From: an uncultured archaeon
GTDB lineage: Archaea; Iainarchaeota; Iainarchaeia; Iainarchaeales; GCA-2688035
DNA length: 64,000 nt
NCBI GenBank assembly: GCA_964354805.1
Contig: CAYHBD010000030.1
Location: forward strand, 6,800 to 70,799
Direction of reading: 5' to 3'
How positions within the stretch are numbered: the first letter of the stretch is position 1; the number at the start of each line of letters is the position of its first letter. Under the pieces are notes generated by a model. That model was not told the DNA's origin. It saw only the letters and a program-made list of their open reading frames with translations, and did not search any database. Made by a program: the position numbers and the translations under genes. Shown one piece after another: positions 1-64,000 of this stretch.

Positions 1-432
1 TCTTTCAGGGAAAGAATGGCATGGCAAGCCAAAAGTGCTTTCAATTACAAGAATATCGCAGGGCAGCACTTCAGCTTTCTTTTGGATCAGCGAATCCTGC
101 AGCTTGAAGTCAGAGGTAACTGCAATTGTCTGGTTTCCCTCAACCAGAACCTGCGCGCTGCCAAGAATGTGCCCTGAATTGTGCAGGCTGATTGTTGTGC
201 CGTCGATTGCAATCTTTTCATTAAAGCGCAGTGCAGTGCTCTTCTGCATATGGCTGAATCTGGTTTCGACTATTGCCTTTGTTTCTTCGCTGCAAATGAA
301 ATTGCTTTCGTTGTTCAATGCAACATGGTCTGCATGCGCATGCGTAATAACGGCATTGCATTGCCTGCTTCCCCTTTCAGGGTCAATAGCAATCTTTTCA
401 ACAAGAAGGCCTTTTTCCGAACAAATCTGCAT
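1..432 (-). CDS. Metallo-beta-lactamase fold hydrolase, N-terminal part, possibly beta-CASP RNase family. The gene runs off the window start.
   Basis: Absent from the ORF track because it has no stop in the window. Translation from ATG at 432-430 gives MQICSEKGLLVEKIAIDP...AVITHAHADHVALNN...LHNSGHILGSAQV...LVIESTFG. It carries the HxHxDH zinc motif and GHILGSA / ESTFG motifs. Confidence 0.6.
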   Translation of the reverse strand, partial: MQICSEKGLLVEKIAIDPERGSRQCNAVITHAHADHVALNNESNFICSEETKAIVETRFSHMQKSTALRFNEKIAIDGTTISLHNSGHILGSAQVLVEGNQTIAVTSDFKLQDSLIQKKAEVLPCDILVIESTFGLPCHSFPER

Positions 433-444
433 GCAGTAATAATA

Positions 445-580
445 TGCAGGCGGGGAATAAAAAGCTTGGGGGAACTATTAAAATCTGATTTGACACCAGG
501 GAAATAAAAAGTGTGGGCTATAAAAATCTTCTTTGGCCCCTGAAAAGAAAAAGCCTGAGGCGAAACTATTAAATCCTGCT
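445..580. repeat. Three tandem imperfect repeats of about 45 nt in a divergent intergenic region
   Basis: Units are AATAAAAAGCTTGGGGGAACTATTAAAATCTGATTTGAC, AAATAAAAAGTGTGGGCTATAAAAATCTTCTTTGGCC and AAAAGAAAAAGCCTGAGGCGAAACTATTAAATCCTGCTTTGAC. Confidence 0.6.
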
Positions 581-605
581 TTGACTTAATTATACTGTTT
601 TCTTT

Positions 606-1724
606 ATGCCTGCAGAGCATGCCGTAATGCAGATTGCCGGGAAGATTAATGAATTGCACAGCAATTTAAGCCGGCAGAACTGGGGCAGCGCAAGCAGGAG
701 CTCCTTTTTGGCTTCCTTGCAGAAAAGCGTTGATGCCCTGGATGATTTGTATTTTCTTTTCAGCGAGGCGATTGCCGAAATTGAAAAAGAGCACGCTGTT
801 GGCAAGCCTGACCTGCAGCCTTTTTTGGGTGAAATGCAGAAGCTGCTTGAATCACTGCACAGAAACCTGCAGATGGAGAAAGAAAAGAAAAGCGTGGCAA
901 AAACGGTGAATGTCCTTGAGAAAGAGGAAACGCCTGAATTGTACTCTGACCTGCAGCAGAAAATCCTTGCAATGCTTTTAAAGTCGCGCTATTCGCTTGA
1001 AAGAATCAGCGTTTTCCTCAGAAGGCAGGGAATCGAAATTGTCACTGACAAAAGCACTGCAAAGCAGGTAATTGAAGTGCTGCAGAGGAAAGAGGATGAA
1101 CTGCAGGATTTAAGGGGGAAATACGAGGCAATAAGAAAAAAGAGTTATATGGGTTACTTTGAGGAAGACACTGTAGCTGACATGGAGCATGAATTGATTG
1201 AATTGGGCAAAAAACTTTTTTTGAACGCGGACGATGTTGGAAAAACCATGAATTTGCACAGGAGCAGGCTGGAGCAGGCTGAAAGCAGCTATGCTGAACT
1301 GCTGCAAAAGCTTGACGGCATGCAACAGGCTTTTTCGCTTCACACCCAAAAATCAGGGGATTTGGTCAGGGCACTGAAAAAGGAAAGGGACTACGCGAAA
1401 AAAATCGTTCTTGACATAGAGAACGAAACACTGCAATTAAGGAACACTTACAGCAGGGAAATGCTGAACCTGCAGGAATCAAAACTTGCTGCAAAAAAAG
1501 AGGCAGAGCAGCACTTTTCAGGAGAAATAAAAAAGCTGCAGAAACAGCTGTCAGAAGAACATGACCTGCTGCAGCACTTCAAAAAAGTTGCGGAAGACAA
1601 GCTGAACAAAGAGCAGGCGCTTGAAGAAAAAATAAAGCAATTGACCATGCTTCTCAAAACAAAGGAAAAGCACGAGGCAGTGAAAAAGCATTACAGGGAA
1701 GCGAGGAAAAGGAAGAATAAATAA
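606..1724 (+). CDS. Hypothetical coiled-coil protein, K/E/Q/L-rich
   Basis: 372-aa ORF with heptad-like K/E/L composition. No recognisable catalytic motif. Confidence 0.5.
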   Translation: MPAEHAVMQIAGKINELHSNLSRQNWGSASRSSFLASLQKSVDALDDLYFLFSEAIAEIEKEHAVGKPDLQPFLGEMQKLLESLHRNLQMEKEKKSVAKTVNVLEKEETPELYSDLQQKILAMLLKSRYSLERISVFLRRQGIEIVTDKSTAKQVIEVLQRKEDELQDLRGKYEAIRKKSYMGYFEEDTVADMEHELIELGKKLFLNADDVGKTMNLHRSRLEQAESSYAELLQKLDGMQQAFSLHTQKSGDLVRALKKERDYAKKIVLDIENETLQLRNTYSREMLNLQESKLAAKKEAEQHFSGEIKKLQKQLSEEHDLLQHFKKVAEDKLNKEQALEEKIKQLTMLLKTKEKHEAVKKHYREARKRKNK

Positions 1725-1726
1725 AA

Positions 1727-2323
1727 CTACTCAGCCATTCTTGCAATTATCTGTGTTGGCTCGAAATCGGGATCTTTCTCCCTTTTACTTTTTCTTAAAT
1801 ACTCTTCCCCATACCAACTTGAAACTTTGTCTTCAGGCACTTTACTCACACTTGTTACCACAAAATCACTTTCTTCTAATATCGTTTTCCATCTTTTCAT
1901 AGCAAGTTTAGGCGTTTGTAACCTAATTCTTCCATTGGGTACAAGAACTTGTTTGACTAATTTCAAAATTTTTCTTGCTTCTGTATTTGCTATTTCAATA
2001 TTAGCGTAATGAGCTTCAGGGAATAAAAATTGTTTTCCCAAGTTTGCGAAAAAATATTCTGCATTTATCACTTTCACTTTTCTTTCTTCTGCAATCAACT
2101 TTCTTAGAAAGGTTTCAGCCTGCCCTTTTTTTCCATAAACCAGCATAGCCCCTGGCACTTTTCGCCTAACTCTTATTCCTTTTCTCTGATGCCAGGCCGC
2201 TCTACTGCTACTGTCTATACCAATAACTTTTCTCCCTATCTTAGGCAATAATGCATTTAGTCTTCCAGCAGACCCTGCTCCAAGCTCTAATAAGGAAATT
2301 GGTTTCTTTCCTCTTTTAATCAT
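1727..2323 (-). CDS. Class I SAM-dependent methyltransferase
   Basis: Motif I-like LLELGAGSAGRL and IGIDSS. The ATG at 2323 lies 2 nt from the lysA stop. The track ORF extends to 2341. Confidence 0.6.
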   Translation of the reverse strand: MIKRGKKPISLLELGAGSAGRLNALLPKIGRKVIGIDSSSRAAWHQRKGIRVRRKVPGAMLVYGKKGQAETFLRKLIAEERKVKVINAEYFFANLGKQFLFPEAHYANIEIANTEARKILKLVKQVLVPNGRIRLQTPKLAMKRWKTILEESDFVVTSVSKVPEDKVSSWYGEEYLRKSKREKDPDFEPTQIIARMAE

Positions 2324-2324
2324 A

Positions 2325-3632
2325 TCAGATTTCCCTCTCATTCTTAATTAGCTCTTCCAGCATTTGCCTTTCCCTGATTACTTTTGCCTCTCCGTTCAAC
2401 AGGAGAATGCACGCAGGCAACAGCCTTGAATTGTAATTTGATGCCATCACAAAACCGTAAGCGCCGGCGTTGAGAATTGCAAGCGTGTCACCCTCTTTTG
2501 CTGCTGGCAGCGCTCTCAGCTTTTCCCTGTTTTCGTTAAAAACATCCACGCTCTCGCACAAATTCCCTGCAACCAAAAATTTTCGCTTCAGCTTTCCATT
2601 CACATTGTCGCATACAACCATTTCATGGAAAGCACCGTAAAAAGCAGGCCTTATTAAATCATTGAAGCCAGCGTTCACTCCAATCAACGGAACATTTTTT
2701 TCCTCAACAGTATTTATTTCACACAGCAAAACACCGGCATCGCAAACAATAAAGCGCCCTGGCTCGATTGCAATCTCTGCCCTCAAACCGCTTTTCTGCA
2801 TTTTTTCAACAATTCCCTTTGCGTAACGCTGCAACGGAAAATCCTGCTGCTCTTCTCGGTATCTTACGCCCGGTCCTCCTCCGAAATCAACAAATTGCAG
2901 CTTTTTCCCTAAAATTTTTTCAACCTTTTTTGCAACGGCAATTGTTTTGCCAACAGTTTTAAGAAAAACCTGCACATCCTTGCCAAGCCAGCCTGAACCA
3001 ATGTGCTGGTGCAGACCGACAACATTGAAGCCGAGCGCTTTCGCTTCCTTGAACGCAAGCCCGATTTTTTTCTCTGGTATGCCGAATTTGATGAATTTGC
3101 CTGCGGTAATTGTGTGGCTGTGCGCTCCAGCTCCAATGCCAGGATTCCACCTAATACTTACATCACCTTTATAACCCAAGGAATGCAATCTCCTCATTTG
3201 TGAAAAGCTGTCAATGTTTATCCTCACACCCAATTCAATCAATTCCTGCAATTCGCTGTCGCTGACCGAGGTGCCTGTGAAAAGGATTTTTTCTTTTGAA
3301 AAACCTGCTTTCAGCGCAATCTTTACCTCATTCACTGAAACAGCATCAATGAATGCTCCCTCCCTCAACAGCAGCTGCAGCACTGCAATGTGCGAGTTTG
3401 CCTTCACTGCGAAATGGATTCTTGGACTTGCGCCAGCTTTGGCAAAAGCGCTTTTTATCGCCCTGAAATTTTCAATTATTCTGTTGCCATTGTAAACAAA
3501 AAGCGGCGTGCCGTACTGTTTTGCAAGCGCTACCGCGCTGTTCCCTGCAATGTATAGCTGGTTTTGCTTGACTTGCAAATGTCCGTCAATTTCCCACCAC
3601 ATCATGAACTCACCATTCAATTGCTCCAACAA
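2325..3632 (-). CDS. lysA: Diaminopimelate decarboxylase
   Basis: PLP-dependent fold III decarboxylase motifs (HFAVKAN, FGGGPGVRY, CESVD), in a dap gene cluster. An internal start MMWWEIDG at about 3605 would remove the overlap with dapF. Confidence 0.9.
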   Translation of the reverse strand: MLEQLNGEFMMWWEIDGHLQVKQNQLYIAGNSAVALAKQYGTPLFVYNGNRIIENFRAIKSAFAKAGASPRIHFAVKANSHIAVLQLLLREGAFIDAVSVNEVKIALKAGFSKEKILFTGTSVSDSELQELIELGVRINIDSFSQMRRLHSLGYKGDVSIRWNPGIGAGAHSHTITAGKFIKFGIPEKKIGLAFKEAKALGFNVVGLHQHIGSGWLGKDVQVFLKTVGKTIAVAKKVEKILGKKLQFVDFGGGPGVRYREEQQDFPLQRYAKGIVEKMQKSGLRAEIAIEPGRFIVCDAGVLLCEINTVEEKNVPLIGVNAGFNDLIRPAFYGAFHEMVVCDNVNGKLKRKFLVAGNLCESVDVFNENREKLRALPAAKEGDTLAILNAGAYGFVMASNYNSRLLPACILLLNGEAKVIRERQMLEELIKNEREI

Positions 3633-4440
3633 AAACTTTTTGCGCTGCTCCCCTCAAAAAAACTTTTTCGCCTGCCTTTATTTCAAGAGCACCGCCTGGC
3701 ATTTCAACGCTGACCCACTGGTTTGCATCAGCAACGCCTGCGTTTATGGCTGCGACAACTGTTGCAATTGCGCCGCTGCCGCAGGCAGATGTTTCGCAGG
3801 CGCCCCTTTCATGCACCCTCATTTTAATTTTCTTCGGAGAAACAATGTTCGCAAACTCAGTATTTGTTCTATGTGGCTGAAACGCTTTGTGCCATTCAAA
3901 CTCATGCCCTATTTCTTCAACAGGAAAATGCTGCACATTCTCTTTCAGAAAAACAACGGCATGCGGATTTCCAACATCAACGCTGTAATACTCAAAGCCC
4001 TTTATCCCGGCAATTAACTGGAATTTTCCCTTGAAGATAGGCTTTGCCAGCAGCTGCAATTCAACTGTTGCCTTGTTTTTCTTTTCATCGGAAACCTTTG
4101 CTGAAACAATTCCATTGCCTGATTCAATCCTGAAATCCTTTTTCTTTTTTCCTTCGATTAAAAAACGTTCAAAGGCAACGCATCTCAATCCATTAACGCA
4201 TGTTTCTGCCTCGCTGCCGTCAGCATTAAAGGTTCGCATCCTGAAATCGGCTTTGGCTGAACTGGACTTGCACAAAAACAGCACGCCATCTGCCCCGACT
4301 GCAACGTGCCTCTTGCAGTTGTTTACTGCAAAAAATTCCTTGTCCCTTTCAGGAACCACTTCCCCCTGCATTTCATTTACAACAATGAAGTCATTTCCCA
4401 GGCCGTGCATTTTGCTGAATTGAACAATCATTTTTATCAA
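3610..4440 (-). CDS. dapF: Diaminopimelate epimerase
   Basis: MHGLGNDFIVV N-terminus, plus the two catalytic Cys contexts (NADGSEAETCVNG and ETSACGSG). Confidence 0.9.
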   Translation of the reverse strand: MIKMIVQFSKMHGLGNDFIVVNEMQGEVVPERDKEFFAVNNCKRHVAVGADGVLFLCKSSSAKADFRMRTFNADGSEAETCVNGLRCVAFERFLIEGKKKKDFRIESGNGIVSAKVSDEKKNKATVELQLLAKPIFKGKFQLIAGIKGFEYYSVDVGNPHAVVFLKENVQHFPVEEIGHEFEWHKAFQPHRTNTEFANIVSPKKIKMRVHERGACETSACGSGAIATVVAAINAGVADANQWVSVEMPGGALEIKAGEKVFLRGAAQKVFVGAIEW

Positions 4441-4464
4441 ACCCTGTTTCCATTGTTTTTCCTG

Positions 4465-5658
4465 TCATTCCAGCAGCCGCTCTGCTGCTTCCCTTGTTTT
4501 TTCAACACTTTGCACCATTGCAAAGCGCACAAACCTTTCCCCCGGGTTTTTGCCCTGGAAATCATGCGAAATCAGGCTGCCTGGGATATTGTTAATGCCC
4601 TTTTCAAGCAAAAGCCATTCGCTGAATTGCGCTGCTGTTTTTCCCTTAGGCACTTGAACCCACAAAAAAAATGTCCCCTTTGGTTTTTCAATTCCGCATC
4701 CAATCTGCTGCAGTGCAGGCAGCAATGCATCAATTCTTGCGCTGTATTCTTTTCTCATTTTTTCGCAGTGGGCTTCATCGCCCCAGGCAGCGATTGCTGC
4801 ATCCTGGATGAATGTTGCAACTCCCTGCACGCTTTTCCTTGTGATTGAAGCAAATGCTTTGAGCAATTCACTGTTTTTGCTTGCGGCAAAGCCCACAGCA
4901 TAGCCAGTCATCATGCTTCTCTTTGAAAGCGAATTCACTACAATGCTGCACTCTTCTGCTCCCTTGATCTGCATAATGCTCAAAGGCCTTTCGCTGAAAT
5001 AAAGTTCGCTGTAGCATTCATCAGAAACAAGAATTACATTGTGTTCATTGCAGAAATCAACCGCCTCTTTCAGCTTTTCCTTTCCATAAACCTGCCCTGT
5101 AGGGCTGTGGGGGCTGTTCAGGAAAAGAATTTTTGCCAGCTCAGCTGTTTTGCTGTCAATTGAATCAAACAGTGGCAGAAAATCGTTTTCAGGAAGCAGG
5201 TTCAGATAATAAGGCGCACCGCCTGCCAGCAGCGTTCCGTCAGTGTAAGGCGGATAACCCGGATTTGGAATCATGGCAATTTCCCCCTTATTGGGATTAA
5301 TGAAGTAAGATGGAATGTGGAATGAAGCAAATTTTGCACTATATGTTGAAACAATTTCCCCTGCCTGCATTGAAACACCAAAGCGCTTTTTCATCCATTT
5401 GCACACAGCTTCCCTGAATTCCTCGCTCCCGATTGAAGCAGGGTAGCCGCTGCCTTTTCTTGCATCAACCGCTTTCTTGCACTGCTGCCTTATTGCAGCA
5501 GGTGTTTCATCTGTAGGATCGCCTATGCCGAAATCAATCAAGTGCCCAGAACCGAATTTTGCAATCGCCTTTTTCTTTAAGTCATCGATTGCGTCAAAAG
5601 GATATGGCTTGCCAAGAATGCGCCGCAAATTTTCATTAATCGGCAACTTAAAATTCAT
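4465..5658 (-). CDS. dapL: Class I aminotransferase, probable LL-diaminopimelate aminotransferase
   Basis: PLP-lysine motif NSLSKRSMMTGYAVG and position inside the dap cluster. The start is set at MNFKLPINEN (ATG 5658). The track ORF extends to 5730. Confidence 0.7.
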   Translation of the reverse strand: MNFKLPINENLRRILGKPYPFDAIDDLKKKAIAKFGSGHLIDFGIGDPTDETPAAIRQQCKKAVDARKGSGYPASIGSEEFREAVCKWMKKRFGVSMQAGEIVSTYSAKFASFHIPSYFINPNKGEIAMIPNPGYPPYTDGTLLAGGAPYYLNLLPENDFLPLFDSIDSKTAELAKILFLNSPHSPTGQVYGKEKLKEAVDFCNEHNVILVSDECYSELYFSERPLSIMQIKGAEECSIVVNSLSKRSMMTGYAVGFAASKNSELLKAFASITRKSVQGVATFIQDAAIAAWGDEAHCEKMRKEYSARIDALLPALQQIGCGIEKPKGTFFLWVQVPKGKTAAQFSEWLLLEKGINNIPGSLISHDFQGKNPGERFVRFAMVQSVEKTREAAERLLE

Positions 5659-5818
5659 TGTATCCACCCAGAAATTCAATTCAATCAAAAAAGAATTAAA
5701 GAATTCTATTTGGGAAAATTTAAATAACAATAAGGGTTAAAACGAATTTCGTCCAAATTGGTTATTTATATATAGGTTTTCGTATAGAGGCATTTTATCG
5801 CTTTAAAGGTGAATTGGG

Positions 5819-6571
5819 TTGCGCATTGCATTAATCGGCTTTGGAAAAATGGGCAAAGAAATCGCAAGGCTGGCGAAAGAGCAGGGCATGGCTGTTGCAG
5901 CAACAATTGACCCAAATGAAAAAGAAGCCGGCTTCAAGGGAATAAGCAAAGAGGCAATTGCTGATGCCGATGTGTGCATTGACTTCAGCCAGCCTGATGC
6001 TGTTGTTGAAAACGTGAAAAAAATCGCTTCTTTCGGCAAAAACATTGTTGTTGGAACAACAGGCTGGCTGGAAAAGGAGCAGGAAGTGAAAAAAGCTGTT
6101 GAAAAAAACGGGACTGGGCTGGTTTATGCCAGCAATTTTTCTTTGGGGGTGAATGCTTTTTACAGAATAGTTGCACAGGCTGCGGCAGTAATGAACAAAT
6201 TCCCGGCTTATGATGTTTTCTGCTTAGAAATGCACCACAGGAACAAAGCAGACAGCCCTAGCGGAACAGCAAAAAGCATTGAAAAAATTTTGCTTGAAAA
6301 AATTGAGAGGAAAAAGAAAGCAATTGAAGAGAAACTGGACAGGAAAATTGCTGCAGATGAAATGCACGTTGCCTCGCTCAGGGGCGGCAGCGTGCCTGGA
6401 ACGCACGCTGTTTTCTTTGACAGCAGCGCTGATACAATTGAGCTGCGCCATACCGCAAGAAGCAGGGAAGGCTTTGCTTTGGGAGCACTGCAGGCTGCCA
6501 AGTGGATTAACGGGAAAAAGGGTTTTTATTCAATTGAAGACATGCTGGGGGAGATGATTGCCGATGAGTAA
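5819..6571 (+). CDS. dapB: 4-hydroxy-tetrahydrodipicolinate reductase
   Basis: Rossmann N-terminus MRIALIGFGKMGKEI and the EMHHRNKADSPSGTA signature. TTG start. Confidence 0.9.
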   Translation: MRIALIGFGKMGKEIARLAKEQGMAVAATIDPNEKEAGFKGISKEAIADADVCIDFSQPDAVVENVKKIASFGKNIVVGTTGWLEKEQEVKKAVEKNGTGLVYASNFSLGVNAFYRIVAQAAAVMNKFPAYDVFCLEMHHRNKADSPSGTAKSIEKILLEKIERKKKAIEEKLDRKIAADEMHVASLRGGSVPGTHAVFFDSSADTIELRHTARSREGFALGALQAAKWINGKKGFYSIEDMLGEMIADE

Positions 6572-7466
6572 AAAAATTTCGGGATGTATTCCTGCGTTGG
6601 TTACGCCGATGCGCGAGGATGGCAACAGGCTGAATCACGCAATAAACTTTGATGCTTTGCGCGAATTGGTTGATTATGTAATAAAAGGCGGCGTGAATGG
6701 AATCGTTGTTTCAGGCTGCACCGGGCATGCTGCCTCACTTACAGCAGCTGAGCAGGTTGATTTAATTGAAAAATCAATGGAGATGGCAGGCAGGGTGCAG
6801 TTCATTGCTGGCGATGGAAGCAACTGCACCAGAGAGGCAATTGACTTGGCGAAAAAAATTGAGGATGTTGGAGTGAAAACTCATTTGCAGATTTCTCCCT
6901 ACCAGAACAAGCCAACGCAGGAAGGCCTTTATCAGCACTATGCCGCGATTGCGAATGCAATCGAAGGGGAAATAATTGTCTACAATGTTCCCGGCAGGAC
7001 AGGGAAGAATGTTGAGCCTGAGACTGTTGCCAGGTTGGCCAAAGAATTCAGCAGCATAATTGCTGTAAAGGAAGCATCAGGCAACTTGCAGCAGATAAAG
7101 AAAGTGATTGAATTGACTCGCGATTTCAAATTTGATGTAATAAGCGGCGATGACCCTTTAACTCTTGAAATAATCAAAGCAGGGGGCACTGGCTGCATTT
7201 CTGTTGCGGCAAACATTGCGCCAAAACAAACAAGCAAAATGATTTCACTTGCTTTGCAGGGAAAATTTGACAAGGCAAAAAAAGAGGATGACGCGCTAAG
7301 GGAGCTGTACAGGGTTCTTTTCATTGAAACAAACCCCTGCCCCGCACACTACGCTTTGAGAAAGCTTGGCATTGCTGTCGGGGTTCCGCGCTTGCCATTG
7401 GTTGACGTAATGCCGGAAACAGCAAAACAGATTGATGCAGCGCTCCTGCAACTTGGATTGATTTGA
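6558..7466 (+). CDS. dapA: 4-hydroxy-tetrahydrodipicolinate synthase
   Basis: PALVTPM, YNVPGRTG and the KEASG active-site lysine context. Overlaps the dapB end by 14 nt. Confidence 0.9.
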   Translation: MPMSKKISGCIPALVTPMREDGNRLNHAINFDALRELVDYVIKGGVNGIVVSGCTGHAASLTAAEQVDLIEKSMEMAGRVQFIAGDGSNCTREAIDLAKKIEDVGVKTHLQISPYQNKPTQEGLYQHYAAIANAIEGEIIVYNVPGRTGKNVEPETVARLAKEFSSIIAVKEASGNLQQIKKVIELTRDFKFDVISGDDPLTLEIIKAGGTGCISVAANIAPKQTSKMISLALQGKFDKAKKEDDALRELYRVLFIETNPCPAHYALRKLGIAVGVPRLPLVDVMPETAKQIDAALLQLGLI

Positions 7467-7490
7467 CGCTGTCTCCCGGTTAGAAAGCTA

Positions 7491-7498
7491 TTTAAATA
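7491..7498 (+). promoter_or_regulatory. TATA-like box (TTTAAATA) upstream of the 7545 gene
   Basis: An AT-rich TTTAAATA about 50 nt upstream of the TTG start. The call rests on the pattern alone. Confidence 0.3.
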
Positions 7499-7544
7499 AC
7501 CTCCAATTTATCTATAGTAAACACGTTTTTCGGAAGCGATTGTT

Positions 7545-9077
7545 TTGGACGGATTGGATAAATTTGAGGAACCCTCTTATAGCAGCGCTGAAATAAAGAT
7601 TGAGGGAGAGGGCTTTGGCGGCGGGTTTGGGTCAGTAAAAAAATTTGTGCCTTACATTATTGCAATCGTTGTTCTGGGCGCAATTGCTTTGTTTGCATAC
7701 GATTTCTTCATTGGCTCGGTTTCCAATGTCTCAATAACGATTAAGGACACTGAGGGCACTGTTTTGGAGGACAGTAGCATAAAGCTTTTTGCGGCTGGCA
7801 GCAATGAGCCGTTTTTTACCGGCAGCGATGCCTCAACTTACACTGTTGCAATGCGGCCAGGCAGCTACAGGGCTGAAGTAAAAGCTACAGGCTATGCAAT
7901 AAAAACAGTCCAGATTGAATTGGGCGCAAACGAAAACCAGAAAACAATTGAATTGGAAAAAGACTTTGATGTTAAAATAACTGGCTTTGAACAGGCTTTT
8001 CCTGCAAAATTGTTTTTAGGGCAGGCAACAACAGTGCTGGTAACAGTGGAAAACAAATCTGATAAAAGCGCTACAGTGCAGTTAGTGCTTGAAGACGGCT
8101 TGAAAGAATTGGTTGAAGATGATGAAACAGGCGCTGTAACAATTGCCGGCAACAGCAGTGCAACAATAAATATTGCAATCAATGTGAAAACCACAATTAA
8201 GATAAAGAACGAAAAGGATGGCGACAGCAAAAAAGCTGTTGTAAGGGTGAAATACACCAAAAAGCAGGAATCACGCAGTTTCACTCTTTTCCCGAACCCT
8301 GCCGACAAAATAACGCTTGGCAGCGCAACTTTCAGCGTAAAAGCCAGGGAAGGCCTGAACAAGCAGAGCAAAAAAATAAAAGTGACAAACAGTAATAAGT
8401 TCTCAATTGAGGACTTGAACTTGAGCATTGAAATCACAAGCAGCACGAGAAACGATGAAGCCCAGGTGCTGCAATGGTTCCAGTTCACTGAAATAGCTGA
8501 CGAGCCAAAGCCACAGCTGATCAGCATTCAAAGCATTGCAGCAGGCAGCTATGTTGAAAAGGAACTGCAGGTAATCGCGCCATTGAGCGCAAAAAAAGAG
8601 CCCGGAATAAAGGGAAACATTGTTTTAAGCGCTGGCTATCTGCAGCAGCCGAAAAAATCAACCCTTACACTGGAAATAGCTGAAGAAGCAAGCTATGGCA
8701 TTGCATTAACCCTTACCCCAAACCAGCCATATGAAATTGTATGGGATGACACTCAAAGAAAATACGAGAAAAAAATTGTAACACTGAAAGTGAAGAACTC
8801 AGGGCAAATTGTTTTGCAGAACATTGTTTTGTCAATTGAAAACGATGATGATTGCAGCACTAACTGGCTTTCTTTCCTTGAAAGCACAATTGATTCCTTG
8901 GCTGTCGGCCAAACAAAGGAACTGAAAATGGAGGCAACAGCGCCAATAGTGCAAAGGGGCAATGAAACCAACATGTACTGCAACGTGCATTATCTCTTTG
9001 ACAATCCTGTGCAACTGGGGGAATACGTTGAAGACACATTGCCTGCATTCATTCAAATAAGGCCAGAGGCAGAGTAA
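7545..9077 (+). CDS. Membrane-anchored surface protein with repeated beta-sandwich-like (CARDB/NEW3-like) segments
   Basis: N-terminal TM helix (PYIIAIVVLGAIALFAYDFFIG) followed by T/S/K/V-rich beta-strand-like repeats. Composition resembles the 33608 ORF. Confidence 0.5.
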   Translation: MDGLDKFEEPSYSSAEIKIEGEGFGGGFGSVKKFVPYIIAIVVLGAIALFAYDFFIGSVSNVSITIKDTEGTVLEDSSIKLFAAGSNEPFFTGSDASTYTVAMRPGSYRAEVKATGYAIKTVQIELGANENQKTIELEKDFDVKITGFEQAFPAKLFLGQATTVLVTVENKSDKSATVQLVLEDGLKELVEDDETGAVTIAGNSSATINIAINVKTTIKIKNEKDGDSKKAVVRVKYTKKQESRSFTLFPNPADKITLGSATFSVKAREGLNKQSKKIKVTNSNKFSIEDLNLSIEITSSTRNDEAQVLQWFQFTEIADEPKPQLISIQSIAAGSYVEKELQVIAPLSAKKEPGIKGNIVLSAGYLQQPKKSTLTLEIAEEASYGIALTLTPNQPYEIVWDDTQRKYEKKIVTLKVKNSGQIVLQNIVLSIENDDDCSTNWLSFLESTIDSLAVGQTKELKMEATAPIVQRGNETNMYCNVHYLFDNPVQLGEYVEDTLPAFIQIRPEAE

Positions 9078-9121
9078 TCCGCAAAAACTGTTTCTTATTT
9101 GCCAAATTAGAAAAAGCAGCT

Positions 9122-9526
9122 TCAAAGCGCCTTTTTAATCAATTCCTTTAGGCTTGCGGGGGCTTCAACTTCTTTTTGCAAAAACTCTTCTTTTGAGAAC
9201 CATTTTAGCTGGGCAATCTTCTCGTTTTCCTTGTGTGGCAGAACAGGCTTCTGGCTGCCTGCATCGCATTTGAAAACAGTGTTCACAACCTGCGCTCCAT
9301 CGCTCAAGCGCATGAAGTGGAAAACCCCAACAGGCTCTTTTGGCTCAATCTTTAACCCTGCTTCCTCCCAAACTTCCCTTTGCAGTGTTTGCATTGGCTC
9401 TTCGCCGTGCTCTACTTTTCCGCCAGGCAAATCCCAGACCTTTTTCCTTCCAACCTCTAACTCAAGCGCAAGGAATTGGCCATCCCTCACAATCAGAGCC
9501 TTTAAGGCAGCAAAAACATCAGGCAT
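9122..9526 (-). CDS. NUDIX hydrolase
   Basis: Complete Nudix box: GGKVEHGEEPMQTLQREVWEEAGL. Confidence 0.85.
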   Translation of the reverse strand: MPDVFAALKALIVRDGQFLALELEVGRKKVWDLPGGKVEHGEEPMQTLQREVWEEAGLKIEPKEPVGVFHFMRLSDGAQVVNTVFKCDAGSQKPVLPHKENEKIAQLKWFSKEEFLQKEVEAPASLKELIKKAL

Positions 9527-9708
9527 AATAAAAAAATGAATGGAAAGGAAAATTTAAAAAGGAAAGTGAAAGAAAAAAAAGAACAAAAATTACAGAGATG
9601 GCTTCCAGAACAAGCCCATATGCCCAACAATGAAAAGCGCCATATTTTTAGTGGTTGCCAAAGATGCTGGGCATTGCTTGAAATGCCAGCTTCCTGCTGC
9701 TCAAAATG

Positions 9709-10668
9709 TCAGCTTCTTGCAATTGAGGCGATTTCTTCAAGGCTTTGCGCTTTCTCAAACAGGCGCATTTTTTCTGGGTTCGATGCAAAAAACCTGACTG
9801 CCTGTGTCTTCATCCTGCCCAAATAAGCGCTGATGCCGAACTTTTTGCACAATTCAAGGTATTGCAGGAAAGCCTGCTCCCTGGACAGGAGGTTTGCGCC
9901 ATCAGGCGCGCTTTTCCCAAGGCTTTTTTCCAGCGGGAAAAAAGGCTTGTTGCCCAGAATTTCCGCAAAAATTCCGGGATTGCCTATTGCCGCACTGCCA
10001 ACCATTGCAGCATCACAGCCGGTCTTTTCAAGCATTCGCTCAAAGCTAGGCTTGTTGATTACACCGCCATTCCCTATTACAGGAATGCCAACAGCTTTCT
10101 TGACGCGCTTTATTGCCACAAAGTCAACCAGGCCCCTGTTTTCCTGCTTAATGGTTCGCCCATGCACAGCAATTGCCGAAGCGCCCGCTCTTTCAATCTG
10201 CTTTGCCAGCTTGATTGTGCGCAAAACATTAGGGTCAGACCTTATTTTTGCAGTAACAGGCTTTCCAAGGACATGCCAGCAGGAAATGATTTCGCAAATT
10301 CGCGCAGGCCTCCTCAAAAGCGCGACGCCTGCCCCCTGGTTAAGCACATTACCCGAAGGGCATCCCAGGTTCAAATCCAAAAAATCGAATTCCTTTTCAG
10401 CAATAAGCAGTTCAACCGCCTTTTTCATGCTTTCAACCCTTGCCCCAAAAACCTGCATTGCCAAAGGCCTGTCCTCACCGCAGGTCTGGGCAAGCCTTTT
10501 GACAGAAAGATTGTTCCTTATAAGGGCCTCAGAATTAATCATTTCCGAATAGCACAAGGAAGCGCCCTGCTCCCTGGCCAAAAGCCTGAAGGCAAGGTCA
10601 GTAACCCTGTACATTGGCGCCAAAACAAGCCTGTTTTCCATTTTTGTGCCGGCAATGCTGAAATCCAT
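9709..10668 (-). CDS. dus: tRNA-dihydrouridine synthase (Dus family)
   Basis: LAPMYRVTDLAFR, DLNLGCP and AVHGRT motifs. The start is set at MDFSIAG. The track ORF extends to 10764. Confidence 0.8.
   Translation of the reverse strand: MDFSIAGTKMENRLVLAPMYRVTDLAFRLLAREQGASLCYSEMINSEALIRNNLSVKRLAQTCGEDRPLAMQVFGARVESMKKAVELLIAEKEFDFLDLNLGCPSGNVLNQGAGVALLRRPARICEIISCWHVLGKPVTAKIRSDPNVLRTIKLAKQIERAGASAIAVHGRTIKQENRGLVDFVAIKRVKKAVGIPVIGNGGVINKPSFERMLEKTGCDAAMVGSAAIGNPGIFAEILGNKPFFPLEKSLGKSAPDGANLLSREQAFLQYLELCKKFGISAYLGRMKTQAVRFFASNPEKMRLFEKAQSLEEIASIARS
9908..9949. repeat. Hairpin-repeat family copy inside the Dus coding region, in frame
   Basis: GCGCTTTTCCCAAGGCTTTTTTCCAGCGGGAAAAAAGGCTTG. A 9-bp stem CTTTTTTCC/GGAAAAAAG. 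The core is near-identical to copies at 52784-52815 and 58038-58070. It encodes NKPFFPLEKSLGKS. Confidence 0.75.
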
Positions 10669-10831
10669 TACAAAAACAATACAGAAAAAGACTATATTCC
10701 AATGCCCTAATGCACAGGCTTTTGCCGGAAAGCAGTGAAAAACAAAGGCAAAACCCCAAGCCATCTTCGCTCAGCTTTTAATAAAAGCCGGCAAAAACAG
10801 CCTCGCTTTGCTCGGCGAGCTCGATGGAATA

Positions 10832-10946
10832 AGCCCCGGGAGGGATTTGAACCCTCGACCCCCGGCTATCTCGAATTTTTCTTTTCGCACGCCTTTTTCT
10901 AAAAGGCTTTTACGAGGTCGGTGCTCTACCACTGAGCTACCAGGGC
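10832..10946 (-). tRNA. tRNA-Thr (anticodon CGU) with a 43-nt canonical 37/38 intron
   Basis: Manual cloverleaf: acceptor GCCCTGG/CCGGGGC, D arm GCTC-AGTGGTA-GAGC, anticodon loop CTCGTAA after splicing, T arm GAGGG-TTCAAAT-CCCTC. BHB motif: central helix CTCG/CGAG flanked by 3-nt bulges TAA and ATA. Confidence 0.85.
10868..10910 (-). other. tRNA-Thr intron, made of hairpin-repeat family sequence
   Basis: Sense sequence AAAGCCTTTTAGAAAAAGGCGTGCGAAAAGAAAAATTCGAGAT, with a 7-bp hairpin GCCTTTT/AAAAGGC followed by GCGAAAAG. Confidence 0.8.
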
Positions 10947-11013
10947 GCTTCTTTTCTTTAAAGAAAATTGAATGCAAAACGCTTTTTAATCCCTTTTCCT
11001 TAATTGGTGTAGA

Positions 11014-11946
11014 ATGCCCAAGGATGACCAGCAAAAGGTTGAAGTTTTTCTGCGCGAATTTGTTTCAACTCTTACTGAACAACACGCAAAAGAAATTGAT
11101 TTTATTCTTCTTTTCGGCAGCGCTGCAAGAGGCGAATTTGTTCTGGGAAAAAGCGATGTGGATTTAATAATCCAAGTGAAAAGCGATGAAAAAAGAAAAG
11201 AGGTTGAAGCGTTTGCCGAAAAGGTTTTCTGGCAGCTTGACAGAAAGCACGGCATGCAGCTAAAGCGCGTTTGTAGCACCGGCATTGGGGCAAGCGTTTT
11301 GGAGAATGCAGTTAAAGCGCTTGAAGCCCGGGCGCGGTTGTACAAGCCATTTGAGGTTTTTGGCCCAAAAGACATTGACTGGCGCAGAGGCATGATTAAA
11401 AGGCTTGACTTGCTGCCGGGCGCTTTTCTGGTTGCAAGCCAGCTGACGCTTTTGTACAAAATGAAGAATGAGGGAAAAATTTTATTCGGCAGGGATATTA
11501 GAAAGGAAATAAGGCCGAGGTTCACGCTTTGGGAGAAGCTGAAAAGCCTTTTTGTTCCCCAAAGCATTTCTTTTGCAGCACTGGCACTTTCGCTTTTCTT
11601 GCCAAAAAAAGCAGTTGCTTATGCCGTAAAAGCAATTTTTTATGAGGTTGAATCAGTGAACCTTTTCCTGCAGAACAAAATACCGAAAAAAGGAAAGGCC
11701 TGCTTTTTTGCAAGGGCAACCGAATTCAGAGACCGGTTATTGGATGATCTGCGGTTCTACATTGAACTGCGTTTTGGTTTGCTTGGCGAACAAAAGCTTG
11801 CTTTTGTAAAAAAGGCTGCCGCAGTTAAAAAGAACGGCTTTCAGGGGGGCAGGGTTGCCGCACTGCGCTTTTGCTTTAATGCATTTTGGGTCATTTACAA
11901 CTGCAATTCAAACATTATCCTGAAAACAATTTTTGCAATTGCCTGA
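11014..11946 (+). CDS. Nucleotidyltransferase-domain protein (minimal NTase fold) with a C-terminal extension
   Basis: LFGSAARGEFVLGKSDVDLII matches the GS-x(9-10)-DxD NTase signature. Confidence 0.65.
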   Translation: MPKDDQQKVEVFLREFVSTLTEQHAKEIDFILLFGSAARGEFVLGKSDVDLIIQVKSDEKRKEVEAFAEKVFWQLDRKHGMQLKRVCSTGIGASVLENAVKALEARARLYKPFEVFGPKDIDWRRGMIKRLDLLPGAFLVASQLTLLYKMKNEGKILFGRDIRKEIRPRFTLWEKLKSLFVPQSISFAALALSLFLPKKAVAYAVKAIFYEVESVNLFLQNKIPKKGKACFFARATEFRDRLLDDLRFYIELRFGLLGEQKLAFVKKAAAVKKNGFQGGRVAALRFCFNAFWVIYNCNSNIILKTIFAIA

Positions 11947-12004
11947 AAAACCCCTAACAAAATGTTTAAATATTAGAAACCCGTTCTTTTATCAGGTGAT
12001 TTAA

Positions 12005-12517
12005 TTGAACCAGAGCGGACAGGCTTATAGTGTCTTCAAGTTGCTGATTGCCGCAATCATTGCAGTAGCAATCCTTTACATACTTATTTCAATAATCGGC
12101 GGAATCAATATTTTCGGCAGCGATGTTCAAACCGTTGCAAAGCAAATCATTCAAAAGCAGGTTGACATGCCTGGCCAGCTGGACACAAGCACAGCAGCCG
12201 TTTTCAAAGCAGGAACAAACCTGGCGCCAAGCGCACTGGTTGGAAACAGCGGCCTGACCCCAGACCAGATTTGCCTGTATAAGGGTGACCTGGTTGACAA
12301 CCAAGCAGTGGAAGTTACAGGTAGCACACTAATGCAAAACGGGACAACTGATTTAACAGTGAAAATAAGCGTCATGTGCCACAAGGCAAACGCTTTAGTG
12401 GATGCCCTTGAAGAAGTAGGATTGCCGATTGATTTTGGCGACACAACCACCGGAACTTGTGGATGCAACCTTGATACGCCCCAGAAATGCTGCGTGGTAA
12501 TGCTGAGATTTGCTTAA
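12005..12517 (+). CDS. Type IV pilin-like protein (class III signal peptide)
   Basis: N-terminus MNQSGQAYSVFKLLIAAIIAVAILYILISIIGG: a short charged leader, a G|Q site, then a hydrophobic helix. SD AGGTGA lies upstream of the TTG start. Confidence 0.55.
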   Translation: MNQSGQAYSVFKLLIAAIIAVAILYILISIIGGINIFGSDVQTVAKQIIQKQVDMPGQLDTSTAAVFKAGTNLAPSALVGNSGLTPDQICLYKGDLVDNQAVEVTGSTLMQNGTTDLTVKISVMCHKANALVDALEEVGLPIDFGDTTTGTCGCNLDTPQKCCVVMLRFA

Positions 12518-12556
12518 GCCCTTCTTTTTCTTTCTTTTTTTTCATTTTTGCTGTTA

Positions 12557-12582
12557 TTGGCTTATCCAAGCTTGTAAGCCAA
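12557..12582 (+). terminator. Candidate hairpin after the first pilin gene
   Basis: TTGGCTTA-N10-TAAGCCAA, a perfect 8-bp inverted repeat followed by an AT/T-rich tract. Confidence 0.3.
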
Positions 12583-12748
12583 TTAAATTTTCCTGCAATT
12601 TCTTAACTTTGAATACAAAACAATTAGTTTCAATTTACATTCAAAAAAATCGCATTAATAATTTCAATTTTTCAATTAAATGCCATTTAAGCGAAAACCC
12701 GCCTATCCAAAAAAATTAAATATAGCTTTTACCACAATTATTCTTATT

Positions 12749-12922
12749 ATGTTGGCAGTTGTTAAACGGGCGCTCGGCGAGAGGAGGGCTCAGAGTGAGT
12801 GGAGCAGCGTTTACATGCTGATTGTTTTAATTATCGCTGCCCTTCTTTTGATTGCGGTAATAAAGCCGATGTTCAAGCAAAGCCAGAGCATTGTGCAGAA
12901 AACACAGCCGAAAGCAAGTTAA
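12749..12922 (+). CDS. Small pilin-like protein (class III signal peptide)
   Basis: MLAVVKRALGERRAQSEWSSVYMLIVLIIAALLLIAVI: a basic leader, an A|Q site and a hydrophobic helix. The track ORF starts at 12680. Confidence 0.4.
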   Translation: MLAVVKRALGERRAQSEWSSVYMLIVLIIAALLLIAVIKPMFKQSQSIVQKTQPKAS

Positions 12923-13039
12923 AGAGCCCGAGGAAAAGGAATCCTTGGGAAAAAAAATTAAAAGGTGCAACTAAAATGCCGAACACAACACTGGCAAAGA
13001 GTGCCCAGGACCCAAAATGAATAATAAAGGTGCAAAGAA

Positions 13040-13861
13040 ATGCTGAACAGAAAAGGCCTTGCGAAGCAATTTTCCCAAAGCTTTTTTTCCGAAGGAAAAA
13101 AAGGCTTAGCAAAGCAATTTTTCCCAGGGGTTTTTTGCACGCGAAGCAATTTTCCCATCTTGCAAAACCCAAGGTTTTGCGAGACCTCGCAAAAGCGAAG
13201 CTTTTGCAAGGAGGCTTTTTTTGCAACGGCAAAAAAAGGCTTAAGCGAAAAAGGCCGAGCTGAAAGCCGTTTTCCCTGGGATTTTTTTGCAACAGCAAAA
13301 AAAGGCCAGGAGAGCGCGCCATTTGAGCTGCTGGTTGCTGTAATAATAATGGGCTTTGTCATATTCATTGGAACAAGTGTAATGCAGCAGGTAAATTGCG
13401 AGAAATGCAAGGGCGAAACCAATGCAAAGCTGGATCGAATGGCAACCGCGTTACAGAATGCTGACGAATCAGGCAGTATTCAACCAAACGTAAGTTTTTT
13501 TTTAAGCGGCTGCTTCAACCAACAGGAAGAAAAAATCTGGATTGAGGACGAAGACGATCCCCAAGTGTGTGCTGCCTATCATTGCGGTGAGAAGCAGTTA
13601 TGCACTTTGCTGAAATACTATGGTAATGGCTGCGGCGGGTTCAGCATCATAAAGTGCCTGGATATCACCCCTGACGCCGATTTTCCTTCCATATCAGGGG
13701 GCAGGTGCGAAGAAAGAGATGGAATGCAATTAGTGGATTTCGAGAAAAGGGAGGAGCCGATAGCAACAGGGGGCAACAAGCAGGGCAACTATTTGCTGTG
13801 GAACAAGACAGGGCAGGGCGACACTTTTTCAACAATCTGCGCTTACAGGAAAGAGGGTTGA
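13040..13861 (+). CDS. Cys-rich type IV pilin-like protein whose leader peptide carries a 249-nt repeat array
   Basis: ATG 13040 with SD AAGGTG. Removing 13059-13307 gives MLNRKGQESAPFELLVAVIIMGFVIFIG, a canonical class III signal peptide. The ORF also reads through the array without a stop. Confidence 0.6.
   Translation: MLNRKGLAKQFSQSFFSEGKKGLAKQFFPGVFCTRSNFPILQNPRFCETSQKRSFCKEAFFATAKKGLSEKGRAESRFPWDFFATAKKGQESAPFELLVAVIIMGFVIFIGTSVMQQVNCEKCKGETNAKLDRMATALQNADESGSIQPNVSFFLSGCFNQQEEKIWIEDEDDPQVCAAYHCGEKQLCTLLKYYGNGCGGFSIIKCLDITPDADFPSISGGRCEERDGMQLVDFEKREEPIATGGNKQGNYLLWNKTGQGDTFSTICAYRKEG
13059..13307. repeat. Array of hairpin-repeat family modules (249 nt) flanked by the direct repeat AAAAGGCC
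   Basis: AAAAGGCC occurs at 13051-13058 and 13300-13307. Perfect hairpins: 13081-13090/13094-13103 (10 bp), 13162-13169/13173-13180 (8 bp), 13215-13224/13229-13238 (10 bp), 13282-13290/13295-13303 (9 bp). Confidence 0.85.
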
Positions 13862-13868
13862 TTCAACC

Positions 13869-14531
13869 ATGCTTGGATTCACTTTAAGCAAACTGAATCT
13901 GCTGATTTTGGTGACAGCCTTGTTTGGGATAATTGCATTCTTTTTATTTACGCTAACAGACATGATGGTTGCCAGGTCGGCACAGCAAATGGTCAATGAC
14001 CTTGTTGAAAGAACCAGCGGCATTATGACACCGAGCGTTGACTGCTTTGAGGAAACGGTTACAATACCAGAGGAAATAACCTACTTCAGCGGAAAACGCT
14101 TCTATTACGTAATGAAGATATCAAGGGAGCCGGCTGAATACAACTCGGAATATCTAAGCAAATTGATTTTCAAGGTTGCGGCAAGAAAAGAGCAAACCAA
14201 ATTCATTGCAACAAATAGCTATGACATGAATGCAGAAATCATGCTTTACCAATGGCCTGTTGCAGAAATTAGAACTAACCTAAAAGAGCAAAGCAGCATT
14301 ATACTTGATCCAATGAACGAAACTACTGCAAGCAATTCAGTTAAGTTAATAAAAGAGGTTTATAATAGAAAAAATTTCCTGCACGTAATTGCCTGCAATA
14401 CCGACCAAGGGCAGTGTGAAATGAATGAGGGTTATGCAGGCTGCTGCGTAAAAAAATGGAGGGGCGTTGAATCAAGCTGCCTGCCGCCTGCAGAGAATTG
14501 CGAAAACTTGAGCTGCGATACAAGGGGGTAA
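13869..14531 (+). CDS. Pilin-like protein
   Basis: N-terminus MLGFTLSKLNLLILVTALFGIIAFFLF resembles a G|FTL prepilin motif followed by a hydrophobic helix. The C-terminal part is Cys-rich. Confidence 0.45.
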   Translation: MLGFTLSKLNLLILVTALFGIIAFFLFTLTDMMVARSAQQMVNDLVERTSGIMTPSVDCFEETVTIPEEITYFSGKRFYYVMKISREPAEYNSEYLSKLIFKVAARKEQTKFIATNSYDMNAEIMLYQWPVAEIRTNLKEQSSIILDPMNETTASNSVKLIKEVYNRKNFLHVIACNTDQGQCEMNEGYAGCCVKKWRGVESSCLPPAENCENLSCDTRG

Positions 14532-14536
14532 AAAAA

Positions 14537-15037
14537 ATGAAAAACGGGGGTTTTTTGGGTCCAATTGGGGATGATTTGCCGAGCCTGATTCCGCTGCTTT
14601 TTGCTTTAATGCTTTTTTTTTATGCTTTTACATCTGCTTGGAATAATTTTGACAGGAGGAATGAGGATTTTGCCGATGACCTGGCAGTGCTCAGGGCAAG
14701 CAATGCATTGAGGGGAAACAATTATATTGCGGGAATTGAAAAATTCAATGAAAACTGCGAGACAGCGAAAGGAACCCAGAGAATGCACTTTTTGGCCGGA
14801 TTGCTGCCCTTGCCTACAGGGAAAGATGAGCAATTTGTTGGAATTGATACTGAAAAAATAGTCAGCGGCGATCAAAGCTTTTTTGAAGACTTTCAATGCA
14901 GCAGCACTGAGGAAATACCCGTGCTGGAAAGCGAAAAAAGCGTTGTTAGGTTCTTTCCTGTTGCCTTGGAAACAAAAGAGGAAAACGACAAGTTTTATGT
15001 AAAGCCGATGTTGCTGGTGGTCATTGCATGGAAATAA
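14537..15037 (+). CDS. Pilin-like / membrane-anchored hypothetical protein
   Basis: MKNGGFLGPIGDDLPSLIPLLFALMLFFYAF. Start chosen at ATG 14537. The track ORF starts at 14498. Confidence 0.4.
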   Translation: MKNGGFLGPIGDDLPSLIPLLFALMLFFYAFTSAWNNFDRRNEDFADDLAVLRASNALRGNNYIAGIEKFNENCETAKGTQRMHFLAGLLPLPTGKDEQFVGIDTEKIVSGDQSFFEDFQCSSTEEIPVLESEKSVVRFFPVALETKEENDKFYVKPMLLVVIAWK

Positions 15038-15849
15038 AGCTTGGCGAAAAAGGTCCTGTTTTGCGAAGCCTATTTTCCCCAGGCTTTTGCAACAGCAAAA
15101 GGCTGTTGCGAAGCAAAACCCATTTCCCTGGGATTTTTTGCACGCGAAGCAATTTTCCCAAGGCTTTTTCACGAAGTGAAAAAGGCTTAAGCGAAAAAGG
15201 CCAGTCCAGTTTGACTGATTCCATGTTTTTCCTGGTAATAGCCAGCATTTTGAGCACTTGGCTTTTCTATTCAAGCGCAACCTACGGCCTGACAATAGAC
15301 CAGCAAATTTCAAGGCAGGGCAGGGAGGAATACACCAAGTCTGCGCTTGAAACAATTTTGTACAGCAGCGCGCCGAGGCAGGCAGGCCTTTCTTTGGAAG
15401 AAGCATCAGAGATTGACTACCTGCTTGCGGCAATAAAAGAGGACTACGCTGATGACACTGAACTGGATGAAACAAAAGCAATTCTTTTCCAGAACATAAA
15501 TGCCGTAATGCAGCCGCTTGCAACAAACAGCAACTACCTTTTCTACATATATATTGCTCAAAAAAATAAATTTGTTGTCACTTTTTTGTACGCAAGCGAA
15601 GCAAAAAACGATGACGGCTGGAGCTTAACCGGCAACAAAATTGTTTTTTCCTGCGTGCCGCCAAGCAAGCAGGCAGTGGAAGAATTCCTGCTTACGGTTG
15701 GCAGGATGTCTGTCAGCAACAGCAGAATTCAGCTGCTTGAATCAAAAGAGCCGGCTCCTGACAGATACGATGCCCTAATCACTTTAATCACTTGGATTCC
15801 AACGCCAGTTGATGAAAGCGACCTAAACTGCACTAAATTCACTGGCTGA
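15028..15849 (+). CDS. Type IV pilin-like protein whose leader peptide carries a 147-nt repeat array
   Basis: ATG 15028 with SD GGTGG. Removing 15056-15202 gives MEIKLGEKGQSSLTDSMFFLVIASILSTWLF. The ORF reads through the array in frame. Confidence 0.6.
   Translation: MEIKLGEKGPVLRSLFSPGFCNSKRLLRSKTHFPGIFCTRSNFPKAFSRSEKGLSEKGQSSLTDSMFFLVIASILSTWLFYSSATYGLTIDQQISRQGREEYTKSALETILYSSAPRQAGLSLEEASEIDYLLAAIKEDYADDTELDETKAILFQNINAVMQPLATNSNYLFYIYIAQKNKFVVTFLYASEAKNDDGWSLTGNKIVFSCVPPSKQAVEEFLLTVGRMSVSNSRIQLLESKEPAPDRYDALITLITWIPTPVDESDLNCTKFTG
15056..15202. repeat. Array of hairpin-repeat family modules (147 nt) flanked by GCGAAAAAGGTC / GCGAAAAAGGCC
   Basis: Direct repeats at 15044-15055 and 15191-15202. 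Hairpins at 15084-15090/15095-15101 and 15164-15172/15176-15184. The 27 nt at 15134-15160 are identical to 13131-13157. Confidence 0.85.
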
Positions 15850-16546
15850 ATTTTTTCCCGCAATCAGGACAGACTACTGTTTCAATGCTGCCAATCCTTT
15901 CAACCTTCTTCGCGCAAGAATAACAAAAAGCTGTTCCGCACTCAGGGCAGAAAACCACTTTGCTTGCAGGCTTTGCGCATTTCGGGCACTGCTGTTCCGC
16001 TTCACCAAGATCGCCCAAACTGAATTCTTCACCTTCTTCCTTCTGCACTACACTCTGCGCTCCCTTCTTTTCCTCTGCAAAAATATCCTCAACACTCAAA
16101 GAAGCGAGTTCTTTAGCTTTATCACCCTGCGATTGCCCGGCAATTTGCTTATCCGCTTCTTCAAATTCAGACCATTCCTTTTCATCGCCCTCCGCTGTCT
16201 CCTTTTTCCCTTCCACGGATTCCCTGCCTCTTCTCCTTTCAATCTGTTTGCTGGCCTGCTCCCTTACATCTTTGTCCTTTAATTGCTGGAAAATGTTTTC
16301 TGCAATCTGGTCGTACTCGGCTTTTTCAGGGTATCTTTTGTGCTCTTCCCTGAATTTCCTCACTTCCTGCAAAGTCAAATGCATTGTCACATCCTTATCA
16401 GCCGCCTGTTTAGGCTGATCTTTTGGCATCTGTTCAAACAAATAGTCGGCAACGCCGCCAACTTCCTTTTCGGCTGCCAAACCACCCTTTTGTTCAGCAC
16501 CCTGCCTGTAAAAGCGCTTCATCCTTCTCGGAATTTCCTCAGCCAT
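15839..16546 (-). CDS. Acidic hypothetical protein with a C-terminal zinc-ribbon
   Basis: C-terminus CPKCAKP...CPECGTAFCYSCAKK...CPDCGKKF. Start set at MAEEIPRR, which avoids overlap with glyS. Confidence 0.5.
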   Translation of the reverse strand: MAEEIPRRMKRFYRQGAEQKGGLAAEKEVGGVADYLFEQMPKDQPKQAADKDVTMHLTLQEVRKFREEHKRYPEKAEYDQIAENIFQQLKDKDVREQASKQIERRRGRESVEGKKETAEGDEKEWSEFEEADKQIAGQSQGDKAKELASLSVEDIFAEEKKGAQSVVQKEEGEEFSLGDLGEAEQQCPKCAKPASKVVFCPECGTAFCYSCAKKVERIGSIETVVCPDCGKKFSQ

Positions 16547-16610
16547 AAAAAAACAACCTGCTTTGCTAAAATTCTTTTCCAACCCAAAAAATGCTTCTTT
16601 TTTTCCCGAT

Positions 16611-18098
16611 TTAAAATTTTTCCTTTCCCGCCTCAAGTTTCCATAACAGTAATGGCAATTCCCCTATTTTAACCCTCTTCTGTTGCATTGAATCGCGCTC
16701 CCTGAGCGTAACAGCATCATCTTTCATTGAATCATAATCAACCGTAACAGCGAACGGAACGCCAACCTCGTCAACCCTTGCATACCTTTTTCCAATGCTT
16801 CCTTTCTCATCAAAGAAAACATCCAAGCTGAAAGAATTCAGTTCATTAAAAATTTGCTTTGCTTTCGCATCCAATCCATCTTTGCTCACCAATGGAAAAA
16901 CAGCGCAAAGATGAGGCGCAATGGCAGGGGGCAGCCTAAGGTAAATCCTTTCTTCAGGGCCTCTTTTCTCTTTCCTGAAAGCATTGTCCAAAACAACGTA
17001 AAAAGCCCTGTCAATTCCAGCCGACAGCTCAAAAACATGCGGGATGAATTCTTTGCCGTCCTCTTTTACCGCCAGTTTCTGCTTGCTCTGCTTTTGGTGC
17101 CCTGCCAAATCAAAATCAGTCCTGTAATTGCATGCAACCAGCTCAATCCAGCCCAAGTCTGTTTCCACTTCAAAATCCCATGTTTCCCTTGCATAAAAGG
17201 CCCTTTCATCCTTGCCAAGCTGCCTGAAACGCATTTTTCCAACAGCAATCCCAAAAGCCTCGTACAACTGCTGCAGCCTGGTCAAATAGTACGCAACCAG
17301 CTTGCCTGAAACAATTTTTTTTCCAACAGCATCCTTGCAGGAAACAGCATTAACCTTTTCCTTTCCAAACAAAAGCAAATTCAATTTATAGTTCTCCACT
17401 TCCTTAAAATTTTCCACTTCATTTATCTTTTCAGGGTTAAAGAACACTTCAATCTCCATTTGCCCTATTTCCCTCTCCCTGAGCAAAGTGTTTCTCGGGG
17501 CAATCTCGTTCCGAAAGCTGGCGCCTGCCTGCGCAATCGCCAAGGGCAGAGTCTGCCTAGCTGTTTTGTACAGCCTTTGGAAATCGCAAAAAATGCTCTG
17601 GCAGGTTTCAGGCCTAAGGTAAGCAGCCTGCTTTCCTGTTGCGCCTATGTCCACTTTCATCATCATGTTGAATTTTTTCACTTCACTAAAATCCTTGCCC
17701 CCGCACTTCGGGCACTTTACAGCGTGCTTTTCAATCAGCTTGTCCAGTTCGCTTGTTGCAAGGCTTTCCGGAACAATTCCCTCAACTTTTTCCGCAATCA
17801 GCTTGTCAGCCCTGTGCAGTGAATTGCATTTCCTGCACTGCACAATTGGATCGTTAAAGTTTTCAATGTGCCCGCTTGCTTTGAACACTTCTTCAGGCAG
17901 AATCTGCGAACCGAATATTTCAACCATTCCTTCCTTTTCAACCAGCTGCTTTCTCCACAAATCAATAATTTTTCTCCTGATTGTTTCCCCTTCCAAAGCG
18001 AAATCAAAAAAGCCTGAGGCAGCGCTGCTGTATATTTCGGCAGCCGGGAAAAACAAGCCCCTCCGCAGAGCCAGATTAACCAATTCATCCTTTGGCAT
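16611..18098 (-). CDS. glyS: Glycine--tRNA ligase, archaeal/eukaryotic dimeric type
   Basis: N-terminus LALRRGLFFPAAEIYSSAASGFFDFALEG, class II core motifs and a C-terminal anticodon-binding region. Confidence 0.9.
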   Translation of the reverse strand: MPKDELVNLALRRGLFFPAAEIYSSAASGFFDFALEGETIRRKIIDLWRKQLVEKEGMVEIFGSQILPEEVFKASGHIENFNDPIVQCRKCNSLHRADKLIAEKVEGIVPESLATSELDKLIEKHAVKCPKCGGKDFSEVKKFNMMMKVDIGATGKQAAYLRPETCQSIFCDFQRLYKTARQTLPLAIAQAGASFRNEIAPRNTLLREREIGQMEIEVFFNPEKINEVENFKEVENYKLNLLLFGKEKVNAVSCKDAVGKKIVSGKLVAYYLTRLQQLYEAFGIAVGKMRFRQLGKDERAFYARETWDFEVETDLGWIELVACNYRTDFDLAGHQKQSKQKLAVKEDGKEFIPHVFELSAGIDRAFYVVLDNAFRKEKRGPEERIYLRLPPAIAPHLCAVFPLVSKDGLDAKAKQIFNELNSFSLDVFFDEKGSIGKRYARVDEVGVPFAVTVDYDSMKDDAVTLRERDSMQQKRVKIGELPLLLWKLEAGKEKF

Positions 18099-18202
18099 AA
18101 TTAACTAAAATAATGGATTAAGTGTTTTAATAAATTGCTGTTTTTGCCATTAAGGCTGATTTTCGCAATTTCCGCTTCTTGATTAATCTTTTAAATTATT
18201 GA

Positions 18203-19027
18203 TTGTCTAATGTTATAACTATGCAGGACAGATTGCAGCAATTGAGGCAAAAGCTTATTCAAAAAGCCAAAAAGCAGGTTCAAATCAAGTATGCTGAAAG
18301 CGATGTGCACATAATCAGGGCAGTAAGCGCTTTGCAGGATTTGGATGCTTCTTTCAACCTGCTTGCGGAGAACTGCATTGAGTGGTACGGCGCACATTTC
18401 CCAGAATTGCAGCAGCAGCTGCGCAACAACGAATTGTGCCTGCAGCTGATTTGCTCACTCGGAGAGAGAAAAAATTTCAGCGAAAAAAAGCTTGTGGAAA
18501 TAGTCAAGGAAAAGGAAAAGGTCAACGGCATTATGGCTGCCGCGGGAAAAAGCATGGGCAGCGATGTAAAACCTGATGTTTTGAGCGCATTGAAAGAGCT
18601 TGCAGAAAACTCATTGAACCTGAAAAAAGAAAGGGTGGCATTGGAGAAAATGATTGAAAAAGAAATGAGCGCATATGCCCCGAACACTGCCCTGCTTGCT
18701 GGGCCTGTTCTTGCTGCAAGGCTGCTTGCGGCAGCAGGCGGACTGCGGCAGCTTGCATTAATGCCTGCAAGCACGATTCAACTGCTTGGGGCGGAGAAGG
18801 CATTGTTCCTGCATTTGAGGAACCCGAAAATCAAGGGCCCGAAGTACGGTTTCCTGTACCAGCACGCTCTGGTGAGGAGTGTACAGCCAAAGCACAAGGG
18901 AAAGGTTGCGAGAAGCGTTGCAGCAAAGCTTGCGATTTCAGCAAAAGTTGATTTTTTTGGCTCAAAGGAAAAAATCGCCGAAAAAATGCTGCTTGAACTG
19001 AAAGAGAAAATAAAAAAATTGCATTAG
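18203..19027 (+). CDS. nop5: C/D box sRNP protein Nop5 (Nop56/58 homolog), short form
   Basis: AHFPEL motif and NOP-domain signature LMPASTIQLLGAEKALFLHL...GPKYGFLYQHALV. Lies directly upstream of fibrillarin. Confidence 0.85.
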   Translation: MSNVITMQDRLQQLRQKLIQKAKKQVQIKYAESDVHIIRAVSALQDLDASFNLLAENCIEWYGAHFPELQQQLRNNELCLQLICSLGERKNFSEKKLVEIVKEKEKVNGIMAAAGKSMGSDVKPDVLSALKELAENSLNLKKERVALEKMIEKEMSAYAPNTALLAGPVLAARLLAAAGGLRQLALMPASTIQLLGAEKALFLHLRNPKIKGPKYGFLYQHALVRSVQPKHKGKVARSVAAKLAISAKVDFFGSKEKIAEKMLLELKEKIKKLH

Positions 19028-19034
19028 GTGGATC

Positions 19035-19700
19035 TTGTTGCAGGAATTGTTTCCGGGTGTTTTCAGTGACGCAACAAGATTGTTTACTGCAAACGCAGTG
19101 CCAGGCACCAGGGTTTACGGCGAGCGTTTGGTGAAAGAAAGTGGGGTTGAATTCAGGCAGTGGGATGCTTTCAGGAGCAAGCTTGCTGCTGCAATAAAAA
19201 ACGGATTGAGTGAAATGCCGGTAAAGCCAGACAGCAATGTCCTTTACCTTGGCGCTGCTGAGGGAACAACAGTAAGCCATGTTGCTGACATTATTGGGGA
19301 GAAAGGCATTGCCTTTGGAGTTGATGTAAGCGAAAGGGTAATGAGAAAGTTCATTTTGATTTGCGAGCAGCGCAAGAACATTGTCCCGATTTTGGCTGAT
19401 GCCGGCAATCCAAAAACATATGAGGAATACATTGAAGGAAAAAAAATCGATGTATTGTACCAGGATGTGAGCCAGAAAAACCAGGCTGAGATTTTCCTGA
19501 AAAACAGCGGGTGCTTTCTGCGCAAGGGAGCGCATGGCCTGCTTGCAATAAAGGCAAAAAGCATCAGCCAGCAAAAGCCTGTGAACGAAGTGTTTGAAAA
19601 TGAAATAAGCAAATTAAAAGAGCAATTCAATATAAAGCAGGTAATCAACCTCAAGCCATTTGAAAAAGACCATGTGATGGTGCTATGCGAAAAGAAATAA
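19035..19700 (+). CDS. flpA: Fibrillarin-like rRNA/tRNA 2'-O-methyltransferase
   Basis: GTRVYGERL, VLYLGAAEGTTVSHVADI and VLYQDVSQ motifs. Confidence 0.9.
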   Translation: MLQELFPGVFSDATRLFTANAVPGTRVYGERLVKESGVEFRQWDAFRSKLAAAIKNGLSEMPVKPDSNVLYLGAAEGTTVSHVADIIGEKGIAFGVDVSERVMRKFILICEQRKNIVPILADAGNPKTYEEYIEGKKIDVLYQDVSQKNQAEIFLKNSGCFLRKGAHGLLAIKAKSISQQKPVNEVFENEISKLKEQFNIKQVINLKPFEKDHVMVLCEKK

Positions 19701-20245
19701 GGCGGCAGTTCATTCACTTCTTCTTCGGCTCAATCTTCATTATATTGATTTTAATATTCGGGGTGCAGCAAACACTGCTTTTTTTGAGCGCCGTTTTCCT
19801 AATAGGGCTGCTTTTCTCTTTCCTTCTCAAAAAAGGAATAAATGTCCCGTTGATCTGGCACGTTGTTAAAAAGGTTGAAAGGGACTACGAACAGCACCTG
19901 CCTGGCAAGGGAGCACTGCTGCTTGTTTTAAGCGCAATAATTGTAATGGCGTTATTCTTGCAAAACGAAAAAATTGTGCTTGGCGCACTGTGCGCTGTTG
20001 TTTACGGGGACAGCACCTCAACAGTGATTGGCATTGCAATAGGAAAGCACAAAATCCTTGGAAAAAGAACCTGGGAGGGAACGCTTGGCGGAATGCTGTT
20101 TGCATTCATCTTCCTGCAGCTGCTTTTCCCACTGCACATTGCCCTCATTACAGCAGCCGTTGGAATGGCAGCAGAGCTGCTGCCGTTTGACGACAACTTC
20201 ACAATTCCCATTGCGGCTGGTGTGGTGCTGGCGATTTTAATTTGA
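19685..20245 (+). CDS. Integral membrane protein of the CTP-dependent polyprenol kinase / cytidylyltransferase superfamily
   Basis: Multiple TM helices and the motif VYGDSTSTVIGIAIGKHK...RTWEGTLGG. Confidence 0.5.
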   Translation: MRKEIRRQFIHFFFGSIFIILILIFGVQQTLLFLSAVFLIGLLFSFLLKKGINVPLIWHVVKKVERDYEQHLPGKGALLLVLSAIIVMALFLQNEKIVLGALCAVVYGDSTSTVIGIAIGKHKILGKRTWEGTLGGMLFAFIFLQLLFPLHIALITAAVGMAAELLPFDDNFTIPIAAGVVLAILI

Positions 20246-20336
20246 TGCTTCCTATAGCCCTGCAGCAATTTATTATAAATTTTCCCTCACCCCATATTAT
20301 TATCCATGGACCCATAGCCTAGTGGATAGGGCAACT

Positions 20337-20370
20337 AAAGAGGTGAGTTTTTCAATTCTCTCTTTTGCAA
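20337..20370 (+). other. tRNA-Arg intron 1 (34 nt) at non-canonical position 29/30
   Basis: hBHBh' motif: outer helix AGG/CCT, central helix GCAA/TTGC, 3-nt bulges CTA and AAG, inner helix AAGAG/CTCTT. Confidence 0.75.
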
Positions 20371-20378
20371 GCCTCCTA

Positions 20379-20444
20379 AAGCCTTTTCTTTAGAAAAGAA
20401 AAGGCTTGCGAAAAGAAATTTTTCGCTCTGCAAAAAACGGGGCT
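20379..20444 (+). other. tRNA-Arg intron 2 (66 nt) at canonical position 37/38, made of hairpin-repeat modules
   Basis: Central helix CTCC/GGGG with bulges TAA and CTA. It contains a perfect 11-bp hairpin GCCTTTTCTTT/AAAGAAAAGGC and the hairpin GCGAAAA/TTTTCGC. Confidence 0.8.
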
Positions 20445-20481
20445 AGCAGTAGGTCGTGGGTTCGATTCCCACTGGGTCCGT

Positions 20482-21003
20482 ATGGCTTGGTTAAAGCGTT
20501 TGAAGCACAAAGCCAAGAAAGCAGTTGTTGTGCTCAGGTCAAGGCCTCTGCTGAGAGACCCAACAGCTTTAGGAGTTCCAAGGGTTATTTGGAAAACGAA
20601 ATCGCATGGGAGAAGAATCATTTGGAAAAGCCCAGCAGAGCCAAGGGAAATTGAGGCAAGAAAGATTCTGCCAAAAATTGTGCCAAAAGAATGTGACACT
20701 TTTTATTTCAGGCTATCAAAGAGATACCCTTACAAAATTGGCGCAAAGCGCTGGGAGCAGTACTATGATTTGCCTTCAATGGAAGATGTTTTCCACGGTA
20801 GAATGCACAGGCGAATGAGAAAACTTCTGCGGGAAAAGAGAATATCTTTCGAAAAACTGCTGAACATGTGCACTGAAGCGGAAGAGGAATTGCACAAAAT
20901 CCTAAGGGAACACAAAGATGAATTGAATCTTGACCTTGGTCCAGACCAATTAATGGTTGGCGTAAGAAACGGCAAATTGGACCTAATTTTGGTTGATGTA
21001 TAA
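20482..21003 (+). CDS. Hypothetical basic protein
   Basis: 173-aa ORF starting right after the tRNA. No recognisable motif, and the start is uncertain. Confidence 0.3.
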   Translation: MAWLKRLKHKAKKAVVVLRSRPLLRDPTALGVPRVIWKTKSHGRRIIWKSPAEPREIEARKILPKIVPKECDTFYFRLSKRYPYKIGAKRWEQYYDLPSMEDVFHGRMHRRMRKLLREKRISFEKLLNMCTEAEEELHKILREHKDELNLDLGPDQLMVGVRNGKLDLILVDV

Positions 21004-21117
21004 CCCTGTTCGTCAAAACCCCAAATTTTTTCACAGGTTAATGGCAATTGACGAAACCCTTTAAAAGCTGTTTTGGTTAATTTACTTTTAAGTGGGTTAA
21101 TTTTTTGGGTGTTTTGA

Positions 21118-21831
21118 GTGGCTGAGAAGCTGACTACAACAATTGCCGGGGAAATCTGCCTGAGCAAGGACCCGGGCGGCAGCATGAAAAAGTGGCGGGA
21201 GATTTTTGGCGTAACGCAGACAGAGCTGGCACTACACTTGAAGGTTACTAACAGCACTATTTCCGATTATGAGGGCGGAAGGAGAAAAAGCCCTGGAATT
21301 GCGGTCATAAGCAGGCTTGTTAATTCGTTGATTGAAATGGACAATGGCAGGGGCGGCAAGGTTGTAAAGCAATTGGAGAAGGATTTCAAGCCGAAGGAAG
21401 AGGCTTTTGATTCGCACGAGTTCAGCGCAGCAATGAAGGGCCCTGATTTTGCGAAAAAGATTGACGCAACATGCGTTGCAAACCAAAGCAGATTGAAGGA
21501 CGTTCAGATTTACGGCTTCACTGTAATCGACAGCATGAAGGTCATCTTGGAAGTGCCTGTTCACGAATACATGCTTTTGTACGGGAAAACGCCTGACAGG
21601 GCGCTGATTTTCAGGTTTGTAGAGAACGGAAGAAGCCCGCTGATTGCAGTGAAGATCGGCAGGTTCAGCACTGACATGAGGCCAGCAATCGTTGTGCTGC
21701 ACGGAAAAATCACTGCCGAAACAGTTGACCCAATTGCAATAAAGATTGCTGAAAGCGAAAAAATCCCGCTGCTCGTAACGCAGAAAAGCATTGAGGAAAT
21801 AATGGCTGAACTGAAAAAATTTGAGAGCTGA
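21118..21831 (+). CDS. XRE-type HTH transcriptional regulator with a C-terminal domain
   Basis: The HTH segment FGVTQTELALHLKVTNSTISDYEGGRRKS is typical of the Cro/C1 family. Confidence 0.6.
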   Translation: MAEKLTTTIAGEICLSKDPGGSMKKWREIFGVTQTELALHLKVTNSTISDYEGGRRKSPGIAVISRLVNSLIEMDNGRGGKVVKQLEKDFKPKEEAFDSHEFSAAMKGPDFAKKIDATCVANQSRLKDVQIYGFTVIDSMKVILEVPVHEYMLLYGKTPDRALIFRFVENGRSPLIAVKIGRFSTDMRPAIVVLHGKITAETVDPIAIKIAESEKIPLLVTQKSIEEIMAELKKFES

Positions 21832-21868
21832 AAAAATAAAGCAAATTCAAATTAAAAAAATCCGAGAG

Positions 21869-22603
21869 CTAAATCCTGAGCGCGAATGTTTCCCTCTTTT
21901 TCTGTTTCCCTGTCCTGTCAACTCCAATCAGCTTGAATGTTTTCGTTGCATCTGTTTTGAATTCTTTTTCCAGCTGCTTTACAGCCAAGGCAGCTGCTTT
22001 TTTTGATCCGACTATTGCATCGATTGAGTTTTTTTTCTGTGTTGCGGAAACAATTGCGGCCAGACCGTCTCTTTTTTGCAGGGATGCGAGCAATTGCCTC
22101 AGCCTGTTGAAAGCAGCAGCTGCTTTTTCCCCCCTAAGCTGCACTATTGCCTCAAAGTAATTGCTTTTCAGCTTCATGCAAGCATCGCACTGCATTGCGG
22201 GAAAAGAGATTGTTGTTTTCCTTTCAACCAGAACAGGCGTGTTTTCAATTACGCCCTTTGCCGTTACGATTGCCTGCATTTCCTTTTCACTCAACCGCTG
22301 CAATTCAACTGACAGGGCAGCATCTGTCAGCTCCTTAACCTTGCATTTTTTTTTGACGAACTGCTTCAATAGTTCCAAGTCAAAAGCGTGCATTTTCCCT
22401 GAAAGCAAAATTTTTCCGCATTGCTTGCAGCGCTGCAACTCGATTTTTTCAGGCAACTGCAGAAGCGTGTGCTCTTTCAGGAAGCACTGGAGGCAGCTGC
22501 CCCTTACAAAAAGGCTGTCTGTTGCACCGCAGCTCGGGCAAAATAATCTGCCCAAAGCCTTTTTGCCTTTTGGCAAAAAGCCTTGGGAAAAGTTGCTTCG
22601 CAT
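21869..22603 (-). CDS. NMD3-family protein (archaeal homolog of the ribosome export adaptor)
   Basis: N-terminal double zinc motif FCPSCG...CLQCF...CKQCGK. Start set at ATG 22603, 4 nt after the upstream stop. The track ORF extends to 22645. Confidence 0.7.
   Translation of the reverse strand: MRSNFSQGFLPKGKKALGRLFCPSCGATDSLFVRGSCLQCFLKEHTLLQLPEKIELQRCKQCGKILLSGKMHAFDLELLKQFVKKKCKVKELTDAALSVELQRLSEKEMQAIVTAKGVIENTPVLVERKTTISFPAMQCDACMKLKSNYFEAIVQLRGEKAAAAFNRLRQLLASLQKRDGLAAIVSATQKKNSIDAIVGSKKAAALAVKQLEKEFKTDATKTFKLIGVDRTGKQKKRETFALRI
22551..22601. repeat. Hairpin-repeat family copy forming the first 16 or so codons of the NMD3-like gene
   Basis: Gene-sense sequence GCGAAGCAACTTTTCCCAAGGCTTTTTGCCAAAAGGCAAAAAGGCTTTGGG, with a 9-bp hairpin CTTTTTGCC/GGCAAAAAG. 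It encodes RSNFSQGFLPKGKKALG, similar to the peptides encoded by the pilin arrays. Confidence 0.75.
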
Positions 22604-22607
22604 CCCA

Positions 22608-23450
22608 TTAACCCACCTTGAGGAATTGCTTTTTTTCAAAGCCAAAGTAGAAAACAGTACTTAACACGTAGTAGTATGTGGCAAAAACTGCCAGCAGAAA
22701 CCTTACCACTATCAATAAGGAAAAAACAGCCAATTGCTGAAGCAAATTCTGTGGCCCTATTAACCATACATCAACGCTTAAGAAAATACTGATGCCCATC
22801 GTTAAAAGAAAAAAAATGAATGCTTTTATAATATTTGTGTTGTGTTTAAACGAAACTGATACTGTTTGCTTAAGTGTTTTGGAAAAATTTAAGTTCTCTA
22901 AAGAGCCAATGGGGTAAATCAAAAAATATATGAATATAAACCAAAAGAACATTGCCAATAAAGCCGCAAAAACCAAGATTGCAGACAAAAATAAATCCCC
23001 TGATAAATAGGATGTGTAAGCAAACCAAGTAAGTGGCAACCAAACAATAAGGATTGCCACCAAAGCGGCAAATAAGGGCATAAAAATTTTTCCGAAGTGA
23101 TGCAAAACATTTTGCAATGCATTCTTAAAAGATATTTTTCTCTTTTTATAATAATCTTGGACCATTGGGGGATACATCGGATTTATAAGAAAAAAATCAA
23201 TCGAATCAACTGCCAGACTGTATAAGGCAATAATAAGCATAGAACCGATTATATCCAACGCCCTACTTAATTCACTGCTGCTCAAATTATATGGATTCAA
23301 AAGGGACGTATCCAATTGAAGCCCGTAATAGGTAAGCAGAATAAATGCAGGCAACTGAAAGAATGCAACCAGAATCTTCGGAATGAACAGTTTGGGGCAC
23401 ATTCGCAGCAGAAGAAAGCTGTCAACCATGATTCTGTAAAAGCTCATCAA
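22608..23450 (-). CDS. Polytopic membrane protein, hypothetical
   Basis: 280 aa with at least six hydrophobic helices. No catalytic motif recognised. Confidence 0.5.
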   Translation of the reverse strand: MMSFYRIMVDSFLLLRMCPKLFIPKILVAFFQLPAFILLTYYGLQLDTSLLNPYNLSSSELSRALDIIGSMLIIALYSLAVDSIDFFLINPMYPPMVQDYYKKRKISFKNALQNVLHHFGKIFMPLFAALVAILIVWLPLTWFAYTSYLSGDLFLSAILVFAALLAMFFWFIFIYFLIYPIGSLENLNFSKTLKQTVSVSFKHNTNIIKAFIFFLLTMGISIFLSVDVWLIGPQNLLQQLAVFSLLIVVRFLLAVFATYYYVLSTVFYFGFEKKQFLKVG

Positions 23451-23478
23451 TGCTCACTTAAACAATTTTATTCCGTTT

Positions 23479-24756
23479 TTACTCGTTTAATGCAATTTTT
23501 TTCCCAAGCTGCGGGACAATTGCCTCAATGCCTGTTTCTTCTTTTATTTTCTGCCTGAAAACATCAATCACTTCCTTGTCTCCGTGCACAAGCAAAACTT
23601 TCTCAGGCTGCCATTTCTTTATTGCATGCAGCATTTCCTGCTGCGAGGCATGCGCACTAAAATCAAATTTTGCAACCTTTGCTTTTACGTCATATAATTG
23701 ACCGTCAATCTCTATTTTATTTGTTTCCATAAGCATTCTGCCTGGCGTTCCTTCAACCTGGAAGCCCGTAAGGAAAATGCCGCTTTTCTCGTCATTGTGC
23801 AATCTCTTGATGTAATCAAATATCGGGCCGCCTGTAAGCATGCCTGATGTCGTAACAATTACGCCAGGCTTTTTCAATACCTTATTCCTTGCGCCCTTGT
23901 TCTTAACCCAGCTGGCGTGCTTTAATGCCTTTTGCAGCTGTTTCGGGTCCTTTAAATATTCAGGGAAGCGCATTGTTGCAAGAGCAACCCTCTGACCCAT
24001 TCCATCCAAATAAATTGGCGCATTCACCTTGTGCTCGAACAATATATCAATTATTTCCTGGCTTCTCCCGACAGCAAAAGCAGGCACCAAGGCAAAGCCC
24101 CCTTTTTCAATCGTGTTCTGCACTTCCTCTATAAAAAGTTTTTCGCACTCTTTCCTTTTTGGATGATTCCTGTCGCCGTAAGTTGACTCAATCGCAAGGT
24201 AATCGACCTTTCCAGTATTCAAGTCCGCTCCCTTGAACAAGCGAGTTTCCTCTGGCTTGAAATCTCCAGTATAGAGAAGGGTCTTTTCCCCCATTGCCAA
24301 TTTCACCATCGCGCTTCCGAGAATGTGCCCTGCATCAAAAAGGGTCATTGAGCAATGCTTGGTTATATCTAATTTTCTTTTGTAAACAGCAGGGAAAGTG
24401 AAACGTTCCGCTTTCGCTATATCCTCTTTTGAAAAAGGGACATTCTCGCTTTCCATTCCCGCAATATGCAGGCTGTCAAACCACAAAATTTTGCACAATT
24501 GCAGAGTCGGCGGGGTCATGTATGTAAGGAACTTGCTTTCAACAAAAAGCGAGGGCAGGCTTCCGCTGTGGTCCAAGTGCGCATGGCTTATTATTACTGC
24601 ATCTAGGTTTGTCTGGATAGGCAGCGGATCGAATGTTCCCTGCGGGAGCAGCTTTACTCCCCTTTCAAGCAGAAACTTTTCCCCGCTGTCAACAAGGAAA
24701 CTGCTTCTGCCGACCTCGTTGCATCCGCCTAACGCAGTGAAAGAAACAGGCCGCAT
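23479..24756 (-). CDS. Beta-CASP / metallo-beta-lactamase ribonuclease (aCPSF2-like, no KH domains)
   Basis: ISHAHLDHSG (HxHxDH), ESTYGDRNHP and the C-terminal LVHGD motif. Confidence 0.85.
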   Translation of the reverse strand: MRPVSFTALGGCNEVGRSSFLVDSGEKFLLERGVKLLPQGTFDPLPIQTNLDAVIISHAHLDHSGSLPSLFVESKFLTYMTPPTLQLCKILWFDSLHIAGMESENVPFSKEDIAKAERFTFPAVYKRKLDITKHCSMTLFDAGHILGSAMVKLAMGEKTLLYTGDFKPEETRLFKGADLNTGKVDYLAIESTYGDRNHPKRKECEKLFIEEVQNTIEKGGFALVPAFAVGRSQEIIDILFEHKVNAPIYLDGMGQRVALATMRFPEYLKDPKQLQKALKHASWVKNKGARNKVLKKPGVIVTTSGMLTGGPIFDYIKRLHNDEKSGIFLTGFQVEGTPGRMLMETNKIEIDGQLYDVKAKVAKFDFSAHASQQEMLHAIKKWQPEKVLLVHGDKEVIDVFRQKIKEETGIEAIVPQLGKKIALNE

Positions 24757-24808
24757 TTTGAATCAAGCCAATTTTTTTAAAATTTTTTAATTATTTCCCG
24801 CCAGAATT

Positions 24809-24991
24809 TTATTTAACCACAATCGCTTTCGCCGGGCAGCTTGCCTCGCAGGCCCTGCACTGAATGCAGTCATTCGGGTTTTTTACAACGGCTTTCCCTT
24901 TCTGCATTTCGAAAACATTGACAGGGCAAACCGAAACGCAGGTGCCGCAGCCAGTGCACTTGTTTTTGTCAACATAAGGCCTTTCAGCCAT
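24809..24991 (-). CDS. 2x[4Fe-4S] ferredoxin
   Basis: Two CxxCxxCxxxCP motifs: CTGCGTCVSVCP and CIQCRACEASCP. Confidence 0.85.
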   Translation of the reverse strand: MAERPYVDKNKCTGCGTCVSVCPVNVFEMQKGKAVVKNPNDCIQCRACEASCPAKAIVVK

Positions 24992-25060
24992 TTTGCCATC
25001 ACCTCTGGTTAAAAATTATTTTTTCCTTTCATTTACCTCTTTCTTTATCTCTGTTTAAAA

Positions 25061-25294
25061 TCACTTTTTCTTTCCCTTTGCCTCTTTTTTAATTGCCTCA
25101 TTCATTTCCTTGAGCAAAGAATCAATTTCCTTTTCATCCATGCCATGCGCTTTTGCGCCCTGCTCGACTGTTTCAAAAACGGCAACATGGCAGCCAACGC
25201 AATGCAACCCCCTGCCAAGCATTACAGGCACGGCATCAGGAAACACGCTGACCACTTCGCCAAGAGTCGTATTTCTCTCAATTTTTTTAACCAT
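25061..25294 (-). CDS. DUF1858-type redox disulfide protein
   Basis: TLGEVVSVFPDAVPVMLGRGLHCVGCHVAVFETVEQGAKAHGMD. Start set at MVKKIERN. The track ORF extends through the duplicated sequence to 25399. Confidence 0.6.
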   Translation of the reverse strand: MVKKIERNTTLGEVVSVFPDAVPVMLGRGLHCVGCHVAVFETVEQGAKAHGMDEKEIDSLLKEMNEAIKKEAKGKKK

Positions 25295-25300
25295 AAGGAA

Positions 25301-25400
25301 ATCAATCACAGAAAAGTTTTTTAAATGCCCCCTGACAGCAACGTGCTCAAAGCAATCACAGAAAAGTTTTTTAAATGCCCCTAACGGCAACGTGCCCAAA
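25301..25400. repeat. Tandem duplication (2 x about 49 nt) covering the 3' end of nrdG
   Basis: CAATCACAGAAAAGTTTTTTAAATGCCCC...GCAACGTGC.CAAAG occurs at 25304 and again at 25353. Copy 2 encodes the NrdG C-terminus (HVAVRGI). Confidence 0.8.
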
Positions 25401-26081
25401 GAAAGGCTTTAACGCAGCGGCAAACTGCAGCAGTTCCTCCCTGCTGTATGCCCTGCTGCCCTGCATTTTTTTATCCAAAAGCGGAACGCTTGAATCAAAC
25501 TGCTGCAAAAAGAATTGCTCGGCGCCCTGCAGCCATTCGCCGATTGCAACCAAATCGGCTTTGCTGTGCAATGCAGGCACAATGGTTATCCTGAACTCGT
25601 ATTCAACGCCGCTTTCTTTAATCAAGTCAATGCTGCGCTGGATTTTTTGCAAATCAACCCTGGCGCCGGCTGCTTTGCTGTATTTTTCTTTCGCAGCCTT
25701 TATGTCCATTGCAATGTAGTCCACTGCTTTGGCGGCAATCAGCTTTTGCAGCATTTCCGGTTTTGAACCATTTGTGTCAATTTTAACCAGCAAGCCCAAG
25801 CGCTTGGCCTTTTTGCAGAAAGCAGGCAGCCCTGCATGCAGCAGCGGCTCTCCGCCTGAAATGCATACGCCATCCAGAAACTTTCTTCTGTCGCGAAGGA
25901 AACGCAGCGCTTCTTTTTCCGTTATTTTTACGCCTGTTTCCTTGTCCAGAACAAGCTGGGCGTTGTAGCAAAAGGGGCACCTGAAATTGCATTTTGGCAG
26001 AAAAAGCGTTGCAGCAACCTTGCCCGGAAAATCAATCAAAGTTGTCTTTTGCACTCCTTTAAAGATAAGCAAACCATACAC
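25371..26081 (-). CDS. nrdG: Anaerobic ribonucleotide reductase activating protein (radical SAM)
   Basis: CNFRCPFCYN radical-SAM cluster motif, and adjacency to nrdD. Confidence 0.9.
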   Translation of the reverse strand: MYGLLIFKGVQKTTLIDFPGKVAATLFLPKCNFRCPFCYNAQLVLDKETGVKITEKEALRFLRDRRKFLDGVCISGGEPLLHAGLPAFCKKAKRLGLLVKIDTNGSKPEMLQKLIAAKAVDYIAMDIKAAKEKYSKAAGARVDLQKIQRSIDLIKESGVEYEFRITIVPALHSKADLVAIGEWLQGAEQFFLQQFDSSVPLLDKKMQGSRAYSREELLQFAAALKPFFGHVAVRGI

Positions 26082-26121
26082 CTGAAATAGTTAAAAAATA
26101 AATAAATTCGGCTGCAACTGG

Positions 26122-26271
26122 TTATACTTTGCCCATTGCTTTTTTCTCTGAGAATGTCTGCCTTTCCTTGAATTCTTCCTGTTTGCCCAGATTCCAGTTC
26201 TGGACTGGCCTCAGGTATCCTACAACCCTGCTGTAGACCTCGCATGGCGCGTTGCATTTTGGCATTTTCAT
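26122..26271 (-). CDS. Stand-alone glycyl-radical peptide of class III RNR (the detached NrdD C-terminus), 49 aa
   Basis: Below the ORF-track size cut-off. MKMPKCNAPCEVYSRVVGYLRPVQNWNLGKQEEFKERQTF... carries the RVVGY glycyl-radical motif. SD GGAGGT lies 3 nt upstream of the ATG. Confidence 0.75.
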   Translation of the reverse strand: MKMPKCNAPCEVYSRVVGYLRPVQNWNLGKQEEFKERQTFSEKKAMGKV

Positions 26272-26317
26272 CGACCTCCGTTTTTTAATTTTAATTTTTT
26301 GCCAATCTCAAATAAAA

Positions 26318-28333
26318 TCACTGCATTTGCCGCACTGTTTGCTTTGCTGCCTCTTCTTTTTTTTCGCTCACTTCAACAGGGCAGTTGAAGTGCTTGCCCT
26401 TGACATAGCCGTGAACAGGGCAAACACTGAAGGTTGGCGTAATAGTGTAATACGGCATCTTGAAGCCGTAAGCTATTTTTTTAACCAGCCTGCCGCATGC
26501 CTCTCCCGATTCCATTGCCTCTCCAAGGAAACCGTGCAATACTGTTCCGCCAGTGTATTTGCACTGCAGTTCATCCTGGTGCTTTAATGAATCAAAAATG
26601 TCGTCAGTGAAGTCAACAGGCAGCTGTGTGCTGTTTGTATAATATGGTGCATCCTTGCCTGCTGTTTTTATTTCCGGGTAGTTTCTTTTGTCTATTCTCG
26701 CAAGCCTGTAGGAGGCGCCCTCTCCGGGAGTTGCCTCCAAGTTGAATATGTGGCCTGTCTCTTTCTGGAATTCAGTCAGCCTTTCCCTGAAGAAGTCAAG
26801 TGATTTTAATGCAAGCTGCCTTCCTTCCTTGCCTGCAATGCTTGTTTTCAGGAAATTTTCGCAGCATTCATTCATTCCAATCAGACCTATTGTTGAAAAA
26901 TGGTAATCCAATGTGCCCAAATAATGCTTGCTCCATGGCAGCAAGCCCTGCTGCATGTTTTTGTTCACTTCCTTTCTTTTGATCTCAAGGCTTTCCTTCG
27001 CAAGATAAAGCAGTGTATCCAGCCTCTCGAAGAAATCATCCTCGTCTTTTGCAAGAAAACCAAGCTTTGACATATTGATTGTCACAACTCCAATGCTGCC
27101 TGTTTTTTCACCAGAACCAAACAGGCCGCCTGTTTTTTGCTTCAGGTCGCGCAAATCCAATTGAAGCCTGCAGCACATTGAGCGAACATCGCTTGGCTTG
27201 AGCGAGCTGTTGATGAAGTTCTGGAAGTATGGAATGCCGTACTTTGCAGTCATGTTGAAGAGAGCCTGCGCGTTCTCGCTTTCCCAATCAAATTCTTTCG
27301 TAATATTGTATGTCGGAATTGGAAAGGTGAAAACCCTGCCGTTTGCGTCCCCTTCGGTCATTACCTCAATGAATGCCTTGTTAATCATATCCATTTCATC
27401 CTGGAAATCAGCATATGTTTCATCGGCAAGCATTTGACCGCCGTAAATCACTGGCATGTCCCTCATGTCAGATGGAACAGTCCAATCTAGGGTAATGTTT
27501 GTGAATGGCACTTGGTTTCCCCAGCGTGATGTTGCGTTTGTTGCAAAAATGAATTCCTGCAATGACTGCTTTACCTTCTTGTAATCCAGATTGTCTTTTG
27601 CAACCAATGGCGCCAGGTAAGTGTCAAAGCTGTTGAATGCCTGGGCTCCAGCCCACTCGTTCTGCAAGGTTCCCATGAAGTTGACAATCTGGCCAAGTGC
27701 TGCATTGAAGTGCTTTGCAGGCTTTGCAGCAATCCTGCCTGGCACTCCACCGAAGCCGATTTCAAGCAGCTGCTGCAGGCTCCAGCCTGCGCAGTATCCT
27801 GAGAATGTGCCGTTTCCCAAATCATGGATGTGGAAGTCGGCGCTCCTGTGCGCGTTTGATATCTCTTCCGGATAAATGTTTCTCAGAGCATACTCTGCAA
27901 TGACTGCACCGCTTATGTGTGCCTGCAATCCTGAAAGGCTGTAGGAGGCGTTGCTGTTTTCCGCAACCCTCCAGTCAGTCAGCATTACGTAATCGTCAAC
28001 GATTTTATTGATTTTGTTCAGGAAAGCGGCTGCATCCCTCAGCTCTGCTCTTTTCTGCCTGTAAATGATGTATGCCTTTGCTGTTTTTGCGTGCCCTGCC
28101 TCAATCAGTTCCTTTTCAACAGTGTCCTGAATCTCTTCAACGCCCGGAGTCTTTGTCCCGAATTTTTTCTTCAGGGCGTGCACTATTCTGTCGGTCAGGT
28201 CAACTGCAATCTGCCTGTTTGTTCCGCCGACGGATTTTGCGGCAGCAAAAATAGCGTCCTCAATCTTCTTTCTGTCAAAGGGGGCAGTGCTGCCGTCCCT
28301 TTTTCTCACGCTTTCCAAAAAACGCTGAACCAT
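26318..28333 (-). CDS. nrdD: Anaerobic ribonucleoside-triphosphate reductase (class III) catalytic chain, lacking the glycyl-radical tail
   Basis: N-terminal ATP-cone-like KRDGSTAPFDRKKIEDAI, then the NrdD core. It ends ...CPVHGYVKGKHFNCPVEVSEKKEEAAKQTVRQMQ* just before the expected second CxxC and RVxGY. Confidence 0.9.
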   Translation of the reverse strand: MVQRFLESVRKRDGSTAPFDRKKIEDAIFAAAKSVGGTNRQIAVDLTDRIVHALKKKFGTKTPGVEEIQDTVEKELIEAGHAKTAKAYIIYRQKRAELRDAAAFLNKINKIVDDYVMLTDWRVAENSNASYSLSGLQAHISGAVIAEYALRNIYPEEISNAHRSADFHIHDLGNGTFSGYCAGWSLQQLLEIGFGGVPGRIAAKPAKHFNAALGQIVNFMGTLQNEWAGAQAFNSFDTYLAPLVAKDNLDYKKVKQSLQEFIFATNATSRWGNQVPFTNITLDWTVPSDMRDMPVIYGGQMLADETYADFQDEMDMINKAFIEVMTEGDANGRVFTFPIPTYNITKEFDWESENAQALFNMTAKYGIPYFQNFINSSLKPSDVRSMCCRLQLDLRDLKQKTGGLFGSGEKTGSIGVVTINMSKLGFLAKDEDDFFERLDTLLYLAKESLEIKRKEVNKNMQQGLLPWSKHYLGTLDYHFSTIGLIGMNECCENFLKTSIAGKEGRQLALKSLDFFRERLTEFQKETGHIFNLEATPGEGASYRLARIDKRNYPEIKTAGKDAPYYTNSTQLPVDFTDDIFDSLKHQDELQCKYTGGTVLHGFLGEAMESGEACGRLVKKIAYGFKMPYYTITPTFSVCPVHGYVKGKHFNCPVEVSEKKEEAAKQTVRQMQ

Positions 28334-28505
28334 TAAACCAACCCGGTAACACTAAAAAATTATTTAAAAAAAATTCTGTCAATACAAGGCAACGGAAAAA
28401 ATAATGCGAAACATATTTATAAAAGTTTCCTATGGATTTTTGGCACAGTAAGGTTTTTATAGCCTTAAAAAAATTTAGTTATTTCAACCAAAATTTTTTT
28501 GTAGC

Positions 28506-29027
28506 TTAAAATTCATCTTCAACAATAATTTCGCTTTCTTTTCTCCTGCCTGTAACGAATGGCTGCTCTGCTGCATAGCCGATTGGCAGAATCGCGACAG
28601 GCAGCATATCCTTTCCGGCATTTATCGCATCTGAAACAGTAGCAGCATCAAATGCACCGACCCAAACACTGCTTAGGCCGAGTTCCTGCGCTGCAAGCTG
28701 CGCGTAAGCGCAAGCGATTGTTGCATCCTGCAATGCATACAATTCTCTTCCTCTATTGCTGTACCTGCCTGCGCTTCTTTTCAAATCAGCTACAAACACA
28801 AGCAATAAGGGAACTTGCCCTACAAAGCCCTGACCCAAAGAAGCAGCAGCCAACTGCTGCCTTTTTGCTTCGCTTTTCACAACAACAATTTTGAATGCCT
28901 GCAGGTTGCCTGCGCTTGGCGCACTATTTGCAGCGCGCAGTATCTGCTGCAGCTTGTTGGTCTCAACCTTTTTTTCCTGAAAGCGCCGCACGCTGTGCCT
29001 TGCCTCAATCAATTCAAAAAATTGCAT
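28506..29027 (-). CDS. Nitroreductase family protein
   Basis: MQFFELIEARHSVRRFQEKKV is the typical family N-terminus. The track ORF extends to 29135. Confidence 0.8.
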   Translation of the reverse strand: MQFFELIEARHSVRRFQEKKVETNKLQQILRAANSAPSAGNLQAFKIVVVKSEAKRQQLAAASLGQGFVGQVPLLLVFVADLKRSAGRYSNRGRELYALQDATIACAYAQLAAQELGLSSVWVGAFDAATVSDAINAGKDMLPVAILPIGYAAEQPFVTGRRKESEIIVEDEF

Positions 29028-29056
29028 AAGAATTTGTTCATTCAAAGCGCTTTTAA

Positions 29057-29350
29057 TTATTGTTTTTTGAAAAACAGCCTGCACAGGCAGTGGCCCTGCT
29101 CCCTTATTTCGCTCTTGTGGAATGCGCAGGGGCAAATCTTTGTATCGTCCTCAGCTTTTTTTCCGGTCAGCGCCCTGCAGGGGCAGTATTTTGCGCCCTT
29201 TGAATTGAGATTCTTTGCCAAAGCGCTTATTACTAAATTCACTATTTTTTCATCCGGATTTAAAACAAGGCCTTCCCTCTCAGCGTAAGCAGTGCTTTCA
29301 GCCAGAATCTTTTTTTCTATTGAATCCAAAAAAATCACCCATTTCTTCAA
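29057..29350 (-). CDS. Ferredoxin:thioredoxin(disulfide) reductase catalytic-subunit-like protein
   Basis: CPCR...CPC...HCLC cysteine pattern, characteristic of the FTR catalytic chain. Confidence 0.75.
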   Translation of the reverse strand: MKKWVIFLDSIEKKILAESTAYAEREGLVLNPDEKIVNLVISALAKNLNSKGAKYCPCRALTGKKAEDDTKICPCAFHKSEIREQGHCLCRLFFKKQ

Positions 29351-29580
29351 ATGCCGAGCGCTCTCAGCAGCGCTGCCTCGTCAAAGCCAATGATTATTTT
29401 TCCGCCAATGTCAATGACAGGGACAGCAGTCTGCCCTGTCTTGCTGATCATTTCCCTCAGCTTTTGCGGATTGCTGGCTACATCAAAATCCTGGAAATTG
29501 ACATTGTGTTCGCTCAGGAATTCTTTCACCATGTCGCAAAAAGGGCAGGTTGGCGTAGAATAAACAATTACTGGCTGCAT
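29347..29580 (-). CDS. Glutaredoxin / NrdH-like redoxin
   Basis: MQPVIVYSTPTCPFCDMVKEFL contains the CPFC active site. The track ORF extends to 29628. Confidence 0.8.
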   Translation of the reverse strand: MQPVIVYSTPTCPFCDMVKEFLSEHNVNFQDFDVASNPQKLREMISKTGQTAVPVIDIGGKIIIGFDEAALLRALGI

Positions 29581-29626
29581 ATAAGATAATTTAAAAAGAA
29601 AAAATATTTTTAAGGCAACAGGGTTC

Positions 29627-29697
29627 AAAGCGTGTTGAATACCTCAGTCTTTTAGAGGCATAATTTAGGCAAATTATTTATTTTTTCAACACGCTTT
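29627..29697. promoter_or_regulatory. Perfect 13-bp inverted repeat spanning a divergent promoter region
   Basis: AAAGCGTGTTGAA (29627-29639) and TTCAACACGCTTT (29685-29697), separated by 45 nt, between the glutaredoxin gene and the 29746 gene. Confidence 0.45.
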
Positions 29698-29745
29698 CAA
29701 AAAAAGAAAAACCTTTTAAAGAAACCCCTGCCAAAAATACTTAAT

Positions 29746-30414
29746 ATGCCTGAATCAAGCGAAAGCGAAGAAAACGAAATTGAAGGAGCGGAAAACGCTG
29801 CAGTGTGGGAAGCAAGCCGAAAAGCAGAGCAAGATGCTGTGCAAAAGGCAAATAATGGCAGAAGACCAACAACGCCTTTGATTGCGGTAATTGCTGTTTT
29901 GGCAATTATTATTGCAGCGGCAACTCTTGTTTTTTTATTCAGGCAACCAAGCCAAACAGGGCTTACAGTGTTATCCAATAACACAGACAGCAACGCCGCT
30001 GTTGCAGGGATAAAAACTTTTTCAAAGACAAACGACCAAATTGAAACAATTGACGGAAAGCCTGTGATAAGGCTTTTTTCAACAACCTGGTGCCCGCACT
30101 GCCAGTGGATAAAGGAAACATTTGACGCTACCGTAAAGCCTTATGTTGATTCCGGAAAAATTGTTGCAAGGCACTGGGAGCTTGACATTCAGGATGATAC
30201 GCTTACAGCCGCTGTTGAAGGCAGTGTTCCAAAAGAAGAGCAGGACGTATTCGCCAAATTCAGCCCTGGCACAAGCATACCTGCATTTGTTTTCGGAGGA
30301 AAATATTACAGGATTGGAAACGGCTACGAAACGCAAAAAGATTTGGCTGCTGAGAAAGCGGAATTTACTGCAGTAATTGAAGCACTGCTGAAAGAGATGG
30401 AAGAACAAAAGTAA
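29746..30414 (+). CDS. Membrane-anchored thioredoxin-fold protein
   Basis: One TM helix (PLIAVIAVLAIIIAAATLVFLF) and the WCPHC active site. Confidence 0.6.
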   Translation: MPESSESEENEIEGAENAAVWEASRKAEQDAVQKANNGRRPTTPLIAVIAVLAIIIAAATLVFLFRQPSQTGLTVLSNNTDSNAAVAGIKTFSKTNDQIETIDGKPVIRLFSTTWCPHCQWIKETFDATVKPYVDSGKIVARHWELDIQDDTLTAAVEGSVPKEEQDVFAKFSPGTSIPAFVFGGKYYRIGNGYETQKDLAAEKAEFTAVIEALLKEMEEQK

Positions 30415-30540
30415 AAAAAACTTTTTCTAAGCGGATAGGCAAAAGCAAGAAAGCTTTTTCTTATCAGGCTAAGCTTTGCTGAAAGAAGATGAAGGAAAGA
30501 AATAGTGCAATCTTTTTAATTCAATTTTTTATTTACAATA

Positions 30541-31677
30541 CTAACAGCTTCCGCCGCTAACGGTTCCGCCGCTATATTGCTCTGAAATGCCTGATGAAGC
30601 GAGTTCCTTTGACAGCACAGTTGAGCATGCTGCTGGCTTGGTTGTGAAACCATAGCACAAGAGGTTTTTTACGTTTTCAGCTGACCTCTCGCTTCCGGTC
30701 GCATTGTTGTCAGCACCGAATTCGAATTCGTCGACTTGCATGCCGTTAAGGAACAGGGTTGGCGAACTTCCAACGCCATTCTGGTTTGCTAGATCAAAGT
30801 CTGCCTGAGCATATGCAATGCCCTTTGAAGTGTCTGTCATGCATGTGTTCAGCTTTGCCTTGTCAATGCCTGCAGCAGTGAGCGCTGCCTCGCTGTCGCC
30901 TTTTTTCATGTATTCGGAAACATAAGGCCAATATTTGCCGCCCTGCTCTTCCCTGATGCAAATCTGGCGCAGGTTCTCCTGCGCTTCCACATCGCCGTGC
31001 ATCGAGGTTATTTTTCCGCCCTCAATAGAGCCAATATAACGAACTTTTATGTTTGCCCCAAGACCTGTTGCCACTGGTGCAAGAATGCGCTGCATCTGCA
31101 GACCATATGGGCAGTTTGAAACAATGAATGCTTCAAGCAGGGCGCTTTCCTGCGGCTCTATATCTTTGTAGGAAAAAGTCGGCGTTGGCTCTGCCTCAGG
31201 TTGTGGCTCAGGCAATGACTTGTCCAAAAAGAAAATATTGGAGAATTCCTGACCGGTAAACATTGTTGTGCCCTCTTTTGTAACATAAACCGTTATGTTG
31301 CCCTTCTGCCCGCTGCTTTCCATCAGAATATCTGCGGAATACAAATCGCTGTTCAATGAAGTAAGCGAAACAACGGTTGCATTGGCATCCTGGCCTTGCA
31401 TTAATCCTGTTAAATAAGTCTGCAGCTTCAGCTGCAATGCATTCACATCAGGACCGACAGCAGGGGAAGGAGCCAAGCCGGCTGTATTGGGCATAGCAAC
31501 CCTGTCAATTAACGCACCAACAATCAATCCGACAATCAGGACAACAATCACTGTAAGCAATAAATTCTTGCAGCAGAAAAAAGCAATGCCTTGTTTCTGC
31601 TTTTTAGCCTCATGCTCTGCTTTTGCTTCAGACTGTTCAGCTTTTTCTTCAGCCGCAGCGCCTTCTTTCTTGCTCAT
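30541..31677 (-). CDS. Membrane-anchored DsbA/thioredoxin-like protein
   Basis: N-terminal TM helix, the NCPYG motif in a thioredoxin-like context and a C-terminal PTLFLNG motif. Start set at MSKKEG. Confidence 0.5.
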   Translation of the reverse strand: MSKKEGAAAEEKAEQSEAKAEHEAKKQKQGIAFFCCKNLLLTVIVVLIVGLIVGALIDRVAMPNTAGLAPSPAVGPDVNALQLKLQTYLTGLMQGQDANATVVSLTSLNSDLYSADILMESSGQKGNITVYVTKEGTTMFTGQEFSNIFFLDKSLPEPQPEAEPTPTFSYKDIEPQESALLEAFIVSNCPYGLQMQRILAPVATGLGANIKVRYIGSIEGGKITSMHGDVEAQENLRQICIREEQGGKYWPYVSEYMKKGDSEAALTAAGIDKAKLNTCMTDTSKGIAYAQADFDLANQNGVGSSPTLFLNGMQVDEFEFGADNNATGSERSAENVKNLLCYGFTTKPAACSTVLSKELASSGISEQYSGGTVSGGSC

Positions 31678-31734
31678 GCTAAAATTCAACCAGCAAAACA
31701 ATTAAAAAGCTTCTTTTATTGTAAGAAAAAATCA

Positions 31735-32196
31735 TTATTTAACGAAAATCACGTCTTTTTCCGAATCAATCCGCCTGAAAGTGCGGAAAATTTCCGCAGC
31801 CTGACTGAAATTCCCTGCCCTCTTGAAAAAACTGACTGCGATTGCAGCCTGCTGCTTTGCAACCCTCGCAATTTCCTCTTTTGCCTTAACCAAATCCGCG
31901 TGGTGCAGTGCAGTAATGCTTATCACTGAATCAAAGCTGCTGCGCTTGAAAGGCAGCTGCTCTGCCCTGCCGACAACTTTAACTCCATTGAAATGCTGCA
32001 GCATTTCCCTGCAAGGGTCAAGCGCAATGCACTGCGCTTGCTGCCGGAATTCCCTTGTTGTTATGCCAGTGCCTGCGCCAATGTCAAGCAGCAATCCATG
32101 CAGCGCAGCGTGCTTTTTAATCAGGGCTGCTTTTGCCAGCTGCTCTTGGGCATGCAGGGCATCATAGCCTTTGCTTATTGCGTTATAGTATCGCAT
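31735..32196 (-). CDS. Class I SAM-dependent methyltransferase
   Basis: LLLDIGAGTGITT (motif I). Confidence 0.6.
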   Translation of the reverse strand: MRYYNAISKGYDALHAQEQLAKAALIKKHAALHGLLLDIGAGTGITTREFRQQAQCIALDPCREMLQHFNGVKVVGRAEQLPFKRSSFDSVISITALHHADLVKAKEEIARVAKQQAAIAVSFFKRAGNFSQAAEIFRTFRRIDSEKDVIFVK

Positions 32197-32268
32197 TCCA
32201 AAATTATTAATTATAAAAAGGAATAAATAAAGGGTGGGTTTTGATTAATAAAAGAGCCATTTTTCATA

Positions 32269-32745
32269 TCAGCCGAACAGCCGCCCGATTGCATCTCCTG
32301 CAAAGTGGGTTAAAACAATAACGCATATTGCAATCAGCAAATGCTCTGCAACCGCGTAGCTGGGTTTTTGCCCCTCGCCTTTTGCAATGAAAAAGCTGAG
32401 CACAGCCAGCAGCAGCAAGCCCCATGCCACACCTACAATCATTGCTGTTGAAAGCGGCAATAAAAGCACTGGCAAAACAAATGAAAGGGCAACAAAGAAT
32501 TTGGCGACAAAAGTTGCTGCCGTTGACTGCCAAATCTCTTTGCTTGAGTGCTTTTTCTCCGATTCCTCGCTTACATGAATGCCAAGCGCGTCGCTGAATG
32601 CATCAGCAATTGCAATCGTCAGAATGCCGCCGATTACAACCGGCTGGCTGTGTGTCCCTGAGTGCAGCCCGACCATTAAGCCAAGAGTTGTTATTATTCC
32701 GCTTGTCACGCCGAAGCTGAATCCAATACTTAAACTGTGGTTCAT
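32269..32745 (-). CDS. VIT1/CCC1-like membrane protein (putative Fe/Mn transporter family)
   Basis: Glycine-rich TM helices and the IADAFSDALGIHVSEESE motif. Confidence 0.5.
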   Translation of the reverse strand: MNHSLSIGFSFGVTSGIITTLGLMVGLHSGTHSQPVVIGGILTIAIADAFSDALGIHVSEESEKKHSSKEIWQSTAATFVAKFFVALSFVLPVLLLPLSTAMIVGVAWGLLLLAVLSFFIAKGEGQKPSYAVAEHLLIAICVIVLTHFAGDAIGRLFG

Positions 32746-32856
32746 AGCAAAAAGGGATAAGAGAAATTAATAAAAAAGCATAATAATACCACTTGGAAAA
32801 ATAAAAAGAGGCAATACCGCCGCCAACGGCGCCTAAAAAAGACAATTACTCTTTTA

Positions 32857-32878
32857 AATATGTTGTTGCCAACATATT
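32857..32878. promoter_or_regulatory. Palindromic operator candidate (ATGT-N8-ACAT) overlapping the ABC operon promoter
   Basis: AATATGTTG-TTGC-CAACATATT is a perfect 9-bp inverted repeat. It contains ATGT-N8-ACAT and sits about 25 nt upstream of the 32902 start, in an operon that ends with a PadR gene. Confidence 0.5.
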
Positions 32879-32901
32879 AGCAACTTTTTGGGTGATTCCG
32901 A

Positions 32902-33615
32902 TTGCCAGCTGAGGCCGTGATTAGGGCTGAGAATGTTTCAAAAGCTTACCAGATGGGCACTATTCAGGTAAAGGCACTGGACAATGTCAGCCTGGGCATT
33001 AAAAAAGGCGAATTCATTGCAATAATGGGGCCAAGCGGCAGCGGGAAGACAACTTTGCTTGATGTTTTGAGCGCTTTGCTGAGGCCAAGCAGCGGTGAAG
33101 TGTTCATCAATGGCAGGCCGATAAGCGAGATGGACGACAACCAGCTCGCTGTTGTAAGGGGCAGAACAATCGGATTTGTTTTCCAGACATTCAATCTGAT
33201 AGCGAGAATGACTGCTTTGGAAAATGTCATGCTGCCTTTGTGGTTCCTGGGAAAAAGCCCGGAGGAAAGAAAAGCTGCTGCAGAGAAAATTTTGACAGAT
33301 GTTGGCATGGCTGAAAGGATGCAGCACAGGCCGAACGAGCTGAGCGGAGGCCAGAGGCAGAAGGTTGCGATCGCAAGGGCGCTTGCAGTAAACCCTGATG
33401 TGATTGTTGCCGATGAGCCTACCGGAAACCTTGACAGCGCAAGCGGCGAGCAAATCCTGAACATAATAAAGGAATTGCACGAGAAAAAAGGGAAAACAGT
33501 TCTGATGGTAACGCATGAAAGATACGTTGCGGAGAAGGCTGAAAAAATCCTGCATTTGCGGGATGGCATGATTGTTAAAAAGGAAGAAATAACCAAAAAA
33601 AGGAGAGGTGGTTGA
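32902..33615 (+). CDS. ABC transporter ATP-binding protein (MacB/LolD-like)
   Basis: Walker A GPSGSGKTT, signature LSGGQRQ and Walker B VIVADEPT. Confidence 0.9.
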   Translation: MPAEAVIRAENVSKAYQMGTIQVKALDNVSLGIKKGEFIAIMGPSGSGKTTLLDVLSALLRPSSGEVFINGRPISEMDDNQLAVVRGRTIGFVFQTFNLIARMTALENVMLPLWFLGKSPEERKAAAEKILTDVGMAERMQHRPNELSGGQRQKVAIARALAVNPDVIVADEPTGNLDSASGEQILNIIKELHEKKGKTVLMVTHERYVAEKAEKILHLRDGMIVKKEEITKKRRGG

Positions 33616-34861
33616 AAAAATGAATTGGAAAAACGTTTTGTTTTTGGCGCTGCTGATTTTTTTCGCAGGCAACGCGGCAGCAGGGGACCTGATTGCGAGC
33701 TCATTCAGCTATGAGCCAGCGCCTGCAGCGCCAGGCGGCACCTTGAGCGTGTGGGTATACATAAAGAATGATTCATCCTACTTGTCAGAGGACGCCAAAC
33801 TTAAAGTGGAATTAAGCTATCCACTGTCGCTGCAGCCAGGGCAAGAGGCTGAAATAGGGTTGGGCGACATAGATCTTTTCAAAACAAAAGCAGTTGAATT
33901 CAAGATTCTGGTGGATCCGAAAGCAATAGATGGAAGATACAGCATAAAGTTTCTTTTTGGCGAGGGTGGTTTCTTCAAGAGCAAAACCGAGCTTGTAAGC
34001 GTACTAAGCAGGACGCCGAAGCTGGAGATAATCGAAAGCGATGTTACACAGCTTGAGCCTGGCCAGGTTGCAACAGTCAACCTTTCAATTAAAAACATCG
34101 GCGGCAGCATCGCAAAAAACATTGTTGTGAAAACAACTGAGGACAGGACAGTCACTTCAACAGGCGTTGTGGTTGAAAGGGAAATTGTTTCACTTGGGGC
34201 AACAACGAAATATGTTGAATTCCTTGACCCTGACCAGCAGACTACAGTGCAGATGCAGCTTGCAGTGAACGAAGGTGCTGAACTGAAAAATTACTCGGTT
34301 CCAATAACAATGGAATACTATGACATAAATGGAACCGCAAAAACAGACACGGGCTACCTTGGCTTGAAAGTAACAGCAGCACCAGAGGTTGATGCTGTAA
34401 TCAGCAGCGTAACGCCATACGCTTTCCCTGGCACAACAGCGGAACTTACAATTGACTTGTTCAACATAGGTTCGGCTGACGCAAAATATGTAACAGTTGA
34501 ATTGAGCGGGGAAGGTGTTGAAATAGCCGAGCCAAAGCAATTCATTGGAACGCTGGAAGCTGACGACTTTGATTCATTCAAAACAAGCGCTAAATTCAGC
34601 CAGGCAGTGCAGCCGGGGCAGCAATTGCCGATCACGCTGAAAATAATTTACAAGGACCCTGAACAGCAAACGCAGGTCAAGCCAAAACAGCTTTCACTGA
34701 AAGTGCTCACTGCAGCGGAGATGCAGGCAACAGCAGGCATTGGGCCAGCCGCAATAATTATAGGGCTGTTCTCCCTGGCAGTCCAGCTGATTGGATTGTA
34801 CGTTGTAGCACGGTTCGGCTACAGGAAATTCAAGCAGTTCAGGGGAAAGAAGGGGAAATAA
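33608..34861 (+). CDS. Secreted beta-sandwich repeat protein (S-layer/CARDB-like) with a C-terminal TM anchor
   Basis: Signal peptide MNWKNVLFLALLIFFAGNAAAG, repeated V/T/S beta-strand segments, and a C-terminal TM helix plus basic tail. It sits between the ABC ATPase and the permeases. Confidence 0.6.
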   Translation: MVEKMNWKNVLFLALLIFFAGNAAAGDLIASSFSYEPAPAAPGGTLSVWVYIKNDSSYLSEDAKLKVELSYPLSLQPGQEAEIGLGDIDLFKTKAVEFKILVDPKAIDGRYSIKFLFGEGGFFKSKTELVSVLSRTPKLEIIESDVTQLEPGQVATVNLSIKNIGGSIAKNIVVKTTEDRTVTSTGVVVEREIVSLGATTKYVEFLDPDQQTTVQMQLAVNEGAELKNYSVPITMEYYDINGTAKTDTGYLGLKVTAAPEVDAVISSVTPYAFPGTTAELTIDLFNIGSADAKYVTVELSGEGVEIAEPKQFIGTLEADDFDSFKTSAKFSQAVQPGQQLPITLKIIYKDPEQQTQVKPKQLSLKVLTAAEMQATAGIGPAAIIIGLFSLAVQLIGLYVVARFGYRKFKQFRGKKGK

Positions 34862-34940
34862 AAACCTGCAATTAATTTCCTTTTGAATTTTTTTCAATTC
34901 AAGGGAAAAAAATGAAATAGAAACAGCAAATTATCCCCAT

Positions 34941-36173
34941 ATGCTTTCCTTTCTTAAAGGTGGTTGGTTGATTGATTCAGAACTGCTGGATGTGGCATTC
35001 AAAAACCTCAAAGCGCGAAAGCTGCGCAGCTATCTCACCCTGCTTGGCATAGTTATCGGGATTGCAGCAATTGTAGCGCTTGTTTCATTGGGCGAAGGAC
35101 TGAACCAGGCAGTAACCCAGCAGTTCGAGCAGCTCGGCCTGAACACCCTTGTTGTAGAGCCAGGCAGCGGCAGCTTTGTTTCAACGGCCGTTGCAAGAAC
35201 CTTAAAGGAAGATGACGAAAGGCTGATTGAGGGCATTGCAGGCGTTGAGGCAGTAGTCGGATTTTATGAAACAGCAGCTGTTGCCGAATTCAAGAACGGG
35301 AAAAGCAGCGTATTCATAATCGGCTTTGACCCCAAAAAAATGCCTTACCTCGAAAAAATGGGTTACAGCGAGTTAACTAAAGGGAGAAAATTGCAGCCAA
35401 GCGACAAATATGCTGTCATGCTGACAGAGGGCTTTGCGGCAAACGGCTTTGTCGACGAAACATTGAGGGTAAAAGACAGCCTTGAAATAAACGGCCAGAA
35501 ATTCAAAATCGTCGGCATAACAAAAGACATGGGCGGCTTCATGGGCGGAGGCATAATGTCAAATTTCCTCTTCATGCCAAAGAAAACAGTGCAGGACTTT
35601 TTTTCCGGAAGCAATCCGACAGAATTGATTGTAGAGTTAACAGACAAGTCAATGGCTGACGAGGTTGCGGAAAAAATAAAGACAAAGCTGCTGCGGGCGC
35701 ATGGGGAAGAAGATTTTTATGTCATGACAATGGAGAACATAATGGAAAGCGCGGGCGTTGTGCTGGGATTAATTCAGCTTGTGCTTGTCGGCCTTGCGGC
35801 AATCTCACTGCTTGTTGGAGGCATTGGAATAATGAACACAATGCTGATGTCAGTAATGGAAAGGACAACAGAGATTGGCACAATGAAGGCAATCGGCGCA
35901 ACAAACAGCAGGGTTTTGTCAATATTTCTGGCTGAGGCAGCACTGCTCGGATTCACAGGCGGCCTGGTTGGCTCTGTCTTCGGCATTATGATTGCAGCAG
36001 GCGTTTCGGTTGTTGCAACAGCAACCGGCTTTCCCCTGCCTGTTGTCGTTAATCCGCTTGCATTTGTTGTGGCAATTGCCTTTGCAATGGCTGTCGGAAT
36101 GATTTCAGGGTACTATCCCGCAAGGCGAGCGGCATTGCTCGAACCTGTTGCAGCACTGAGGTACGCCGAATAA
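34941..36173 (+). CDS. ABC transporter permease (FtsX/MacB family)
   Basis: N-terminal AFKNLKARKLRSYLTLLGIVIGIAAIVA and C-terminal FtsX-domain GGIGIMNTMLMSVMERTTEIGTMKAIGA. Confidence 0.85.
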   Translation: MLSFLKGGWLIDSELLDVAFKNLKARKLRSYLTLLGIVIGIAAIVALVSLGEGLNQAVTQQFEQLGLNTLVVEPGSGSFVSTAVARTLKEDDERLIEGIAGVEAVVGFYETAAVAEFKNGKSSVFIIGFDPKKMPYLEKMGYSELTKGRKLQPSDKYAVMLTEGFAANGFVDETLRVKDSLEINGQKFKIVGITKDMGGFMGGGIMSNFLFMPKKTVQDFFSGSNPTELIVELTDKSMADEVAEKIKTKLLRAHGEEDFYVMTMENIMESAGVVLGLIQLVLVGLAAISLLVGGIGIMNTMLMSVMERTTEIGTMKAIGATNSRVLSIFLAEAALLGFTGGLVGSVFGIMIAAGVSVVATATGFPLPVVVNPLAFVVAIAFAMAVGMISGYYPARRAALLEPVAALRYAE

Positions 36174-36180
36174 AAAAAAC

Positions 36181-36297
36181 GAAGGTGAAAAATTGGCTTT
36201 GATTAAATTTGAATTTTTTGTGGCATATAAAGTTTATGTATTGCCACTTTTTTTGATGAAACTTTTTCCAAAAATTTCTTGCATTGCATTAAAATAA
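36181..36297 (+). pseudogene. Decayed duplicate of the permease 5' end (SD plus the first 34 or so codons)
   Basis: GAAGGTGAAAAATTGGCTTTGATTAAATTTGAATTTTTTGTGGCA parallels GGGGTTGAAAAATTGGCTTTGGTTGATTTTGAATTGTTTCAGGTTGCG at 36351-36398. It reads MALIKFEFFVAYK... and then stops. Confidence 0.45.
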
Positions 36298-36362
36298 AAA
36301 AAAGGTTGAAAAAAATGGATTAAAATTGCATCAAATTAAAAAAAACAAAAGGGGTTGAAAAA

Positions 36363-37562
36363 TTGGCTTTGGTTGATTTTGAATTGTTTCAGGTTGCGTT
36401 CAAAAACCTGAGGAGCAGGCGGTTGCGCAGCTTTCTCACTATTCTTGGGGTAGTTATCGGGATTGCGGCAATTGTTGCGCTTATTTCCATAGGCGAGAGC
36501 CTGAACCAATCTGTAACCAAGCAGTTCGAGCAGCTCGGCACAAGGACTTTGACTGTTACGCCAGGCGGCGGCCTTGCCGAAAGCACTTTGGCGAAACTGC
36601 AGACCGAAGACGTTGACACAATTGAAAAAGTGAAAGGGGTTGATTTTGCAACAGAGCTGTACATTGTATCAAGGCAGGTGGTTTTCAAGGGGGAAAAAAA
36701 GAGTGCTGTGATAATCGGCATTGACCCGGAAAAAATAGACGAACTCGGCATGATTGGAATGGTTGAAATCGGTTCAGGAAGGCAGCTTTCAAAAAATGAC
36801 ACCACTGCCATAATCGTCGGAGAAAACTTCGGCGAAAAAATCCTCAAACAGGACCTGCGCCTGAAAGAGAGCCTTGAAATGGACAGCACAAAGCTGAAGG
36901 TTGTCGGAATACTGAAAGGCGCAAAGCAGAGCCTTGCAGCAATGTTCAACACCGCCATTGCAATGAACAGCGAGGAATTAAAAAAATTGAGCACTGAAGA
37001 AATAACCCCATTCAGGATAATCGTGAATGTTTTGCCGGGCGAGGATGTGGAAGAAGTAAAGCAGCGCATAGCAGACAGGCTGGAGAAAAAGCACGGGAAA
37101 AAGGATTTCCAGGTTATGGCAATGCAGCAGATTGCCGACATTGCAGGGAGCGTTATTGGATTGATTAGCCTTGTGTTGATTGGAATTGCGGCAATCTCGC
37201 TGCTTGTAGGAGGCATTGGAATAATGAACACAATGCTGATGTCAGTAATGGAAAGGACAAGGGAAGTTGGAGTGATGAAAGCGATTGGCGCAACAACAAA
37301 CAGGATCATTGCAATCTTTGTTGTAGAAGCAGGAATGATTGGCCTGGCCGGCGGAATAATCGGATTGCTGGTCGGCGCTGGAATTGCAGCCGTTGTTTCA
37401 TTAGTAGCTGACGCTGCAGGCCTGCCCCTTGCAACAGCAGTAACACCCACACTGGTTATCGGGGCGCTTGCATTCAGCATGGCAATCGGGATGATTGCAG
37501 GCGTTTACCCGGCAAAAAGGGCGGCAAGCATAGACCCAGTGGAGGCGCTGAGATATGAATAA
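36363..37562 (+). CDS. ABC transporter permease (FtsX/MacB family), second copy
   Basis: Paralog of the 34941 ORF. It has AFKNLRSRRLRSFLTILGVVIGIAAIVA and GGIGIMNTMLMSVMERTREVGVMKAIGA. Confidence 0.85.
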   Translation: MALVDFELFQVAFKNLRSRRLRSFLTILGVVIGIAAIVALISIGESLNQSVTKQFEQLGTRTLTVTPGGGLAESTLAKLQTEDVDTIEKVKGVDFATELYIVSRQVVFKGEKKSAVIIGIDPEKIDELGMIGMVEIGSGRQLSKNDTTAIIVGENFGEKILKQDLRLKESLEMDSTKLKVVGILKGAKQSLAAMFNTAIAMNSEELKKLSTEEITPFRIIVNVLPGEDVEEVKQRIADRLEKKHGKKDFQVMAMQQIADIAGSVIGLISLVLIGIAAISLLVGGIGIMNTMLMSVMERTREVGVMKAIGATTNRIIAIFVVEAGMIGLAGGIIGLLVGAGIAAVVSLVADAAGLPLATAVTPTLVIGALAFSMAIGMIAGVYPAKRAASIDPVEALRYE

Positions 37563-38115
37563 AATAAATGAAGCCATGCCTGGAATTTTCAAGGGCCACC
37601 TTTGCTACATGATTTTGAGGGCCCTGCAAAAAAAGCCTTTGCATGGATATGCCATAATAAAAAGAATTGAGTTAATCACCGGCGATATCTGGAAGCCTAC
37701 AACTGGAAGCGTGTACCCCGCACTGGAGCAGATGCTAGGCAATGGCCTAATTTCAATAAAGGAAACAACAAAAAAAGGCAGGGAAAGGAAAGTATACGAG
37801 CTGACTGCAAAGGGGATGCAAGAGCTGAAGGAGAGGAAAAAAAGCGTTGAGAAAATAGTAAAAACAACAGATGAAATGTTCCAGCACCTTTTCCCGAAAG
37901 AGGTAAACAAAACAGAATTGCTGCAATTAATTGAAGAAGGCAGATTCCTGCAAAAGGAAATGATTGAAACAAGGCTGAATATGCTGAAGCTGCTTTCGCT
38001 CGGCAAAAAAGAAAGAATAAGCAGCAATGAAAAAGCCCAAATTAAAATAAAACTGGCTGAATTAAACGCCATGCTCAAGAAAATAATTGAAAGCAAAAAT
38101 CAACCGCTTGGTTGA
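37555..38115 (+). CDS. PadR-family transcriptional regulator
   Basis: LHGYAIIKRIELITGDIWKPTTGSVYPALEQM is the winged-HTH signature. Overlaps the permease stop. Confidence 0.8.
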   Translation: MNKINEAMPGIFKGHLCYMILRALQKKPLHGYAIIKRIELITGDIWKPTTGSVYPALEQMLGNGLISIKETTKKGRERKVYELTAKGMQELKERKKSVEKIVKTTDEMFQHLFPKEVNKTELLQLIEEGRFLQKEMIETRLNMLKLLSLGKKERISSNEKAQIKIKLAELNAMLKKIIESKNQPLG

Positions 38116-38214
38116 GAAAAATCAACCGCAGTCATATTAAGTCCCCAGGCAGCAATCTCTTTTGGCTTGCCCACCAATTGTTTGGAAAGCCTGCCAAAAA
38201 AGGGGTTGTGAATT

Positions 38215-38493
38215 TTGCAGGGGATTACTGTTTTGGAGCTTGCCTTCATAAAGATTTTGAGAGCCAGGCTTCCGGACGCAAGCCCCATGCACCTGAAGGC
38301 AATGCTTGCATTGCTCAGGGAAAAACAAAGCTATTTAACCCTGGATGAAATAGAAACATCAACGGCAATCCACAACGGCGAACTGAAAAAAATAATGCGT
38401 GATTTTACCGCAACGCAACTGGTTGAAAAAGAAGGCTGCCTTTTCAGGAAACCGGAAAACAAAAAAGTAATGCAAATTATCTTAGGGAACTAA
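38215..38493 (+). CDS. Hypothetical small protein, possible winged helix
   Basis: 92-aa ORF. No firm motif. Confidence 0.3.
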   Translation: MQGITVLELAFIKILRARLPDASPMHLKAMLALLREKQSYLTLDEIETSTAIHNGELKKIMRDFTATQLVEKEGCLFRKPENKKVMQIILGN

Positions 38494-38582
38494 GCAACCT
38501 CAATTTACCCCCTTTTTCCAACTTGCCCCTTGCCCTATCGCCTCAAGCAAAAGGAATAAAAATCTTGCAAAGCCAGTTATGT

Positions 38583-39341
38583 ATGGTTGGAATGATTGGA
38601 ATAATCGGCGGTAGTGGCCTTGAGGGCCCGAAGATTTTGAAGGACGCGAAAGAGGTTGAGGTTACCACGCCTTACGGAAAGCCTAGTTCAAAGCTTATTC
38701 TTGGAAAAATCAGCGGCATTGATGTTGCAATAATTTCAAGGCACGGAGAAAAGCATACTATCCCACCAACTCAAGTCAATTTTAGGGCAAATATTCAGGC
38801 GCTAAAAGACCAAGGAGTTACACACATACTCGCGACAACCGCTTGCGGAAGCCTTAGAAAAGAGATTGAAAGAGGTGACATTATTATTCTTGACCAATTT
38901 ATTGACTTTACAAGGCACAGAAAAGTAACCTATTATGAAGAGTTTCCACCTGGGGGGGAAAACGCAAAACATACGTCAATGCCCGATCCATTCTCGGAAG
39001 CATTAAGACAACTACTAATTGAAACTTGCAAAGAACTGAAGTTTAAGTTTCATCCAAGAGGAACAGTGATTACTATCGAAGGGCCAAGGTTTTCTACTAG
39101 GGCCGAATCAAAAATGTTTAGGATTTGGGGTGCAGACGTGATAAACATGTCAATTGCCCCAGAATGCATTTTGGCAAACGAGGCAGGCCTTCAGTATGCG
39201 GCTGTTGCGATGTCTACAGACTATGATAGTTGGGCTGAGGAGGAGGCCCCTGTAGAATGGGAAGAACTCCTCAGAACATTCCACAAAAACGCAGATAATG
39301 TTAAGGCTCTTCTTATCAAAACAATACCAAAAATAAAATAA
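38583..39341 (+). CDS. mtnP: S-methyl-5'-thioadenosine phosphorylase / purine nucleoside phosphorylase
   Basis: IGIIGGSGL, RHGEKHTIPP and INMSIAPECILANEAGLQYAAVAMSTDYDSW motifs. The track ORF starts at 38523. Confidence 0.85.
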   Translation: MVGMIGIIGGSGLEGPKILKDAKEVEVTTPYGKPSSKLILGKISGIDVAIISRHGEKHTIPPTQVNFRANIQALKDQGVTHILATTACGSLRKEIERGDIIILDQFIDFTRHRKVTYYEEFPPGGENAKHTSMPDPFSEALRQLLIETCKELKFKFHPRGTVITIEGPRFSTRAESKMFRIWGADVINMSIAPECILANEAGLQYAAVAMSTDYDSWAEEEAPVEWEELLRTFHKNADNVKALLIKTIPKIK

Positions 39342-39343
39342 AC

Positions 39344-40270
39344 TTAGATGGCATTGTGGCTTACGATGGGAAGGAAACTGTATTGCTCCCGCAGGTCTTC
39401 GTAATCTTCTGGCACCAGCCCAAACTCGATATTTCTCTTTATCTGCATGGGCATTTTTCTTCCGTAAATCCAAGAACGATAAGTTTCCCAGACAATATTC
39501 AAATCTCTAGCAGCCGCTCTCAGGCTTTTTCGGCAATTTAAATTATATCTTAAAGCGCCCAAATACTGCTGTTTATCGTATGACTTGCATTTCTTGAGAT
39601 ATTCCACTGCCTCTGCCAACTTTTTACTTTTGTAGCCAATTGAAAAACCAACAAGCTCTTGATATTTTTCAAGATTTTCCAGAAGAGAGATTATCAGCTT
39701 GTCTGAACCGAATTTTTTTCTCAGCACTTTACTTTGGATGCCAATGTCCCAAAGCAGCCGTTTAATTTTCTCCAATAAGGCAGTGTCTGCTTGGGTTATT
39801 ACAATTTGTCTTCGATTATAGATAACATCCACACTTCCTTCTGAATCAGAAAATCCACGAATAAATCGCGCTTTTATGTTTTTATCTCCCTTAAGAACAA
39901 ACTCTGGAATTTGCGCGTTGTTTTTTGTAAGCTTAGCCAATCGTTTTGCCAGGAGAGTGCTATAAGCATAGCAATTGTAATAGTATTTATCATCTACCGG
40001 CGCATCTATACCATAAGTCTTCTTAATCAAAGCTGCAAAATGAAGGCAAAAGTCTAATTCCTTAACACGCAATCTAATATAGCCCCTGTCATTCCTTAGG
40101 TGACCATCACCCAACATTATGCCAACTATCTCCGCTTCATCCAAAAGCTCTTCATAAGTCTGCGGAACCTCTATTTCTTTTAGATTTTTGGATTTCAAAC
40201 AGAACCCCTTACAACAGTATTCACTTTTTATTATTAAAGCCCTTTGAAAGAGCGGGGTTCCGGTGGTCAT
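39344..40270 (-). CDS. Free-standing LAGLIDADG-family endonuclease-like protein with a C-terminal HTH-like region
   Basis: Two LAGLIDADG-type motifs, IVGIMLGDGHL and FIRGFSDSEGSV. It is not embedded in an intron or an intein host. Confidence 0.7.
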   Translation of the reverse strand: MTTGTPLFQRALIIKSEYCCKGFCLKSKNLKEIEVPQTYEELLDEAEIVGIMLGDGHLRNDRGYIRLRVKELDFCLHFAALIKKTYGIDAPVDDKYYYNCYAYSTLLAKRLAKLTKNNAQIPEFVLKGDKNIKARFIRGFSDSEGSVDVIYNRRQIVITQADTALLEKIKRLLWDIGIQSKVLRKKFGSDKLIISLLENLEKYQELVGFSIGYKSKKLAEAVEYLKKCKSYDKQQYLGALRYNLNCRKSLRAAARDLNIVWETYRSWIYGRKMPMQIKRNIEFGLVPEDYEDLREQYSFLPIVSHNAI

Positions 40271-40365
40271 AGGAAACCATCTCCTTTCATGTTCTTTAGA
40301 AGTTCATCAAATGAGAATCCATCTCCAAAAGGACTTCTTTTTTCTTCTGTAATCGAAAAACTCAT
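40267..40365 (-). CDS. Candidate 32-codon upstream ORF translationally coupled to the LAGLIDADG gene
   Basis: SD GGAGGTG lies 6 nt upstream of ATG 40365. It encodes MSFSITEEKRSPFGDGFSFDELLKNMKGDGFL, and its stop overlaps the downstream start (ATGA). Confidence 0.3.
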   Translation of the reverse strand: MSFSITEEKRSPFGDGFSFDELLKNMKGDGFL

Positions 40366-40603
40366 AGCATCACCTCCAATGTATTATGAATTTTTTCGTG
40401 GACGTCTTGCGAATTTTGGAGGCATTAAATTCTTTCCACCGAGAAACAGAATTTAAGCGTGGAAAGATTTAAGCCGAGAAAATTCGAGTCCTAAGAAAAA
40501 ATTCCAATATTGGAGGTGATGACATTTTTCTTACAGCAAATGCGAATGCCAAAAGCACATTGCCGGCGCAATAGTGAAAGTTGAAGAAGATTAAACGTCA
40601 TTT

Positions 40604-40969
40604 CTATTGCTTCCGCAGGAACTCGTTTCCTGCAAACGTTGTCTGCAGCACTGGCTGCTGCTCTTTTGCATAAGCCTTTTCCAAAGAGGCTGTGAAGCAT
40701 TTTATTTTTTCAATCCACTCCAAATTCAGGCAGTATTCATTGTTTTCCTTCAATATAACGCCTTTCGCAGCCAGCTGGTTCAATGCCTTGTGGACAGCCT
40801 GGTATGAAACATGCAAAGCATACTGGCGGGTGACAGCGGAATAAATAGATTTTAAACTCAAAGGCCAGCGGCAGCTGAGAATTGCAACAACAGCATCCTT
40901 AACCTTTCCTTCACCTTCAAAGCCAGAAGGCGAAGCAATTAACAGCATCGCCCACCCCCGACCTTTCAC
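40604..40969 (-). CDS. Hypothetical winged-helix DNA-binding protein
   Basis: LSLKSIYSAVTRQYALHVSYQAVHKALNQLAAKGVILKE resembles a wHTH recognition unit. Confidence 0.4.
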   Translation of the reverse strand: MKGRGWAMLLIASPSGFEGEGKVKDAVVAILSCRWPLSLKSIYSAVTRQYALHVSYQAVHKALNQLAAKGVILKENNEYCLNLEWIEKIKCFTASLEKAYAKEQQPVLQTTFAGNEFLRKQ

Positions 40970-41005
40970 AGGCCATGTTATATAATACCCATCACCCCTT
41001 CCTTT

Positions 41006-41027
41006 TATACATTTGCATTTATGTATA
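41006..41027. promoter_or_regulatory. Inverted repeat TATACAT-N8-ATGTATA upstream of the 40969 gene
   Basis: Perfect 7-bp arms at 41006-41012 and 41021-41027, about 40-60 nt upstream of the minus-strand start. Confidence 0.3.
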
Positions 41028-41081
41028 CACGTGAAAAAGGGGCAAAGAGCAAAAAAGGAATTATGTAGTAGGTGCTGTCCG

Positions 41082-41603
41082 CTATTCTTTCACAAAAATG
41101 CGGAACAAGCAGAATGGGTCGCCTTTTGCCCTGCACTTTATTTCCCTGCATTCAATGTTCTCTGCTGCAAAAGCGCTGGCTGCGCTGCCTGCAAGGAATC
41201 CGGCAATAAGAAAATCAACTGCAGCATCTGAAGGGTGCAGTGCTTTTGCAATATGGGAATCAGTCACTTTGACAAGCGCTTTTTTGTTCAGAGCATCAAA
41301 TTCAATCAGTTCGCCTTTGCCCAGGCCAGCCAATGCCAAGGTGTTAAGGTCGAATTCGGTTTGCTTTCTTGCATCCATTTTGAATTTTTCCTTTACCGCC
41401 TTGCTGTGCCTGCTGCTTGATTCTTTTGCAACAGCGTAAATTATGTCACTGTATTTTTCCGGCTGGGCTTTGCGCAGTTCTGTCAAAAGGGTGCTGTAAA
41501 AGCTTACCGGGCTCATTGCCATGTTCTGGCCAAGCAGCTTTATTTCGCCTTCCTCGAAACTGATCTGGTTTGCCAAAAGCAATTGCTTTACAAAATTAAA
41601 CAA
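41082..41603 (-). CDS. V4R-domain protein
   Basis: C-terminal FLAGSAASAFAAENIECREIKCRAKGDPFCLFRIF matches the V4R Cys pattern (C-x2-x-C...C). Confidence 0.6.
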   Translation of the reverse strand: MFNFVKQLLLANQISFEEGEIKLLGQNMAMSPVSFYSTLLTELRKAQPEKYSDIIYAVAKESSSRHSKAVKEKFKMDARKQTEFDLNTLALAGLGKGELIEFDALNKKALVKVTDSHIAKALHPSDAAVDFLIAGFLAGSAASAFAAENIECREIKCRAKGDPFCLFRIFVKE

Positions 41604-41702
41604 ACAACAACCACCTGCTGTTATAAAACAAAAGCCTGGAAAAAACTATAACTTAAATTTTCCCAAAAATAATAGGACCCTACTTTAATGAAAACCGGCA
41701 GG

Positions 41703-42464
41703 CTATGCCTTGAATTTGTCGCCTTCTGTAATTGTTATGCCTTCCTCTGTGATGTTGTACGGCAGTATGTCTTTCTCGTAAGCGCTGTACCTCATTTTTC
41801 TCACAAACATGCTTCTGTAGTCCGCAATCCCGATCTCAAAATAGCGCAATATTATTACCCCGTCCGTAATGAATTCGCTTACTCCGTCACTACTCAAGGC
41901 TCTTGCATCTTCAGGCAGTTCGCTTGTAAGCAGGGTTGTTGTATTGTAGCGCTTCAATTCCGCAACCAGCTTGTACAAAATGCTCTTTGAAACAATCTGC
42001 TCTGTCCTCGGAATAGGCGAAATGTTTTCAGCAACCTGCACAAGGCTGAAACTGCCTTTCTGGCTCAAGCCTCCAATTATCAGCGCATCTGTCATTGTTG
42101 TCAAGCTGTCAATTGCAATCCTCTTGGGCTTAAAGATCTTGATTGCTTCAAGCGCTTTTGCAAGAATGTCATCGCCCTGAGTAATGTCAAAGTAAACAAT
42201 TTTGAGCAGGTTCTTTTTCTGCAGATCCATCAAATCCCAGCGAAATCCTTCAGCGTGCCGCTGCAGTTCAATGTCATCCTGCTCAGTGCTGATATACAGG
42301 CCTTTTTCCCCAAACATCTTTGCGCCATTAACAAGAAACTGCAGGCAAAAAGTGCTCTTTCCAGTGCCGGCTCCGCCGCTCAGCAAAACAATGTTCCCCT
42401 CAGGAATTCCGCCTGTCAGCGCCTTATCCAAGCCCCGGATCCCGGTTTTCGTTCTAGCCATCAA
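41703..42464 (-). CDS. KaiC/RecA-superfamily ATPase (single KaiC-like domain)
   Basis: GIRGLDKALTGGIPEGNIVLLSGGAGTGKST (Walker A) and the Walker B context RIAIDSLT. Confidence 0.8.
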   Translation of the reverse strand: MMARTKTGIRGLDKALTGGIPEGNIVLLSGGAGTGKSTFCLQFLVNGAKMFGEKGLYISTEQDDIELQRHAEGFRWDLMDLQKKNLLKIVYFDITQGDDILAKALEAIKIFKPKRIAIDSLTTMTDALIIGGLSQKGSFSLVQVAENISPIPRTEQIVSKSILYKLVAELKRYNTTTLLTSELPEDARALSSDGVSEFITDGVIILRYFEIGIADYRSMFVRKMRYSAYEKDILPYNITEEGITITEGDKFKA

Positions 42465-42581
42465 TAATATAACCGTTCACTGATATTTAAATCTTTCACT
42501 GATATAAGGCTGTTGTGTTGTCATGAATTAATGTTCTCCAACAATTAATGCAGCACATTCCTGTGCGCAAACTGCCCTGTT

Positions 42582-43157
42582 TTAAATTTCCAGCTGCAAT
42601 TGCTGCTGGACTCTTTTGTCCGAGAAATCGAAAAGGTGCTGTTGTTTTACAATGAATTCGCAGTCGGCTTCTCCCAATGCAGTGCAGTGGGTTTCAACGC
42701 AGTCAACATCTGAAGCAAAGGCAGAGCTGAAAATGCCCGCAATCACCCCTCTCAAAAGGTGGTCGGCTGGCATCGAGGGCTTTTTGTGCAGCCTTGATGC
42801 AAAGGGGTTGTTTGCCACCTTGACTATTGCTTTTTTTGTTTTGAAATCAAGGTCAATGCTTTGCAGCATTCCCCAGCCAGAGGCAGTAAAAAACTTGTTC
42901 AGGAAATCAACCATTTGCGCTGATTCAAGCCCGAAACCAAATCCAAACTGGGAAACCAGGTTTTCTTTGACGTTTTTTCGCACGCTTGCATACAGCTGTT
43001 TTTCAAAATCGCAGTCTCCAGTGGAAAGCAGCGCGCTCAGGACATCAACAGGGCAAATGAGAAAGGGCACGTTCATCAGGAAAAACTGGTTTTGCCTGTA
43101 CTGCAATGCATTGGTGAAAATGAACCTGTCCAAAAAATTGTTGAGCATTATTGGCAC
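42582..43157 (-). CDS. V4R-domain protein, second copy
   Basis: C-terminal GVIAGIFSSAFASDVDCVETHCTALGEADCEFIVK. Confidence 0.6.
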   Translation of the reverse strand: MPIMLNNFLDRFIFTNALQYRQNQFFLMNVPFLICPVDVLSALLSTGDCDFEKQLYASVRKNVKENLVSQFGFGFGLESAQMVDFLNKFFTASGWGMLQSIDLDFKTKKAIVKVANNPFASRLHKKPSMPADHLLRGVIAGIFSSAFASDVDCVETHCTALGEADCEFIVKQQHLFDFSDKRVQQQLQLEI

Positions 43158-43233
43158 CTTCCGAATTTTTCCGCTTTGGGCAGAATAATAATCGCTCTTT
43201 TATTTAAATAGTTTTCCTATTTTATTGATTTAG

Positions 43234-44157
43234 ATGAAAACAATCACAGTTGACCTGCATACGCACCTGATTGAGAAGCGGGAGAAGCCTGAGCGCTATT
43301 GGAGGGCGGTGAAGGCAAAAAAGCTGGATGCTGTTGCAATAACAGAGCATTTTGATTGCAAGCCGGAAAAGGCATACCAAATGCTTTTGGAAAAAAAGCC
43401 CAAAGCTGCTTTATTGCTCCCTGGAATGGAGCTGCAGACAAGCATTGGGCACGTTCTTGCTTTTGGCAAAAGCGATGAAATTTTTTCAATTGAAAAACTG
43501 TTCGAGAAAAAGCTGCCTATAAAAAAAGCAATTCAGGTTGCGCAAAAAAACGATTTGCTTTTGAGCATTGCACACCCCTGGGGATTGAGCTATGACAGCG
43601 CTGCATATTTGATGGGGGAAAAGCGATTGCACAAGCTGGTTACAGAAGGCGAAATTGGGGTTGAGGCATTCAACGGCATGTTCGGGCAGATCGGATACTT
43701 TTTTTACGGCACAAGCTGGGTCAGGAAGCCATTGAATTTTTTCGATTTTTTGGAGAAAAGCAGGATTGGAAGGAAAACAAGGCTGAGCAGGCTCGGCAGA
43801 AAAGCCAGGGAAAAGCTTGACAAAAAAGGCAGGGAAATCATTGAGAGATGCGTCAAGCCGCTTGAGCTGGCGCAGCACGCAAGTTTTTTCACTGCTGGCA
43901 GCGATGCCCACAGCCACGAGATGATTGGCGCAGGCGTGATGAAAATAAAAATTTCCGGAAGGCTGAGTGAAAAAAACATTTTGGGTGCGATGCAGCAGAA
44001 AAAGAACATTGAGTTTGTCGGGCCCTTTGTTAAAAAAACAAAGGCTGGAAATTACGGCATTGCAATGCAGCAGCTGCGCAAGAAACAGTTTTTGTCGGGC
44101 TTGCGGTATGCAACAAAGAGGGCGGTTGTAAAAAAGCTGAGGCTGCGGAGAAAGTGA
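43234..44157 (+). CDS. PHP-domain metal-dependent phosphoesterase
   Basis: VDLHTHL N-terminal motif, ITEHF, and the later SIAHPWG and GSDAHS motifs. Confidence 0.7.
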   Translation: MKTITVDLHTHLIEKREKPERYWRAVKAKKLDAVAITEHFDCKPEKAYQMLLEKKPKAALLLPGMELQTSIGHVLAFGKSDEIFSIEKLFEKKLPIKKAIQVAQKNDLLLSIAHPWGLSYDSAAYLMGEKRLHKLVTEGEIGVEAFNGMFGQIGYFFYGTSWVRKPLNFFDFLEKSRIGRKTRLSRLGRKAREKLDKKGREIIERCVKPLELAQHASFFTAGSDAHSHEMIGAGVMKIKISGRLSEKNILGAMQQKKNIEFVGPFVKKTKAGNYGIAMQQLRKKQFLSGLRYATKRAVVKKLRLRRK

Positions 44158-44216
44158 TTTGAATTGATTGTGATTGATGCAAAAAAAACTGCATTTTGGG
44201 CTGGAAGTGATTTCAT

Positions 44217-44627
44217 TTGATTGCTGCTGTTTCGCCTGATTCAAAGCTTGGTGATGTGCCTGCTGATGCAGCTGAACTGCATTTGGTAAGACCAGTGAAA
44301 AGCGAATTGCTTTCAGGGATTCTGCGAAAATGCAGTGCGCTTGAAAAAGTTACTTTGAGCAAAAGCTGCCTGCGCAGGATGCCTGCACAAAGCAGGCAAT
44401 TGCTGCTGGAAAAGGGAATTGCGTTGGTTGAGCAAAACAGGCCAGGCAGGCCGATTGGCTTGCCATTGCAGAAGATGCTGCACGCGCTTGAAATGAGGAA
44501 AGACTACCAGACCCTGCGCGAAATTGAAAGAGTTACAGGGATTCCAAAAAGCACTGTGCATTATTTGCAGAGATATGCCCAGAGGACAAAGATTAAAAAC
44601 GGAAAAAACATAGTCTATCTAAAGTGA
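44217..44627 (+). CDS. Hypothetical protein with a C-terminal HTH
   Basis: REIERVTGIPKSTVHYLQRYA resembles a resolvase-type HTH. Confidence 0.4.
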   Translation: MIAAVSPDSKLGDVPADAAELHLVRPVKSELLSGILRKCSALEKVTLSKSCLRRMPAQSRQLLLEKGIALVEQNRPGRPIGLPLQKMLHALEMRKDYQTLREIERVTGIPKSTVHYLQRYAQRTKIKNGKNIVYLK

Positions 44628-44636
44628 GGGAGAAAA

Positions 44637-44963
44637 ATGCCTAACGAATTTTTTAAGCAGATGGTGCTTGATTTGACCAGAAAGGGTGCAGTTGAAAAGG
44701 TGCGCTTTTTGAAAAACCTGCACAAAAAAGTAATGCCCTCGCAGTTTGAAAAAATCAGGAGAAATGACAAAAAAGTAATGCAGGAACTTTTTTTGCCAAA
44801 ATGGCTTTCTTGGGAACTGCTTAGAGCATGGGCTGACAATGTAACGCCAATCGGAAAAGGAAGGGCATGCGCTTTATGCGATTTAAAAAGCGATCTTGGA
44901 ATCATGTTCAATGAAAAATTCGTCTGCGAAAACTGCTTCATAAGGCTGCATCAGCTGAAATAA
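44637..44963 (+). CDS. Hypothetical protein with a CxxC...CxxC motif
   Basis: CALCDL...CENCF at the C-terminus. Confidence 0.4.
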   Translation: MPNEFFKQMVLDLTRKGAVEKVRFLKNLHKKVMPSQFEKIRRNDKKVMQELFLPKWLSWELLRAWADNVTPIGKGRACALCDLKSDLGIMFNEKFVCENCFIRLHQLK

Positions 44964-44967
44964 CTGG

Positions 44968-45654
44968 TTATTCCCTTTCTCCAAACAAAGCAGTGCCCAA
45001 GCGCAACATCGTGCTCCCTTCCTCGATTGCAATTTGGTAATCATTGCTCATTCCCATGCTCAGTTCGCGCAAACCAAGCTGCTGGGCAAGCTGCCTCATT
45101 TTCTTAAAATACTGCCTTGTCTGCTCCGCAGGCAAAAGGGGAGCCATGCAGAACAAGCCTTTCACCTGCAAATTGGGCAGTTTTTTTATTTCATTATAAA
45201 AAGAGGGAACATTCTCCGGCAGCACGCCGAATTTGCTTTTCTCAGCGGCAATATTCACTTCAATAAAAACTGGGAATTGCTTTTCCGCTGCATCATTTAT
45301 TTTCCGGGCGAGCTTTAACGAATCAACGCTCTGAACGCACGAAAACAATTCAACAGCTTGCAGGACTTTGTTGCTCTGCAGGTGCCCGATGAAATGCCAT
45401 TCAACTCTGCCGCCGATTTCTTTTATTTTTTGCTCTGCTTCCTGCACATAGTTTTCTCCGCAGATTCGAATGCCTGCAGCAATCGCTGCATTGATTTTTT
45501 CAATTGGCTGGGCTTTAACCGCTGCAAGGATTGAAATTTCATCTGCATCTCTGCCTGCCTTTGCGCAGGCAGCTGCAATGTTTTTCTTGATTGCAGCAAA
45601 ATTCTGGTTTATTTTTTCAGCAGATAAATTTTGCATATTTATCCTCTGTTGCAT
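44968..45654 (-). CDS. yggS: YggS/PROSC-family PLP-binding protein
   Basis: LAAVKAQPIEKI, ICGENYVQEA, WHFIGHLQSNK and MGMSNDY motifs. The track ORF's N-terminal extension to 45786 overlaps a better small ORF. Confidence 0.85.
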   Translation of the reverse strand: MQQRINMQNLSAEKINQNFAAIKKNIAAACAKAGRDADEISILAAVKAQPIEKINAAIAAGIRICGENYVQEAEQKIKEIGGRVEWHFIGHLQSNKVLQAVELFSCVQSVDSLKLARKINDAAEKQFPVFIEVNIAAEKSKFGVLPENVPSFYNEIKKLPNLQVKGLFCMAPLLPAEQTRQYFKKMRQLAQQLGLRELSMGMSNDYQIAIEEGSTMLRLGTALFGERE

Positions 45655-45727
45655 TTCGTAACGCGTCTGCAAAAGCATTTTTTGTTTTTGCCGAGCTGTT
45701 GTTAGCCTCAAGGTAAAAGAAAAGAAA

Positions 45728-45865
45728 TTACCAGTTTGGCCTTCTTTGCTCTTGCTGCATCCTGTAATGGCAGCCTGGGCATTCAAGAGTCATAAGAACC
45801 CTGTCGCCGGCCAATTCAGCGAAATCAACGGCTCTCATTTCTGTTCCGCATTTCGGGCAGCGCAT
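45728..45865 (-). CDS. Small zinc-ribbon protein (45 aa), not in the ORF track
   Basis: MRCPKCGTEMRAVDFAELAGDRVLMTLECPGCHYRMQQEQRRPNW has two CxxC pairs. Confidence 0.45.
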   Translation of the reverse strand: MRCPKCGTEMRAVDFAELAGDRVLMTLECPGCHYRMQQEQRRPNW

Positions 45866-45984
45866 TTGAGGTCAAATGATTTATGGGGGGCAATTGTTTA
45901 AAAGGATAATTTGGCAGGAGGGGATTCAGCGAAATATTGCTCGGCTTGGGAATTGTTTTAAAAGGATAATTCAGGGTTTTTATT

Positions 45985-46671
45985 TTGGTTCTTATGGCAA
46001 TAAAGGCTGTTTTGTTTGATTTGGATAACACTTTGGTTGACTTCATGCGGATGAAGCAGCTGTGCAGCGAGGCTGCGATTCACGCAATGAGGGATGCCGG
46101 CTTGCAAATGCAGCATGGCAAGGCATTGCGCTTGCTGTTCAAATTGTATGAGAAGCACGGGATTGAAGACCAGAAAATTTTTGAGAAATTTTTGCGAAAA
46201 GCGATTGGCGCTGTTGACTACAGGATTCTGGCACAGGGTATTGCCGCTTACAGGAGAGTAAAGGCAGGCTACCTGGTCCCTTACCCCCATGTCAGGGAAA
46301 CACTGATTAAGCTGAAAGAAAATGGCATTGCGCTCGGAATAGTGAGCGATGCCCCGAGAATGCAGGCATGGCTCAGGCTGGCTGAAATGAATTTAACCGA
46401 ATTCTTTGATTTGGTGATTGCATTGGAGGACACAGGGCAAAAAAAGCCGAGCAAGCTGCCTTTCAGGCAGGCGATAAAAAAACTGCGCATTAAGCCAAAA
46501 GAAATTCTTTTCGTCGGAGACAACCCGCAAAGAGATATAAAGGGAGCGAAAAGCGTTGGAATGAGGACAGCCCTGGCGCGCTATGGGCAATTGATGAAAG
46601 GAAAAGCAAAAGCGGAATTTGTTTTAAACGACATAAGCGATTTGGCAAAAATAGTAAAGACGTATACATAA
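45985..46671 (+). CDS. HAD-superfamily hydrolase
   Basis: Motif I VLFDLDNTLVDF, and later GIVSDA and VGDNPQRDIKGA. Confidence 0.8.
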   Translation: MVLMAIKAVLFDLDNTLVDFMRMKQLCSEAAIHAMRDAGLQMQHGKALRLLFKLYEKHGIEDQKIFEKFLRKAIGAVDYRILAQGIAAYRRVKAGYLVPYPHVRETLIKLKENGIALGIVSDAPRMQAWLRLAEMNLTEFFDLVIALEDTGQKKPSKLPFRQAIKKLRIKPKEILFVGDNPQRDIKGAKSVGMRTALARYGQLMKGKAKAEFVLNDISDLAKIVKTYT

Positions 46672-46685
46672 CAGAAGTTGTTTGC

Positions 46686-47687
46686 TCAAGTGTACTCCTT
46701 AAACATGAAACCTTTGTTTTTTTGAAAAAATTCCCTTGCCAGCTCTATGCATTTCATTAACGCAGCTTTTATGTCTTCTCCTTCTCCGTTGAAGCCTGCT
46801 GCGCCTGCATGGCCTCCGCCGCTCCCTGGATAGAATGCAGGCATTTTTTGGAAAACGTCTTTTGCCAAATCAAACCCTGTTTTTTTCAAAACGTGCTGTG
46901 CTGCCCTGCCGCTGATGCGAAGCTTTCCGTCATCGCTGTCGCCGGCAAATGCGATGTCTGCGCCGATTTTCACCAGTGTTGATGCAGCATCAGCTTCAAA
47001 CGCCCCGATGTCTGCTGTTGCCGCAATGAAATCGTTAATCCTGAATATCCTGCTTCTTTTCGCTGCTTTCAATGCAGCAATCTTTTGGTCGAATGTTAAT
47101 GGAGCTGAGAAAAGGCTAAGCAGCCAGCTCAGGTTTTTTTTGTTCTTTTGCATTACTGCCGCCATTATTGCAAATGTTTTGCTGTTTGCTGTCTGAAAGT
47201 GGGCGCTGTCAGTTACAATGCCTGCTGCAATGCATGTTGCAATTCGTTCATCAATCGGAATGCGGTTTTTTTGCAGCAAGTCGAATACTATTTCGCAGCT
47301 TGCGACAGCTTCTGGGTTTATCAGGGCATTTACCCTCTTGCCGATTTTTTCGCCTGTTTTTTCGTGGTGGTCGATTAAATAGATTGGACCGTTAAAGCGC
47401 TTTATTGCGTCTGCTGCGCTGCCGGCCATTGAAAGACTGTTGAAATCCACAAGGAAAAGGCAGCCAAAGCTTGAAATGTCATCGAATCCGTTTAAGTGGT
47501 ACGGGATTTTTTGTTTTTCCGCAAAAGCTTTTGCTGGCTTTGCAATGTGTTGCGGAACAGCGATTTCCACTTTGTTTTTTTTGCTTAATGCGAAAGACAA
47601 CCCCGCTGCTGCAGCAATTGCGTCAACATCGCAGCCTGCGTGCGTTACAATTAGGATTTTTTTTCCTTTAATGCTGCTAAGCTGCAA
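46686..47687 (-). CDS. DHH/DHHA1 phosphoesterase (NrnA/RecJ-like)
   Basis: VTHAGCDVDAIAAA, LIDHHE and GGGHAGAAGF motifs. Confidence 0.8.
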   Translation of the reverse strand: MQLSSIKGKKILIVTHAGCDVDAIAAAAGLSFALSKKNKVEIAVPQHIAKPAKAFAEKQKIPYHLNGFDDISSFGCLFLVDFNSLSMAGSAADAIKRFNGPIYLIDHHEKTGEKIGKRVNALINPEAVASCEIVFDLLQKNRIPIDERIATCIAAGIVTDSAHFQTANSKTFAIMAAVMQKNKKNLSWLLSLFSAPLTFDQKIAALKAAKRSRIFRINDFIAATADIGAFEADAASTLVKIGADIAFAGDSDDGKLRISGRAAQHVLKKTGFDLAKDVFQKMPAFYPGSGGGHAGAAGFNGEGEDIKAALMKCIELAREFFQKNKGFMFKEYT

Positions 47688-47793
47688 AGCAAAACCACTT
47701 TCCTGCCCAAGGGGTTACTATTAAATTACTGCAGAGTTAAAGCACAAGCCTATTTTTTCTTTTTCTGCCGCTTCTGCGGCGTCTGGCGCTGGC

Positions 47794-48168
47794 TTATTTT
47801 TTCTTTTCTTCTTTTTCTGTTTCTTTTACTATGTCTGTTGCTGCCCCTTGCTTTGATTCAATCTCTGATTTCAGCTTGTTCAGCTTGTTCACAAGGCTGT
47901 CTTCCTGCTTTTGCAGTGTTTTTACCCTTAAATCAGTTGATTCCTTTTTTTCCTCTAATTCCTTTTTCACAACTGGGGTGTCTGTCTGGATTAATATGTT
48001 TCCGACAGCTTTGTAGACGCGCTTTTCCTTTGTTTTTGCCAGCTCGTCCAGTGCCTGCTGCAATGCCGAACTCTGCATCTGCAGCTGCTGTTTTTGCCCT
48101 GAAACAGTGAACAGCTGTGACCTGCTTCTCTCGAATTCCCTGGCTTTCAATTCAATTCCTTCAACCAT
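47794..48168 (-). CDS. pfdB: Prefoldin beta subunit
   Basis: Coiled-coil / beta-hairpin / coiled-coil layout with VYKAVGNILIQ, at the usual position at the end of the exosome superoperon. Confidence 0.8.
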   Translation of the reverse strand: MVEGIELKAREFERSRSQLFTVSGQKQQLQMQSSALQQALDELAKTKEKRVYKAVGNILIQTDTPVVKKELEEKKESTDLRVKTLQKQEDSLVNKLNKLKSEIESKQGAATDIVKETEKEEKKK

Positions 48169-48171
48169 TTG

Positions 48172-48519
48172 CTATTCCTCCAAAATGCTTTTTGACAAAA
48201 TAATCGAATTAACTATGCTGTTAACGCTTGCCCTCAGTGCGGTTGCATCTGATGCATTAATACCTATTTGCACTGCATTGTTTTTAATTTTAACATGTGT
48301 TGCGCTTCTCTTAGCATGCACTGCATTTAATTCTGGACCAATTGCTTTCAAAAAAATGCCTGCTTCTTTTTTCGGCACAGCAATGCTGATGCTCAAATCA
48401 AAGCCTTTTTTGCTTAAGCCTTTTGCTTCGCAAAACCCTTGGGAAATTTGCTTCGCCTGCAAAAAACCCTTGGGAAAAGGGTTTTGCTTACGCAAAACAT
48501 ATTCCGGTGAATGCTGCAA
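48172..48519 (-). CDS. pcc1: KEOPS subunit Pcc1-like protein with repeat-derived N-terminal codons
   Basis: The C-terminal two thirds, FDLSISIAVPKKEAGIFLKAIGPEL...IGINASDATALRASVNSIVNSIIL, match the Pcc1/CTAG pattern. TTG start 48519 with SD GAGGT 8 nt upstream. Confidence 0.65.
   Translation of the reverse strand: MQHSPEYVLRKQNPFPKGFLQAKQISQGFCEAKGLSKKGFDLSISIAVPKKEAGIFLKAIGPELNAVHAKRSATHVKIKNNAVQIGINASDATALRASVNSIVNSIILSKSILEE
48412..48497. repeat. Hairpin-repeat family copy in the 5' end of the Pcc1-like gene
   Basis: Gene-sense sequence TTTTGCGTAAGCAAAACCCTTTTCCCAAGGGTTTTTTGCAGGCGAAGCAAATTTCCCAAGGGTTTTGCGAAGCAAAAGGCTTAAGC, followed by AAAAAAGGC. Confidence 0.8.
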
Positions 48520-48525
48520 GCGCGA

Positions 48526-48666
48526 TTACCTCGCTTTGATGTTTTTTGCAATCGGTTCCCTGACTTTGTACATTATTTTGTAAGCGCAGACTGGGCAGCG
48601 CAGGATTCCTTCAGGCAGGGCGTTGATTACTTCACCGCATTTAGCGCATTTGTAAGGCATTCTCAT
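48526..48666 (-). CDS. rpoP: DNA-directed RNA polymerase subunit P (Rpo12)
   Basis: MRMPYKCAKCGEVINALPEGILRCPVCAYKIMYKVR is the zinc-ribbon pattern of RpoP. The track ORF's 5' extension overlaps the L37Ae tail. Confidence 0.8.
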   Translation of the reverse strand: MRMPYKCAKCGEVINALPEGILRCPVCAYKIMYKVREPIAKNIKAR

Positions 48667-48682
48667 TACCTCCCAAAAAAAA

Positions 48683-49333
48683 TTATTTTTTCTTTCGCTC
48701 TTCTTTCTTTTCTTTTGCTTTCTCTTTTCCTTTTGTTTCCTTTTCAATTCTCTTTTCTTTTCGTTCTCTTGGCGCAATTTTTTCTTTTCTTTCTTTGCCG
48801 ATTTCTTTTTCTTCGTGTTCCCCTAATTGCTTTTCCTCACTGCCGATTTGTTTTTCTTCTGGCTTGCGCTCTTTCCATTCTATTGTTTCTTTTCCTTGTC
48901 CGAAAAAGTCCCTTCTTCCTTTTCCTCGCTCTCTCCATTCCCTTCTTTCCCTGTAGATTTCCCTGCTTGCTCTTCCGCCCCATTCCCTTTTTCCCTCTGC
49001 CCCGCTTTCATCGCCTGCCTCTTCTTCTGCCCAGTCTTCTTTTGTGCTTAGCAGTTCTTTCATTGAAGGCAAAAAGCTTCTCTGGGCAACCATTTTTTGC
49101 ACAATCGAGCCAGGCAAAGTGGTGGGCAAATACGCGCCTCCTGCGAATGTGTTATCGCATTTCCTGCAGCTATAGATGCCTGGCGCTTTTCTCCTCACTC
49201 TCTCGGCTCCGCAGAACGGGCATGGGTAGTATTTGTGCTGCTTGCTTTCAATTTTAAGCAGGCTTTTTCTTATGCCAACGCCGTATCTTGCCCCATAGCG
49301 CCCAGCGGTTTTAACTTTTAAAGTGTTGCCCAT
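48683..49333 (-). CDS. rpl37ae: Ribosomal protein L37Ae (eL43) with a K/E/R-rich C-terminal extension of about 130 aa
   Basis: The N-terminal 85 or so aa, TAGRYGARYGVGIRK...YPCPFCGAERVRRKAPGIYSCRKCDNTFAGGAY, are the canonical eL43 zinc ribbon. The rest is a charged low-complexity tail. Confidence 0.85.
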   Translation of the reverse strand: MGNTLKVKTAGRYGARYGVGIRKSLLKIESKQHKYYPCPFCGAERVRRKAPGIYSCRKCDNTFAGGAYLPTTLPGSIVQKMVAQRSFLPSMKELLSTKEDWAEEEAGDESGAEGKREWGGRASREIYRERREWRERGKGRRDFFGQGKETIEWKERKPEEKQIGSEEKQLGEHEEKEIGKERKEKIAPRERKEKRIEKETKGKEKAKEKKEERKKK

Positions 49334-49411
49334 ATATTACAGAACTCCTGCTTTTGAAAATCCTTACAGCAGTTTCATGCACTCTTTTTCCTCTAGCTGC
49401 CCCCTGTTCGC

Positions 49412-50191
49412 TTACAGCAGTTTCCTTATCTCTTTCCCTTTGCGCATTGCAACGTCAAGGCAGTTTTCTATCTCGGCTGATGTGAATGCTCCGCCCAAGC
49501 CTTTTTGGAAAGCGCAGAACAAATTGTCCTCTGTTGTTGCGCAGCTGAACCTTGCCTCCATTGCCTTTTCCTCTACAAGAGCCGGGTCCAAAACAACTTT
49601 GCCCCCGATTTTTGCAAAGGTTGAAAGCAGCGGTTTTCTGCTCAGGTGCAGCTTGCCCGCAAATTCCCCTTTAACTATCTTGTCTTCCTCCAGCTTTGGG
49701 TACTTTGTTTCAAGCAGTGCGGACATTGCCGCAATGCTGCTTGCGTCAAACAGGTTTCCGTCGTCGTTCATCATGTACAGGTCAATGTACACCATCCAGA
49801 CTTTTTCCTTTTCAACAATGCACAGCTTCTTGAAATCAATTGTTTTGCTTTCCCTAATGCCCCTGTCAACAACCCTTGCCAGCTCTGTCGCCTCCTCTCT
49901 TGGAGGCCCTGACTCAAAGCTAGGCGAAGCCAGCGGCAGGAATTCTGCTCCAACGCTTATACTGCCTTCGTCAGGCATATCTGGGAATGGCGTAGCAGGC
50001 TCCATTTTAATGCCTGCGATCACGTCCGTTTCTCCGAGCAAAACCCTTGCTGAACCGTTTGCGTTCTCGCTTATGTTGTGCTGGATTTTCACTTCCCTGT
50101 ATTCGTCAACTTTTCTGGCATCCAGCCTTTTCCCTTCTTTTATTGCCTCTATTACTTTGTCGCTCTTCAGAGCCCAAATCGCTTCTTCCAT
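49412..50191 (-). CDS. rrp42: Exosome complex component Rrp42
   Basis: RNase PH-like: GKRLDARKVDEYREVKI...ANGSARVLLGETDVIAGIK. Follows rrp41. Confidence 0.85.
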   Translation of the reverse strand: MEEAIWALKSDKVIEAIKEGKRLDARKVDEYREVKIQHNISENANGSARVLLGETDVIAGIKMEPATPFPDMPDEGSISVGAEFLPLASPSFESGPPREEATELARVVDRGIRESKTIDFKKLCIVEKEKVWMVYIDLYMMNDDGNLFDASSIAAMSALLETKYPKLEEDKIVKGEFAGKLHLSRKPLLSTFAKIGGKVVLDPALVEEKAMEARFSCATTEDNLFCAFQKGLGGAFTSAEIENCLDVAMRKGKEIRKLL

Positions 50192-50955
50192 TACGCATCA
50201 CCTTTTTCGCTGCTTTCCTGTTTCTCCGCAGCAAGGAACCTTTTCCGCAGCGCTTCCCGCTGAATTTCGTAAATCTGCTTGCACCCCTTCATTGCCAGCT
50301 GCATTGACTTGTGCCATTCCTCTTTTGAAAGCAACCCGTCCATTTGCATTAAAACAATCTCCTCTGTTCTCGGCATTATTGCAACAGGCATATCTACTGC
50401 ATCCGGCGCGTCCTCTTCATCCTTATCCAAGTCAAGTATTACTTCACCGCCTGCTTTGCCTACTCCCACAGCTGTAACCAGGTCTCGCATTGGAACACCC
50501 GCATCAGCCAATGCAACTGAAGCTGCTGTCAATGCGGCAACTCTTGTGCCTGCATTGCTGTCCAAGACCTCAACGAAGACATCTATTGTCGTGTTTGGAA
50601 AGCGCTCCAAAAAAATCGCTTTTTGCAGGGCTTCGCCTGAAACCTTGCTTATCTCAATTTCCCTTCGCCCTGGCTTTGGCATCTTTCTGTCCGGAACACT
50701 GAAACTCGCCATCCTGTACTGGTAGTCCACCAATGCCTTGTAAGGGTTTTGAATGTGCTTTGGCAGCGCTTCTCTTGGGCCGTAAACCCCTGCAACTATT
50801 TTGTTCTGTCCCCATTCAATGTAAGCCGAGCCGTCTGCCCTGCTCAAAACCCCGGTCTCAATCTTTATCGGTCTCAATTCATCCAATTTTCTTCCGTCCA
50901 ACCTTTTTCCGTTTTTGACGTATTCGATTTTTTCTTCTTTTTTCTTCATTCTCAA
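50191..50955 (-). CDS. rrp41: Exosome complex exonuclease Rrp41
   Basis: RLDGRKLDELRPIKIETGVLSRADGSAYIEWGQNKIVAGVYGPRE. Confidence 0.9.
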   Translation of the reverse strand: MRMKKKEEKIEYVKNGKRLDGRKLDELRPIKIETGVLSRADGSAYIEWGQNKIVAGVYGPREALPKHIQNPYKALVDYQYRMASFSVPDRKMPKPGRREIEISKVSGEALQKAIFLERFPNTTIDVFVEVLDSNAGTRVAALTAASVALADAGVPMRDLVTAVGVGKAGGEVILDLDKDEEDAPDAVDMPVAIMPRTEEIVLMQMDGLLSKEEWHKSMQLAMKGCKQIYEIQREALRKRFLAAEKQESSEKGDA

Positions 50956-51180
50956 TCAACACCTTCTCTTTTTTTAAAAATCAACTGCTTTTTTTTCAAT
51001 TCTCACTTATTTTTTCCATCTCTTCTCTTTTTCCTCAATTCAATCCAGCTAATTGCCCACTTCAATTTATTTTATTATTTTTTATTCCTCTTTTTTTCTT
51101 AATTCAATTCCAACCAATTGCTTTTTTCATTTGATTTGCTTTTTTCTTTTCCCTCAAATCAATTCCATTTTTATTGACAT
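50956..51180. other. Unusually long (225 nt) pyrimidine-rich spacer inside the exosome operon, with internal direct repeats
   Basis: CTCAATTCAATCCAGCTAATTGC (51034-51056) and CTTAATTCAATTCCAACCAATTGC (51098-51121), plus partial copies near 51153 and 51006. Confidence 0.5.
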
Positions 51181-51864
51181 TTATTGCTTCTGTTCGCTTT
51201 GGGGCTTTTGTTCGATTTTGGCTCCTTTTTTCTCTTTCAGGAAAGCAGCAACCTTGTTGGTGAGATTGCTTAGGTGGGATTCCCTTTCAATCAGTTCAAC
51301 TGCTTCAATGAACAATGGCACATTGCCACCCTTTACCCAAACCCAACCGTTTCTCCCTACAATTGGGTTGCTTTCACTTCCATCCTTGAGCACGTTCAGC
51401 ATTGAACCGTTCTTTCCAATAATGCGAGGCACTTTCGCAGGGCTGACTTCAATGACCTCGCCACCGTAGAAAACCCTTATGTCCTCCAATCCGGCCTCGT
51501 TTATTTCATTCACATCCCTGATGATTGCGCTGATTACGCCGCCCCTCTTTAATTCATACCTTACATCGTCCTTTGAAACAAAGCTGCGGTAAATGCTGTT
51601 TATGTCAACAATGTAGCTGTTGAATGTTTCCCCTGAAATTATTCCGACAATCAAATCATCCCTCACAGGGAGATACCTTCCGTGCAATGGCACAACATAA
51701 GCAGCGCCTGAATCAGGGTAGGTTATTCCCAAAGCGTCGGAATAAACCTTTCCGTTCTCAACAAAAACATGCTGCCCAATGCTTTTCCTTTCCTCAGTAA
51801 CCAAATCGCCGGGAATAACTATTTTCTTCTGCTTCTTTTCAACTTCAACTGCTTCCTCTTCCAT
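51181..51864 (-). CDS. rrp4: Exosome RNA-binding subunit Rrp4 (S1 + KH)
   Basis: IVIPGDLV N-terminus, then an S1-like core and the KH motif VPRIIGKNGSMLNVL. Confidence 0.85.
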   Translation of the reverse strand: MEEEAVEVEKKQKKIVIPGDLVTEERKSIGQHVFVENGKVYSDALGITYPDSGAAYVVPLHGRYLPVRDDLIVGIISGETFNSYIVDINSIYRSFVSKDDVRYELKRGGVISAIIRDVNEINEAGLEDIRVFYGGEVIEVSPAKVPRIIGKNGSMLNVLKDGSESNPIVGRNGWVWVKGGNVPLFIEAVELIERESHLSNLTNKVAAFLKEKKGAKIEQKPQSEQKQ

Positions 51865-51933
51865 TCTTTACCACACGTCCTTCAGTTTTTCCGTTTTTTT
51901 TTATTTCTCCTTCCTACTATCTTTGCCCCTGCT

Positions 51934-52638
51934 TTACCTTTCGCCTTCCTGCACGATTTTTGTTTCGCATGCCCCGTGGCATACTGCGTTCAATTCATTC
52001 AGAAAATCCTGTTTCATTCCGCCTGGCAATTCAACAACCGCAACCAGGCTGCCGTCGTTCTGCCATTGCTCTTTTACCACCTTGAACCTGTGCACTGTTG
52101 CAGCGCCCCTGCCGCTGTGTTCTGCGCCGATTTTCACTGCAATCTGCAAATGCTGCATTGAAATCGGCAGAATCCTCTTGAGCTCCTTTAAAATCTCCGG
52201 CAGCTGCTCTTCAACCGATTTGTTTTCATCAACCCTGATTTTCGCTTCAATCAATGCATTTTCAATCCTTTTGGGCGGATGCGGTGCTGCTGTCTGGGGA
52301 TTGATCGCGTTCCTTGCAATGAATTCAACCACTTCCCTTTCCCTTGCTTCCTTCATTGCTTTCCTTTGCTCTGTTGTTAAATGCAGTATGCCCTGCAAAA
52401 TTATTTTTTTTGCGATTACCGCAACATCTGTTGAACCAAAGACCTTGTTCAATGCAGCTGGGCTTTGCGCTTCGCCCTTGCTCGCGTCCTTGAATACTGT
52501 GTCCACTGCAAGCAAATCGCTTAAGCCCACTTGTTTCCCTTTTTTTAACTGCATTGCAAGGTCTGGGTCAACCAATATTTCAAATTTTTCTCCGAATGAT
52601 TCCAGCCTTGCAGTAACAGCATTCTCCAAGTTAACCAT
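51934..52638 (-). CDS. sdo1: SBDS-family ribosome maturation protein
   Basis: Conserved N-terminus ARLESFGEKFEILVDPD and its superoperon position. Confidence 0.85.
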   Translation of the reverse strand: MVNLENAVTARLESFGEKFEILVDPDLAMQLKKGKQVGLSDLLAVDTVFKDASKGEAQSPAALNKVFGSTDVAVIAKKIILQGILHLTTEQRKAMKEAREREVVEFIARNAINPQTAAPHPPKRIENALIEAKIRVDENKSVEEQLPEILKELKRILPISMQHLQIAVKIGAEHSGRGAATVHRFKVVKEQWQNDGSLVAVVELPGGMKQDFLNELNAVCHGACETKIVQEGER

Positions 52639-52689
52639 GCTACCTCAAAAACTCCTTTTGATAAAAAAAATGTTTTTACGTTTTTTTTC

Positions 52690-52830
52690 TTTGAAAAAAT
52701 CAATGCTTGCAAAGCAATTGCCCTTTCCCCCATAATGCCAAGCTAAAGAATTATTTGTTTTTGTTCCATTGCTTGGCATTATGCCAAGGCTTTTTTCCCG
52801 CAGGAAAAAAGGCTTATCCAAAGAAAATTG
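52690..52830. repeat. Composite palindromic element in the psmA-SBDS spacer, including a hairpin-repeat family core
   Basis: Hairpin at about 52701-52720. A perfect 13-bp stem CATAATGCCAAGC (52731-52743) / GCTTGGCATTATG (52771-52783). Family core CCAAGGCTTTTTTCCCGCAGGAAAAAAGGCTT (52784-52815). Confidence 0.7.
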
Positions 52831-52855
52831 CATTAAATCCATTCAAAAAATTTCT

Positions 52856-53581
52856 TTACTTTTTCCCTAAAATAGACTTGAGCTTTTGCTTTGGCACTTT
52901 TTCAAACTTTTTCCCTTCCTCAATCAAAGCAAAATCAATTCTATTAACATCAAGTTTCTCCTTTTCATCCAGGCCTTTCTGCAGAGCCCTCGAAATCAAC
53001 TCAATCCCTTCCTCCAAAGGCATGTTCTCCTTATAGTCTTTCTCAAAGAATTTCATTGCTTCCTTCTTCTCTCTTCCGATCGCGATCGCGGTGTATTCAG
53101 CCAATGCACCGCTTGGCTCTGTCTCAAACAGCCTCTTTCCAGAATCATCAACTCCGCCAATGATAAAAGAAACGCCGAACGGTCTCATGCCAGCGTACTG
53201 CGTAAACAGCTGCTTAACAGCGCACAGTCTTTTCACCAATGTCTCCACTTCAATCTTCTCCTCGTAATACATTTTGTTCTCCTGCGCTTCTTTCCTCGCA
53301 ATCTGCACCAGTCTCCTGGCATCCCCAACCAAGCCGCTGCTTATTGCGCCAATGTGGTCATCAACCTTGAATACTTTTTCAATGCTGTCAGCCAAAATCA
53401 GCCTTGAAACAATCTTCTTGTCAGCGCCAAACAAAATGCCCTTATCATAAACAATTGCCGCGCCCATTGTTCCCTGCTCAACAATCTTGCTCGCGTACTC
53501 AACCTGGTAAAGCCTTCCATCAGGGCTGAACATGGTTGAAACCCTGTCGTAAGCGCTGCTCCTCCTGTTCATTGGATACAT
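52856..53581 (-). CDS. psmA: Proteasome alpha subunit
   Basis: YDRVSTMFSPDGRLYQVEYA N-terminal signature. Confidence 0.9.
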   Translation of the reverse strand: MYPMNRRSSAYDRVSTMFSPDGRLYQVEYASKIVEQGTMGAAIVYDKGILFGADKKIVSRLILADSIEKVFKVDDHIGAISSGLVGDARRLVQIARKEAQENKMYYEEKIEVETLVKRLCAVKQLFTQYAGMRPFGVSFIIGGVDDSGKRLFETEPSGALAEYTAIAIGREKKEAMKFFEKDYKENMPLEEGIELISRALQKGLDEKEKLDVNRIDFALIEEGKKFEKVPKQKLKSILGKK

Positions 53582-53645
53582 TCAAAACCAGCCCCTCAAA
53601 CAAAATTCTCTCTTTCCCCTACTTTTATATTTTGAAGAACGTAAG

Positions 53646-53975
53646 CTATAAAAAGCTTCTTAAACCCCTCAAAGTCCCGCTTGTTTTCACTGTTTTCGGC
53701 TCGAATTGCTTTGCCATGGCTTCAATTCCCTTCCTGGCTTCCCGCTCTGCACCAAGAATGCACCTTATAATCCCTTTTCCTGTTTCAGGCTCAAATCCAA
53801 TAAACCACAAGCCAAGCCTTTTCCTTTGCTCCAAAGAGAACTGCCCCATGACCAAATCAAAAGCCTGCCTCGCGCTGCTGCAGCTGCCAGGCTTTAGCCG
53901 GAAAAGAATGTATCTGCGCTTTGGCCTCTTGCTTTTTTTGGGAAGCTTTCGCACAGGCTGCTTTTTTTCGGTCAT
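53646..53975 (-). CDS. rnp2: RNase P protein component 2 (Pop5/Rpp14)
   Basis: KRRYILFRL start of the fold and the C-terminal TSGTLRGL, upstream of psmA as in other archaea. Confidence 0.7.
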   Translation of the reverse strand: MTEKKQPVRKLPKKSKRPKRRYILFRLKPGSCSSARQAFDLVMGQFSLEQRKRLGLWFIGFEPETGKGIIRCILGAEREARKGIEAMAKQFEPKTVKTSGTLRGLRSFL

Positions 53976-54517
53976 TTCAATTCACTCAAAGAACTGTCTG
54001 TGCAGAGCTTGTTAAATATTTCTTTTTCAAGCTCTTGGGCAAGAGTTCCGCATGAAGCAATCTTCTCGCGCTTTTCCTTTGTTTTTCCATAGCTTGCAAC
54101 CAGATATTTGAGCCTGTCTTCCAGTGAAACAATCTGGTTGTGATTAACCCGCTTGTCCGCATAGTAAACAATTTTTTCCTCCCAATTGGCGAAAGGTTTT
54201 TTCCTAAGGATGTAATATAAGTGGTGCTTTTCAGTAATTGCCCCGATTTTTGGAAAGCCCTCTTTTTCAAGAATCGCCCTGCTCATTTTGCCGTGCAGGT
54301 GCCTAAATCCCTGTTCTAGGGTTTTGGTTTTGTCAAGGTCATGCAGCAGCGCAGCCCTGTCAACAAGCTCCACATCAACTTTTTCTCCAGCCTGCTTCAT
54401 TTTGCGTGCAAGAAATACTGCAACCCTTTCAACCTGCAAGCTGTGCCTTACAATATTTTCCGGCACTTTGTGTTTGTGCAGCAATTGCAGGCATTGCTCC
54501 CTTGAAGGAAGAGTCAT
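53972..54517 (-). CDS. HD-domain phosphohydrolase
   Basis: H...HD motif context ALLHDLDK and the later HH pair. Confidence 0.7.
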   Translation of the reverse strand: MTLPSREQCLQLLHKHKVPENIVRHSLQVERVAVFLARKMKQAGEKVDVELVDRAALLHDLDKTKTLEQGFRHLHGKMSRAILEKEGFPKIGAITEKHHLYYILRKKPFANWEEKIVYYADKRVNHNQIVSLEDRLKYLVASYGKTKEKREKIASCGTLAQELEKEIFNKLCTDSSLSELK

Positions 54518-55522
54518 TCAAACATCCGCCAATTTGTATTCCCTTTTCCCGTAGCCATGCTGTTCAAGCCATTCAATCTGCTGCGTAGGGCTCCTGAAAC
54601 CACACCAATCAAAAAAGTCTTTTCCAAATTTTTTATTGACCAAGTCAATTGATGCTGCGTCAATTGCAAGAATGTTGTCGCTCACAAGAATGCCGATGTC
54701 AGGCATTTCCGCAAGCGTTGCATCGCCGTGGCAGTCGCACATTGCTCCAATGCTCATTAAAGCGTTCACATAAAGCAAATCTTTTTTCTCAAAGCACTCG
54801 AGAACAGGAAGCGTACAGCTTGCCAATGCAATGTCAGGCATTAATTCTTTTGGGCTCATTGCTCCCTGCTTGCATGCTTTGAAGCACTTTGCACAGCCCC
54901 AGCATTTTTCATAATTAATCACTGCTTTTTTGTTTTTTAGCGCAATTGCGTTCACTGGGCAGACTTTGATGCACGTGCCGCATCCAATGCATTTTTTTAA
55001 GTCAACAACCATGTTTGCCTTGTCATGGCATGCTTTTTTTGTTTTGGTGTCAACGCAGCCCATTCCAAGGTTCTTTATTGCCCCGCCCAAGGCTGTGAAT
55101 GCATGCCCTTTGCAGTGGGTTAAAACAACCATTGCATCCGCTTCCGCAATCTCTTTGCTTACGCCCACAGGAAAGAGCTTTCCCTGCTTTTGCACTGAAT
55201 TGTTTGAGATAACAATTGGGCAGCCCATTGTTTCAGCAGTAAAGCCATTTCTCCTCGCGGTATCGTAATAATCCTCAACAGTGTGGCGTTTCACTTTGTA
55301 TTTTGTTGTTGAATCGTAAAGGAACGGCTTTGCGCCTGCTTCTTTCAAAACGTCAACAATTTTTCCTGCAATCGGGGGTCTGATGTAATTCAGGTTTCCA
55401 CGTTCGCCCATGTGCAGCTTTACTGCAACGCTTTTTCCCCTCCAGTTGCCTAAGGGAAATTTGCGCAGTGCTGTTGCCATTTTTTCCAGGAAATGGTCTT
55501 TTACGAAATACACATTGCTCAT
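54518..55522 (-). CDS. DUF362-domain protein with a 2x[4Fe-4S] ferredoxin insert
   Basis: CIGCGTCIKVCP and CWGCAKCFKAC motifs within a DUF362-like frame. Confidence 0.65.
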   Translation of the reverse strand: MSNVYFVKDHFLEKMATALRKFPLGNWRGKSVAVKLHMGERGNLNYIRPPIAGKIVDVLKEAGAKPFLYDSTTKYKVKRHTVEDYYDTARRNGFTAETMGCPIVISNNSVQKQGKLFPVGVSKEIAEADAMVVLTHCKGHAFTALGGAIKNLGMGCVDTKTKKACHDKANMVVDLKKCIGCGTCIKVCPVNAIALKNKKAVINYEKCWGCAKCFKACKQGAMSPKELMPDIALASCTLPVLECFEKKDLLYVNALMSIGAMCDCHGDATLAEMPDIGILVSDNILAIDAASIDLVNKKFGKDFFDWCGFRSPTQQIEWLEQHGYGKREYKLADV

Positions 55523-55623
55523 TCTTGCTCAAGAAAAAAATAGTTAAAAAGGATTAAAAAACAACCTAAAAAATTCAGAAAAAAAATAATTTGCCTTGTC
55601 TGCATATTGTTGGAATACTGCGT

Positions 55624-56196
55624 TTACCTTACTTTCTCCGCGCCCTTTCCTTTCCTTCTCAATCCCCTCGATTTTTTGCCCCTTGAGGTAAGGCCCCTTA
55701 ATGCCCTTCCCTTGTGCTTTCTGCTGCAAATCCAGTTTATTTCCCTGTCTGATTTTATTTCAGGCGCGTTGACGTCAACCAGAATTATTTCGTAGTAGTG
55801 GTTTACGCCATCGTCGCCGATGTAATAAGAATTCAGAACCTCGCAGTTTGGATACCTTCTTGTGCACCTCTGCTCTGCGATTGCCTGAATGTTGATGTTC
55901 CTTGTAAGCTTGCTTACCCCCATTCGCTTGGGCCTTCTTCCGCTTGTCGGCCGAGTATGCATGCCGCTGCCTTTTCTTATTCTTACTCTTGTGACAACAA
56001 AACCCTTTTTTGCCTTGTAGCCAAGGGTATGGGCCCTTGCAATGTTCGTCGGCTTTTCCAATCGAACAATGGCTTTTTTCTCTTTCCTGAATCCAATCAG
56101 CCTTTCCCTCTGGATTTTTTTGTAGTCGTATGACTCGTCTTTTTTGCCAGCGAACTCGCGCTGGAATGTCTGCTGAATGAATTTTGCTGCGCCCAT
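55624..56196 (-). CDS. rpl15e: Ribosomal protein L15e
   Basis: ARAHTLGYKAKKGFVVTRVRIRKGSGMHTRP and the basic C-terminus. Start set at MGAAKF. Confidence 0.9.
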   Translation of the reverse strand: MGAAKFIQQTFQREFAGKKDESYDYKKIQRERLIGFRKEKKAIVRLEKPTNIARAHTLGYKAKKGFVVTRVRIRKGSGMHTRPTSGRRPKRMGVSKLTRNINIQAIAEQRCTRRYPNCEVLNSYYIGDDGVNHYYEIILVDVNAPEIKSDREINWICSRKHKGRALRGLTSRGKKSRGLRRKGKGAEKVR

Positions 56197-56302
56197 TTCA
56201 ATCACTTAAAAAATCATTGAAAAAAGAAGCATTTAATGGCTTGATTTTTAATAAAAATTAATTAATTGCAAGCCTTTTTAAAGGTTAGTAATACAAATCA
56301 AT

Positions 56303-56725
56303 TTGATTATGAAAACAGGATTCAAAAGCAAGGCAGCAAACGAGCACATTAGGGTTGAGGAAAACCAGTGGGCGGAAATTCTTGCAAAAGGGAACGCTTT
56401 TGCAGGCATGCTTTTGCTGCAGGACCAGAAGCTGTGCGCTGTATGCCATGAAATTGAGAGGGCGCTTAATGCAGGCAAAGTCAGCGCTGAACAAGTAGAA
56501 TTTTTTGCTGCAGGGCTTGGAGGCAGAATTGATGCTGTATTGAAAATGCTGGATGAGGCTGAAGAGGGTTTTAAGGCAAAAGCCGAATTCGTTAAATTGA
56601 AGGAAAAGCTTGAAAAACCGGAAAACGGCAAGGCAGGGCTTGATTCCTTGAAAAAACTGGCCGGGCAAATTCATTTGGCGAGCCATTTGCTCTGCGATGA
56701 ACTGCATGAAAAAATAGTGAAATAA
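56303..56725 (+). CDS. Hypothetical helical protein
   Basis: 140-aa ORF. No motif recognised. Confidence 0.4.
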   Translation: MIMKTGFKSKAANEHIRVEENQWAEILAKGNAFAGMLLLQDQKLCAVCHEIERALNAGKVSAEQVEFFAAGLGGRIDAVLKMLDEAEEGFKAKAEFVKLKEKLEKPENGKAGLDSLKKLAGQIHLASHLLCDELHEKIVK

Positions 56726-56821
56726 AGGCAGCAGGATTCTAATCTAATCAATTGCCTTGTTTGTTTTTTTCACTGCACTCTGAGTTAATTAATTCCATTA
56801 TTTCCTTTTTTTGCTTTTTCT

Positions 56822-56935
56822 AGATCGCTTTATACGAGTTATAGTTCTCTTAGACCGCGGGAATCCGCCTGCTACTATAAGTCCACCACAAGGTGGTCGC
56901 GAGCCCCTGCCATGGCATACGCCTCTGGCCATAAA
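56822..56935. ncRNA. GC-rich structured island, candidate small RNA of unknown class
   Basis: Nested helices: GATCGC/GCGAGC, TTATAGT/ACTATAA (7 bp), GCGG-GAAT-CCGC and CCACC-ACAA-GGTGG. It lies in an otherwise AT-rich 290-nt intergenic region. The strand is not determined. Confidence 0.2.
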
Positions 56936-57013
56936 ATCACCTACAAAATATCAGCAGAAGTGATATATAAATAGCAATGATTGATTTGCGTTAAAAATAT
57001 GTTTTAAATCAAA

Positions 57014-57979
57014 TTGCTGGAAAAGAATCTTGCCATGCAGCAGAAATGCGTTGAATGCGGAAAAAAGGCAGTCATCTCTTTGCCCTATGGTCCGCATCGT
57101 TTCTGCAAACAGCATTTTCTGCACTTTTTTGAGAAGAGGGTTAGGCGCACAATCAGGGAGAACAGGCTGGTGCAGGGCAGAGAGAAGCTGGTTGTTGCAT
57201 GCAGCGGTGGCAAGGACAGCTCGACAGCACTTTTTTTGGTTAACAAGATTTTTTCAAAAAGCAATCCTGTGGAAGCGCTTTTGATTGACGAGGGAATAGC
57301 AGGCTACAGGGACAAGGCGCTTGCAACAGCTGAAAGGAACTGCAATGAATGGAATGTGCAGTTCAAAAGGGTTTCGTTCAAGGAAGAATTCGGCTTCACA
57401 ATGATGGACGTAATGCGCAAAACAGGCGCGGAAAAGCTGATTGGCAGCAGCTGCTCTTTCTGCGGAGTGCTGAGGAGGCGCTTGATGAACAAATACGCGA
57501 AGGAAATGCACGCTGGAAAGCTTGTTACAGGCCATAACTTGAATGACGAAGTGCAGAGCATTCTGATGAATGTTTTTGACGCTGATTTGGCCAGGTATGC
57601 AAGGCTCGGGCCAATGATCGGCGCACTGAAACTCCGCGGTTTTGTGCCGAGGATAAAACCATTGTATTTGTGCCCTGAAAAGGAGGTTATTTCTTTTGCC
57701 CAAATGCAGGGAATTGGGTACTGCGGGGTAAAATGCTGCCCTTTCCACTGGCAGGCGAAGAGAAACGATTTCAGGGCAATGGTGAATCGCTTTGAAGAAA
57801 AATACCCTGGAACAATGTTTTCAATAATGCGCTTCTTTGAGCAGACAAAGCCGCTGGTTGCAAAAGGATTGGGAAAAGCAAGGGAATTGAAATTGAATGC
57901 ATGCATTAAGTGCAGTGAACCAACCAGCGGAAAAATTTGCAGGGCATGCCAGCAGATTGACAAAATAATTAAAAATTAG
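57014..57979 (+). CDS. tRNA 2-thiolation PP-loop ATPase (TtuA/NcsA family)
   Basis: PP-loop ACSGGKDSS with N-terminal and C-terminal CxxC zinc-finger pairs (CVECG...CKQH; CIKCS...CRAC). Confidence 0.8.
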   Translation: MLEKNLAMQQKCVECGKKAVISLPYGPHRFCKQHFLHFFEKRVRRTIRENRLVQGREKLVVACSGGKDSSTALFLVNKIFSKSNPVEALLIDEGIAGYRDKALATAERNCNEWNVQFKRVSFKEEFGFTMMDVMRKTGAEKLIGSSCSFCGVLRRRLMNKYAKEMHAGKLVTGHNLNDEVQSILMNVFDADLARYARLGPMIGALKLRGFVPRIKPLYLCPEKEVISFAQMQGIGYCGVKCCPFHWQAKRNDFRAMVNRFEEKYPGTMFSIMRFFEQTKPLVAKGLGKARELKLNACIKCSEPTSGKICRACQQIDKIIKN

Positions 57980-57985
57980 GAAATT

Positions 57986-58106
57986 TGGGCCCGACCGGGA
58001 TCGAACCGGCGACCTCCACCATGTTGAAGACCTTTTTCCCAAGGCTTTTTTCCGCAGGAAAAAAGGCTTTGTCGAGGTGGCGTCATAACCGCTAGACCAC
58101 GAGCCC
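57986..58106 (-). tRNA. Intron-containing tRNA, probably tRNA-Val (GAC). The anticodon loop assignment is uncertain.
   Basis: Acceptor GGGCTCG/CGGGCCC, anticodon stem CCACC/GGTGG, variable loop AGGTC, T arm GCCGG-TTCGATC-CCGGT. The loop 5' part is TCGACA, followed by a 48-nt insert. The best model gives loop TCGACAT, with C at position 33. Confidence 0.65.
58022..58069 (-). other. Intron of the tRNA-Val-like gene, made of a hairpin-repeat family core
   Basis: The plus strand reads CCTTTTTCCCAAGGCTTTTTTCCGCAGGAAAAAAGGCTTT. The core is near-identical to 9917-9948 and 52784-52815. Confidence 0.7.
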
Positions 58107-58189
58107 TTAAAATTTAAAAGTGGGGCATCATATTTTTTAAGGTATCTGAATTGGATGTTTCCTTCGGCAAAAAAAAGAATTCCGCCAGA

Positions 58190-59548
58190 TTATTTCTTTT
58201 TCTTTCTCAGTTCATCCAGTGCGATCCCCATTTCTTTTGCGAAGTTTTTTTCAAAAGAATCCAGTTCAGCCATTTTCCTGTCAACCAATGCAAGCTTCGC
58301 CCTAATCTGCGTCTCCAATGCAACCCTGCTTGCGCGCAACTCATCCAATTGCCCTGCAGCTTCCCTGCCCAAGCCGGCTGCGCTGCCCTGCAGTCTTTCC
58401 TCAATTTTTGCGGCAGCGTCTTTTGCCAGGCCTTCCGCAATCTCCGACTGCAGCTGCAGGGTCTTGTTCACCCTGTCATCCATAGTGCGCAATCTCTTGT
58501 TTGCCTCATCCAAAACGCGCTGCAGTTCGCTCTTTGCTTTAATCAGCTCCGCACCCATTTCAGCTGTAATGCGCTGCTTTGTTTGCTCCAAGTCGCGCAG
58601 CTTTTCCGTTAAAGCACTTTCCTGCTCTTTCCTCTGCTGCTTTTCCGAACGAATTTTTTCAATATCGCTTTCAATCTCTTTTGCCGTTGACCTCATGTCC
58701 CGCAGCTTCAATTCAATCATCTGGGCAAAAGCGTTTGCCTTTTGCTGCAGCTCTGTGTCAACCTTGCTTACCAGCAATGCCCTCTGGCTGTCAAACAAAA
58801 CCTTGATCTTGTCCAATTCCCGCTTTGTGGCCGCAGCAATCTTCGCATCCAAAATACTGTCCAGCTCCTTGCGCAACTGCCGCATTTCCTGCAGTTTGCT
58901 GCTGACTGTTGCAAGAATGCCTCGTTCCCACAGCTTGCTCAAATCCTGTTCTTGGCCGGCTGCTTTTGGTTTTGCAAAAATTGGCGCCCTGCGCTTTTCC
59001 TCTTTTGCAGCAGGCTTTTTTTGAACCAATTCTTTCGCTTTCACTGCAGGCACCTCTTCAGCTTCTTCCCATTCTGCTTCTCCAGCAGGCGTTTCCTCTT
59101 TCTCCCAGTCAGCTTGCATTTTTTCTTTCGCGCCCCAATCTTTTTCAGCAGGCACTTCTTTCTCTTCCTCTTCGTATCCAAGCCCGCGTATGATTTCGCC
59201 TGTTTCCTGTTTCTCTTCCTTAACGCGTTCAATTATCTGGTCAGCCAGTTGCTCTGTCGCCTTTTCTTTTTCAGTTGCAACTGGGCTTGGCTGCCCGACA
59301 GCAGGCATTGCTTTCCCTTCAACAGCCTTTTCAGGTTGTTTCTTTTCCTCTTTTCTTTTAAAAAAACCGAACAGGGGCTGCTTGTGTGGCTGCTCCGGTG
59401 CAGGGCTTTTCGCTTCCTTTATCAAAGTAAGCGCTTCCGGCTTGCTCACGCCGACAACAGCAAGGTTTTCAACTATTTCTTCCTCGCTTACATTCATTGA
59501 AAGCAGCTTTTTAATGCTATCAAGCAGTATCTCTTTTTTCGCTGGCAT
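58190..59548 (-). CDS. Hypothetical long coiled-coil protein, K/E-rich
   Basis: Start set at MPAKKEILLDSIKK. There is a central acidic region and a C-terminal 250 or so aa of heptad repeats. Confidence 0.5.
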   Translation of the reverse strand: MPAKKEILLDSIKKLLSMNVSEEEIVENLAVVGVSKPEALTLIKEAKSPAPEQPHKQPLFGFFKRKEEKKQPEKAVEGKAMPAVGQPSPVATEKEKATEQLADQIIERVKEEKQETGEIIRGLGYEEEEKEVPAEKDWGAKEKMQADWEKEETPAGEAEWEEAEEVPAVKAKELVQKKPAAKEEKRRAPIFAKPKAAGQEQDLSKLWERGILATVSSKLQEMRQLRKELDSILDAKIAAATKRELDKIKVLFDSQRALLVSKVDTELQQKANAFAQMIELKLRDMRSTAKEIESDIEKIRSEKQQRKEQESALTEKLRDLEQTKQRITAEMGAELIKAKSELQRVLDEANKRLRTMDDRVNKTLQLQSEIAEGLAKDAAAKIEERLQGSAAGLGREAAGQLDELRASRVALETQIRAKLALVDRKMAELDSFEKNFAKEMGIALDELRKKKK

Positions 59549-59659
59549 TGCGGTACTGAATATATTTAAAGTGAATAAAAAGCTATCCGCAATGGGAAAA
59601 TTGGGAAAAGCCAAGGCAGGTAAAACAATTAAAAGCTAAAACATGCAATAATTGTTTTT

Positions 59660-60430
59660 ATGCGTGGCAGGAAGGGCAGTAATTTGTTTTTGCCTGGCAG
59701 GAAGCCAAAGTTTGCTGGAAAGCGAACGAAGTGGGAGATTAAAAGAGCGAAGAGACCGGGAAAAAGAATTAGGCAGAGGAAACTGCCCTTGGTTGAACCG
59801 CTTATAATTGCGCCAGTGCAGGAAAGGCAGGCTGCTTTGAAGCAAGGGAAAATGGTTTTCTATGACGGGGCAAAGAGGATTGAATTGCCGCTCGTAACTT
59901 GCAGGCTGCTTACAACTCGTAGGGCGGGGGGTTTTGATGATGTGCAGAGATTGGCTGGCGTCTACAAAGTGCCCTCAAACGGAATTTTTACATTAAGGGC
60001 TGGACTCACACACTTGTGGGTTTACCAATTAGAACACATCAAGAAAGGCCTTGTTGAAAACCCGACATATGCTGGTTTTTTTTCAAAACTCTCGGATTTA
60101 GGCCACATGGATCTTCGCAGGTCGAACTTAATAGGCCGTGGGCTTGGCGTAAAGGGCGCTTCAAGGGCTGAAAGGCATCAGAGGGCACTGCACAAAGGAA
60201 AACACTCTTTCGAAATGCTTCCAAAATTTCAAAGAATATTCACAAAACTTGGGTATAAATATAGAGGCACGGTTCGACGCAAGTATGAGGTAAACCCCCT
60301 TTTCAAAATGAAGAAAACCGGCAAATTCCAGAAAAAAGACAACTTATCCGAATTTTACAGAATTGAAGCAATTGACCCAAAGAACGGAAAGGTAAGGATC
60401 TTTAGTTTTCCAATTAAAGAGAAAAAATAA
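59660..60430 (+). CDS. Hypothetical basic protein
   Basis: 256-aa ORF with a highly basic N-terminus. No motif recognised, and the start is uncertain. Confidence 0.35.
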   Translation: MRGRKGSNLFLPGRKPKFAGKRTKWEIKRAKRPGKRIRQRKLPLVEPLIIAPVQERQAALKQGKMVFYDGAKRIELPLVTCRLLTTRRAGGFDDVQRLAGVYKVPSNGIFTLRAGLTHLWVYQLEHIKKGLVENPTYAGFFSKLSDLGHMDLRRSNLIGRGLGVKGASRAERHQRALHKGKHSFEMLPKFQRIFTKLGYKYRGTVRRKYEVNPLFKMKKTGKFQKKDNLSEFYRIEAIDPKNGKVRIFSFPIKEKK

Positions 60431-60433
60431 AAT

Positions 60434-60505
60434 TGGACCCTTCGGGAATCGAACCCGAGGTCTCCACAATGCCAATGTGGCGTCTTACCACTCGACTAAG
60501 GGCCC
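60434..60505 (-). tRNA. tRNA-Ala (anticodon GGC), no intron
   Basis: Cloverleaf GGGCCCT-TA-GTCG-AGTGGTA-AGAC-G-CCACA-TTGGCAT-TGTGG-AGACC-TCGGG-TTCGATT-CCCGA-AGGGTCC-A. The G3:U70 wobble is the Ala identity pair. Confidence 0.9.
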
Positions 60506-60526
60506 ACTGTGTAATGAAAGTGTTGC

Positions 60527-60588
60527 AACACTTTGAACAATGAAACAATGTTTTTTTATTTCTTAGTTCAAAGTGTTGAGTAACTAAT
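60527..60588. promoter_or_regulatory. Palindrome and repeated arm between the Sm gene and tRNA-Ala
   Basis: AAAGTGTTG/CAACACTTTGAAC (60527-60548), then GTTCAAAGTGTTG (60576-60588), with a T-run between them. It may act as a terminator or a promoter element. Confidence 0.3.
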
Positions 60589-60622
60589 AAAAAAAGTTGT
60601 GATTAAGGGCAAGGTCAGCGGT

Positions 60623-60841
60623 TCAGCCGCTTATGAGTATTACGTTGTCTCCTCTTACCATCAGCTTGCCGTATTTTGTTTTGAGCTCGCCTTTCTCAAG
60701 CTCTTCTGCGTTCTCCAGAACAAGGTTCAGGTGCACATCGAATGCTTTCAGCGTTCCCCTGACTTTCGCGTCTCCCTTCAGCACAACGAGGACTTCTTTT
60801 CCGATTGATTCGCTCAGCATGTCAAATGGTCTGTTTGCCAT
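60623..60841 (-). CDS. Sm-like archaeal protein (SmAP/LSm)
   Basis: Sm1/Sm2 motifs: VLVVLKGDAKVRGTLKAFDVHLNLVLENAEE...MVRGDNVILI. Confidence 0.9.
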   Translation of the reverse strand: MANRPFDMLSESIGKEVLVVLKGDAKVRGTLKAFDVHLNLVLENAEELEKGELKTKYGKLMVRGDNVILISG

Positions 60842-60875
60842 ATTAAACTTACCTTTTTTTTGTTATTTTTTCAAG

Positions 60876-61730
60876 TTATTTTTTTGCAGCCCGTTTTTGC
60901 GCTTCTGTTTCTTTTTTTATTTCGGCTGCTTTTGGCGTCTTCTTGCCTCTTTTAAATAAGCCCGCCAATCTGCTTAAAAAGCCTTTCCTCTTTTCCTGGA
61001 CATAGAAGCTCTCTATTTTCACTCCCGCGATTTTTGCGGCAATTTTCCTTATTGCAATCGAAGCAGGCGAATTTGGCTTCCTCAAAATCACCGGCTGGAC
61101 TTTTTCCTGCATGAAGCTTCTCCTGACCTCGGGATCGAACGGAATCACCCCATAAACCGGCAGCTCCAGCATTTTCATTATGTCGTCGCTGCCTATTTCG
61201 CCCTTTTCGCCTGTGCTTAAATTTAGCACTACAGCAATCGGGTTGCTGCCCAAGCGCTGTGCTGTCAGCTTTATTTTCAGAACATCGGCAATGCTCGGGC
61301 TGTCGGCAACAGTCAGCAGCAGGATTTCATCCGCTGCCGCAAGCGCCGCCATAACGTTTTTTTCGATTCCGGCAGGCGCATCCAATAAAATGAAATCGTA
61401 TTTTTCCGCAACGCTCCTTACAACCGATTCCAGCCTTTCGCTGTCAACCCTCCTGTAGCTCTCCAGGCTCAGCCCGCTTGGAATAAAGTTTGAGCCGGCA
61501 GGCCCGTCATAAATGGCGTCCTCTATTGCGCTCTCCCCAAGCAATACATCATGCAGCGTTATCGGGCTGCTTTGCATTCCAAGCAGCAGGCTCAAGTTCG
61601 CCATTGCAATGTCGGCATCAACAAGCAGAACCCTTTTGCCCAGCTGGCTTAATGCAATGCCAAGGTTTGCTGTGAGCGTTGTTTTGCCCACTCCGCCTTT
61701 TCCGCTTGCAATCGTAATTATTCTGGCCAT
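60876..61730 (-). CDS. minD: MinD/ParA-family ATPase
   Basis: Deviant Walker A ASGKGGVGKTT, plus the DADI and LLDAPAG motifs. Confidence 0.85.
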   Translation of the reverse strand: MARIITIASGKGGVGKTTLTANLGIALSQLGKRVLLVDADIAMANLSLLLGMQSSPITLHDVLLGESAIEDAIYDGPAGSNFIPSGLSLESYRRVDSERLESVVRSVAEKYDFILLDAPAGIEKNVMAALAAADEILLLTVADSPSIADVLKIKLTAQRLGSNPIAVVLNLSTGEKGEIGSDDIMKMLELPVYGVIPFDPEVRRSFMQEKVQPVILRKPNSPASIAIRKIAAKIAGVKIESFYVQEKRKGFLSRLAGLFKRGKKTPKAAEIKKETEAQKRAAKK

Positions 61731-61825
61731 TTCAAACCCTTTGTTTAGTTAAAGATGTCCAAATGTTTTTTATTTAAAACCTTTCAAAGCATTGGCTGAT
61801 TTTTGCACCTGCCGGGTTTCATGCT

Positions 61826-62284
61826 TCAATTAAACTGTTTTTGCAGCACCTTTTCAATGTCCTTTGCAATCACCCTCAGCTCCAGTGTTGAAAGGCTGTT
61901 GTTTGCCTTAATTATTAACAATTTTCCGTTTGAGGGAAAAAGCATGTGCCATTGGTTGTTTCTTTTTACCGCGATTGCGTCCGGTTTTGAGGAATCGCTG
62001 CTTATGAATTTGAATAAATCCACTGCCCTCCCTGCATCTACTGCACCGTTGCCTTCGCTGCTGCAGACAAGCCTGTTGTTCAGCCGCACAACTGTTATGC
62101 TGTTCACTGCGTGCTTTCTCTTCAGGCATTCAAGCAGTTTTTTTGCGTCTTTTCCCGTCAATTCAATTTTTTCGCTCTGCAGCATGTCGTACAGCAGCCG
62201 CAGCTGCTCCCTTGGAACAGCTGTGTCGTCAACCGCAATTATTTTTGCGGCAAATCGCGTTGCAAGGTATGATAGTGGATTCAT
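61826..62284 (-). CDS. Hypothetical protein, possibly Roadblock/LC7-like
   Basis: 152 aa. The C-terminal alpha/beta pattern is only weakly suggestive. Confidence 0.3.
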   Translation of the reverse strand: MNPLSYLATRFAAKIIAVDDTAVPREQLRLLYDMLQSEKIELTGKDAKKLLECLKRKHAVNSITVVRLNNRLVCSSEGNGAVDAGRAVDLFKFISSDSSKPDAIAVKRNNQWHMLFPSNGKLLIIKANNSLSTLELRVIAKDIEKVLQKQFN

Positions 62285-62364
62285 TTAGCATCGCCTTGAA
62301 TTGAACATTTGCCTAACTGCATTGCTTGCCATAATTACATCTGCGTTCATTTCTACATTGCTCC

Positions 62365-62853
62365 TTAAATTGAACCAAGCCCGAATCGTTTTAAAACTTT
62401 TTCCTTATCCTCTGCCGGGCCTGCACTGCCATGCAGCACGTCGCGCACCAATTGGGGTCTGTATTCAGCAGGCAGCAGCCTGCCGAATGTCTGCATGTCA
62501 ACTGGCTGCAGCAGCTGTACTTTTTCATTGAATGCGATAATTAAATCAAGCTGCTGGCTTGACAATGCGTTTACATCAAACACGCCTTTTTTTGCTTTCA
62601 GCAGGTTCAATGAAAGCCTTAAGGCGTCCAATCCAAAAAAAACAGCGTCGAACTTAACTGCTTCAAAAATTGCGCCAATTACTGCATTGCCCCTGATAAG
62701 CAAAACGGCTTCCTCAATTCCAGCAGCGCCCTCGGCTGTTGCAACAACATAGCCGCTAAAGCCAGCGTTCAGCAGCTGGGCAATTCTCTCATCCGCCCTG
62801 CTTTCATCGAACGAAACCATCTGGGCAACCGCTTCTCCGACAGGAAGATTCAT
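62365..62853 (-). CDS. Hypothetical protein
   Basis: 162 aa, co-directional with the MinD-like gene. Confidence 0.3.
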   Translation of the reverse strand: MNLPVGEAVAQMVSFDESRADERIAQLLNAGFSGYVVATAEGAAGIEEAVLLIRGNAVIGAIFEAVKFDAVFFGLDALRLSLNLLKAKKGVFDVNALSSQQLDLIIAFNEKVQLLQPVDMQTFGRLLPAEYRPQLVRDVLHGSAGPAEDKEKVLKRFGLGSI

Positions 62854-62970
62854 GTTAAAAAAACACCTTGTTTAATTTGTTCAATTATTTGAAATTTTTT
62901 TCCGTTTTTTTAAAAAAATAATTAAATAACCCAATCCACTAATTTAATAATTGCTCAACAATTTTTTCCA

Positions 62971-63444
62971 TTAAGTTCCCAAAACGATTACAACGTCTGC
63001 GGTATTCTTCAACGCAGCAGCGCTTGCCTCTTCAGCCAGGACAACGATTGTTTCCTTTCCATACCTCTTTGCTTTTATTACTGCCGGCAGGAAATCGCAG
63101 TCCCTTGTAACAAAAGCAATTGTGTGAATTGTTTTGTTGAAGATTGCTTCAGCCGCATCAACAGCCATTGCAACATCAATGTCCCCAACAGTGATGACAG
63201 ACTCAAAGCCCTCGTTTACAACCGCTTCCACCAACTTGCTTGTAGCAAACTGGTTCAAAAAAACCTTTGCAACCTTCAGATTGCCGTATTTTTCCAACGC
63301 ACCCTTAATGTCCCGCAAGCCGATATCCAGTTCCTTCCGCAAAATGTTCGGGCCGTCGACAAAAACAGCTATGTTTTTCTCCTTTTTTTTCTTAATCGCA
63401 ACCCCAAGCCTTTTCTTTACCCTATCAAAAACCAAAACAAACAC
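62971..63444 (-). CDS. NYN/LabA-like (DUF88) domain protein
   Basis: IAVFVDGPNI start of the fold and the later FVTRDCDFLPAV motif. Confidence 0.6.
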   Translation of the reverse strand: MFVLVFDRVKKRLGVAIKKKKEKNIAVFVDGPNILRKELDIGLRDIKGALEKYGNLKVAKVFLNQFATSKLVEAVVNEGFESVITVGDIDVAMAVDAAEAIFNKTIHTIAFVTRDCDFLPAVIKAKRYGKETIVVLAEEASAAALKNTADVVIVLGT

Positions 63445-63580
63445 CTGCTGCCAGCTACAATCAGAGGATAAAATGGATTAACACAAAAGGATATTTAAAC
63501 CCAATTTTGGAGCAACAAAACGGAAAATAGCTTATTGGAAACAATTTATTCAACCAAAGCCAGGCAATTCAACCAAAAAG

Positions 63581-63590
63581 TTATTTAAAC
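63581..63590 (+). promoter_or_regulatory. TATA-like box upstream of aIF5A
   Basis: TTATTTAAAC about 38 nt upstream of ATG 63624. The same 15-mer, TATTTAAACCCAATT, also occurs at 63492. Confidence 0.3.
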
Positions 63591-63623
63591 CCAATTCACC
63601 TAATTAATTCAGGTTGATTTTTT

Positions 63624-64000
63624 ATGCCTGAAGGGGAAAAGCGGTTTGTTTCAGTAGGCAGCATAAAACCAGGCAGTTTTCTTTTAATAGACGGAGAAGC
63701 ATGCCAGGTCAAGAGCTTTGAGAAAAGCAAGCCTGGAAAGCACGGCGCTGCAAAAGCGAGAATTGTCGCATTCAATATTTTCACCGGCTCAAAAAAAGGA
63801 TTGCTTAAGCCCACTGGGTCAGAGGCAGAAGTGCCGATAATTGCCAGGAGCAGCGCCCAGGTTGTTGCAGTAATGGGAGACATTGTACAGATAATGGACC
63901 TGCAGAGCTATGAAACATTCGATCTGAAAAAGCCGCCTGAAATAGAAGGATTGGCAAGCGGTGTCGAAGTGGAATACATCAGGTGGGGCGACAGCGTAAA
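63624..64000 (+). CDS. eif5a: Translation initiation factor 5A (aIF5A), partial at the window end
   Basis: Absent from the ORF track because it has no stop in the window. MPEGEKRFVSVGSIKPGSFLLIDGEACQVKSFEKSKPGKHGAAKARIVAFNIF contains the hypusine-site motif KPGKHG. Confidence 0.85.
   Translation, partial: MPEGEKRFVSVGSIKPGSFLLIDGEACQVKSFEKSKPGKHGAAKARIVAFNIFTGSKKGLLKPTGSEAEVPIIARSSAQVVAVMGDIVQIMDLQSYETFDLKKPPEIEGLASGVEVEYIRWGDSV

Follow-up and report, generated by a model that had tools for sequence, protein, structure and literature searches.

Within a 64,000-nt stretch of DNA from an uncultured archaeon (hereafter the window), the same short hairpin repeat occurs in tRNA introns, between genes and inside protein-coding sequences, which raises the question of what this unit is and how it came to occupy such different places. 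The family is genuine, with copy numbers well beyond chance expectation. AAAGCCTTGGGAAAA, with up to two mismatches, has 15 matches in the window against 1.30 expected, and GGGAAAATTGCTTCGC, with up to three mismatches, has eight against 2.3; neither count was reached in any of 100 shuffles. An independent repeat search of the window also recovered the family (as D2, D14, D15 and I1-I9). Outside the window, the unit is present in L004, the closest genome relative, and an exact-pattern scan matched at least 120 metagenome contigs; a pattern scan of 2.9 million viral contigs returned no match. The ten loci named in the initial annotation all hold the modules as described there, and the near identity of the cores at 9917-9948, 52784-52815 and 58038-58070 was confirmed from the sequence. 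Its central proposal, a dispersed hairpin family common to genes and tRNA introns, is supported; three contrary outcomes (no further copies, the same peptide segments in orthologues, out-of-frame copies in intact genes) were tested and none occurred.

One unit is about 45-60 nt long and reads AAGCC-T(4-7)-variable stem/loop-A(4-7)-GCCTTGGGAAAA; after this comes a second hairpin, small and G+C-rich, which often has a loop of the TTCG/GAA type and reads GCGAAGC on the opposite strand. T-run and A-run are of equal length in 137 of 163 copies, and these 163 copies hold 108 different inner sequences; the stem sequence differs among copies and the pairing is kept. In a length-matched subset 99.1% of cells were paired, with GC-to-CG swaps, a value reached by none of 500 shuffles, and second-hairpin stems of at least 5 bp are present in 52% of copies compared with 11% of shuffles. 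A C.C / G.G mismatch in the hairpin is invariant. Units are found singly or as head-to-tail arrays, and the periods of intergenic arrays (44, 47, 50, 54, 55, 56, 58, 59, 60 and 73 nt) include all three residue classes. The 3' flank (A)AGCGAAAA(A)GG, initially listed as a further module, did not hold up, since it is mostly a duplicated piece of pilin genes (K-G codons before the cleavage site). Copies in the window are listed in Table 1.

Table 1. Copies of the hairpin unit and one associated intron in the window
Feature	Positions	Strand	Gene and basis of assignment
Dus insert, 54 nt, in frame	9889..9942	-	CDS 9709-10641 minus; protein and DNA alignments, 4 relatives
tRNA-Thr(CGU) intron, 43 nt, position 37/38	10868..10910	-	gene 10946..10832; Rfam tRNA match 53.7 bits, 46-nt insertion
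Partial copy (..AATCCTTGGGAAAAAAAA)	12932..12957	+	motif match, 2 mismatches
Pilin gene 1 leader array, 249 nt, about 4 units	13059..13307	-	CDS 13040-13861 plus; family alignment
Second pilin leader array, 147 nt, 3 units	15056..15202	-	CDS 15028-15849 plus; comparison with L127
tRNA-Arg(CCU) intron 1, 34 nt, position 29/30	20337..20370	+	strict hBHBh' motif GCAA[CT|A]..TTGC[AA|G] (BHB scan)
tRNA-Arg(CCU) intron 2, 66 nt, position 37/38	20379..20444	+	gene 20308-20480; sequence and fold
NMD3 insert, 48 nt, single unit	22553..22600	+	CDS 21869-22603 minus; orthologue alignment
Pcc1 insert, 99 nt, about 2-3 units	48400..48498	+	CDS 48172-48519 minus; orthologue P0010/L131
Single intergenic unit	52769..52815	-	motif match and sequence; neighbour genes known
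tRNA-Val(GAC) intron, 48 nt, position 37/38	58022..58069	-	gene 58106..57986; Rfam tRNA match 45.8 bits, 54-nt insertion

The three tRNA genes, introns included, had been called correctly. In these genes the copies stand in sense orientation, with the start of the unit at the 5' splice site, and the unit arms provide the inner helix of the splicing motif; in predicted folds the 5' arm pairs with GGGAAAA and its tail, adjoining the splice sites. The tRNA-Val intron starts exactly with AAGCC, and its 5' arm can pair with GGGAAAAAGGUCUU in the fold. The tRNA-Thr intron and the partial copy, which is intergenic and about 80 nt upstream of pilin gene 1, are related to the family, though as weak or degenerate members; the former is a short relative of the unit (AAAGCC-T4-AG-A5-GGC-GTGCGAAAAG) with a central helix CUCG/CGAG read from the sequence. 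Intron 2 of tRNA-Arg also belongs to the family, not as a standard unit but as a variant subfamily (AAGCC...GGCTTGCGAAAAG), in which GCGAAAA..UUUUCGC comes after a perfectly paired 13-bp hairpin (AAGCCUUUUCUUU/AAAGAAAAGGCUU) and the central helix is CUCC/GGGG. Intron 1 of the same gene has no copy of the unit and is given for context. Within 160 nt of a T-loop motif, 32 copies are on the same strand and nine on the opposite strand, against about seven expected. The tRNA copies are probably removed by the tRNA splicing endonuclease. Introns differ between related strains whose tRNA exons are identical. At the intron position of tRNA-Thr, the L056 orthologue has 131 nt that include a canonical unit, and the L127 orthologue of tRNA-Arg, with identical exons, is missing intron 1 and has 17-18 nt at the position of intron 2.

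Comparison with orthologues that have empty sites shows the copies in Dus, NMD3, Pcc1 and the pilin leaders to be lineage-specific insertions. The copies in the first three genes stood, with the revised boundaries of Table 1. In Dus, the insert is part of the linker that follows the TIM barrel, just behind the end of PDB and Pfam matches at residue about 228, and is missing in four relatives and in PDB homologues; the unit itself (AAGCC..GGCGCA) spans 9895-9948 in sense to the gene (orientation B). The NMD3 unit, which directly follows the ATG, has orientation A, antisense to the gene. The encoded peptide is RSNFSQGFLPKGKKAL; orthologues P0002-P0005 begin M(K/S)(G/L)(R/N)LFCP, without the insert. 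Empty sites are seen in L128, L129 and L130, and NMD3 has empty-site orthologues for two separate insertion sites. The Pcc1 insert, also antisense, sits after codon 7 between 9-nt direct repeats (GTTTTGCGT / GATTTGAGC), and the protein has 115 aa compared with 82 aa in the orthologue P0010/L131 (MQHPPEYDLRISIAVP), the empty target being GATTTGCGC. Empty sites were also found for an L037/L048 membrane protein and for Elp3, by comparison with PDB 6iad.

The pilin genes, identified by a class III signal-peptide motif and family alignment with no Pfam hit, belong to a family whose canonical N-terminus is MLNRKGQESAPFELL. In pilin gene 1, the array lies between MLNRKG and QESAPFELL with its units antisense to the gene (orientation A), one of them with a nested insertion, and is flanked by the direct repeat AAAAGGCC. 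Its deletion gives back the exact N-terminus of P0022 and P0023. This site is empty in the close relatives P0016/P0017 and holds 27 extra residues in P0012/P0015, about 92 in P0014 and 81 nt in L056. The second array lies between MEIKLGEKG and QSSLTDSMFF, with flanks GCGAAAAAGGTC / GCGAAAAAGGCC; the array of L127 at this site is 96 nt long, and the repeats that flank it co-vary, with AAAAAGGGC on either side. The insert lengths measured in coding sequences of the window and its relatives (54, 48, 69, 48, 189, 99, 249, 81, 147, 96 and 57 nt) are all multiples of three, and a survey by crude ORF calls, inspected by eye, found no out-of-frame copy within an intact gene.

Taken together, these copies are rather probably short non-autonomous, mobile or selfish palindromic units of a DPANN (Iainarchaeota/Diapherotrites-like) lineage. 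New copies would come from copy-and-paste of whole units into A-rich targets like the unit's own 5' end (AAA, AAG, AAGCCT, GGCCTTTT), and insertion would leave flanking direct repeats of variable length. The insertion sites do resemble this A-rich end, and the repeats range from 3 to about 12 nt; such variable length, with the similarity of target and end, suggests microhomology-guided template switching or core-site recombination on folded single-stranded DNA and argues against a fixed-stagger transposase. Arrays would afterwards grow, shrink and be replaced quickly. Copies persist between genes, in tRNA genes in the sense direction, and in coding sequences only at lengths of 3n, in permissive places such as the cleavable pilin leader, extreme N-termini and inter-domain linkers. 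Turnover is rapid: the pilin arrays and the tRNA-Thr and tRNA-Arg introns differ between strains with flanks about 90-96% identical. A Pfam scan of 58 window ORFs yielded no enzyme of the transposase, integrase or reverse transcriptase type, and no mobilisation gene recurred in about 790 kb of loci. The window and loci likewise gave neither a mobilising enzyme nor an intermediate, nor any autonomous parent of the unit. Thus, the term 'mobile' is based on presence/absence polymorphism and copy number.

The kept hairpins, and compensatory differences between L127 and L128 in the internal unit of NMD3, could reflect a host function and not selfish spread. The unit might then be a host cis-element (a bidirectional oligo-T terminator, a 3'-end stabilising hairpin or a protein-binding site), abundant through selection for that function, with genic and tRNA copies as by-products; this is possible and considerably less probable. 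Many intergenic copies adjoin a stop codon, with TAA overlapping AAGCC (L032, L046, L075, L081), and T-runs of at least 4-7, the archaeal termination signal, occur on both strands. Covariation in the hairpins fits this explanation as well, and the invariant mismatch suggests protein recognition. However, copies lie in operons and essential genes (Dus, NMD3, Elp3, psmA-SBDS gap), where termination would be harmful; in the last case, the single intergenic unit, in sense orientation and with the second hairpin TTGGCATAATGCCAA, separates the proteasome-alpha gene (52856-53581) from the SBDS gene (51934-52638) of the exosome superoperon. Intergenic copies have no strong orientation bias relative to neighbouring genes, and a regulatory site would not be expected to occur in arrays of 2-5 identical units, or to be present in one and absent from another of two near-identical strains.

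Alternatively, excised tRNA introns bearing the unit could be circularised, reverse-spliced or reverse-transcribed, and reintegrated, which would seed new introns and genic copies and, through rolling-circle copying, the intergenic arrays. The sense-strand bias in tRNA genes, the head-to-tail arrays and the variable flanking duplications, like those of target-primed insertion, agree with such a route. In addition, tRNA-Arg intron 1 has AAAGAGGTGA and CTCTT in common with the single intron of its L127 orthologue, where their order is permuted; a circle reopened at another point would give this pattern. We nevertheless consider it unlikely. Array units have the generic second hairpin at their end, but the tails of tRNA introns are complementary to the anticodon loop of the respective tRNA; the arrays are therefore not multimerised introns. 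Moreover, both orientations are present outside tRNAs, the stems are 97% Watson-Crick with a weak excess of G.T (11) over A.C (5), and neither the window nor the loci showed a reverse transcriptase.

For the genic copies, splicing has to be weighed. They could be bulge-helix-bulge (BHB) introns, cut from mRNA by the tRNA splicing endonuclease with religation of the exons, and hence untranslated. Introns of this type are on record in archaeal mRNA, in the account of PMC2738675; the tRNA introns of the same genome are made of the unit, and once the inserts are taken out, the pilin leaders again have a perfect class III signal peptide. Even so, such splicing is very improbable. Splicing imposes no constraint to 3n lengths, yet at least 11 measured genic inserts obey it (chance about (1/3)^11), and arrays of four different lengths are in frame with the ancestral pilin ATG. 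A scan that does recover tRNA-Arg intron 1 found no strict or boundary-matching BHB motif at the coding inserts; six N-terminal copies are antisense to the tRNA orientation, and no split gene was found that deletion of a copy would restore. Because their flanks have no BHB motif and the unit is almost free of stop codons, the coding copies are most likely translated, as judged from frame conservation only. The initial annotation had stressed that coding copies keep the frame without stops. The former holds, and the latter is intrinsic to the unit, which has 4.7 of six frames open (shuffled units, 2.1; random genomic segments, 3.2); thus only the 3n lengths are informative.

A protein-level likeness, that is, a conserved peptide repeat or low-complexity linker common to unrelated proteins, could account for the similar F/K/G-rich peptides encoded (e.g. 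AKQFSQGFF, KSLGK), but it is refuted by frame and strand heterogeneity, since both strands of the DNA are read and at least two frames are used, and by the occurrence of the unit in tRNA introns and non-coding DNA and the lack of the segments in orthologues. Since one unit sequence is read in several frames and both orientations across genes, conservation is at the nucleotide level.

The mobile or selfish unit favoured here has partial likenesses among known systems. Rickettsia palindromic elements (RPE; Ogata et al., 2000; 2002, as summarised in PMC10969869) are likewise a dispersed palindromic family in a small genome, with in-frame copies that leave the ORFs of unrelated housekeeping genes unbroken, with non-coding copies, and with no associated transposase known in that summary. 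The likeness to RPE drawn initially is therefore sound as regards an in-frame dispersed hairpin family, and does not extend to the manner of reading: an RPE family is described there as encoding one conserved peptide in one frame, whereas the archaeal unit is read in several frames and both orientations. RPE are also bacterial and longer (about 100-150 bp), and the archaeal units differ from them further in their tandem arrays, their variable stem with covariation and their occurrence as tRNA introns. Prokaryotic MITEs, including archaeal ones (Sulfolobus, Haloquadratum; PMC10969869), reach high densities in some DPANN genomes according to PMC10969869 and PMC11602168. As characterised in these sources, they too are small, non-autonomous, multicopy and mostly intergenic, with some in-frame genic insertions and flanking direct repeats. 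In contrast, the unit is far shorter and has no terminal inverted repeats apart from its hairpin, no related autonomous IS and no fixed-length target-site duplication.

REP / BIME elements, mobilised by RAYT (IS200/IS605-like Y1 transposases; PMC3733652), likewise combine a short, imperfect palindrome with a variable stem and a conserved tag at the hairpin foot, and occur in clustered arrays; it is plausible by analogy that the archaeal units are recognised as single-stranded hairpins, given their invariant mismatch. Their tag is GTAG or CGTC instead of AAGCC, their arrays are alternating and extragenic only, whereas the archaeal ones are head-to-tail and also genic, and no RAYT/TnpA was found in the window or 790 kb of loci. 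To our knowledge, BHB introns of the cbf5 type are the only archaeal precedent for an intervening sequence in both tRNA and protein-coding genes. These introns (cbf5, crenarchaeal pre-mRNA), as presented in PMC2738675, share with the unit the use of one sequence type in both gene classes; genic copies of the unit, unlike them, have no BHB at their borders and only 3n lengths, and so behave as translated insertions.

Closest on the tRNA side is the intron 'transposition' proposed for Thermoproteales (Fujishima et al., 2010, cited in PMC4033280), where similar introns in many tRNA species, at canonical and non-canonical positions within one archaeal lineage, are taken there as a sign of recent intron gain. 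In that citing account the similar sequences are found among tRNA introns, whereas the DPANN unit also occurs in intergenic arrays and genes, and its abundance outside tRNA genes points to a DNA repeat as the source. As the initial annotation had supposed, no description of the hairpin family was found in the searchable literature, and the unit is apparently a hitherto undescribed archaeal equivalent of palindromic repeats with in-frame insertion into genes. The link of such repeats to tRNA introns is new, and the family could help explain the origin of archaeal tRNA introns.

The modules described in the initial annotation are present at all ten of the loci it listed, and the family was recovered independently by a repeat finder (repeats D2, D14, D15 and I1-I9). 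Its most conserved stretch, AAAGCCTTGGGAAAA, has 15 matches in the window with up to two mismatches against 1.30 expected, a count reached by none of 100 dinucleotide-preserving shuffles; GGGAAAATTGCTTCGC has 8 matches against 2.3 expected. In orientation B, the strand reads AAGCC, T(4-7), a variable self-complementary core, A(4-7), GCCTTGGGAAAA, another, smaller hairpin (such as GCGCCTGATGGCGC, TTGCTTCGCAA or GCCTTCGGC) and a final A. The reverse complement, termed orientation A, includes the GCGAAGCAATTTTCCCAAGGC motif of the initial annotation. Coordinates and insertion sites are collected in the table.

Anatomy was analysed on the window and related DNA, where 163 copies match the exact pattern and have 108 different inner sequences. 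The T-run and the A-run are equally long in 137 of the 163 copies and within one base of each other in 155. Pairing of the inner core proceeds inwards from its ends, with a mean of 2.65 nested pairs versus 0.76 in shuffles, and leaves loops of 2-4 nt. A second-hairpin stem of at least 5 bp is found in 52% of copies versus 11% of shuffles. In a length-matched subset, standard pairs fill 99.1% of cells, with GC-to-CG swaps present, a value reached by 0/500 shuffles. At its foot, hairpin 1 has a C.C mismatch, which is G.G on the complementary strand; this mismatch was built into the search pattern and is found in all window copies. A second conserved module, CGCCCTGTTGGGTGCAAGCG, is nested in the hairpin 1 loop at several unrelated loci (in L004 and L010, and also in L034 and L097), which suggests elements within elements. 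Rfam gave no match over the repeats other than to tRNAs, even with the E-value cut-off set at 1. The T/C-rich low-complexity repeats D1/D5/D6 are K/E-rich protein tails read on the other strand and are unrelated to the hairpin family.

Location and sequence features of repeat copies, host genes and neighbouring loci (window coordinates unless a relative's locus is named; BHB, bulge-helix-bulge; central helices read from sequence)
Feature	Location	Orientation	Insertion site or detail
Dus copy	9889-9942	B	AAGCCT
Pilin-like copy	13059-13307	A	
Pilin-like copy	15056-15202	A	
Pilin K-G codons		opposite strand	GGCCTTTT
NMD3 N-terminal copy	22553-22600	A	
NMD3 internal site			AAG
Pcc1 copy	48400-48498	A	
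Elp3 copy	L096	B	CAGCCTTTT
Filled site	L037		AAA
tRNA-Thr(CGU)	10946..10832		BHB central helix CUCG/CGAG
tRNA-Thr intron	10868-10910		
tRNA-Arg(CCU)	20308-20480		BHB central helix CUCC/GGGG
tRNA-Arg intron 1	20337-20370		
tRNA-Arg intron 2	20379-20444		
tRNA-Arg(CCU) of a relative	L127:12299-12389		
tRNA-Val(GAC)	58106..57986 (-)		BHB central helix UCGA/UCAA, one mismatch
tRNA-Val intron	58022-58069		
Four-unit intergenic array	L004:12640-12865		
Nested module	L004:12703-12760		
Nested module	L010:1272-1326		
tRNA 3' end duplication	L056:2460-2570		
Pilin-like gene cluster	12005-15849		class III signal-peptide-like N-termini
Repeats D1/D5/D6	47794-48824		
LAGLIDADG_3 ORF	39344-40270 (-)		308 aa
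Ribosomal protein L37ae gene	48683-49333 (-)		216 aa
MacB/FtsX-type ABC permease genes	34941-36173 and 36363-37562		tandem paralogues

Further copies were found well beyond the window. A metagenome scan with the exact pattern AAGCCTTTTN{2,32}AAAAGCCTTGGGAAAA matched at least 120 stretches, while the same scan of 2.9 million viral contigs gave 0 matches. The family is also present in L004, an archaeal contig whose Dus is 80% identical to that of the window (71% for L001, from a Candidatus Iainarchaeum MAG), where it includes a four-unit intergenic array. Head-to-tail arrays occur at many loci, with periods of 44-73 nt. By its Dus relatives, the window belongs with the Iainarchaeota/Diapherotrites-like DPANN archaea, and the homologues of the pilin-like proteins carry the NCBI label Candidatus Diapherotrites. 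A search for contigs encoding the proteasome subunit gave no match.

The claim that copies lie in frame within protein-coding genes was borne out by comparison with orthologues, in which empty sites were found for the Dus, NMD3, Pcc1 and pilin inserts. At least 11 genic inserts were measured, and all their lengths (54, 48, 69, 48, 189, 99, 249, 81, 147, 96 and 57 nt) are multiples of three; the periods of intergenic arrays represent all three residue classes. No gene interrupted out of frame was found in ORF-flank screens of the copies, the first output of which contained many spurious ORFs, and the split-gene candidates proved on inspection to be gene-end/gene-start pairs or low-complexity ORFs. 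The absence of stop codons, also put forward in the initial annotation, carries little weight alone. A unit leaves 4.7 of six frames open, compared with 3.2 in random segments of the genome and 2.1 once units are shuffled, and is thus intrinsically near stop-free. One unit can be read in several ways (AKQFSQ or RSNFP; KPFFP or SLLPS) and on both strands, which indicates that conservation acts at the nucleotide level.

In Dus, 17-18 residues of the window protein are missing from four relatives. The DNA alignment gives an insert of exactly 54 nt, directly after a pre-existing AAGCCT and just past the TIM barrel, at the end of the PDB and Pfam matches. NMD3 orthologues begin M(K/S)(G/L)(R/N)LFCP, and the window gene adds 48 nt right behind the ATG. 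The relative's locus L127 has an independent net insert of 69 nt at this N-terminal site and, in addition, a 189-nt internal array of three identical 57-nt units and one older unit; the internal site holds a single 48-nt unit in L128 and is empty in L129 and L130. The window Pcc1 has 115 aa versus 82 aa in its orthologue P0010 from L131 (MQHPPEYDLRISIAVP), and the 99-nt insert lies between direct repeats of 9 nt derived from the target GATTTGCGC. A nearby out-of-frame ATG had raised the idea that this copy is a 5' UTR, but P0010 sets the start at TTG 48519, with the insert in frame. Elp3 of L096 has about 28 residues inserted at the native QPF site when compared with PDB 6iad, and a filled site in L037 differs from its empty counterpart in L048 by 57 nt. 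Other genic copies lie in a membrane protein in L102 and at the N-terminus of a methyltransferase in L055. All six antisense (orientation A) genic copies are N-terminal, including four in the window, and the gene-interior copies (Dus in the window; L127, L128, L096 and L102) are all sense; the N-terminal copy of L055, in orientation B, is the exception.

Without their inserts, the two insert-bearing pilin-like genes of the window read MLNRKGQESAPFELL and MEIKLGEKGQSSLTDSMFF, the former being letter-for-letter identical to the N-terminus of the family members P0022 and P0023. The 67 homologues are mostly about 180-187 aa long, and no Pfam match was obtained for the pilin-like proteins, even with inserts removed. 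The leader site is empty in the close relatives P0016/P0017 and holds 27 extra residues in P0012/P0015, 83 in the window and about 92 in P0014; all variants are in frame with the ancestral ATG and end KG before the cleavage-site Q. The inserts at the two window pilin sites measure 81 nt in L056 (first site) and 96 nt in L127 (second site). The ORF at 12005, which starts LNQSGQAYSVFKLLIAAIIAV, carries no insert and serves as an internal control. Class III signal peptide leaders are cleaved off, and the pilin leader would for that reason be a natural safe harbour, able to grow from 6 to nearly 100 residues.

The perfect signal peptides left once the pilin inserts are deleted prompted the alternative that genic copies are BHB introns, spliced from the mRNA. 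A search for pairs of 3-nt bulges separated by a 4-bp helix, which recovers the strict hBHBh' motif of the 34-nt tRNA-Arg intron 1, detected no motif whose cuts match the ends of the inserts in Dus, NMD3, Pcc1 or the pilin-like genes. As spliced copies would need no rule of three and no BHB lies at these borders, the alternative was rejected, and we infer from the sequences that genic copies are probably translated.

ARAGORN detected only the intron-less tRNA-Ala, one of the four window tRNAs, and the Rfam tRNA model added tRNA-Thr(CGU) and tRNA-Val(GAC), each with a long anticodon-loop insertion. The tRNA-Arg(CCU) with two introns proposed in the initial annotation was confirmed by reading the sequence, and its intron 1 by the BHB scan. 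The outer or inner helices of the window motifs are relaxed, whereas the copies in loci L123 and L010 fold into full motifs. With the copies defined loosely (208 in all), a T-loop motif lies within 160 nt on the same strand in 32 and on the opposite strand in 9, with about 7 expected. In tRNA genes, the unit begins at the predicted 5' splice site behind nucleotide 37 (A|AAGCC), and this site is used across isoacceptors for Val, Arg, Ser, Leu, Ile, Pro and Gln; units also lie at non-canonical positions, in the D-loop (L083) and the T-loop (L069 and L111). Folding further predicts an alternative structure for L123, L010 and the window tRNA-Val, in which the 5' arm AAGCCUUUU.. pairs with GGGAAAA and the following tail; the two splice-site bulges then have a long helix immediately between them, like those of a canonical BHB.

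Introns also turn over rapidly between strains. The tRNA-Thr intron is 43 nt in the window versus 131 nt, with a canonical unit, in L056, with flanks about 90% identical. The tRNA-Arg(CCU) genes of the window and L127 have identical exons and different introns, namely 34 nt at 29/30 and 66 nt at 37/38 in the window versus a single 17-18-nt intron at 37/38 (CTCTTCCAAAGAGGTGA) in L127. Both AAAGAGGTGA and CTCTT occur in the L127 intron and in window intron 1, with their order permuted, a pattern that reopening of a circular intron elsewhere would give. The 3' ends of tRNA genes are duplicated beside elements at several loci (L047, L092, L065/L044 and L056), over 12 nt (GTCGGACCCGTA), 21 nt (GTTCGAATCCTCCTCCCTGCA) and, after tRNA-Thr in L056, 19 nt; long target duplication and capture of exon fragments are the alternative explanations. 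U33 is near-universal in tRNAs. The window tRNA-Val(GAC) has C33, which also gives the C.A mismatch in its splicing-motif central helix; possible readings are an impaired gene and a tolerant enzyme.

Tentatively, the repeat unit could be an intron-generating mobile element that creates, replaces and lengthens tRNA introns in this lineage, with circular intron RNA possibly re-supplying copies, a proposal to which we give somewhat less than even credence. The same unit that lands in frame in genes would then also land in A-rich tRNA loops (A37/A38, the D-loop and the T-loop), where its own arms would provide the helix adjoining the cut sites and so let the endonuclease splice it out at once or soon after. 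The gain of tRNA introns is a long-standing question in archaeal biology, and a single unit serving as both dispersed DNA repeat and tRNA intron body, in intron-variable strains, offers a concrete, testable route.

Filled and empty sites differ by whole units (48, 54 or 57 nt). Addition would take place at sites resembling the A-rich 5' end of the unit, either by microhomology-guided template switching or by core-site recombination on folded single-stranded DNA. From site to site, the flanking direct repeats measure 3, 3, about 6, 8, 9 and about 12 nt; judged from sequence, this variability and the 5'-end-like sites would fit either process and not a fixed-stagger transposase. GCGAAGC is a very stable DNA mini-hairpin, and its occurrence on the A strand is, together with the invariant mismatch, compatible with a single-stranded-DNA intermediate. 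Stem mismatches are G.T in 11 cases versus A.C in 5, an excess too small to assign the selected strand or to choose between RNA- and DNA-level selection. Among the 58 window ORFs, Pfam searches identified no gene for a transposase, an integrase or a reverse transcriptase. When the 1,853 ORFs of the loci (about 790 kb) were clustered all against all, no recurrent mobilisation candidate emerged, nor did the cognate autonomous IS or transposase expected of a MITE. Recombination genes in these screens were limited to one for an Xer-like recombinase close to Dus, in conserved synteny, and one for an integrase adjoining a tRNA in L045. The window also contains a free-standing ORF with a LAGLIDADG_3 homing-endonuclease-like domain (E = 2.7e-14), outside any obvious intron or intein. 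Among its other genes, that for L37ae is extended beyond the 85-aa domain by a long K/E-rich tail, and the ABC permease pair, 78% identical over 149 nt at the 5' ends (repeat D3), is an ordinary gene duplication.

The family occurs in ultra-small DPANN genomes, in which strong streamlining is assumed to act on every gene. In practical terms, the units inflate ORFs and hide tRNA genes from standard finders, and they will confuse the annotation of DPANN MAGs.

The functionally closest known system is that of the Rickettsia palindromic elements (RPEs; PMC10969869). The likeness drawn in the initial annotation holds for the dispersed palindromic repeat and its many in-frame, ORF-preserving insertions in unrelated genes. 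It fails for size, and for the single peptide, frame and orientation. RPEs measure about 100-150 bp, with one conserved peptide per family in one frame and orientation, whereas the present units are 45-60 nt and are used in several frames and on both strands. The family is also archaeal, two to three times shorter, arrayed and tied to tRNA introns, and it is set apart from RPE-1 to RPE-10 by their description. As archaeal BHB introns, the tRNA copies qualify, with two 3-nt bulges and a 4-bp helix at the exon-intron borders, but the genic copies, with lengths in multiples of three and no border motif, do not. Intron 'transposition' is known in tRNAs of Thermoproteales (PMC4033280), though it is not known there with the same unit dispersed through intergenic DNA and genes. 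REP/BIME elements of the RAYT system share a palindrome and a conserved foot with the family, but they are extragenic imperfect palindromes of 20-40 nt with a GTAG or CGTC tag and a RAYT gene flanked by REPs, whereas the present tag is AAGCC, copies lie in genes and tRNAs, and no Y1 transposase was found among the screened ORFs. MITEs are bounded by terminal inverted repeats and by target-site duplications whose length does not vary, while the only inverted repeat of the present unit is the internal hairpin and its flanking repeats vary from 3 to about 12 nt. CRISPR arrays, built of identical repeats and unique spacers of similar length, differ from these contiguous head-to-tail units without spacers. 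Literature searches retrieved no description of the family, the motif strings matching only unrelated primers or sgRNAs. This family appears to be the first parallel in Archaea to the in-frame insertion of palindromic repeats into genes that the RPEs represent.

Follow-up and report, generated by a model that had tools for sequence, protein, structure and literature searches.

A short two-hairpin repeat probably copied in frame into the interdomain linker of an archaeal tRNA-dihydrouridine synthase

Introduction

How does a dispersed palindromic repeat come to lie inside the reading frame of a conserved tRNA-modifying enzyme, and is such a copy translated as part of the protein, removed from the messenger RNA, or a sign that the gene no longer works? 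The question is raised by a gene for tRNA-dihydrouridine synthase (Dus) in a stretch of 64,000 nucleotides (hereafter the window) from an uncultured archaeon of the Iainarchaeota (GenBank assembly GCA_964354805.1, contig CAYHBD010000030.1, positions 6,800 to 70,799 of the forward strand). In-frame selfish DNA within proteins is textbook knowledge for Rickettsia, and REPs that lie within genes have been described from a few bacteria. Our literature search found no archaeal counterpart of either and no description of such insertions for Iainarchaeota or DPANN archaea. To this background the Dus locus adds three allelic states, read junctions, the position of the insert in the fold and a negative result from a splice-motif scan that has its positive control in the adjacent gene.

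Results

The repeat lies within an apparently intact dus gene

The open reading frame that holds the repeat matched the Pfam profile PF01207 with E=3e-58 and 197.8 bits, the curated cut-off being 20.4 bits, and the catalytic-type residues C103, K141, R143 and H169 were invariant or near-invariant. An AlphaFold2 model made with a 76-sequence alignment (mean pLDDT 93.5, pTM 0.90) consisted of a TIM-barrel catalytic domain and a C-terminal helical domain, and its top Foldseek matches were 1vhn, E. coli DusB (6ei9), human Dus2 and T. thermophilus Dus-tRNA (3b0v), with TM scores of 0.74-0.80. By profile, fold and conserved residues the protein is a tRNA-dihydrouridine synthase, and activity on tRNA is predicted. 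No second Dus was found in the genome assembly (G000; 49 contigs, 88.5% complete, 1.38 Mb).

The frame stays open through the repeat as far as the normal stop. When the gene was compared with its two closest alleles, dN/dS was 0.10-0.12 for the part N-terminal to the insert and 0.18-0.24 for the part C-terminal to it, a C-terminal estimate derived from 7 substitutions only; between the two insert-bearing alleles, the values were 0.11 upstream and 0.18 downstream. Judged by these features, dus is an intact gene on which purifying selection acts both before and after the insert.

Inside this gene we located a complete repeat copy made of two hairpins (Table 1). An earlier note on this DNA had placed a near-consensus repeat core within the Dus frame, and the core CCCAAGGCTTTTTTCCAGCGGGAAAAAAGGCTT does lie there, on the + strand at 9916-9948; the expectation from 100 dinucleotide-preserving shuffles is 0 matches. 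The note had also read the minus strand correctly, which across the core runs ...NPGIFAEILGNKPFFPLEKSLGKSAPDGANLLSRE; across the repeat region as a whole, the Dus frame reads ...GNPGIFAEILGNKPFFPLEKSLGKSAPDGANLLSREQAF... The span that it gave, 9908-9949, is shifted by one base against the codons and takes in only part of the feature, and the 14-residue insert that it described is actually one of 18 residues, the copy being a two-hairpin element of 53 nt where the note had a core of 33 nt.

The copy stands in family orientation (TTTTCCCAAGGC...) and is antisense to Dus, and the mRNA reads AAGCCUUUUUUCCCGCUGGAAAAAAGCCUUGGGAAAAGCGCGCCUGAUGGCGC. It codes for the residues from K241 to A258, ending at the second base of the A258 codon, and contains no stop codon in the frame used. 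Hairpin 2, with a stem of 13 bp and one G-G mismatch, is present in the RNA fold. Compared with alleles that lack the repeat, the gene has gained a net 54 nt, or 18 codons, and the extra peptide corresponds to about F243-L260; the exact boundaries of the insert are ambiguous by a few bases, one 54-nt gap (5 mismatches) fitting about as well as two gaps, one of 53 nt and, slightly further downstream, one of 1 nt (4 mismatches). The junction next to hairpin 1 has 4-5 mismatches to the empty alleles in ~12 nt, compared with ~7% elsewhere in the gene, and holds AGGTTT (AAACCT on the coding strand), which is similar to the element's own terminal AAGCCT. The insert is flanked in this way by AAGCCT, the element's own end, and by AAACCT, the native Lys-Pro codons.

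Table 1. Features of the dus locus, in positions of the window
Feature	Position	Strand	Description or basis
tRNA-dihydrouridine synthase (Dus) gene	9709-10668	-	319 aa; Pfam PF01207
Complete repeat copy, two hairpins, 53 nt	9896-9948	+	aligned to L041 and L045 (empty alleles) and L042 (double allele); family census
Hairpin 1	9896-9909	+	GCGCC-ATCA-GGCGC
Spacer after hairpin 1	9910-9918	+	GC-TTTT-CCC
Hairpin 2 with conserved flanks	9919-9948	+	AAGGC-T6-CC / AGCG loop / GG-A6-GGCTT
Remodelled junction	9883-9895	+ (coordinates)	codons N259-L260-L261-S262 on the - strand; mismatch excess versus empty alleles
tRNA-Thr(CGU), neighbour of Dus	10832-10946	-	Rfam tRNA, 53.7 bits

Related dus genes carry zero, one or two modules

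The 18-residue segment was absent from 19 of 19 Dus orthologues of related genomes, and an insert-free orthologue with 83% amino-acid identity comes from a genome that is itself rich in the repeat (G016). In the 76-row alignment, the repeat was missing from 74 of the 75 other sequences; the exception, P0001, has the insert and a second module. Because the orthologues and all of these aligned sequences but one are without the repeat, the segment is, on the evidence of the alignments, an insertion and not a deletion. P0001 and another protein, P0002, are very close relatives from a large protein collection, and outside the insert each is 94% identical to the window protein; P0002 has no insert, and P0001 has it together with 18 further residues (36 extra).

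The nucleotide sequences give both states of the site. The empty site reads GGCAAC AAACCG ATTGCC AGG in L041, which has 92.9% nucleotide identity to the window, and GGCAAC AAACCA ATTGCC AGG in L045 (86%), and the filled site of the window reads GGCAAC [AAGCCTTTTTTCCCGCTGGAAAAAAGCCTTGGGAAAAGCGCGCCTGATGGCGC] AAACCT CCTGTCC AGG. Three further loci, L042-L044, have the window's junctions and, with AAGCCT on one side and TGGGAAAA on the other, a further two-hairpin module of 54 nt. At its left junction (AAAAAAGCCTCCTTGCAAAACC...GGTTTTGCGAG), this second module shows a combination of modules that recurs at four other loci of the window's genome, and the double allele comes from three independent assemblies and two data sources. 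Among close relatives, dus therefore exists with zero, one or two repeat modules, the second nested in the first.

Window and L042 are 92% identical over 3.9 kb, and the only indels of more than 20 nt between them are +54 in Dus, +55 in the tRNA-Thr intron and an intergenic one of 24 nt at 9672-9696. The first two of these indels are repeat modules, which suggests that the family was active recently. With L045 as outgroup, the informative sites of the three Dus alleles are split 11:8:11 and grouped in blocks. As far as these sites tell, the allele tree is star-like or mosaic/recombinant, and a single gain, a gain with precise loss, and recombination fit alike, no order of the insertion events at Dus being favoured. 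The 53 nt of the insert are identical in window and L042, at a divergence of 6.7% across the gene and only 3% in its 3' third. We considered sequence constraint on the insert and dropped it: at the local 3%, ~1.6 changes are expected and P(0) is ~0.2.

The insert falls into a linker of variable length

In the structural model, the insert follows the helix that closes the barrel (233-237) and precedes the helix with which the C-terminal domain opens (263-276). The weak stretch of the model comprises residues 241-260 only, where pLDDT is 54 (241-250) and 58 (251-260), against at least 94 on either flank; these low values could partly reflect missing homologous columns in the alignment. The placement in the interdomain linker is independent of this caveat. 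We infer from the model that the 18 residues, rich in Lys, Ser, Gly and Pro, form a flexible surface loop at a length-variable linker.

Across the 74 repeat-free homologues, the linker at this site has 8-9 residues in 50 and 15-20 residues in 24, all of the latter being distant DusB-like proteins whose linker sequences look unrelated to the repeat peptide. Only two linkers in the 76-row alignment are longer than all others, those of the window (26 residues) and of P0001 (44 residues). On every check that the earlier note had named, these results bear out what it had proposed for the protein. It had described an internal coding insertion at the boundary of the TIM barrel and the C-terminal domain, in agreement with the insert-free orthologues and the low-pLDDT stretch, and its idea of an extra surface loop is matched by a low-confidence loop that is limited to the insert and runs from the last barrel helix to the first C-terminal helix. 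The uninterrupted allele that it had suggested looking for in relatives exists in the gene with 92.9% nucleotide identity, and no repeat-free orthologue was found with a homologous peptide of the same length at this position.

The insert is most likely translated

Archaeal bulge-helix-bulge introns are known in tRNA and in Cbf5 pre-mRNA, and the neighbour of Dus, a gene for tRNA-Thr(CGU), has an intron at 37/38. This intron is 43 nt long, contains a family hairpin that is oriented in its transcript like the Dus copy, and is longer in L042 by 55 + 16 nt. We scanned for the motif as a 3-nt bulge, a 4-bp helix and a 3-nt bulge, with the tRNA-Thr intron as positive control. The scan recovered the motif of the tRNA, CUCG[UA|A]...CGAG[AU|A], whose central helix is made of exon anticodon-loop bases and not of the repeat. 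In the dus mRNA, it found no bulge-helix-bulge motif bracketing the insert, the best pairings near the ends having flanking helices of 0-2 bp and wrong lengths.

One pairing that would define a 116-nt 'intron', with cuts near 9961 and 9845, was put down to chance and rejected: 116 cannot be divided by three, conserved residues would be removed, and the 5' half is occupied by a stronger local hairpin. A search of Rfam over 9000-16000 returned tRNA only. Because the motif is absent around it, the insert is most likely translated. The two steps at Dus (54 + 54 nt) and the inserts in Elp3 (45 + 45 nt) are all multiples of three and free of stops, lengths that point to selection on translated sequence.

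The family is dispersed, mostly intergenic and found in other proteins

The repeat unit can be written as [xGCC-loop-GGCx] - T4-5CCC - AAGGC-T3-7 - inner stem - loop - inner stem - A3-7-GGCTT, each module being followed by AAGGCTT, which the coding strand of Dus shows as AAGCCTT. Five family copies could be aligned within the window, and the reversed control pattern gave 0. In the 1.38-Mb assembly, a strict pattern search returned 49 matches (reversed control 0), and a looser scan that required a palindromic interior returned about 89 copies. Across these 89, the inner stem is variable (GC, CC, CAC, GCAC, CTTT, GCC, ACGC...) and its self-complementarity is kept. The hairpin-1 module xGCC-loop-GGCx precedes TTTTTCCC in many copies, for example as gccgaaggc, gccgttaggc or atgccatcaggcat.

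By approximate home-made gene calls, 68 of the 89 copies are intergenic, though ~87% of the genome is coding. Tandem arrays of the family occur on three contigs (C10, C16 and C8). Of 22 genomes from the organism's own taxonomic family, 16 contain the repeat, whereas across the 18 further families sampled in the order it is rare or absent (2 of 18); expansions are seen in G000, with its 49 strict matches, and in G016, which has 88 and an uninterrupted Dus. Copies of ~50 nt leave 4.7 of 6 frames open on average, versus 2.0 in shuffles, and the Dus copy leaves 5 of 6 open. The verified copies deep within genes are all in the Dus orientation. Intergenic copies may act as terminators, since they have oligo-T on both strands.

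Dus is not the only protein concerned. Elp3 contains two in-frame copies of 15 residues (45 nt each), which are absent from 10 orthologues. The second is flanked by an 11-nt direct repeat, CAGCCTTTTGC, which serves at once as native codons for Gln-Pro-Phe-Ala and as the 5' arm of the hairpin that was inserted. Such flanking repeats differ in length between the two genes, AAGCCT/AAACCT around the Dus copy and 11 nt around this Elp3 copy, and the left repeat is the element's own arm. A Fic domain is interrupted by a family copy, with 93 profile positions spread over 136 residues, and a further copy lies within the ORF of IleRS. To judge from Dus, Elp3 and Fic, in all of which the frames are open, in-frame insertion is a general behaviour of the family.

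Discussion

A model for the origin and spread of the insert

Taken together, the alleles and the family census make it probable that a ~53-nt non-autonomous two-hairpin repeat was copied into those dus codons that specify the short linker between the domains. The target would have been the native Lys-Pro codon pair (AAA CCN), which resembles the AAGCC terminus of the element. The net gain of 54 nt keeps the frame, with no stop in the frame used, and the segment would be transcribed and translated as an 18-residue loop, lengthening a linker that has 8-20 residues in other Dus proteins. The enzyme would still work, the insert being a tolerated passenger and not an adaptation. The element may spread by short homology of the target to the AAGCC(T) that flanks every module or, alternatively, by means of an enzyme that recognises the AAGCC(T) motif; spread guided by homology or motif would explain both the tandem arrays and the nested growth. 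In a gene of essential type, only in-frame and stop-free outcomes would survive selection, and in one of the two lineages in which the insert persists, a second 54-nt module later came to lie inside the first.

A bolder extension of this model seems doubtful to us. It would make the family an active, homology-guided 'module copier', in which AAGCC(T)-flanked modules enter similar sites, including the Lys-Pro codons of essential genes, and thereby generate a length polymorphism of 0/1/2 modules in DPANN populations and seed tRNA introns. In its boldest form, the cell would also excise some of the hairpins from mRNAs, as an archaeal counterpart of hairpin-triggered transposon excision.

Alternative readings of the locus

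One alternative is that the copy is cut out of the mRNA, for example by the archaeal tRNA-splicing endonuclease and the RtcB ligase, leaving the protein unchanged. The neighbouring tRNA-Thr intron with its family hairpin in the same transcript-relative orientation speaks for this reading, and a precedent exists in animals, where RtcB-dependent, hairpin-triggered excision of transposons from mRNAs has been described (SOS splicing, PMC12779559). Excision at Dus is nevertheless very unlikely, given that the scan which finds the tRNA intron detects no bracketing motif at the insert, that the central helix of the tRNA intron is built with exon bases and not with the repeat, and that the lengths in Dus (54, 54) and Elp3 (45, 45) are all 3n and stop-free, as expected only for translated sequence. 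Another alternative, an element that disables or truncates Dus, has just as little probability. Archaeal RNA polymerase terminates at oligo-T, and the mRNA has a U6 run followed by a strong hairpin, so that transcription might end within the gene, or the gene might be a young pseudogene; it also fits that the family is enriched directly downstream of genes, with 19 copies within 40 nt of gene 3' ends, 15 of them in the Dus orientation. Against this stand the frame that is open to the normal stop, a C-terminal domain that is conserved (dN/dS ~0.18-0.24) and the fact that this is the sole dus gene found. Sense-strand T runs of at least 6 moreover number 696 across ~0.9 Mb of coding sequence and are no strong barrier. 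We had considered premature termination on account of such runs and rejected it: T6 runs in coding sense strands are not clearly avoided beyond what base composition predicts.

That the insert is adaptive, a longer flexible linker or a Lys-rich peptide improving tRNA binding or the movement of the domains, is unlikely, slightly less so than excision or truncation. The peptide is rich in lysine and Dus binds tRNA, the linkers of Iainarchaeal Dus are unusually short (8-9 residues) next to the 15-20 residues of distant DusB-like proteins, and the insert was kept while synonymous sites of the gene diverged by ~0.28 upstream and ~0.12 downstream of it. Yet the short linker suffices in 19 related genomes, P0001 tolerates as many as 36 extra residues, and that window and L042 share every base of the element is not significant where the gene diverges by 3%; the repeat peptide also occurs in the unrelated Elp3, Fic and the IleRS ORF, which fits a passive passenger. 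Least credible of all is an artefact of assembly or binning in which the repeat was collapsed into the gene. Repeats do misassemble easily, and the genome is a metagenome-assembled one of 49 contigs, but the first module and its junction are common to three independent assemblies from two data sources, and the insert is in frame with flanks collinear with the orthologues. The reading of a copied, translated passenger is the one that we retain.

Relation to known repeat families

RPEs are palindromic repeats of ~100-150 nt in coding genes of Rickettsia (Ogata et al. 2000, Science 290:347, as summarised in PMC10969869). The family described here is like them in consisting of dispersed palindromes that are carried in frame and free of stops by unrelated conserved genes, at sites compatible with the fold, in small reduced genomes. 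It is set apart by its host, a DPANN archaeon, and by the size of its short, ~53-nt modules, and no sequence resemblance was seen in an informal comparison. It differs further in that most copies are intergenic, that modules stack and nest into arrays, and that tRNA introns are built from it too. Where the earlier note had likened the Dus copy to Rickettsia RPEs, the likeness holds for behaviour (in frame, probably translated, in a surface linker) and fails for family membership.

REP/BIME elements, which include intragenic GTAG- and CGTC-tagged REPs (Di Nocera et al. 2013, PMC3733652), offer another likeness: they are imperfect palindromes of 20-40 nt, present in high copy and mainly extragenic, they form dimers and arrays and sometimes lie within genes, encoding 20-30 residues, and their stems vary with pairing kept. 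The Dus family, by contrast, lacks GTAG or CGTC in its consensus, its conserved ends being TTTTCCC-AAGGC and GGCTT, and no repeat-flanked gene of RAYT type (REPtron) was found for it. G000 does contain two Y1 transposase genes (IS200/IS605-type, PF01797), whose end hairpins are GC-rich and unrelated to the family. No family copies flank either of them in this 88.5% complete genome, and we rejected a RAYT/IS200 link, the Y1 genes being present but not associated with the repeats.

Among archaeal MITEs, for which the SM elements of Sulfolobus, the MITEs of Haloquadratum and Halobacterium and the PATEs are described (PMC10969869), there are likewise short non-autonomous elements with inverted-repeat structure and with differences in presence or absence between strains. 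Those elements, however, typically have 80-300 bp, terminal inverted repeats that match known IS, and clear target-site duplications, whereas in the Dus family the flanking repeat coincides with the terminal arm of the element; the search for a parent element covered Y1 transposases. The listing of archaeal MITEs in PMC10969869 mentions no in-frame coding insertions. Bulge-helix-bulge introns in tRNAs of this genome, finally, share with the Dus copy the repeat family and its transcript-relative orientation, as in the tRNA-Thr intron, but the Dus copy has no such motif at its ends and is of length 3n, as for translated sequence.

Significance

With zero, one and two modules in genes of 93% nucleotide identity, the locus offers a natural experiment in which the insertion can be dated relative to speciation, its junctions can be read and its effect on a well-understood enzyme can be measured. 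It bears on how ultra-small DPANN genomes tolerate mobile DNA and on how protein linkers grow. It bears, too, on whether protein insertions and tRNA introns can come from one and the same repeat family, the adjacent tRNA-Thr intron being of the same family. For annotation, copies of this kind would account for odd length outliers among conserved archaeal proteins.

A stop-depleted repeat and its copies within coding sequences

Stop codons are strongly depleted, on both strands, in the 89 copies of the two-hairpin repeat carried by G000, the genome assembly to which the window belongs. Per copy, 4.7 of the six reading frames are open, compared with 2.0 of six in shuffled sequences, and 55 of the 89 copies have five or more open frames. 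Among copies located at most 40 nt downstream of a gene, a 15:4 ratio favours the orientation that presents AAGCCUUUUUU... in the transcript.

Ortholog comparison revealed two separate in-frame copies of 15 residues each in the radical SAM/acetyltransferase protein Elp3, while 10 orthologues were found to have neither of them. The second copy is bordered by the 11-nt direct repeat CAGCCTTTTGC, which at this site serves as native codons and also as the 5' arm of the hairpin. A further copy lies in a Fic/DOC-domain protein, whose 93 Pfam profile positions are spread over 136 residues. Two additional long ORFs on the same contig are spanned by copies. One encodes a polytopic membrane protein for which no match was found in Pfam, and the other encodes an Ala/Pro-rich protein of 974 residues, which contains the sole deep intragenic copy of opposite orientation in G000.

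Features of the repeat-bearing loci and of their surroundings
Feature	Location	Strand	Remark
Elp3 (locus L050)	G000 C16:62953-64635	+	radical SAM + acetyltransferase
Repeat copies within Elp3	C16:63124-63155 and 64318-64345
Copy within Fic domain	G000 C8:~49840-49867		peptide KPFAVAKALGK
Copies spanning two further long ORFs	G000 C8:2177-2207 and C8:24864-24892
tRNA-Thr(CGU)	window 10832-10946	-	Rfam match
Y1 (HUH) transposase gene, IS200/IS605 type (L046)	G000 C35:614-967	-
Y1 (HUH) transposase gene, IS200/IS605 type (L049)	G000 C13:1382-1729	+
24-nt stretch downstream of Dus	window 9672-9696
Pairing in Dus mRNA	window 9845-9967	-
Site matching the Dus insert peptide	G016 C1:54240-54320

Transposase genes and tRNA intron

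Both Y1 transposase genes of G000 bear their own GC-rich end hairpins, which are unrelated to the AAGGCTT family. Of the related genomes, G015 and G016 have one Y1 gene each, and a search of G001 found none.

Beside Dus, the tRNA-Thr(CGU) gene, which was missed by ARAGORN, contains a 43-nt intron at the canonical position 37/38 with a hairpin of the repeat family inside. In L042, the corresponding locus of a close relative, added modules make this intron longer by 55+16 nt.

Dus transcript and insert peptide

The Dus mRNA can form a bulge-helix-bulge-like pairing (outer helix of 7 bp, central helix of 4 bp and inner helix of 4 bp) that encloses 116 nt. We judged this pairing to be due to chance because the enclosed length is no multiple of three, excision would remove conserved residues and a stronger local hairpin competes with it. 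Directly downstream of the Dus stop codon lies a 24-nt stretch that is absent from L042 and does not look like a repeat-family module.

The insert peptide of Dus shares 63% identity over 27 residues with a 217-residue open frame in the related, repeat-rich genome G016, at a site that contains two copies of the family. The site may represent another coding insertion in G016.

Follow-up and report, generated by a model that had tools for sequence, protein, structure and literature searches.

The best-documented case of palindromic selfish DNA that has colonised genes in frame is Rickettsia. The elements concerned, RPEs, are short, palindromic, multicopy selfish sequences that lie in frame in unrelated coding genes and are translated; they are also found in non-coding genes (PMC10969869). 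Literature searches for an archaeal counterpart of such colonisation returned none. Class III leaders, in turn, are cytoplasmic and cut after Gly-1 by a dedicated peptidase, with a documented length of 6–26 residues (PMC4471445). In the archaeal DNA described here, a stretch of 64 kb that is referred to as the window, a pilin-like gene (gene 1) contains a block of hairpin modules within the codons of such a leader. These are probably RPE-like selfish palindromic modules; their translation would give the pilin a long Lys/Phe-rich leader on the cytoplasmic side, later removed by the prepilin peptidase. The positions of all features are collected in Table 1.

Table 1. Leader, arrays, and module copies in the window, in order of position
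Feature	Position	Strand	Evidence or remark
Type A in frame within tRNA-dihydrouridine synthase (Dus) gene	9886–9949	-	gene 9709–10764; nhmmer E = 2.7e-13; Pfam Dus
tRNA-Thr(CGU) intron	10868–10910	-	43 nt; GCCTTTT/AAAAGGC hairpin
Gene 1, ancestral start and short leader codons	13040–13058	+	ATG CTG AAC AGA AAA GGC (C) = MLNRKG
Gene 1, hairpin-module array	13059–13307	+	249 nt = 83 codons, in frame; between MLNRKG and QESAPFELL
Type A, full copy	13060–13108	+	nhmmer E = 8.5e-15 against module profile
Type A, partial (5' half only)	13109–13136	+	nhmmer E = 0.0043, profile positions 3–29
Type A interrupted by nested element	13140–13242	+	host halves 13140–13157 and 13212–13242; two partial nhmmer matches
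Type B nested at CCCA^AGGC of type A host	13158–13211	+	TCTTGCAAAACC..GGTTTTGCGAG / CTCGCAAAAGC..GCTTTTGCAAGG
Type A, last copy	13263–13307	+	nhmmer E = 7.6e-10
Gene 1, mature pilin-like coding region (QESAPFELLVAVIIMGFVIFIG...)	13307–13861	+	184 codons plus stop
Gene 3, third pilin-like gene (MKNGG/FLGPIGDDLPSLIP)	14537–15037	+	no array in window
Gene 2, array	15054–15200	+	147 nt = 49 codons; between MEIKLGEKG and QSSLTDSMFFLVIASIL; pilin-like gene 15028–15849
Second intron of two-intron tRNA-Arg(CCU) gene	20379–20444	+	66 nt; gene 20309–20481; related hairpin; hand reconstruction
Type A right after ATG (22603) of NMD3 gene	22553–22602	-	ahead of FCPSCG zinc motif; E = 4.1e-14
Two-module array between ATG (48519) and Pcc1 domain	48400–48493	-	gene 48172–48519; nhmmer
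Intergenic type A	52778–52816	+	between proteasome alpha-like ORF and next ORF downstream; E = 5.2e-11
tRNA-Val(GAC) intron, largely type A	58023–58070	-	48 nt; gene 57986–58106; E = 4.6e-13

The ORF of gene 1 (13040–13861) encodes 273 residues starting with MLNRKG. Its ancestral start codon is preceded, at a distance of 7 nt, by the Shine–Dalgarno-like AAGGTG (13027–13032, + strand). The context AAAGGTG(C/T)AA...ATG is kept throughout the eight related loci L001–L008, and the MLNRKG segment is the same or nearly so in all array-bearing and array-free relatives. The array that follows is a multiple of three and contains no stop in the gene frame. The absence of stops is partly compositional, as the array can also be read without stops in two reverse frames. 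The array is bounded by the direct repeat AAAAGGCC, with the left copy at 13051–13058 and the right copy at 13300–13307. Deletion of the array gives ATGCTGAACAGAAAAGGCCAGGAGAGC, which encodes MLNRKGQESAPFELLVAVII, i.e., a class III signal peptide. The final 20 array codons contain neither ATG nor GTG nor TTG, and a search downstream of the array found no usable start codon. In all of these points (the start codon after AAGGTG, the bounding repeat, the restored signal peptide, the open frame of the array, and the missing late start), the preliminary description agrees with the sequence.

After removal of the array, MLNRKG/QESAPFELLVAVIIMGFVIFIG forms a short, hydrophilic, positively charged leader ending in Gly, directly followed by a hydrophobic stretch of about 20 residues. 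It resembles class III signal peptides in its ancestral M-x-x-[KR]-G/Q-E-S-A-P-F-E-L-L sequence and the adjoining hydrophobic helix (PMC4471445). The same motif is present in the 67 homologs of gene 1, most of which are 180–186 residues long; herein, Q5, E6, P9, F10, E11, L12, and L13 are invariant. The AF2 model of the pilin (pLDDT 90.4) consists of a helix spanning residues 9–59 (51 residues) and a seven-strand β head. A Foldseek search of this model against the PDB gave a nonsignificant best E of 0.57, with pseudopilins only at E ≥ 2, and Pfam gave no match for the protein. Gene 1 lies among six consecutive small genes (12005–15849), each encoding a Gly-plus-hydrophobic N terminus. A Pfam scan of 40 window ORFs found no A24 prepilin peptidase, assembly ATPase, or transposase; hence, the processing and mobilising enzymes are assumed to be encoded elsewhere in the genome.

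Comparison with orthologous genes, a check that the preliminary description had proposed, identifies the 249-nt block as an insertion into a short class III leader. Most orthologs read MLNRKGQESAPFELL, two distant ones (P0011 and P0012) have exactly the "restored" leader, and the site is empty in the close relatives L007 and L008 (MLNRKAQESAPF). At the same junction, arrays of varying length are found: 249 nt in the window, 276 nt in L001, 96 nt in L002, and 81 nt in L003–L005 as well as in L006. L003, L004, and L005, which are independent assemblies, share an identical 81-nt allele, so the gene 1 array is no assembly artefact. Arrays or modules also occupy the [K/R]G junctions of two further pilin-like genes, making three in one cluster. 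In gene 2, the array is flanked by GCGAAAAAGG at 15044–15053 and 15191–15200, and five alleles of 48, 96, 135, 147, and 153 nt are found. In gene 3, arrays are present in L003 (51 nt) and L001 (108 nt), whereas the window and L002 have empty sites.

The arrays are built of two types of modules. Type A modules are about 41–48 nt long and run from GCGAAGCAATTTTCCCAAGGCTTTTTT to AAAAAAGGC, with the general form GCGAAGCAATTTTCCCAAGGC-T(5–7)-hairpin-A(5–7)GGC. Type B is a twin hairpin of 54 nt that is nested within type A at CCCA^AGGC; it occurs at the identical junction and in identical orientation in the Dus gene of L042 and in gene 3 of L001. Its termini are CCTGCAAAA/TTTTGCAAGG, without evident duplication at CCCA^AGGC. 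Within the window, array core motifs are strongly enriched, with 6 matches where chance predicts 0.66 and 15 where it predicts 1.13. In the gene 1 array, the modules follow each other at irregular spacings of 48, 32, 86, and 66 nt, separated by sequence that also derives from repeats. A CRISPR array is ruled out by this irregular spacing, the nested modules, and the repeat-derived interleaved sequence, and an ordinary tandem repeat by the irregular, nested modular structure. The modules are used in all three reading frames (AKQFSQGF, RSNFPKAF, and EAIFPRLF) and in both orientations. In Rfam 15, only tRNAs reach threshold within the window; permissive matches across 12900–15300 are chance-level miRNA/RNAI hairpin matches with E ≥ 0.29.

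An nhmmer profile of the module gives 14 matches at eight loci in the window. The family is also present at four loci of Candidatus Iainarchaeum MAGs and on metagenome contigs. In an 18-mer scan of genome contigs, 28 of the 32 matches were bacterial and due to chance, and only the four Iainarchaeum loci are informative. The 51-nt insertion in the Dus gene adds 17 residues (the FFPLEKSLGKSAPDGANL region), after which the conserved C-terminal sequence is still in frame. This site exists in three states: empty in the 94%-identical ortholog L041, filled in the window, and, in L042, expanded by a type B module of 54 nt nested within it. In the Pcc1 gene, the Pfam match starts only at residue 42. 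A GT2 gene encodes MKKG, a 16-residue module, and FVSIIIP, and the module is flanked by AAAAAAGGCTT. Among the tRNA introns, that of tRNA-Thr measures 114 nt in the orthologous genes of L042 and L043. The match in the second tRNA-Arg(CCU) intron is weak (E = 0.13); a tRNA-Glu with a long variable arm, proposed here by ARAGORN (20307–20481), was dropped in favour of the two-intron tRNA-Arg(CCU). The modules are thus multicopy, dispersed, short, of dyad symmetry, and polymorphic between filled and empty states at orthologous sites, as is characteristic of mobile palindromes.

The preliminary description had placed the array exactly at the KG cleavage motif. The position holds, and it is at least partly sequence-driven: AAAGGC, which encodes Lys-Gly, is also the 3' end of the module, and the GT2 insertion behaves alike. 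A preference for AAAGGC helps to explain the position of the array at KG. The motif AAAAGGC alone does not set insertion, since the window contains 42 copies of it that are not part of any module. In gene 1, the AAAAAAGGC end of the last type A copy recreates the Lys-Gly codons ahead of Gln. The direct repeats that flank the insertions in gene 1, gene 2, and the GT2 gene all coincide with the 3' end of the module and are therefore inseparable from target mimicry.

It had further been suggested that the leader is a safe harbour for selfish DNA because it is removed by the peptidase. The dispersed and polymorphic family, the tRNA introns, and the three pilin [K/R]G junctions speak for this. However, modules also reside at sites that are not removed, namely in the interior of Dus and at the N termini of NMD3, Pcc1, and the GT2 enzyme. 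Hence, the leader is a tolerated site but not the sole one.

Evidence on translation comes from the lengths of the arrays. All 12 distinct array alleles of the three pilin genes (5 + 5 + 2) preserve the frame and lack stops when read from the conserved ATG with its Shine–Dalgarno sequence. They comprise at least eight independent length changes, for which the chance of staying in frame would be at most (1/3)^8, or about 1.5e-4, were length unconstrained; this figure is a rough bound only, as the alleles are phylogenetically non-independent. Module copies outside coding sequence are free in length: the tRNA-Thr intron changes by 71 nt between 43 and 114 nt, and type A cores between genes are 42, 44, and 46 nt long. 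This frame conservation suggests that the array is read through by the ribosome and that the product would be cleaved by the peptidase. It fits the earlier expectation that a translated array would give a leader of about 89 residues. The predicted leader is 89 residues long in the window and 33–98 residues among relatives, compared with the usual six. The leaders are repeat-built and strain-variable, and in length they lie outside the range of 6–26 residues documented for class III leaders (PMC4471445). The predicted leader of the window is Phe-rich with a net charge of +12, and all predicted leaders are cationic (net +6 to +19), in agreement with the positive-inside topology described for class III signal peptides (PMC4471445). 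The sense-strand T-runs of the array are potential archaeal termination signals but were discarded as an argument against read-through: coding sequences here often contain T6–T9 runs in their sense strand, and a T9 run lies within the mature pilin.

The course of events that we infer, the transposition mechanism included, is as follows. Small, palindromic, non-coding mobile modules, endemic to the Iainarchaeum/Diapherotrites lineage, landed in the part of the gene that encodes the class III leader, at the Lys-Gly codons AAAGGC. Since the 3' end of the module is likewise AAAGGC, every new copy would recreate the target together with the KG motif, allowing head-to-tail growth into the 249-nt block. 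Transcription of the array and its translation, starting at the ancestral ATG, would give a strongly basic, Phe-rich leader of 89 residues on the cytoplasmic side. The prepilin peptidase would then cut after the last KG, leaving the mature pilin unchanged.

Alternatively, the array could be removed from the RNA as one or several BHB introns by the tRNA splicing endonuclease, yielding an mRNA with a short leader. A type A module does form the tRNA-Val intron, related hairpins are found in the tRNA-Thr and tRNA-Arg introns, and ARMAN-type DPANN endonucleases are reported to be broad in substrate specificity (PMC3239211). Moreover, excision at equivalent points of the bounding direct repeat would restore the frame. 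However, when every pair of 5' and 3' splice sites spanning the boundaries of the gene 1 and gene 2 arrays was scanned, none scored above the null of 300 random sites, although the tRNA-Thr, tRNA-Val, and tRNA-Arg introns were recovered as positive controls. The best gene 1 score of 16/16 makes use of G-U pairs, leaves 29 nt and 20 nt of the array in place, and is also reached at 4 of the 300 random sites; the best gene 2 score is 14. Introns would also need no multiple of three, yet all 12 alleles are such multiples, and the Dus insertion, which must be read through, likewise lacks a BHB motif. Splicing is thus highly improbable. Only slightly less so is the view that the array inactivates or truncates the gene, so that either no pilin is made or an internal start in the array gives a shorter, still unusual leader. 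The gene caller picked an internal ATG for P0002 (L002), a single TTG lies in frame in the gene 1 array near 13160, 50 codons ahead of Gln, and the hairpins might obstruct ribosomes initiating at 13040. Against this very unlikely view, all alleles are open and in frame from the ancestral ATG, which is retained along with its Shine–Dalgarno sequence, and internal starts vary between alleles. The mature parts are intact ORFs with dN/dS of 0.25–0.8, values no higher than against array-free alleles though too noisy to tell array-bearing from array-free alleles; being intact and below 1 in dN/dS, the pilin-like genes are not decaying. An internal start would in any case leave a module-derived leader of 20–50 residues, so the essential finding would stand.

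The array could instead be a domesticated regulatory device, acting by transcription attenuation, by translation throttling, or through a basic leader that controls export or assembly, with its length tuning expression. The RNA of the gene 1 array is predicted to fold very stably (MFE -112.7 kcal/mol, z = -5.3 against shuffles), four T6–T7 runs lie on its sense strand, and the intergenic copies resemble bidirectional terminator hairpins. Three genes of a single pilus cluster have arrays at the same junction, and the arrays persist across strains with dS of 0.13–0.23. Conversely, array content turns over far faster than the flanking coding sequence, with no conserved peptide or module order. 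Some close relatives (L007 and L008) do without the array, neither the window nor L002 has one in gene 3, and identical module types are found in unrelated genes and introns. With the translated array as query, phmmer revealed no family among 1.84 billion representative proteins; the single match, P0216, is an unrelated tandem-repeat ORF. Regulation as the purpose of the array is therefore unlikely, and selfish modules read through into a discarded leader are the preferred explanation. An extension of the latter is held to be rather unlikely: the family would be specialised in sequence that is later discarded (tRNA introns and class III leaders), its self-targeted head-to-tail growth would produce hypervariable Lys/Phe-rich leaders of 30–100 residues, and the host would have put the arrays to use for adjusting pilin export or expression from strain to strain, by way of leader length or the structure of the RNA. 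Prepilin peptidases would in that case need to accept leaders of three to four times the greatest length described.

Judged from their sequences, the modules work like RPEs but fall outside the RPE families. As with RPEs, they insert in frame and the host protein is read through, which is seen in the empty, filled, and nested alleles of Dus and, by frame, in all 12 pilin-leader alleles. However, RPEs are about 150 bp long and encode a conserved peptide, whereas the modules measure 41–54 nt, encode no conserved peptide family, and have no sequence relationship to RPE families. They also stack head-to-tail and nest in each other, and their host is a DPANN archaeon in which they are concentrated at protein N termini, class III leaders, and tRNA introns. 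REP/BIME and MITE-like repeats (e.g., SPRITE) are similar in being imperfect palindromes of 20–50 nt that are dispersed, often arrayed, and terminator-like with T-runs. The modules insert site-specifically without a clear long target duplication, with type B always at CCCA^AGGC. REPs are extragenic by definition, but over half of the module loci lie within genes, with the frame kept; furthermore, no RAYT/IS200-type transposase is seen in the window, and the arrays are head-to-tail instead of alternating in orientation. PARCELs resemble the arrays as tandem intragenic repeats with dyad symmetry and variable copy number that affect membrane-targeted proteins and are thought to be mobile. However, they encode a conserved, HMM-detectable amphipathic motif of 25 residues that forms the protein body, whereas the modules show no protein-level conservation and lie in a leader that is expected to be discarded. 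Mobile or expanding archaeal tRNA introns (PMC4090602, PMC3239211) compare with the introns here, which are strain-variable and contain repeats found at other places in the genome as well. In contrast to such introns, the repeat unit is not intron-specific, and its coding copies lack a BHB motif.

For the annotation of DPANN MAGs, the arrays cause miscalled starts, inflated N termini, and missed tRNA genes; examples are the miscalled start of P0002 and the tRNA-Arg, which was missed by Rfam and by default ARAGORN. For the biology of the lineage, they amount to RPE-like behaviour in an ultrasmall DPANN archaeon, extended by stacking and nesting, by the use of three pilin cleavage junctions, and by tRNA introns. 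At cleavage junctions and in tRNA introns, the extra sequence would be removed before maturation, which makes "safe-harbour" selection on mobile DNA testable. If the precursors are processed, the substrate range of the prepilin peptidase would extend to leaders of about 100 residues.

The gene 1 leader, in a pilin-like gene of the window, is interrupted by a block of hairpin modules. AAGGTG precedes the ATG and MLNRKG, and the modules are bounded by the direct repeat AAAAGGCC, leaving an array of 249 nt after which the gene continues as CAG GAG AGC... (QESAPFELLVAVIIMGFVIFIG). The array is stop-free in the gene frame, within 273 codons without a stop, although this is weakly telling as two reverse frames are likewise open across it. 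The array RNA folds at -112.7 kcal/mol (z = -5.3 against shuffles), and its core motifs are ~10-fold commoner in the window than in dinucleotide shuffles. The array is thus confirmed as the preliminary description had it; its interpretation as an insertion that would give a long leader is supported by the sequence comparisons that follow. Directly ahead of the true SD and ATG, a 65-nt partial duplication of the gene 1 start region (TTAAAAGGTGCAACTAAA ATGCCGAACAC...) makes a 14-codon upstream ORF (MPNTTLAKSAQDPK and a stop). It is shared by the related loci L001 and L002, is missing from L003–L008, and resembles a remnant of the gene's original 5' end.

A protein search yielded 67 homologs of the gene 1 protein, those named being Candidatus Diapherotrites or "archaeon". 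Most comprise 180–186 aa with the N terminus M-x-x-[KR]-G-Q-E-[SA]-A-P-F-E-L-L. Deletion of the array had been said to restore an ordinary leader, and the N termini of two distant homologs (P0011 and P0012) are exactly the restored MLNRKGQESAPFELL. In the DNA of the closest relatives, the ATG-to-Gln distance was measured from the shared conserved SD and ATGCTGAACAGAAAAGGCC. It amounts to 18 nt in L007 and L008 (MLNRKAQESAPF; array 0 nt), 99 nt in L003, L004, L005, and L006 (81 nt), 114 nt in L002 (96 nt), 267 nt in the window (249 nt), and 294 nt in L001 (276 nt). Empty sites and varying arrays at one junction thereby bear out the insertion among orthologous pilins. Assembly artefacts are ruled out because L003, L004, and L005, three independent assemblies, carry one identical allele. 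Synonymous divergence of the mature parts among array-bearing loci is just 0.13–0.23, but module order and array length differ completely; hence, turnover is much more rapid in the arrays than in the gene itself.

Two mobile module types emerge from self-comparison and from a profile of 12 copies. Type A, about 41–48 nt, consists of GCGAAGCAATTTTCCCAAGGC, a T5-7/A5-7 hairpin, and GGC(TT). Type B is a 54-nt twin hairpin that lies within a type A copy, with CCCA on one side of it and AGGC on the other. The same nesting, with identical junction and relative orientation, occurs in Dus (tRNA-dihydrouridine synthase) of L042/L043 and in gene 3 of L001. Nesting thus arose three times independently, each time at the same site to the exact dinucleotide, which speaks for genuine site-specific transposition. 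Further members of the family come from metagenome contigs and from four MAG loci of Candidatus Iainarchaeum.

Features of the window and of related loci; type A sites not marked partial are those at E < 1e-4 in the profile search
Feature	Position (strand)	Context	Remark
AAGGTG; ATG	13027-13032; 13040	gene 1
Direct repeat copies	13051-13058; 13300-13307	gene 1	left; right
Array	13059-13307	gene 1
Gene 1	13040-13861	pilin-like
Duplication	12958-13022 (+)	upstream of gene 1	65 nt
Six-gene cluster	12005-15849		contains genes 1–3
Gene 3	14537-15037	pilin-like	MKNGG|FLGPIGDD
Gene 2	15028-15849	pilin-like
Type A	9905	inside Dus	E < 1e-4
Type A	13060, 13196, 13263	gene 1 array	E < 1e-4
Type A, partial	13109, 13140	gene 1 array
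Type B	13158-13211	gene 1 array	nested in type A
Type A	15062, 15143	gene 2 array	E < 1e-4
Type A	22602	NMD3 N terminus	E < 1e-4
Type A	48456	Pcc1 N terminus	E < 1e-4
Type A, partial	48487	Pcc1 N terminus	E = 1.9e-4
Type A	52778	intergenic	E < 1e-4
Type A	58026	tRNA-Val intron	E < 1e-4
tRNA-Thr(CGU)	10832-10946 (-)		intron 43 nt
tRNA-Thr(CGU)	2028-2213; 1883-2068	L042; L043	intron 114 nt
tRNA-Arg(CCU)	20309-20481 (+)		two introns
Intron 1	20337-20370	tRNA-Arg(CCU), 29/30	34 nt
Intron 2	20379-20444	tRNA-Arg(CCU), 37/38	66 nt
ABC ATPase	32902-33615
MacB/FtsX-type permeases	34941-36173; 36363-37562 (+)		tandem paralogs
LAGLIDADG_3 ORF	39344-40270 (-)	free-standing	308 aa; Pfam 2.7e-14
Zinc-ribbon ORF	48526-48777	overlaps L37Ae-like ORF	RpoP-like
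L37Ae-like ORF	48683-49333 (-)
CT-rich repeat source	48526-49333 (-)		families D1, D5, D6
GT2 glycosyltransferase	39-100	L046 (Ga0315296_10205225)	48-nt type A

Three different pilin-like genes of the six-gene cluster bear arrays at the [K/R]G junction in one or another strain. Gene 2 reads MEIKLGEKG, 49 module codons, and QSSLTDSMFFLVIASIL; its distant orthologs begin with MAPRLGEKGQASLTDSMFF or MALNGKGQASLTD, and the junction holds 16, 32, 45, 49, or 51 module codons in close relatives. Gene 3 is without an array in the window and L002, and carries 17 module codons after Gly in L003 and 36 in L001.

Type A copies use all three forward frames (AKQFSQGF, RSNFPKAF, EAIFPRLF) and the reverse orientation (KPFFPLEKSLGK), so there is no protein-level conservation, which rules out an ancient, conserved long leader. 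The translated array found no real match among 1.84 billion representative proteins (phmmer). All 12 distinct array alleles (five of gene 1, five of gene 2, two of gene 3) are multiples of 3 nt without a stop from the ancestral ATG. With unconstrained lengths and at least eight independent changes, the chance of this is at most ~1.5e-4, a rough bound as the alleles are related. The constraint is not inherent in the modules, since type A cores between genes are 42, 44, or 46 nt long, tRNA-Thr introns differ by 71 nt, and the upstream duplication is 65 nt long. By sequence, modules are demonstrably read through outside pilin genes: Dus (Pfam 4e-58) carries a net +51-nt insertion that is missing in a 94%-identical ortholog and 54 nt larger in another, and its conserved C-terminal domain stays in frame beyond it.

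Read-through of the gene 1 array from the ancestral ATG is supported indirectly. As had been claimed, the last 20 array codons contain no start; the sole in-frame TTG lies 50 codons upstream of Gln and is not conserved. Removal of the array from RNA as a bulge-helix-bulge (BHB) intron is suggested by the introns of three of the four window tRNA genes, which are filled with these or related hairpins. However, an intron would not need frame conservation, and no boundary-spanning BHB motif exceeded the random-site null in a search that recovered true tRNA introns; excision is therefore rejected. Nor are the four T6-7 runs of the array, as putative transcription terminators, a strong objection to read-through, since such runs are common in sense-strand coding sequences of the window; the mature pilin itself contains a T9. 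A pseudogene is contradicted by mature parts with intact ORFs of 182–184 codons, conserved cysteines, and a dN/dS of 0.25–0.8.

The gene 1 protein has the class III N-terminal motif. In its AF2 model (pLDDT 90), the N-terminal helix spans 51 residues and sits on a head of seven strands; Foldseek and Pfam returned no significant match. Neither an A24 peptidase nor an assembly ATPase was found among 40 ORFs of the window; leader cleavage by a prepilin peptidase would follow from the established biology of the family.

Several further loci were characterized. The tRNA-Thr intron is also 43 nt long in L002; the extra sequence in the closely related L042/L043 represents further A/T-run hairpins, and the anticodon stem differs between strains too (CCGAC vs GAGTT). 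tRNA-Arg(CCU), overlooked by Rfam (gathering threshold) and default ARAGORN, was reconstructed by hand, which exposed a tRNA-Glu call (ARAGORN intron option) as a mis-call. The BHB of its intron 1 is perfect (GCAA cu|a ... UUGC aa|g), and a module-like hairpin lies within intron 2. On the reverse strand of L029, an Iainarchaeum MAG locus, the first 160 nt hold a tRNA 3' half (T-arm GGGTTCAAATCCCGG). Type A-like hairpins take up the ~110 nt before it and probably make up an intron of unusual length filled with modules; the gene was not called by ARAGORN. The L37Ae-like ribosomal protein is prolonged at its C terminus by a long stretch extremely rich in Lys and Glu, and many of the CT-rich low-complexity repeats stem from its region. 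The homing-endonuclease-like LAGLIDADG_3 ORF is not obviously within an intron or intein. The permease paralogs, preceded by the ABC ATPase and a CARDB-domain protein, share a 149-nt stretch (78% identity) and similar upstream regions (repeats D3, D7).

Rickettsia palindromic elements (RPEs) are in-frame, translated, selfish palindromes (PMC10969869). The window modules behave alike, with translation presumed in pilin leaders, but their units are three times shorter and lack a conserved peptide. Some traits are shared with REP/BIME, which unlike the modules are not intragenic, and with PARCEL (PMC2996958). Being short, without conserved peptide, stacked and nested, intragenic, and archaeal, they are members of none of these families. 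The literature search returned neither such elements in Diapherotrites/Iainarchaeum nor repeat-built class III leaders. Prepilin leaders on record comprise 6–26 residues (PMC4471445), compared with a predicted 33–98 here.

Type A has at its 3' end the very sequence of the leader's Lys-Gly codons, AAAGGC(C). In the metagenome contig L046, a cytoplasmic GT2 enzyme (MKKG[LAKQFSQGFFSEGKKG]FVSIIIP) carries a single module between AAAAAAGGCTT flanks at codons 2 to 4, which indicates that the motif draws in insertions, or stabilises them, also at sites unconnected with a peptidase. Since every module ends in the motif, each insertion would remake the target and KG, allowing head-to-tail growth. AAAAGGC occurs 61 times in the window (both strands; ~8 expected from base composition). 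The motif alone is insufficient, as 42 copies lie outside recognisable modules. These could represent module ends that have decayed, or a general compositional bias. Tolerance of extra sequence must also matter. In class III leaders, the n-region stays in the cytoplasm in line with the positive-inside rule, and cleavage follows Gly-1 on the cytoplasmic side (PMC4471445); the strongly basic array-built leaders (net +6 to +19) would fit this. Further occupied sites are N termini (NMD3, Pcc1, a PUA-methyltransferase in L039), the Dus linker, tRNA introns, and spacers; at all of these, an addition either does no harm or is taken out again.
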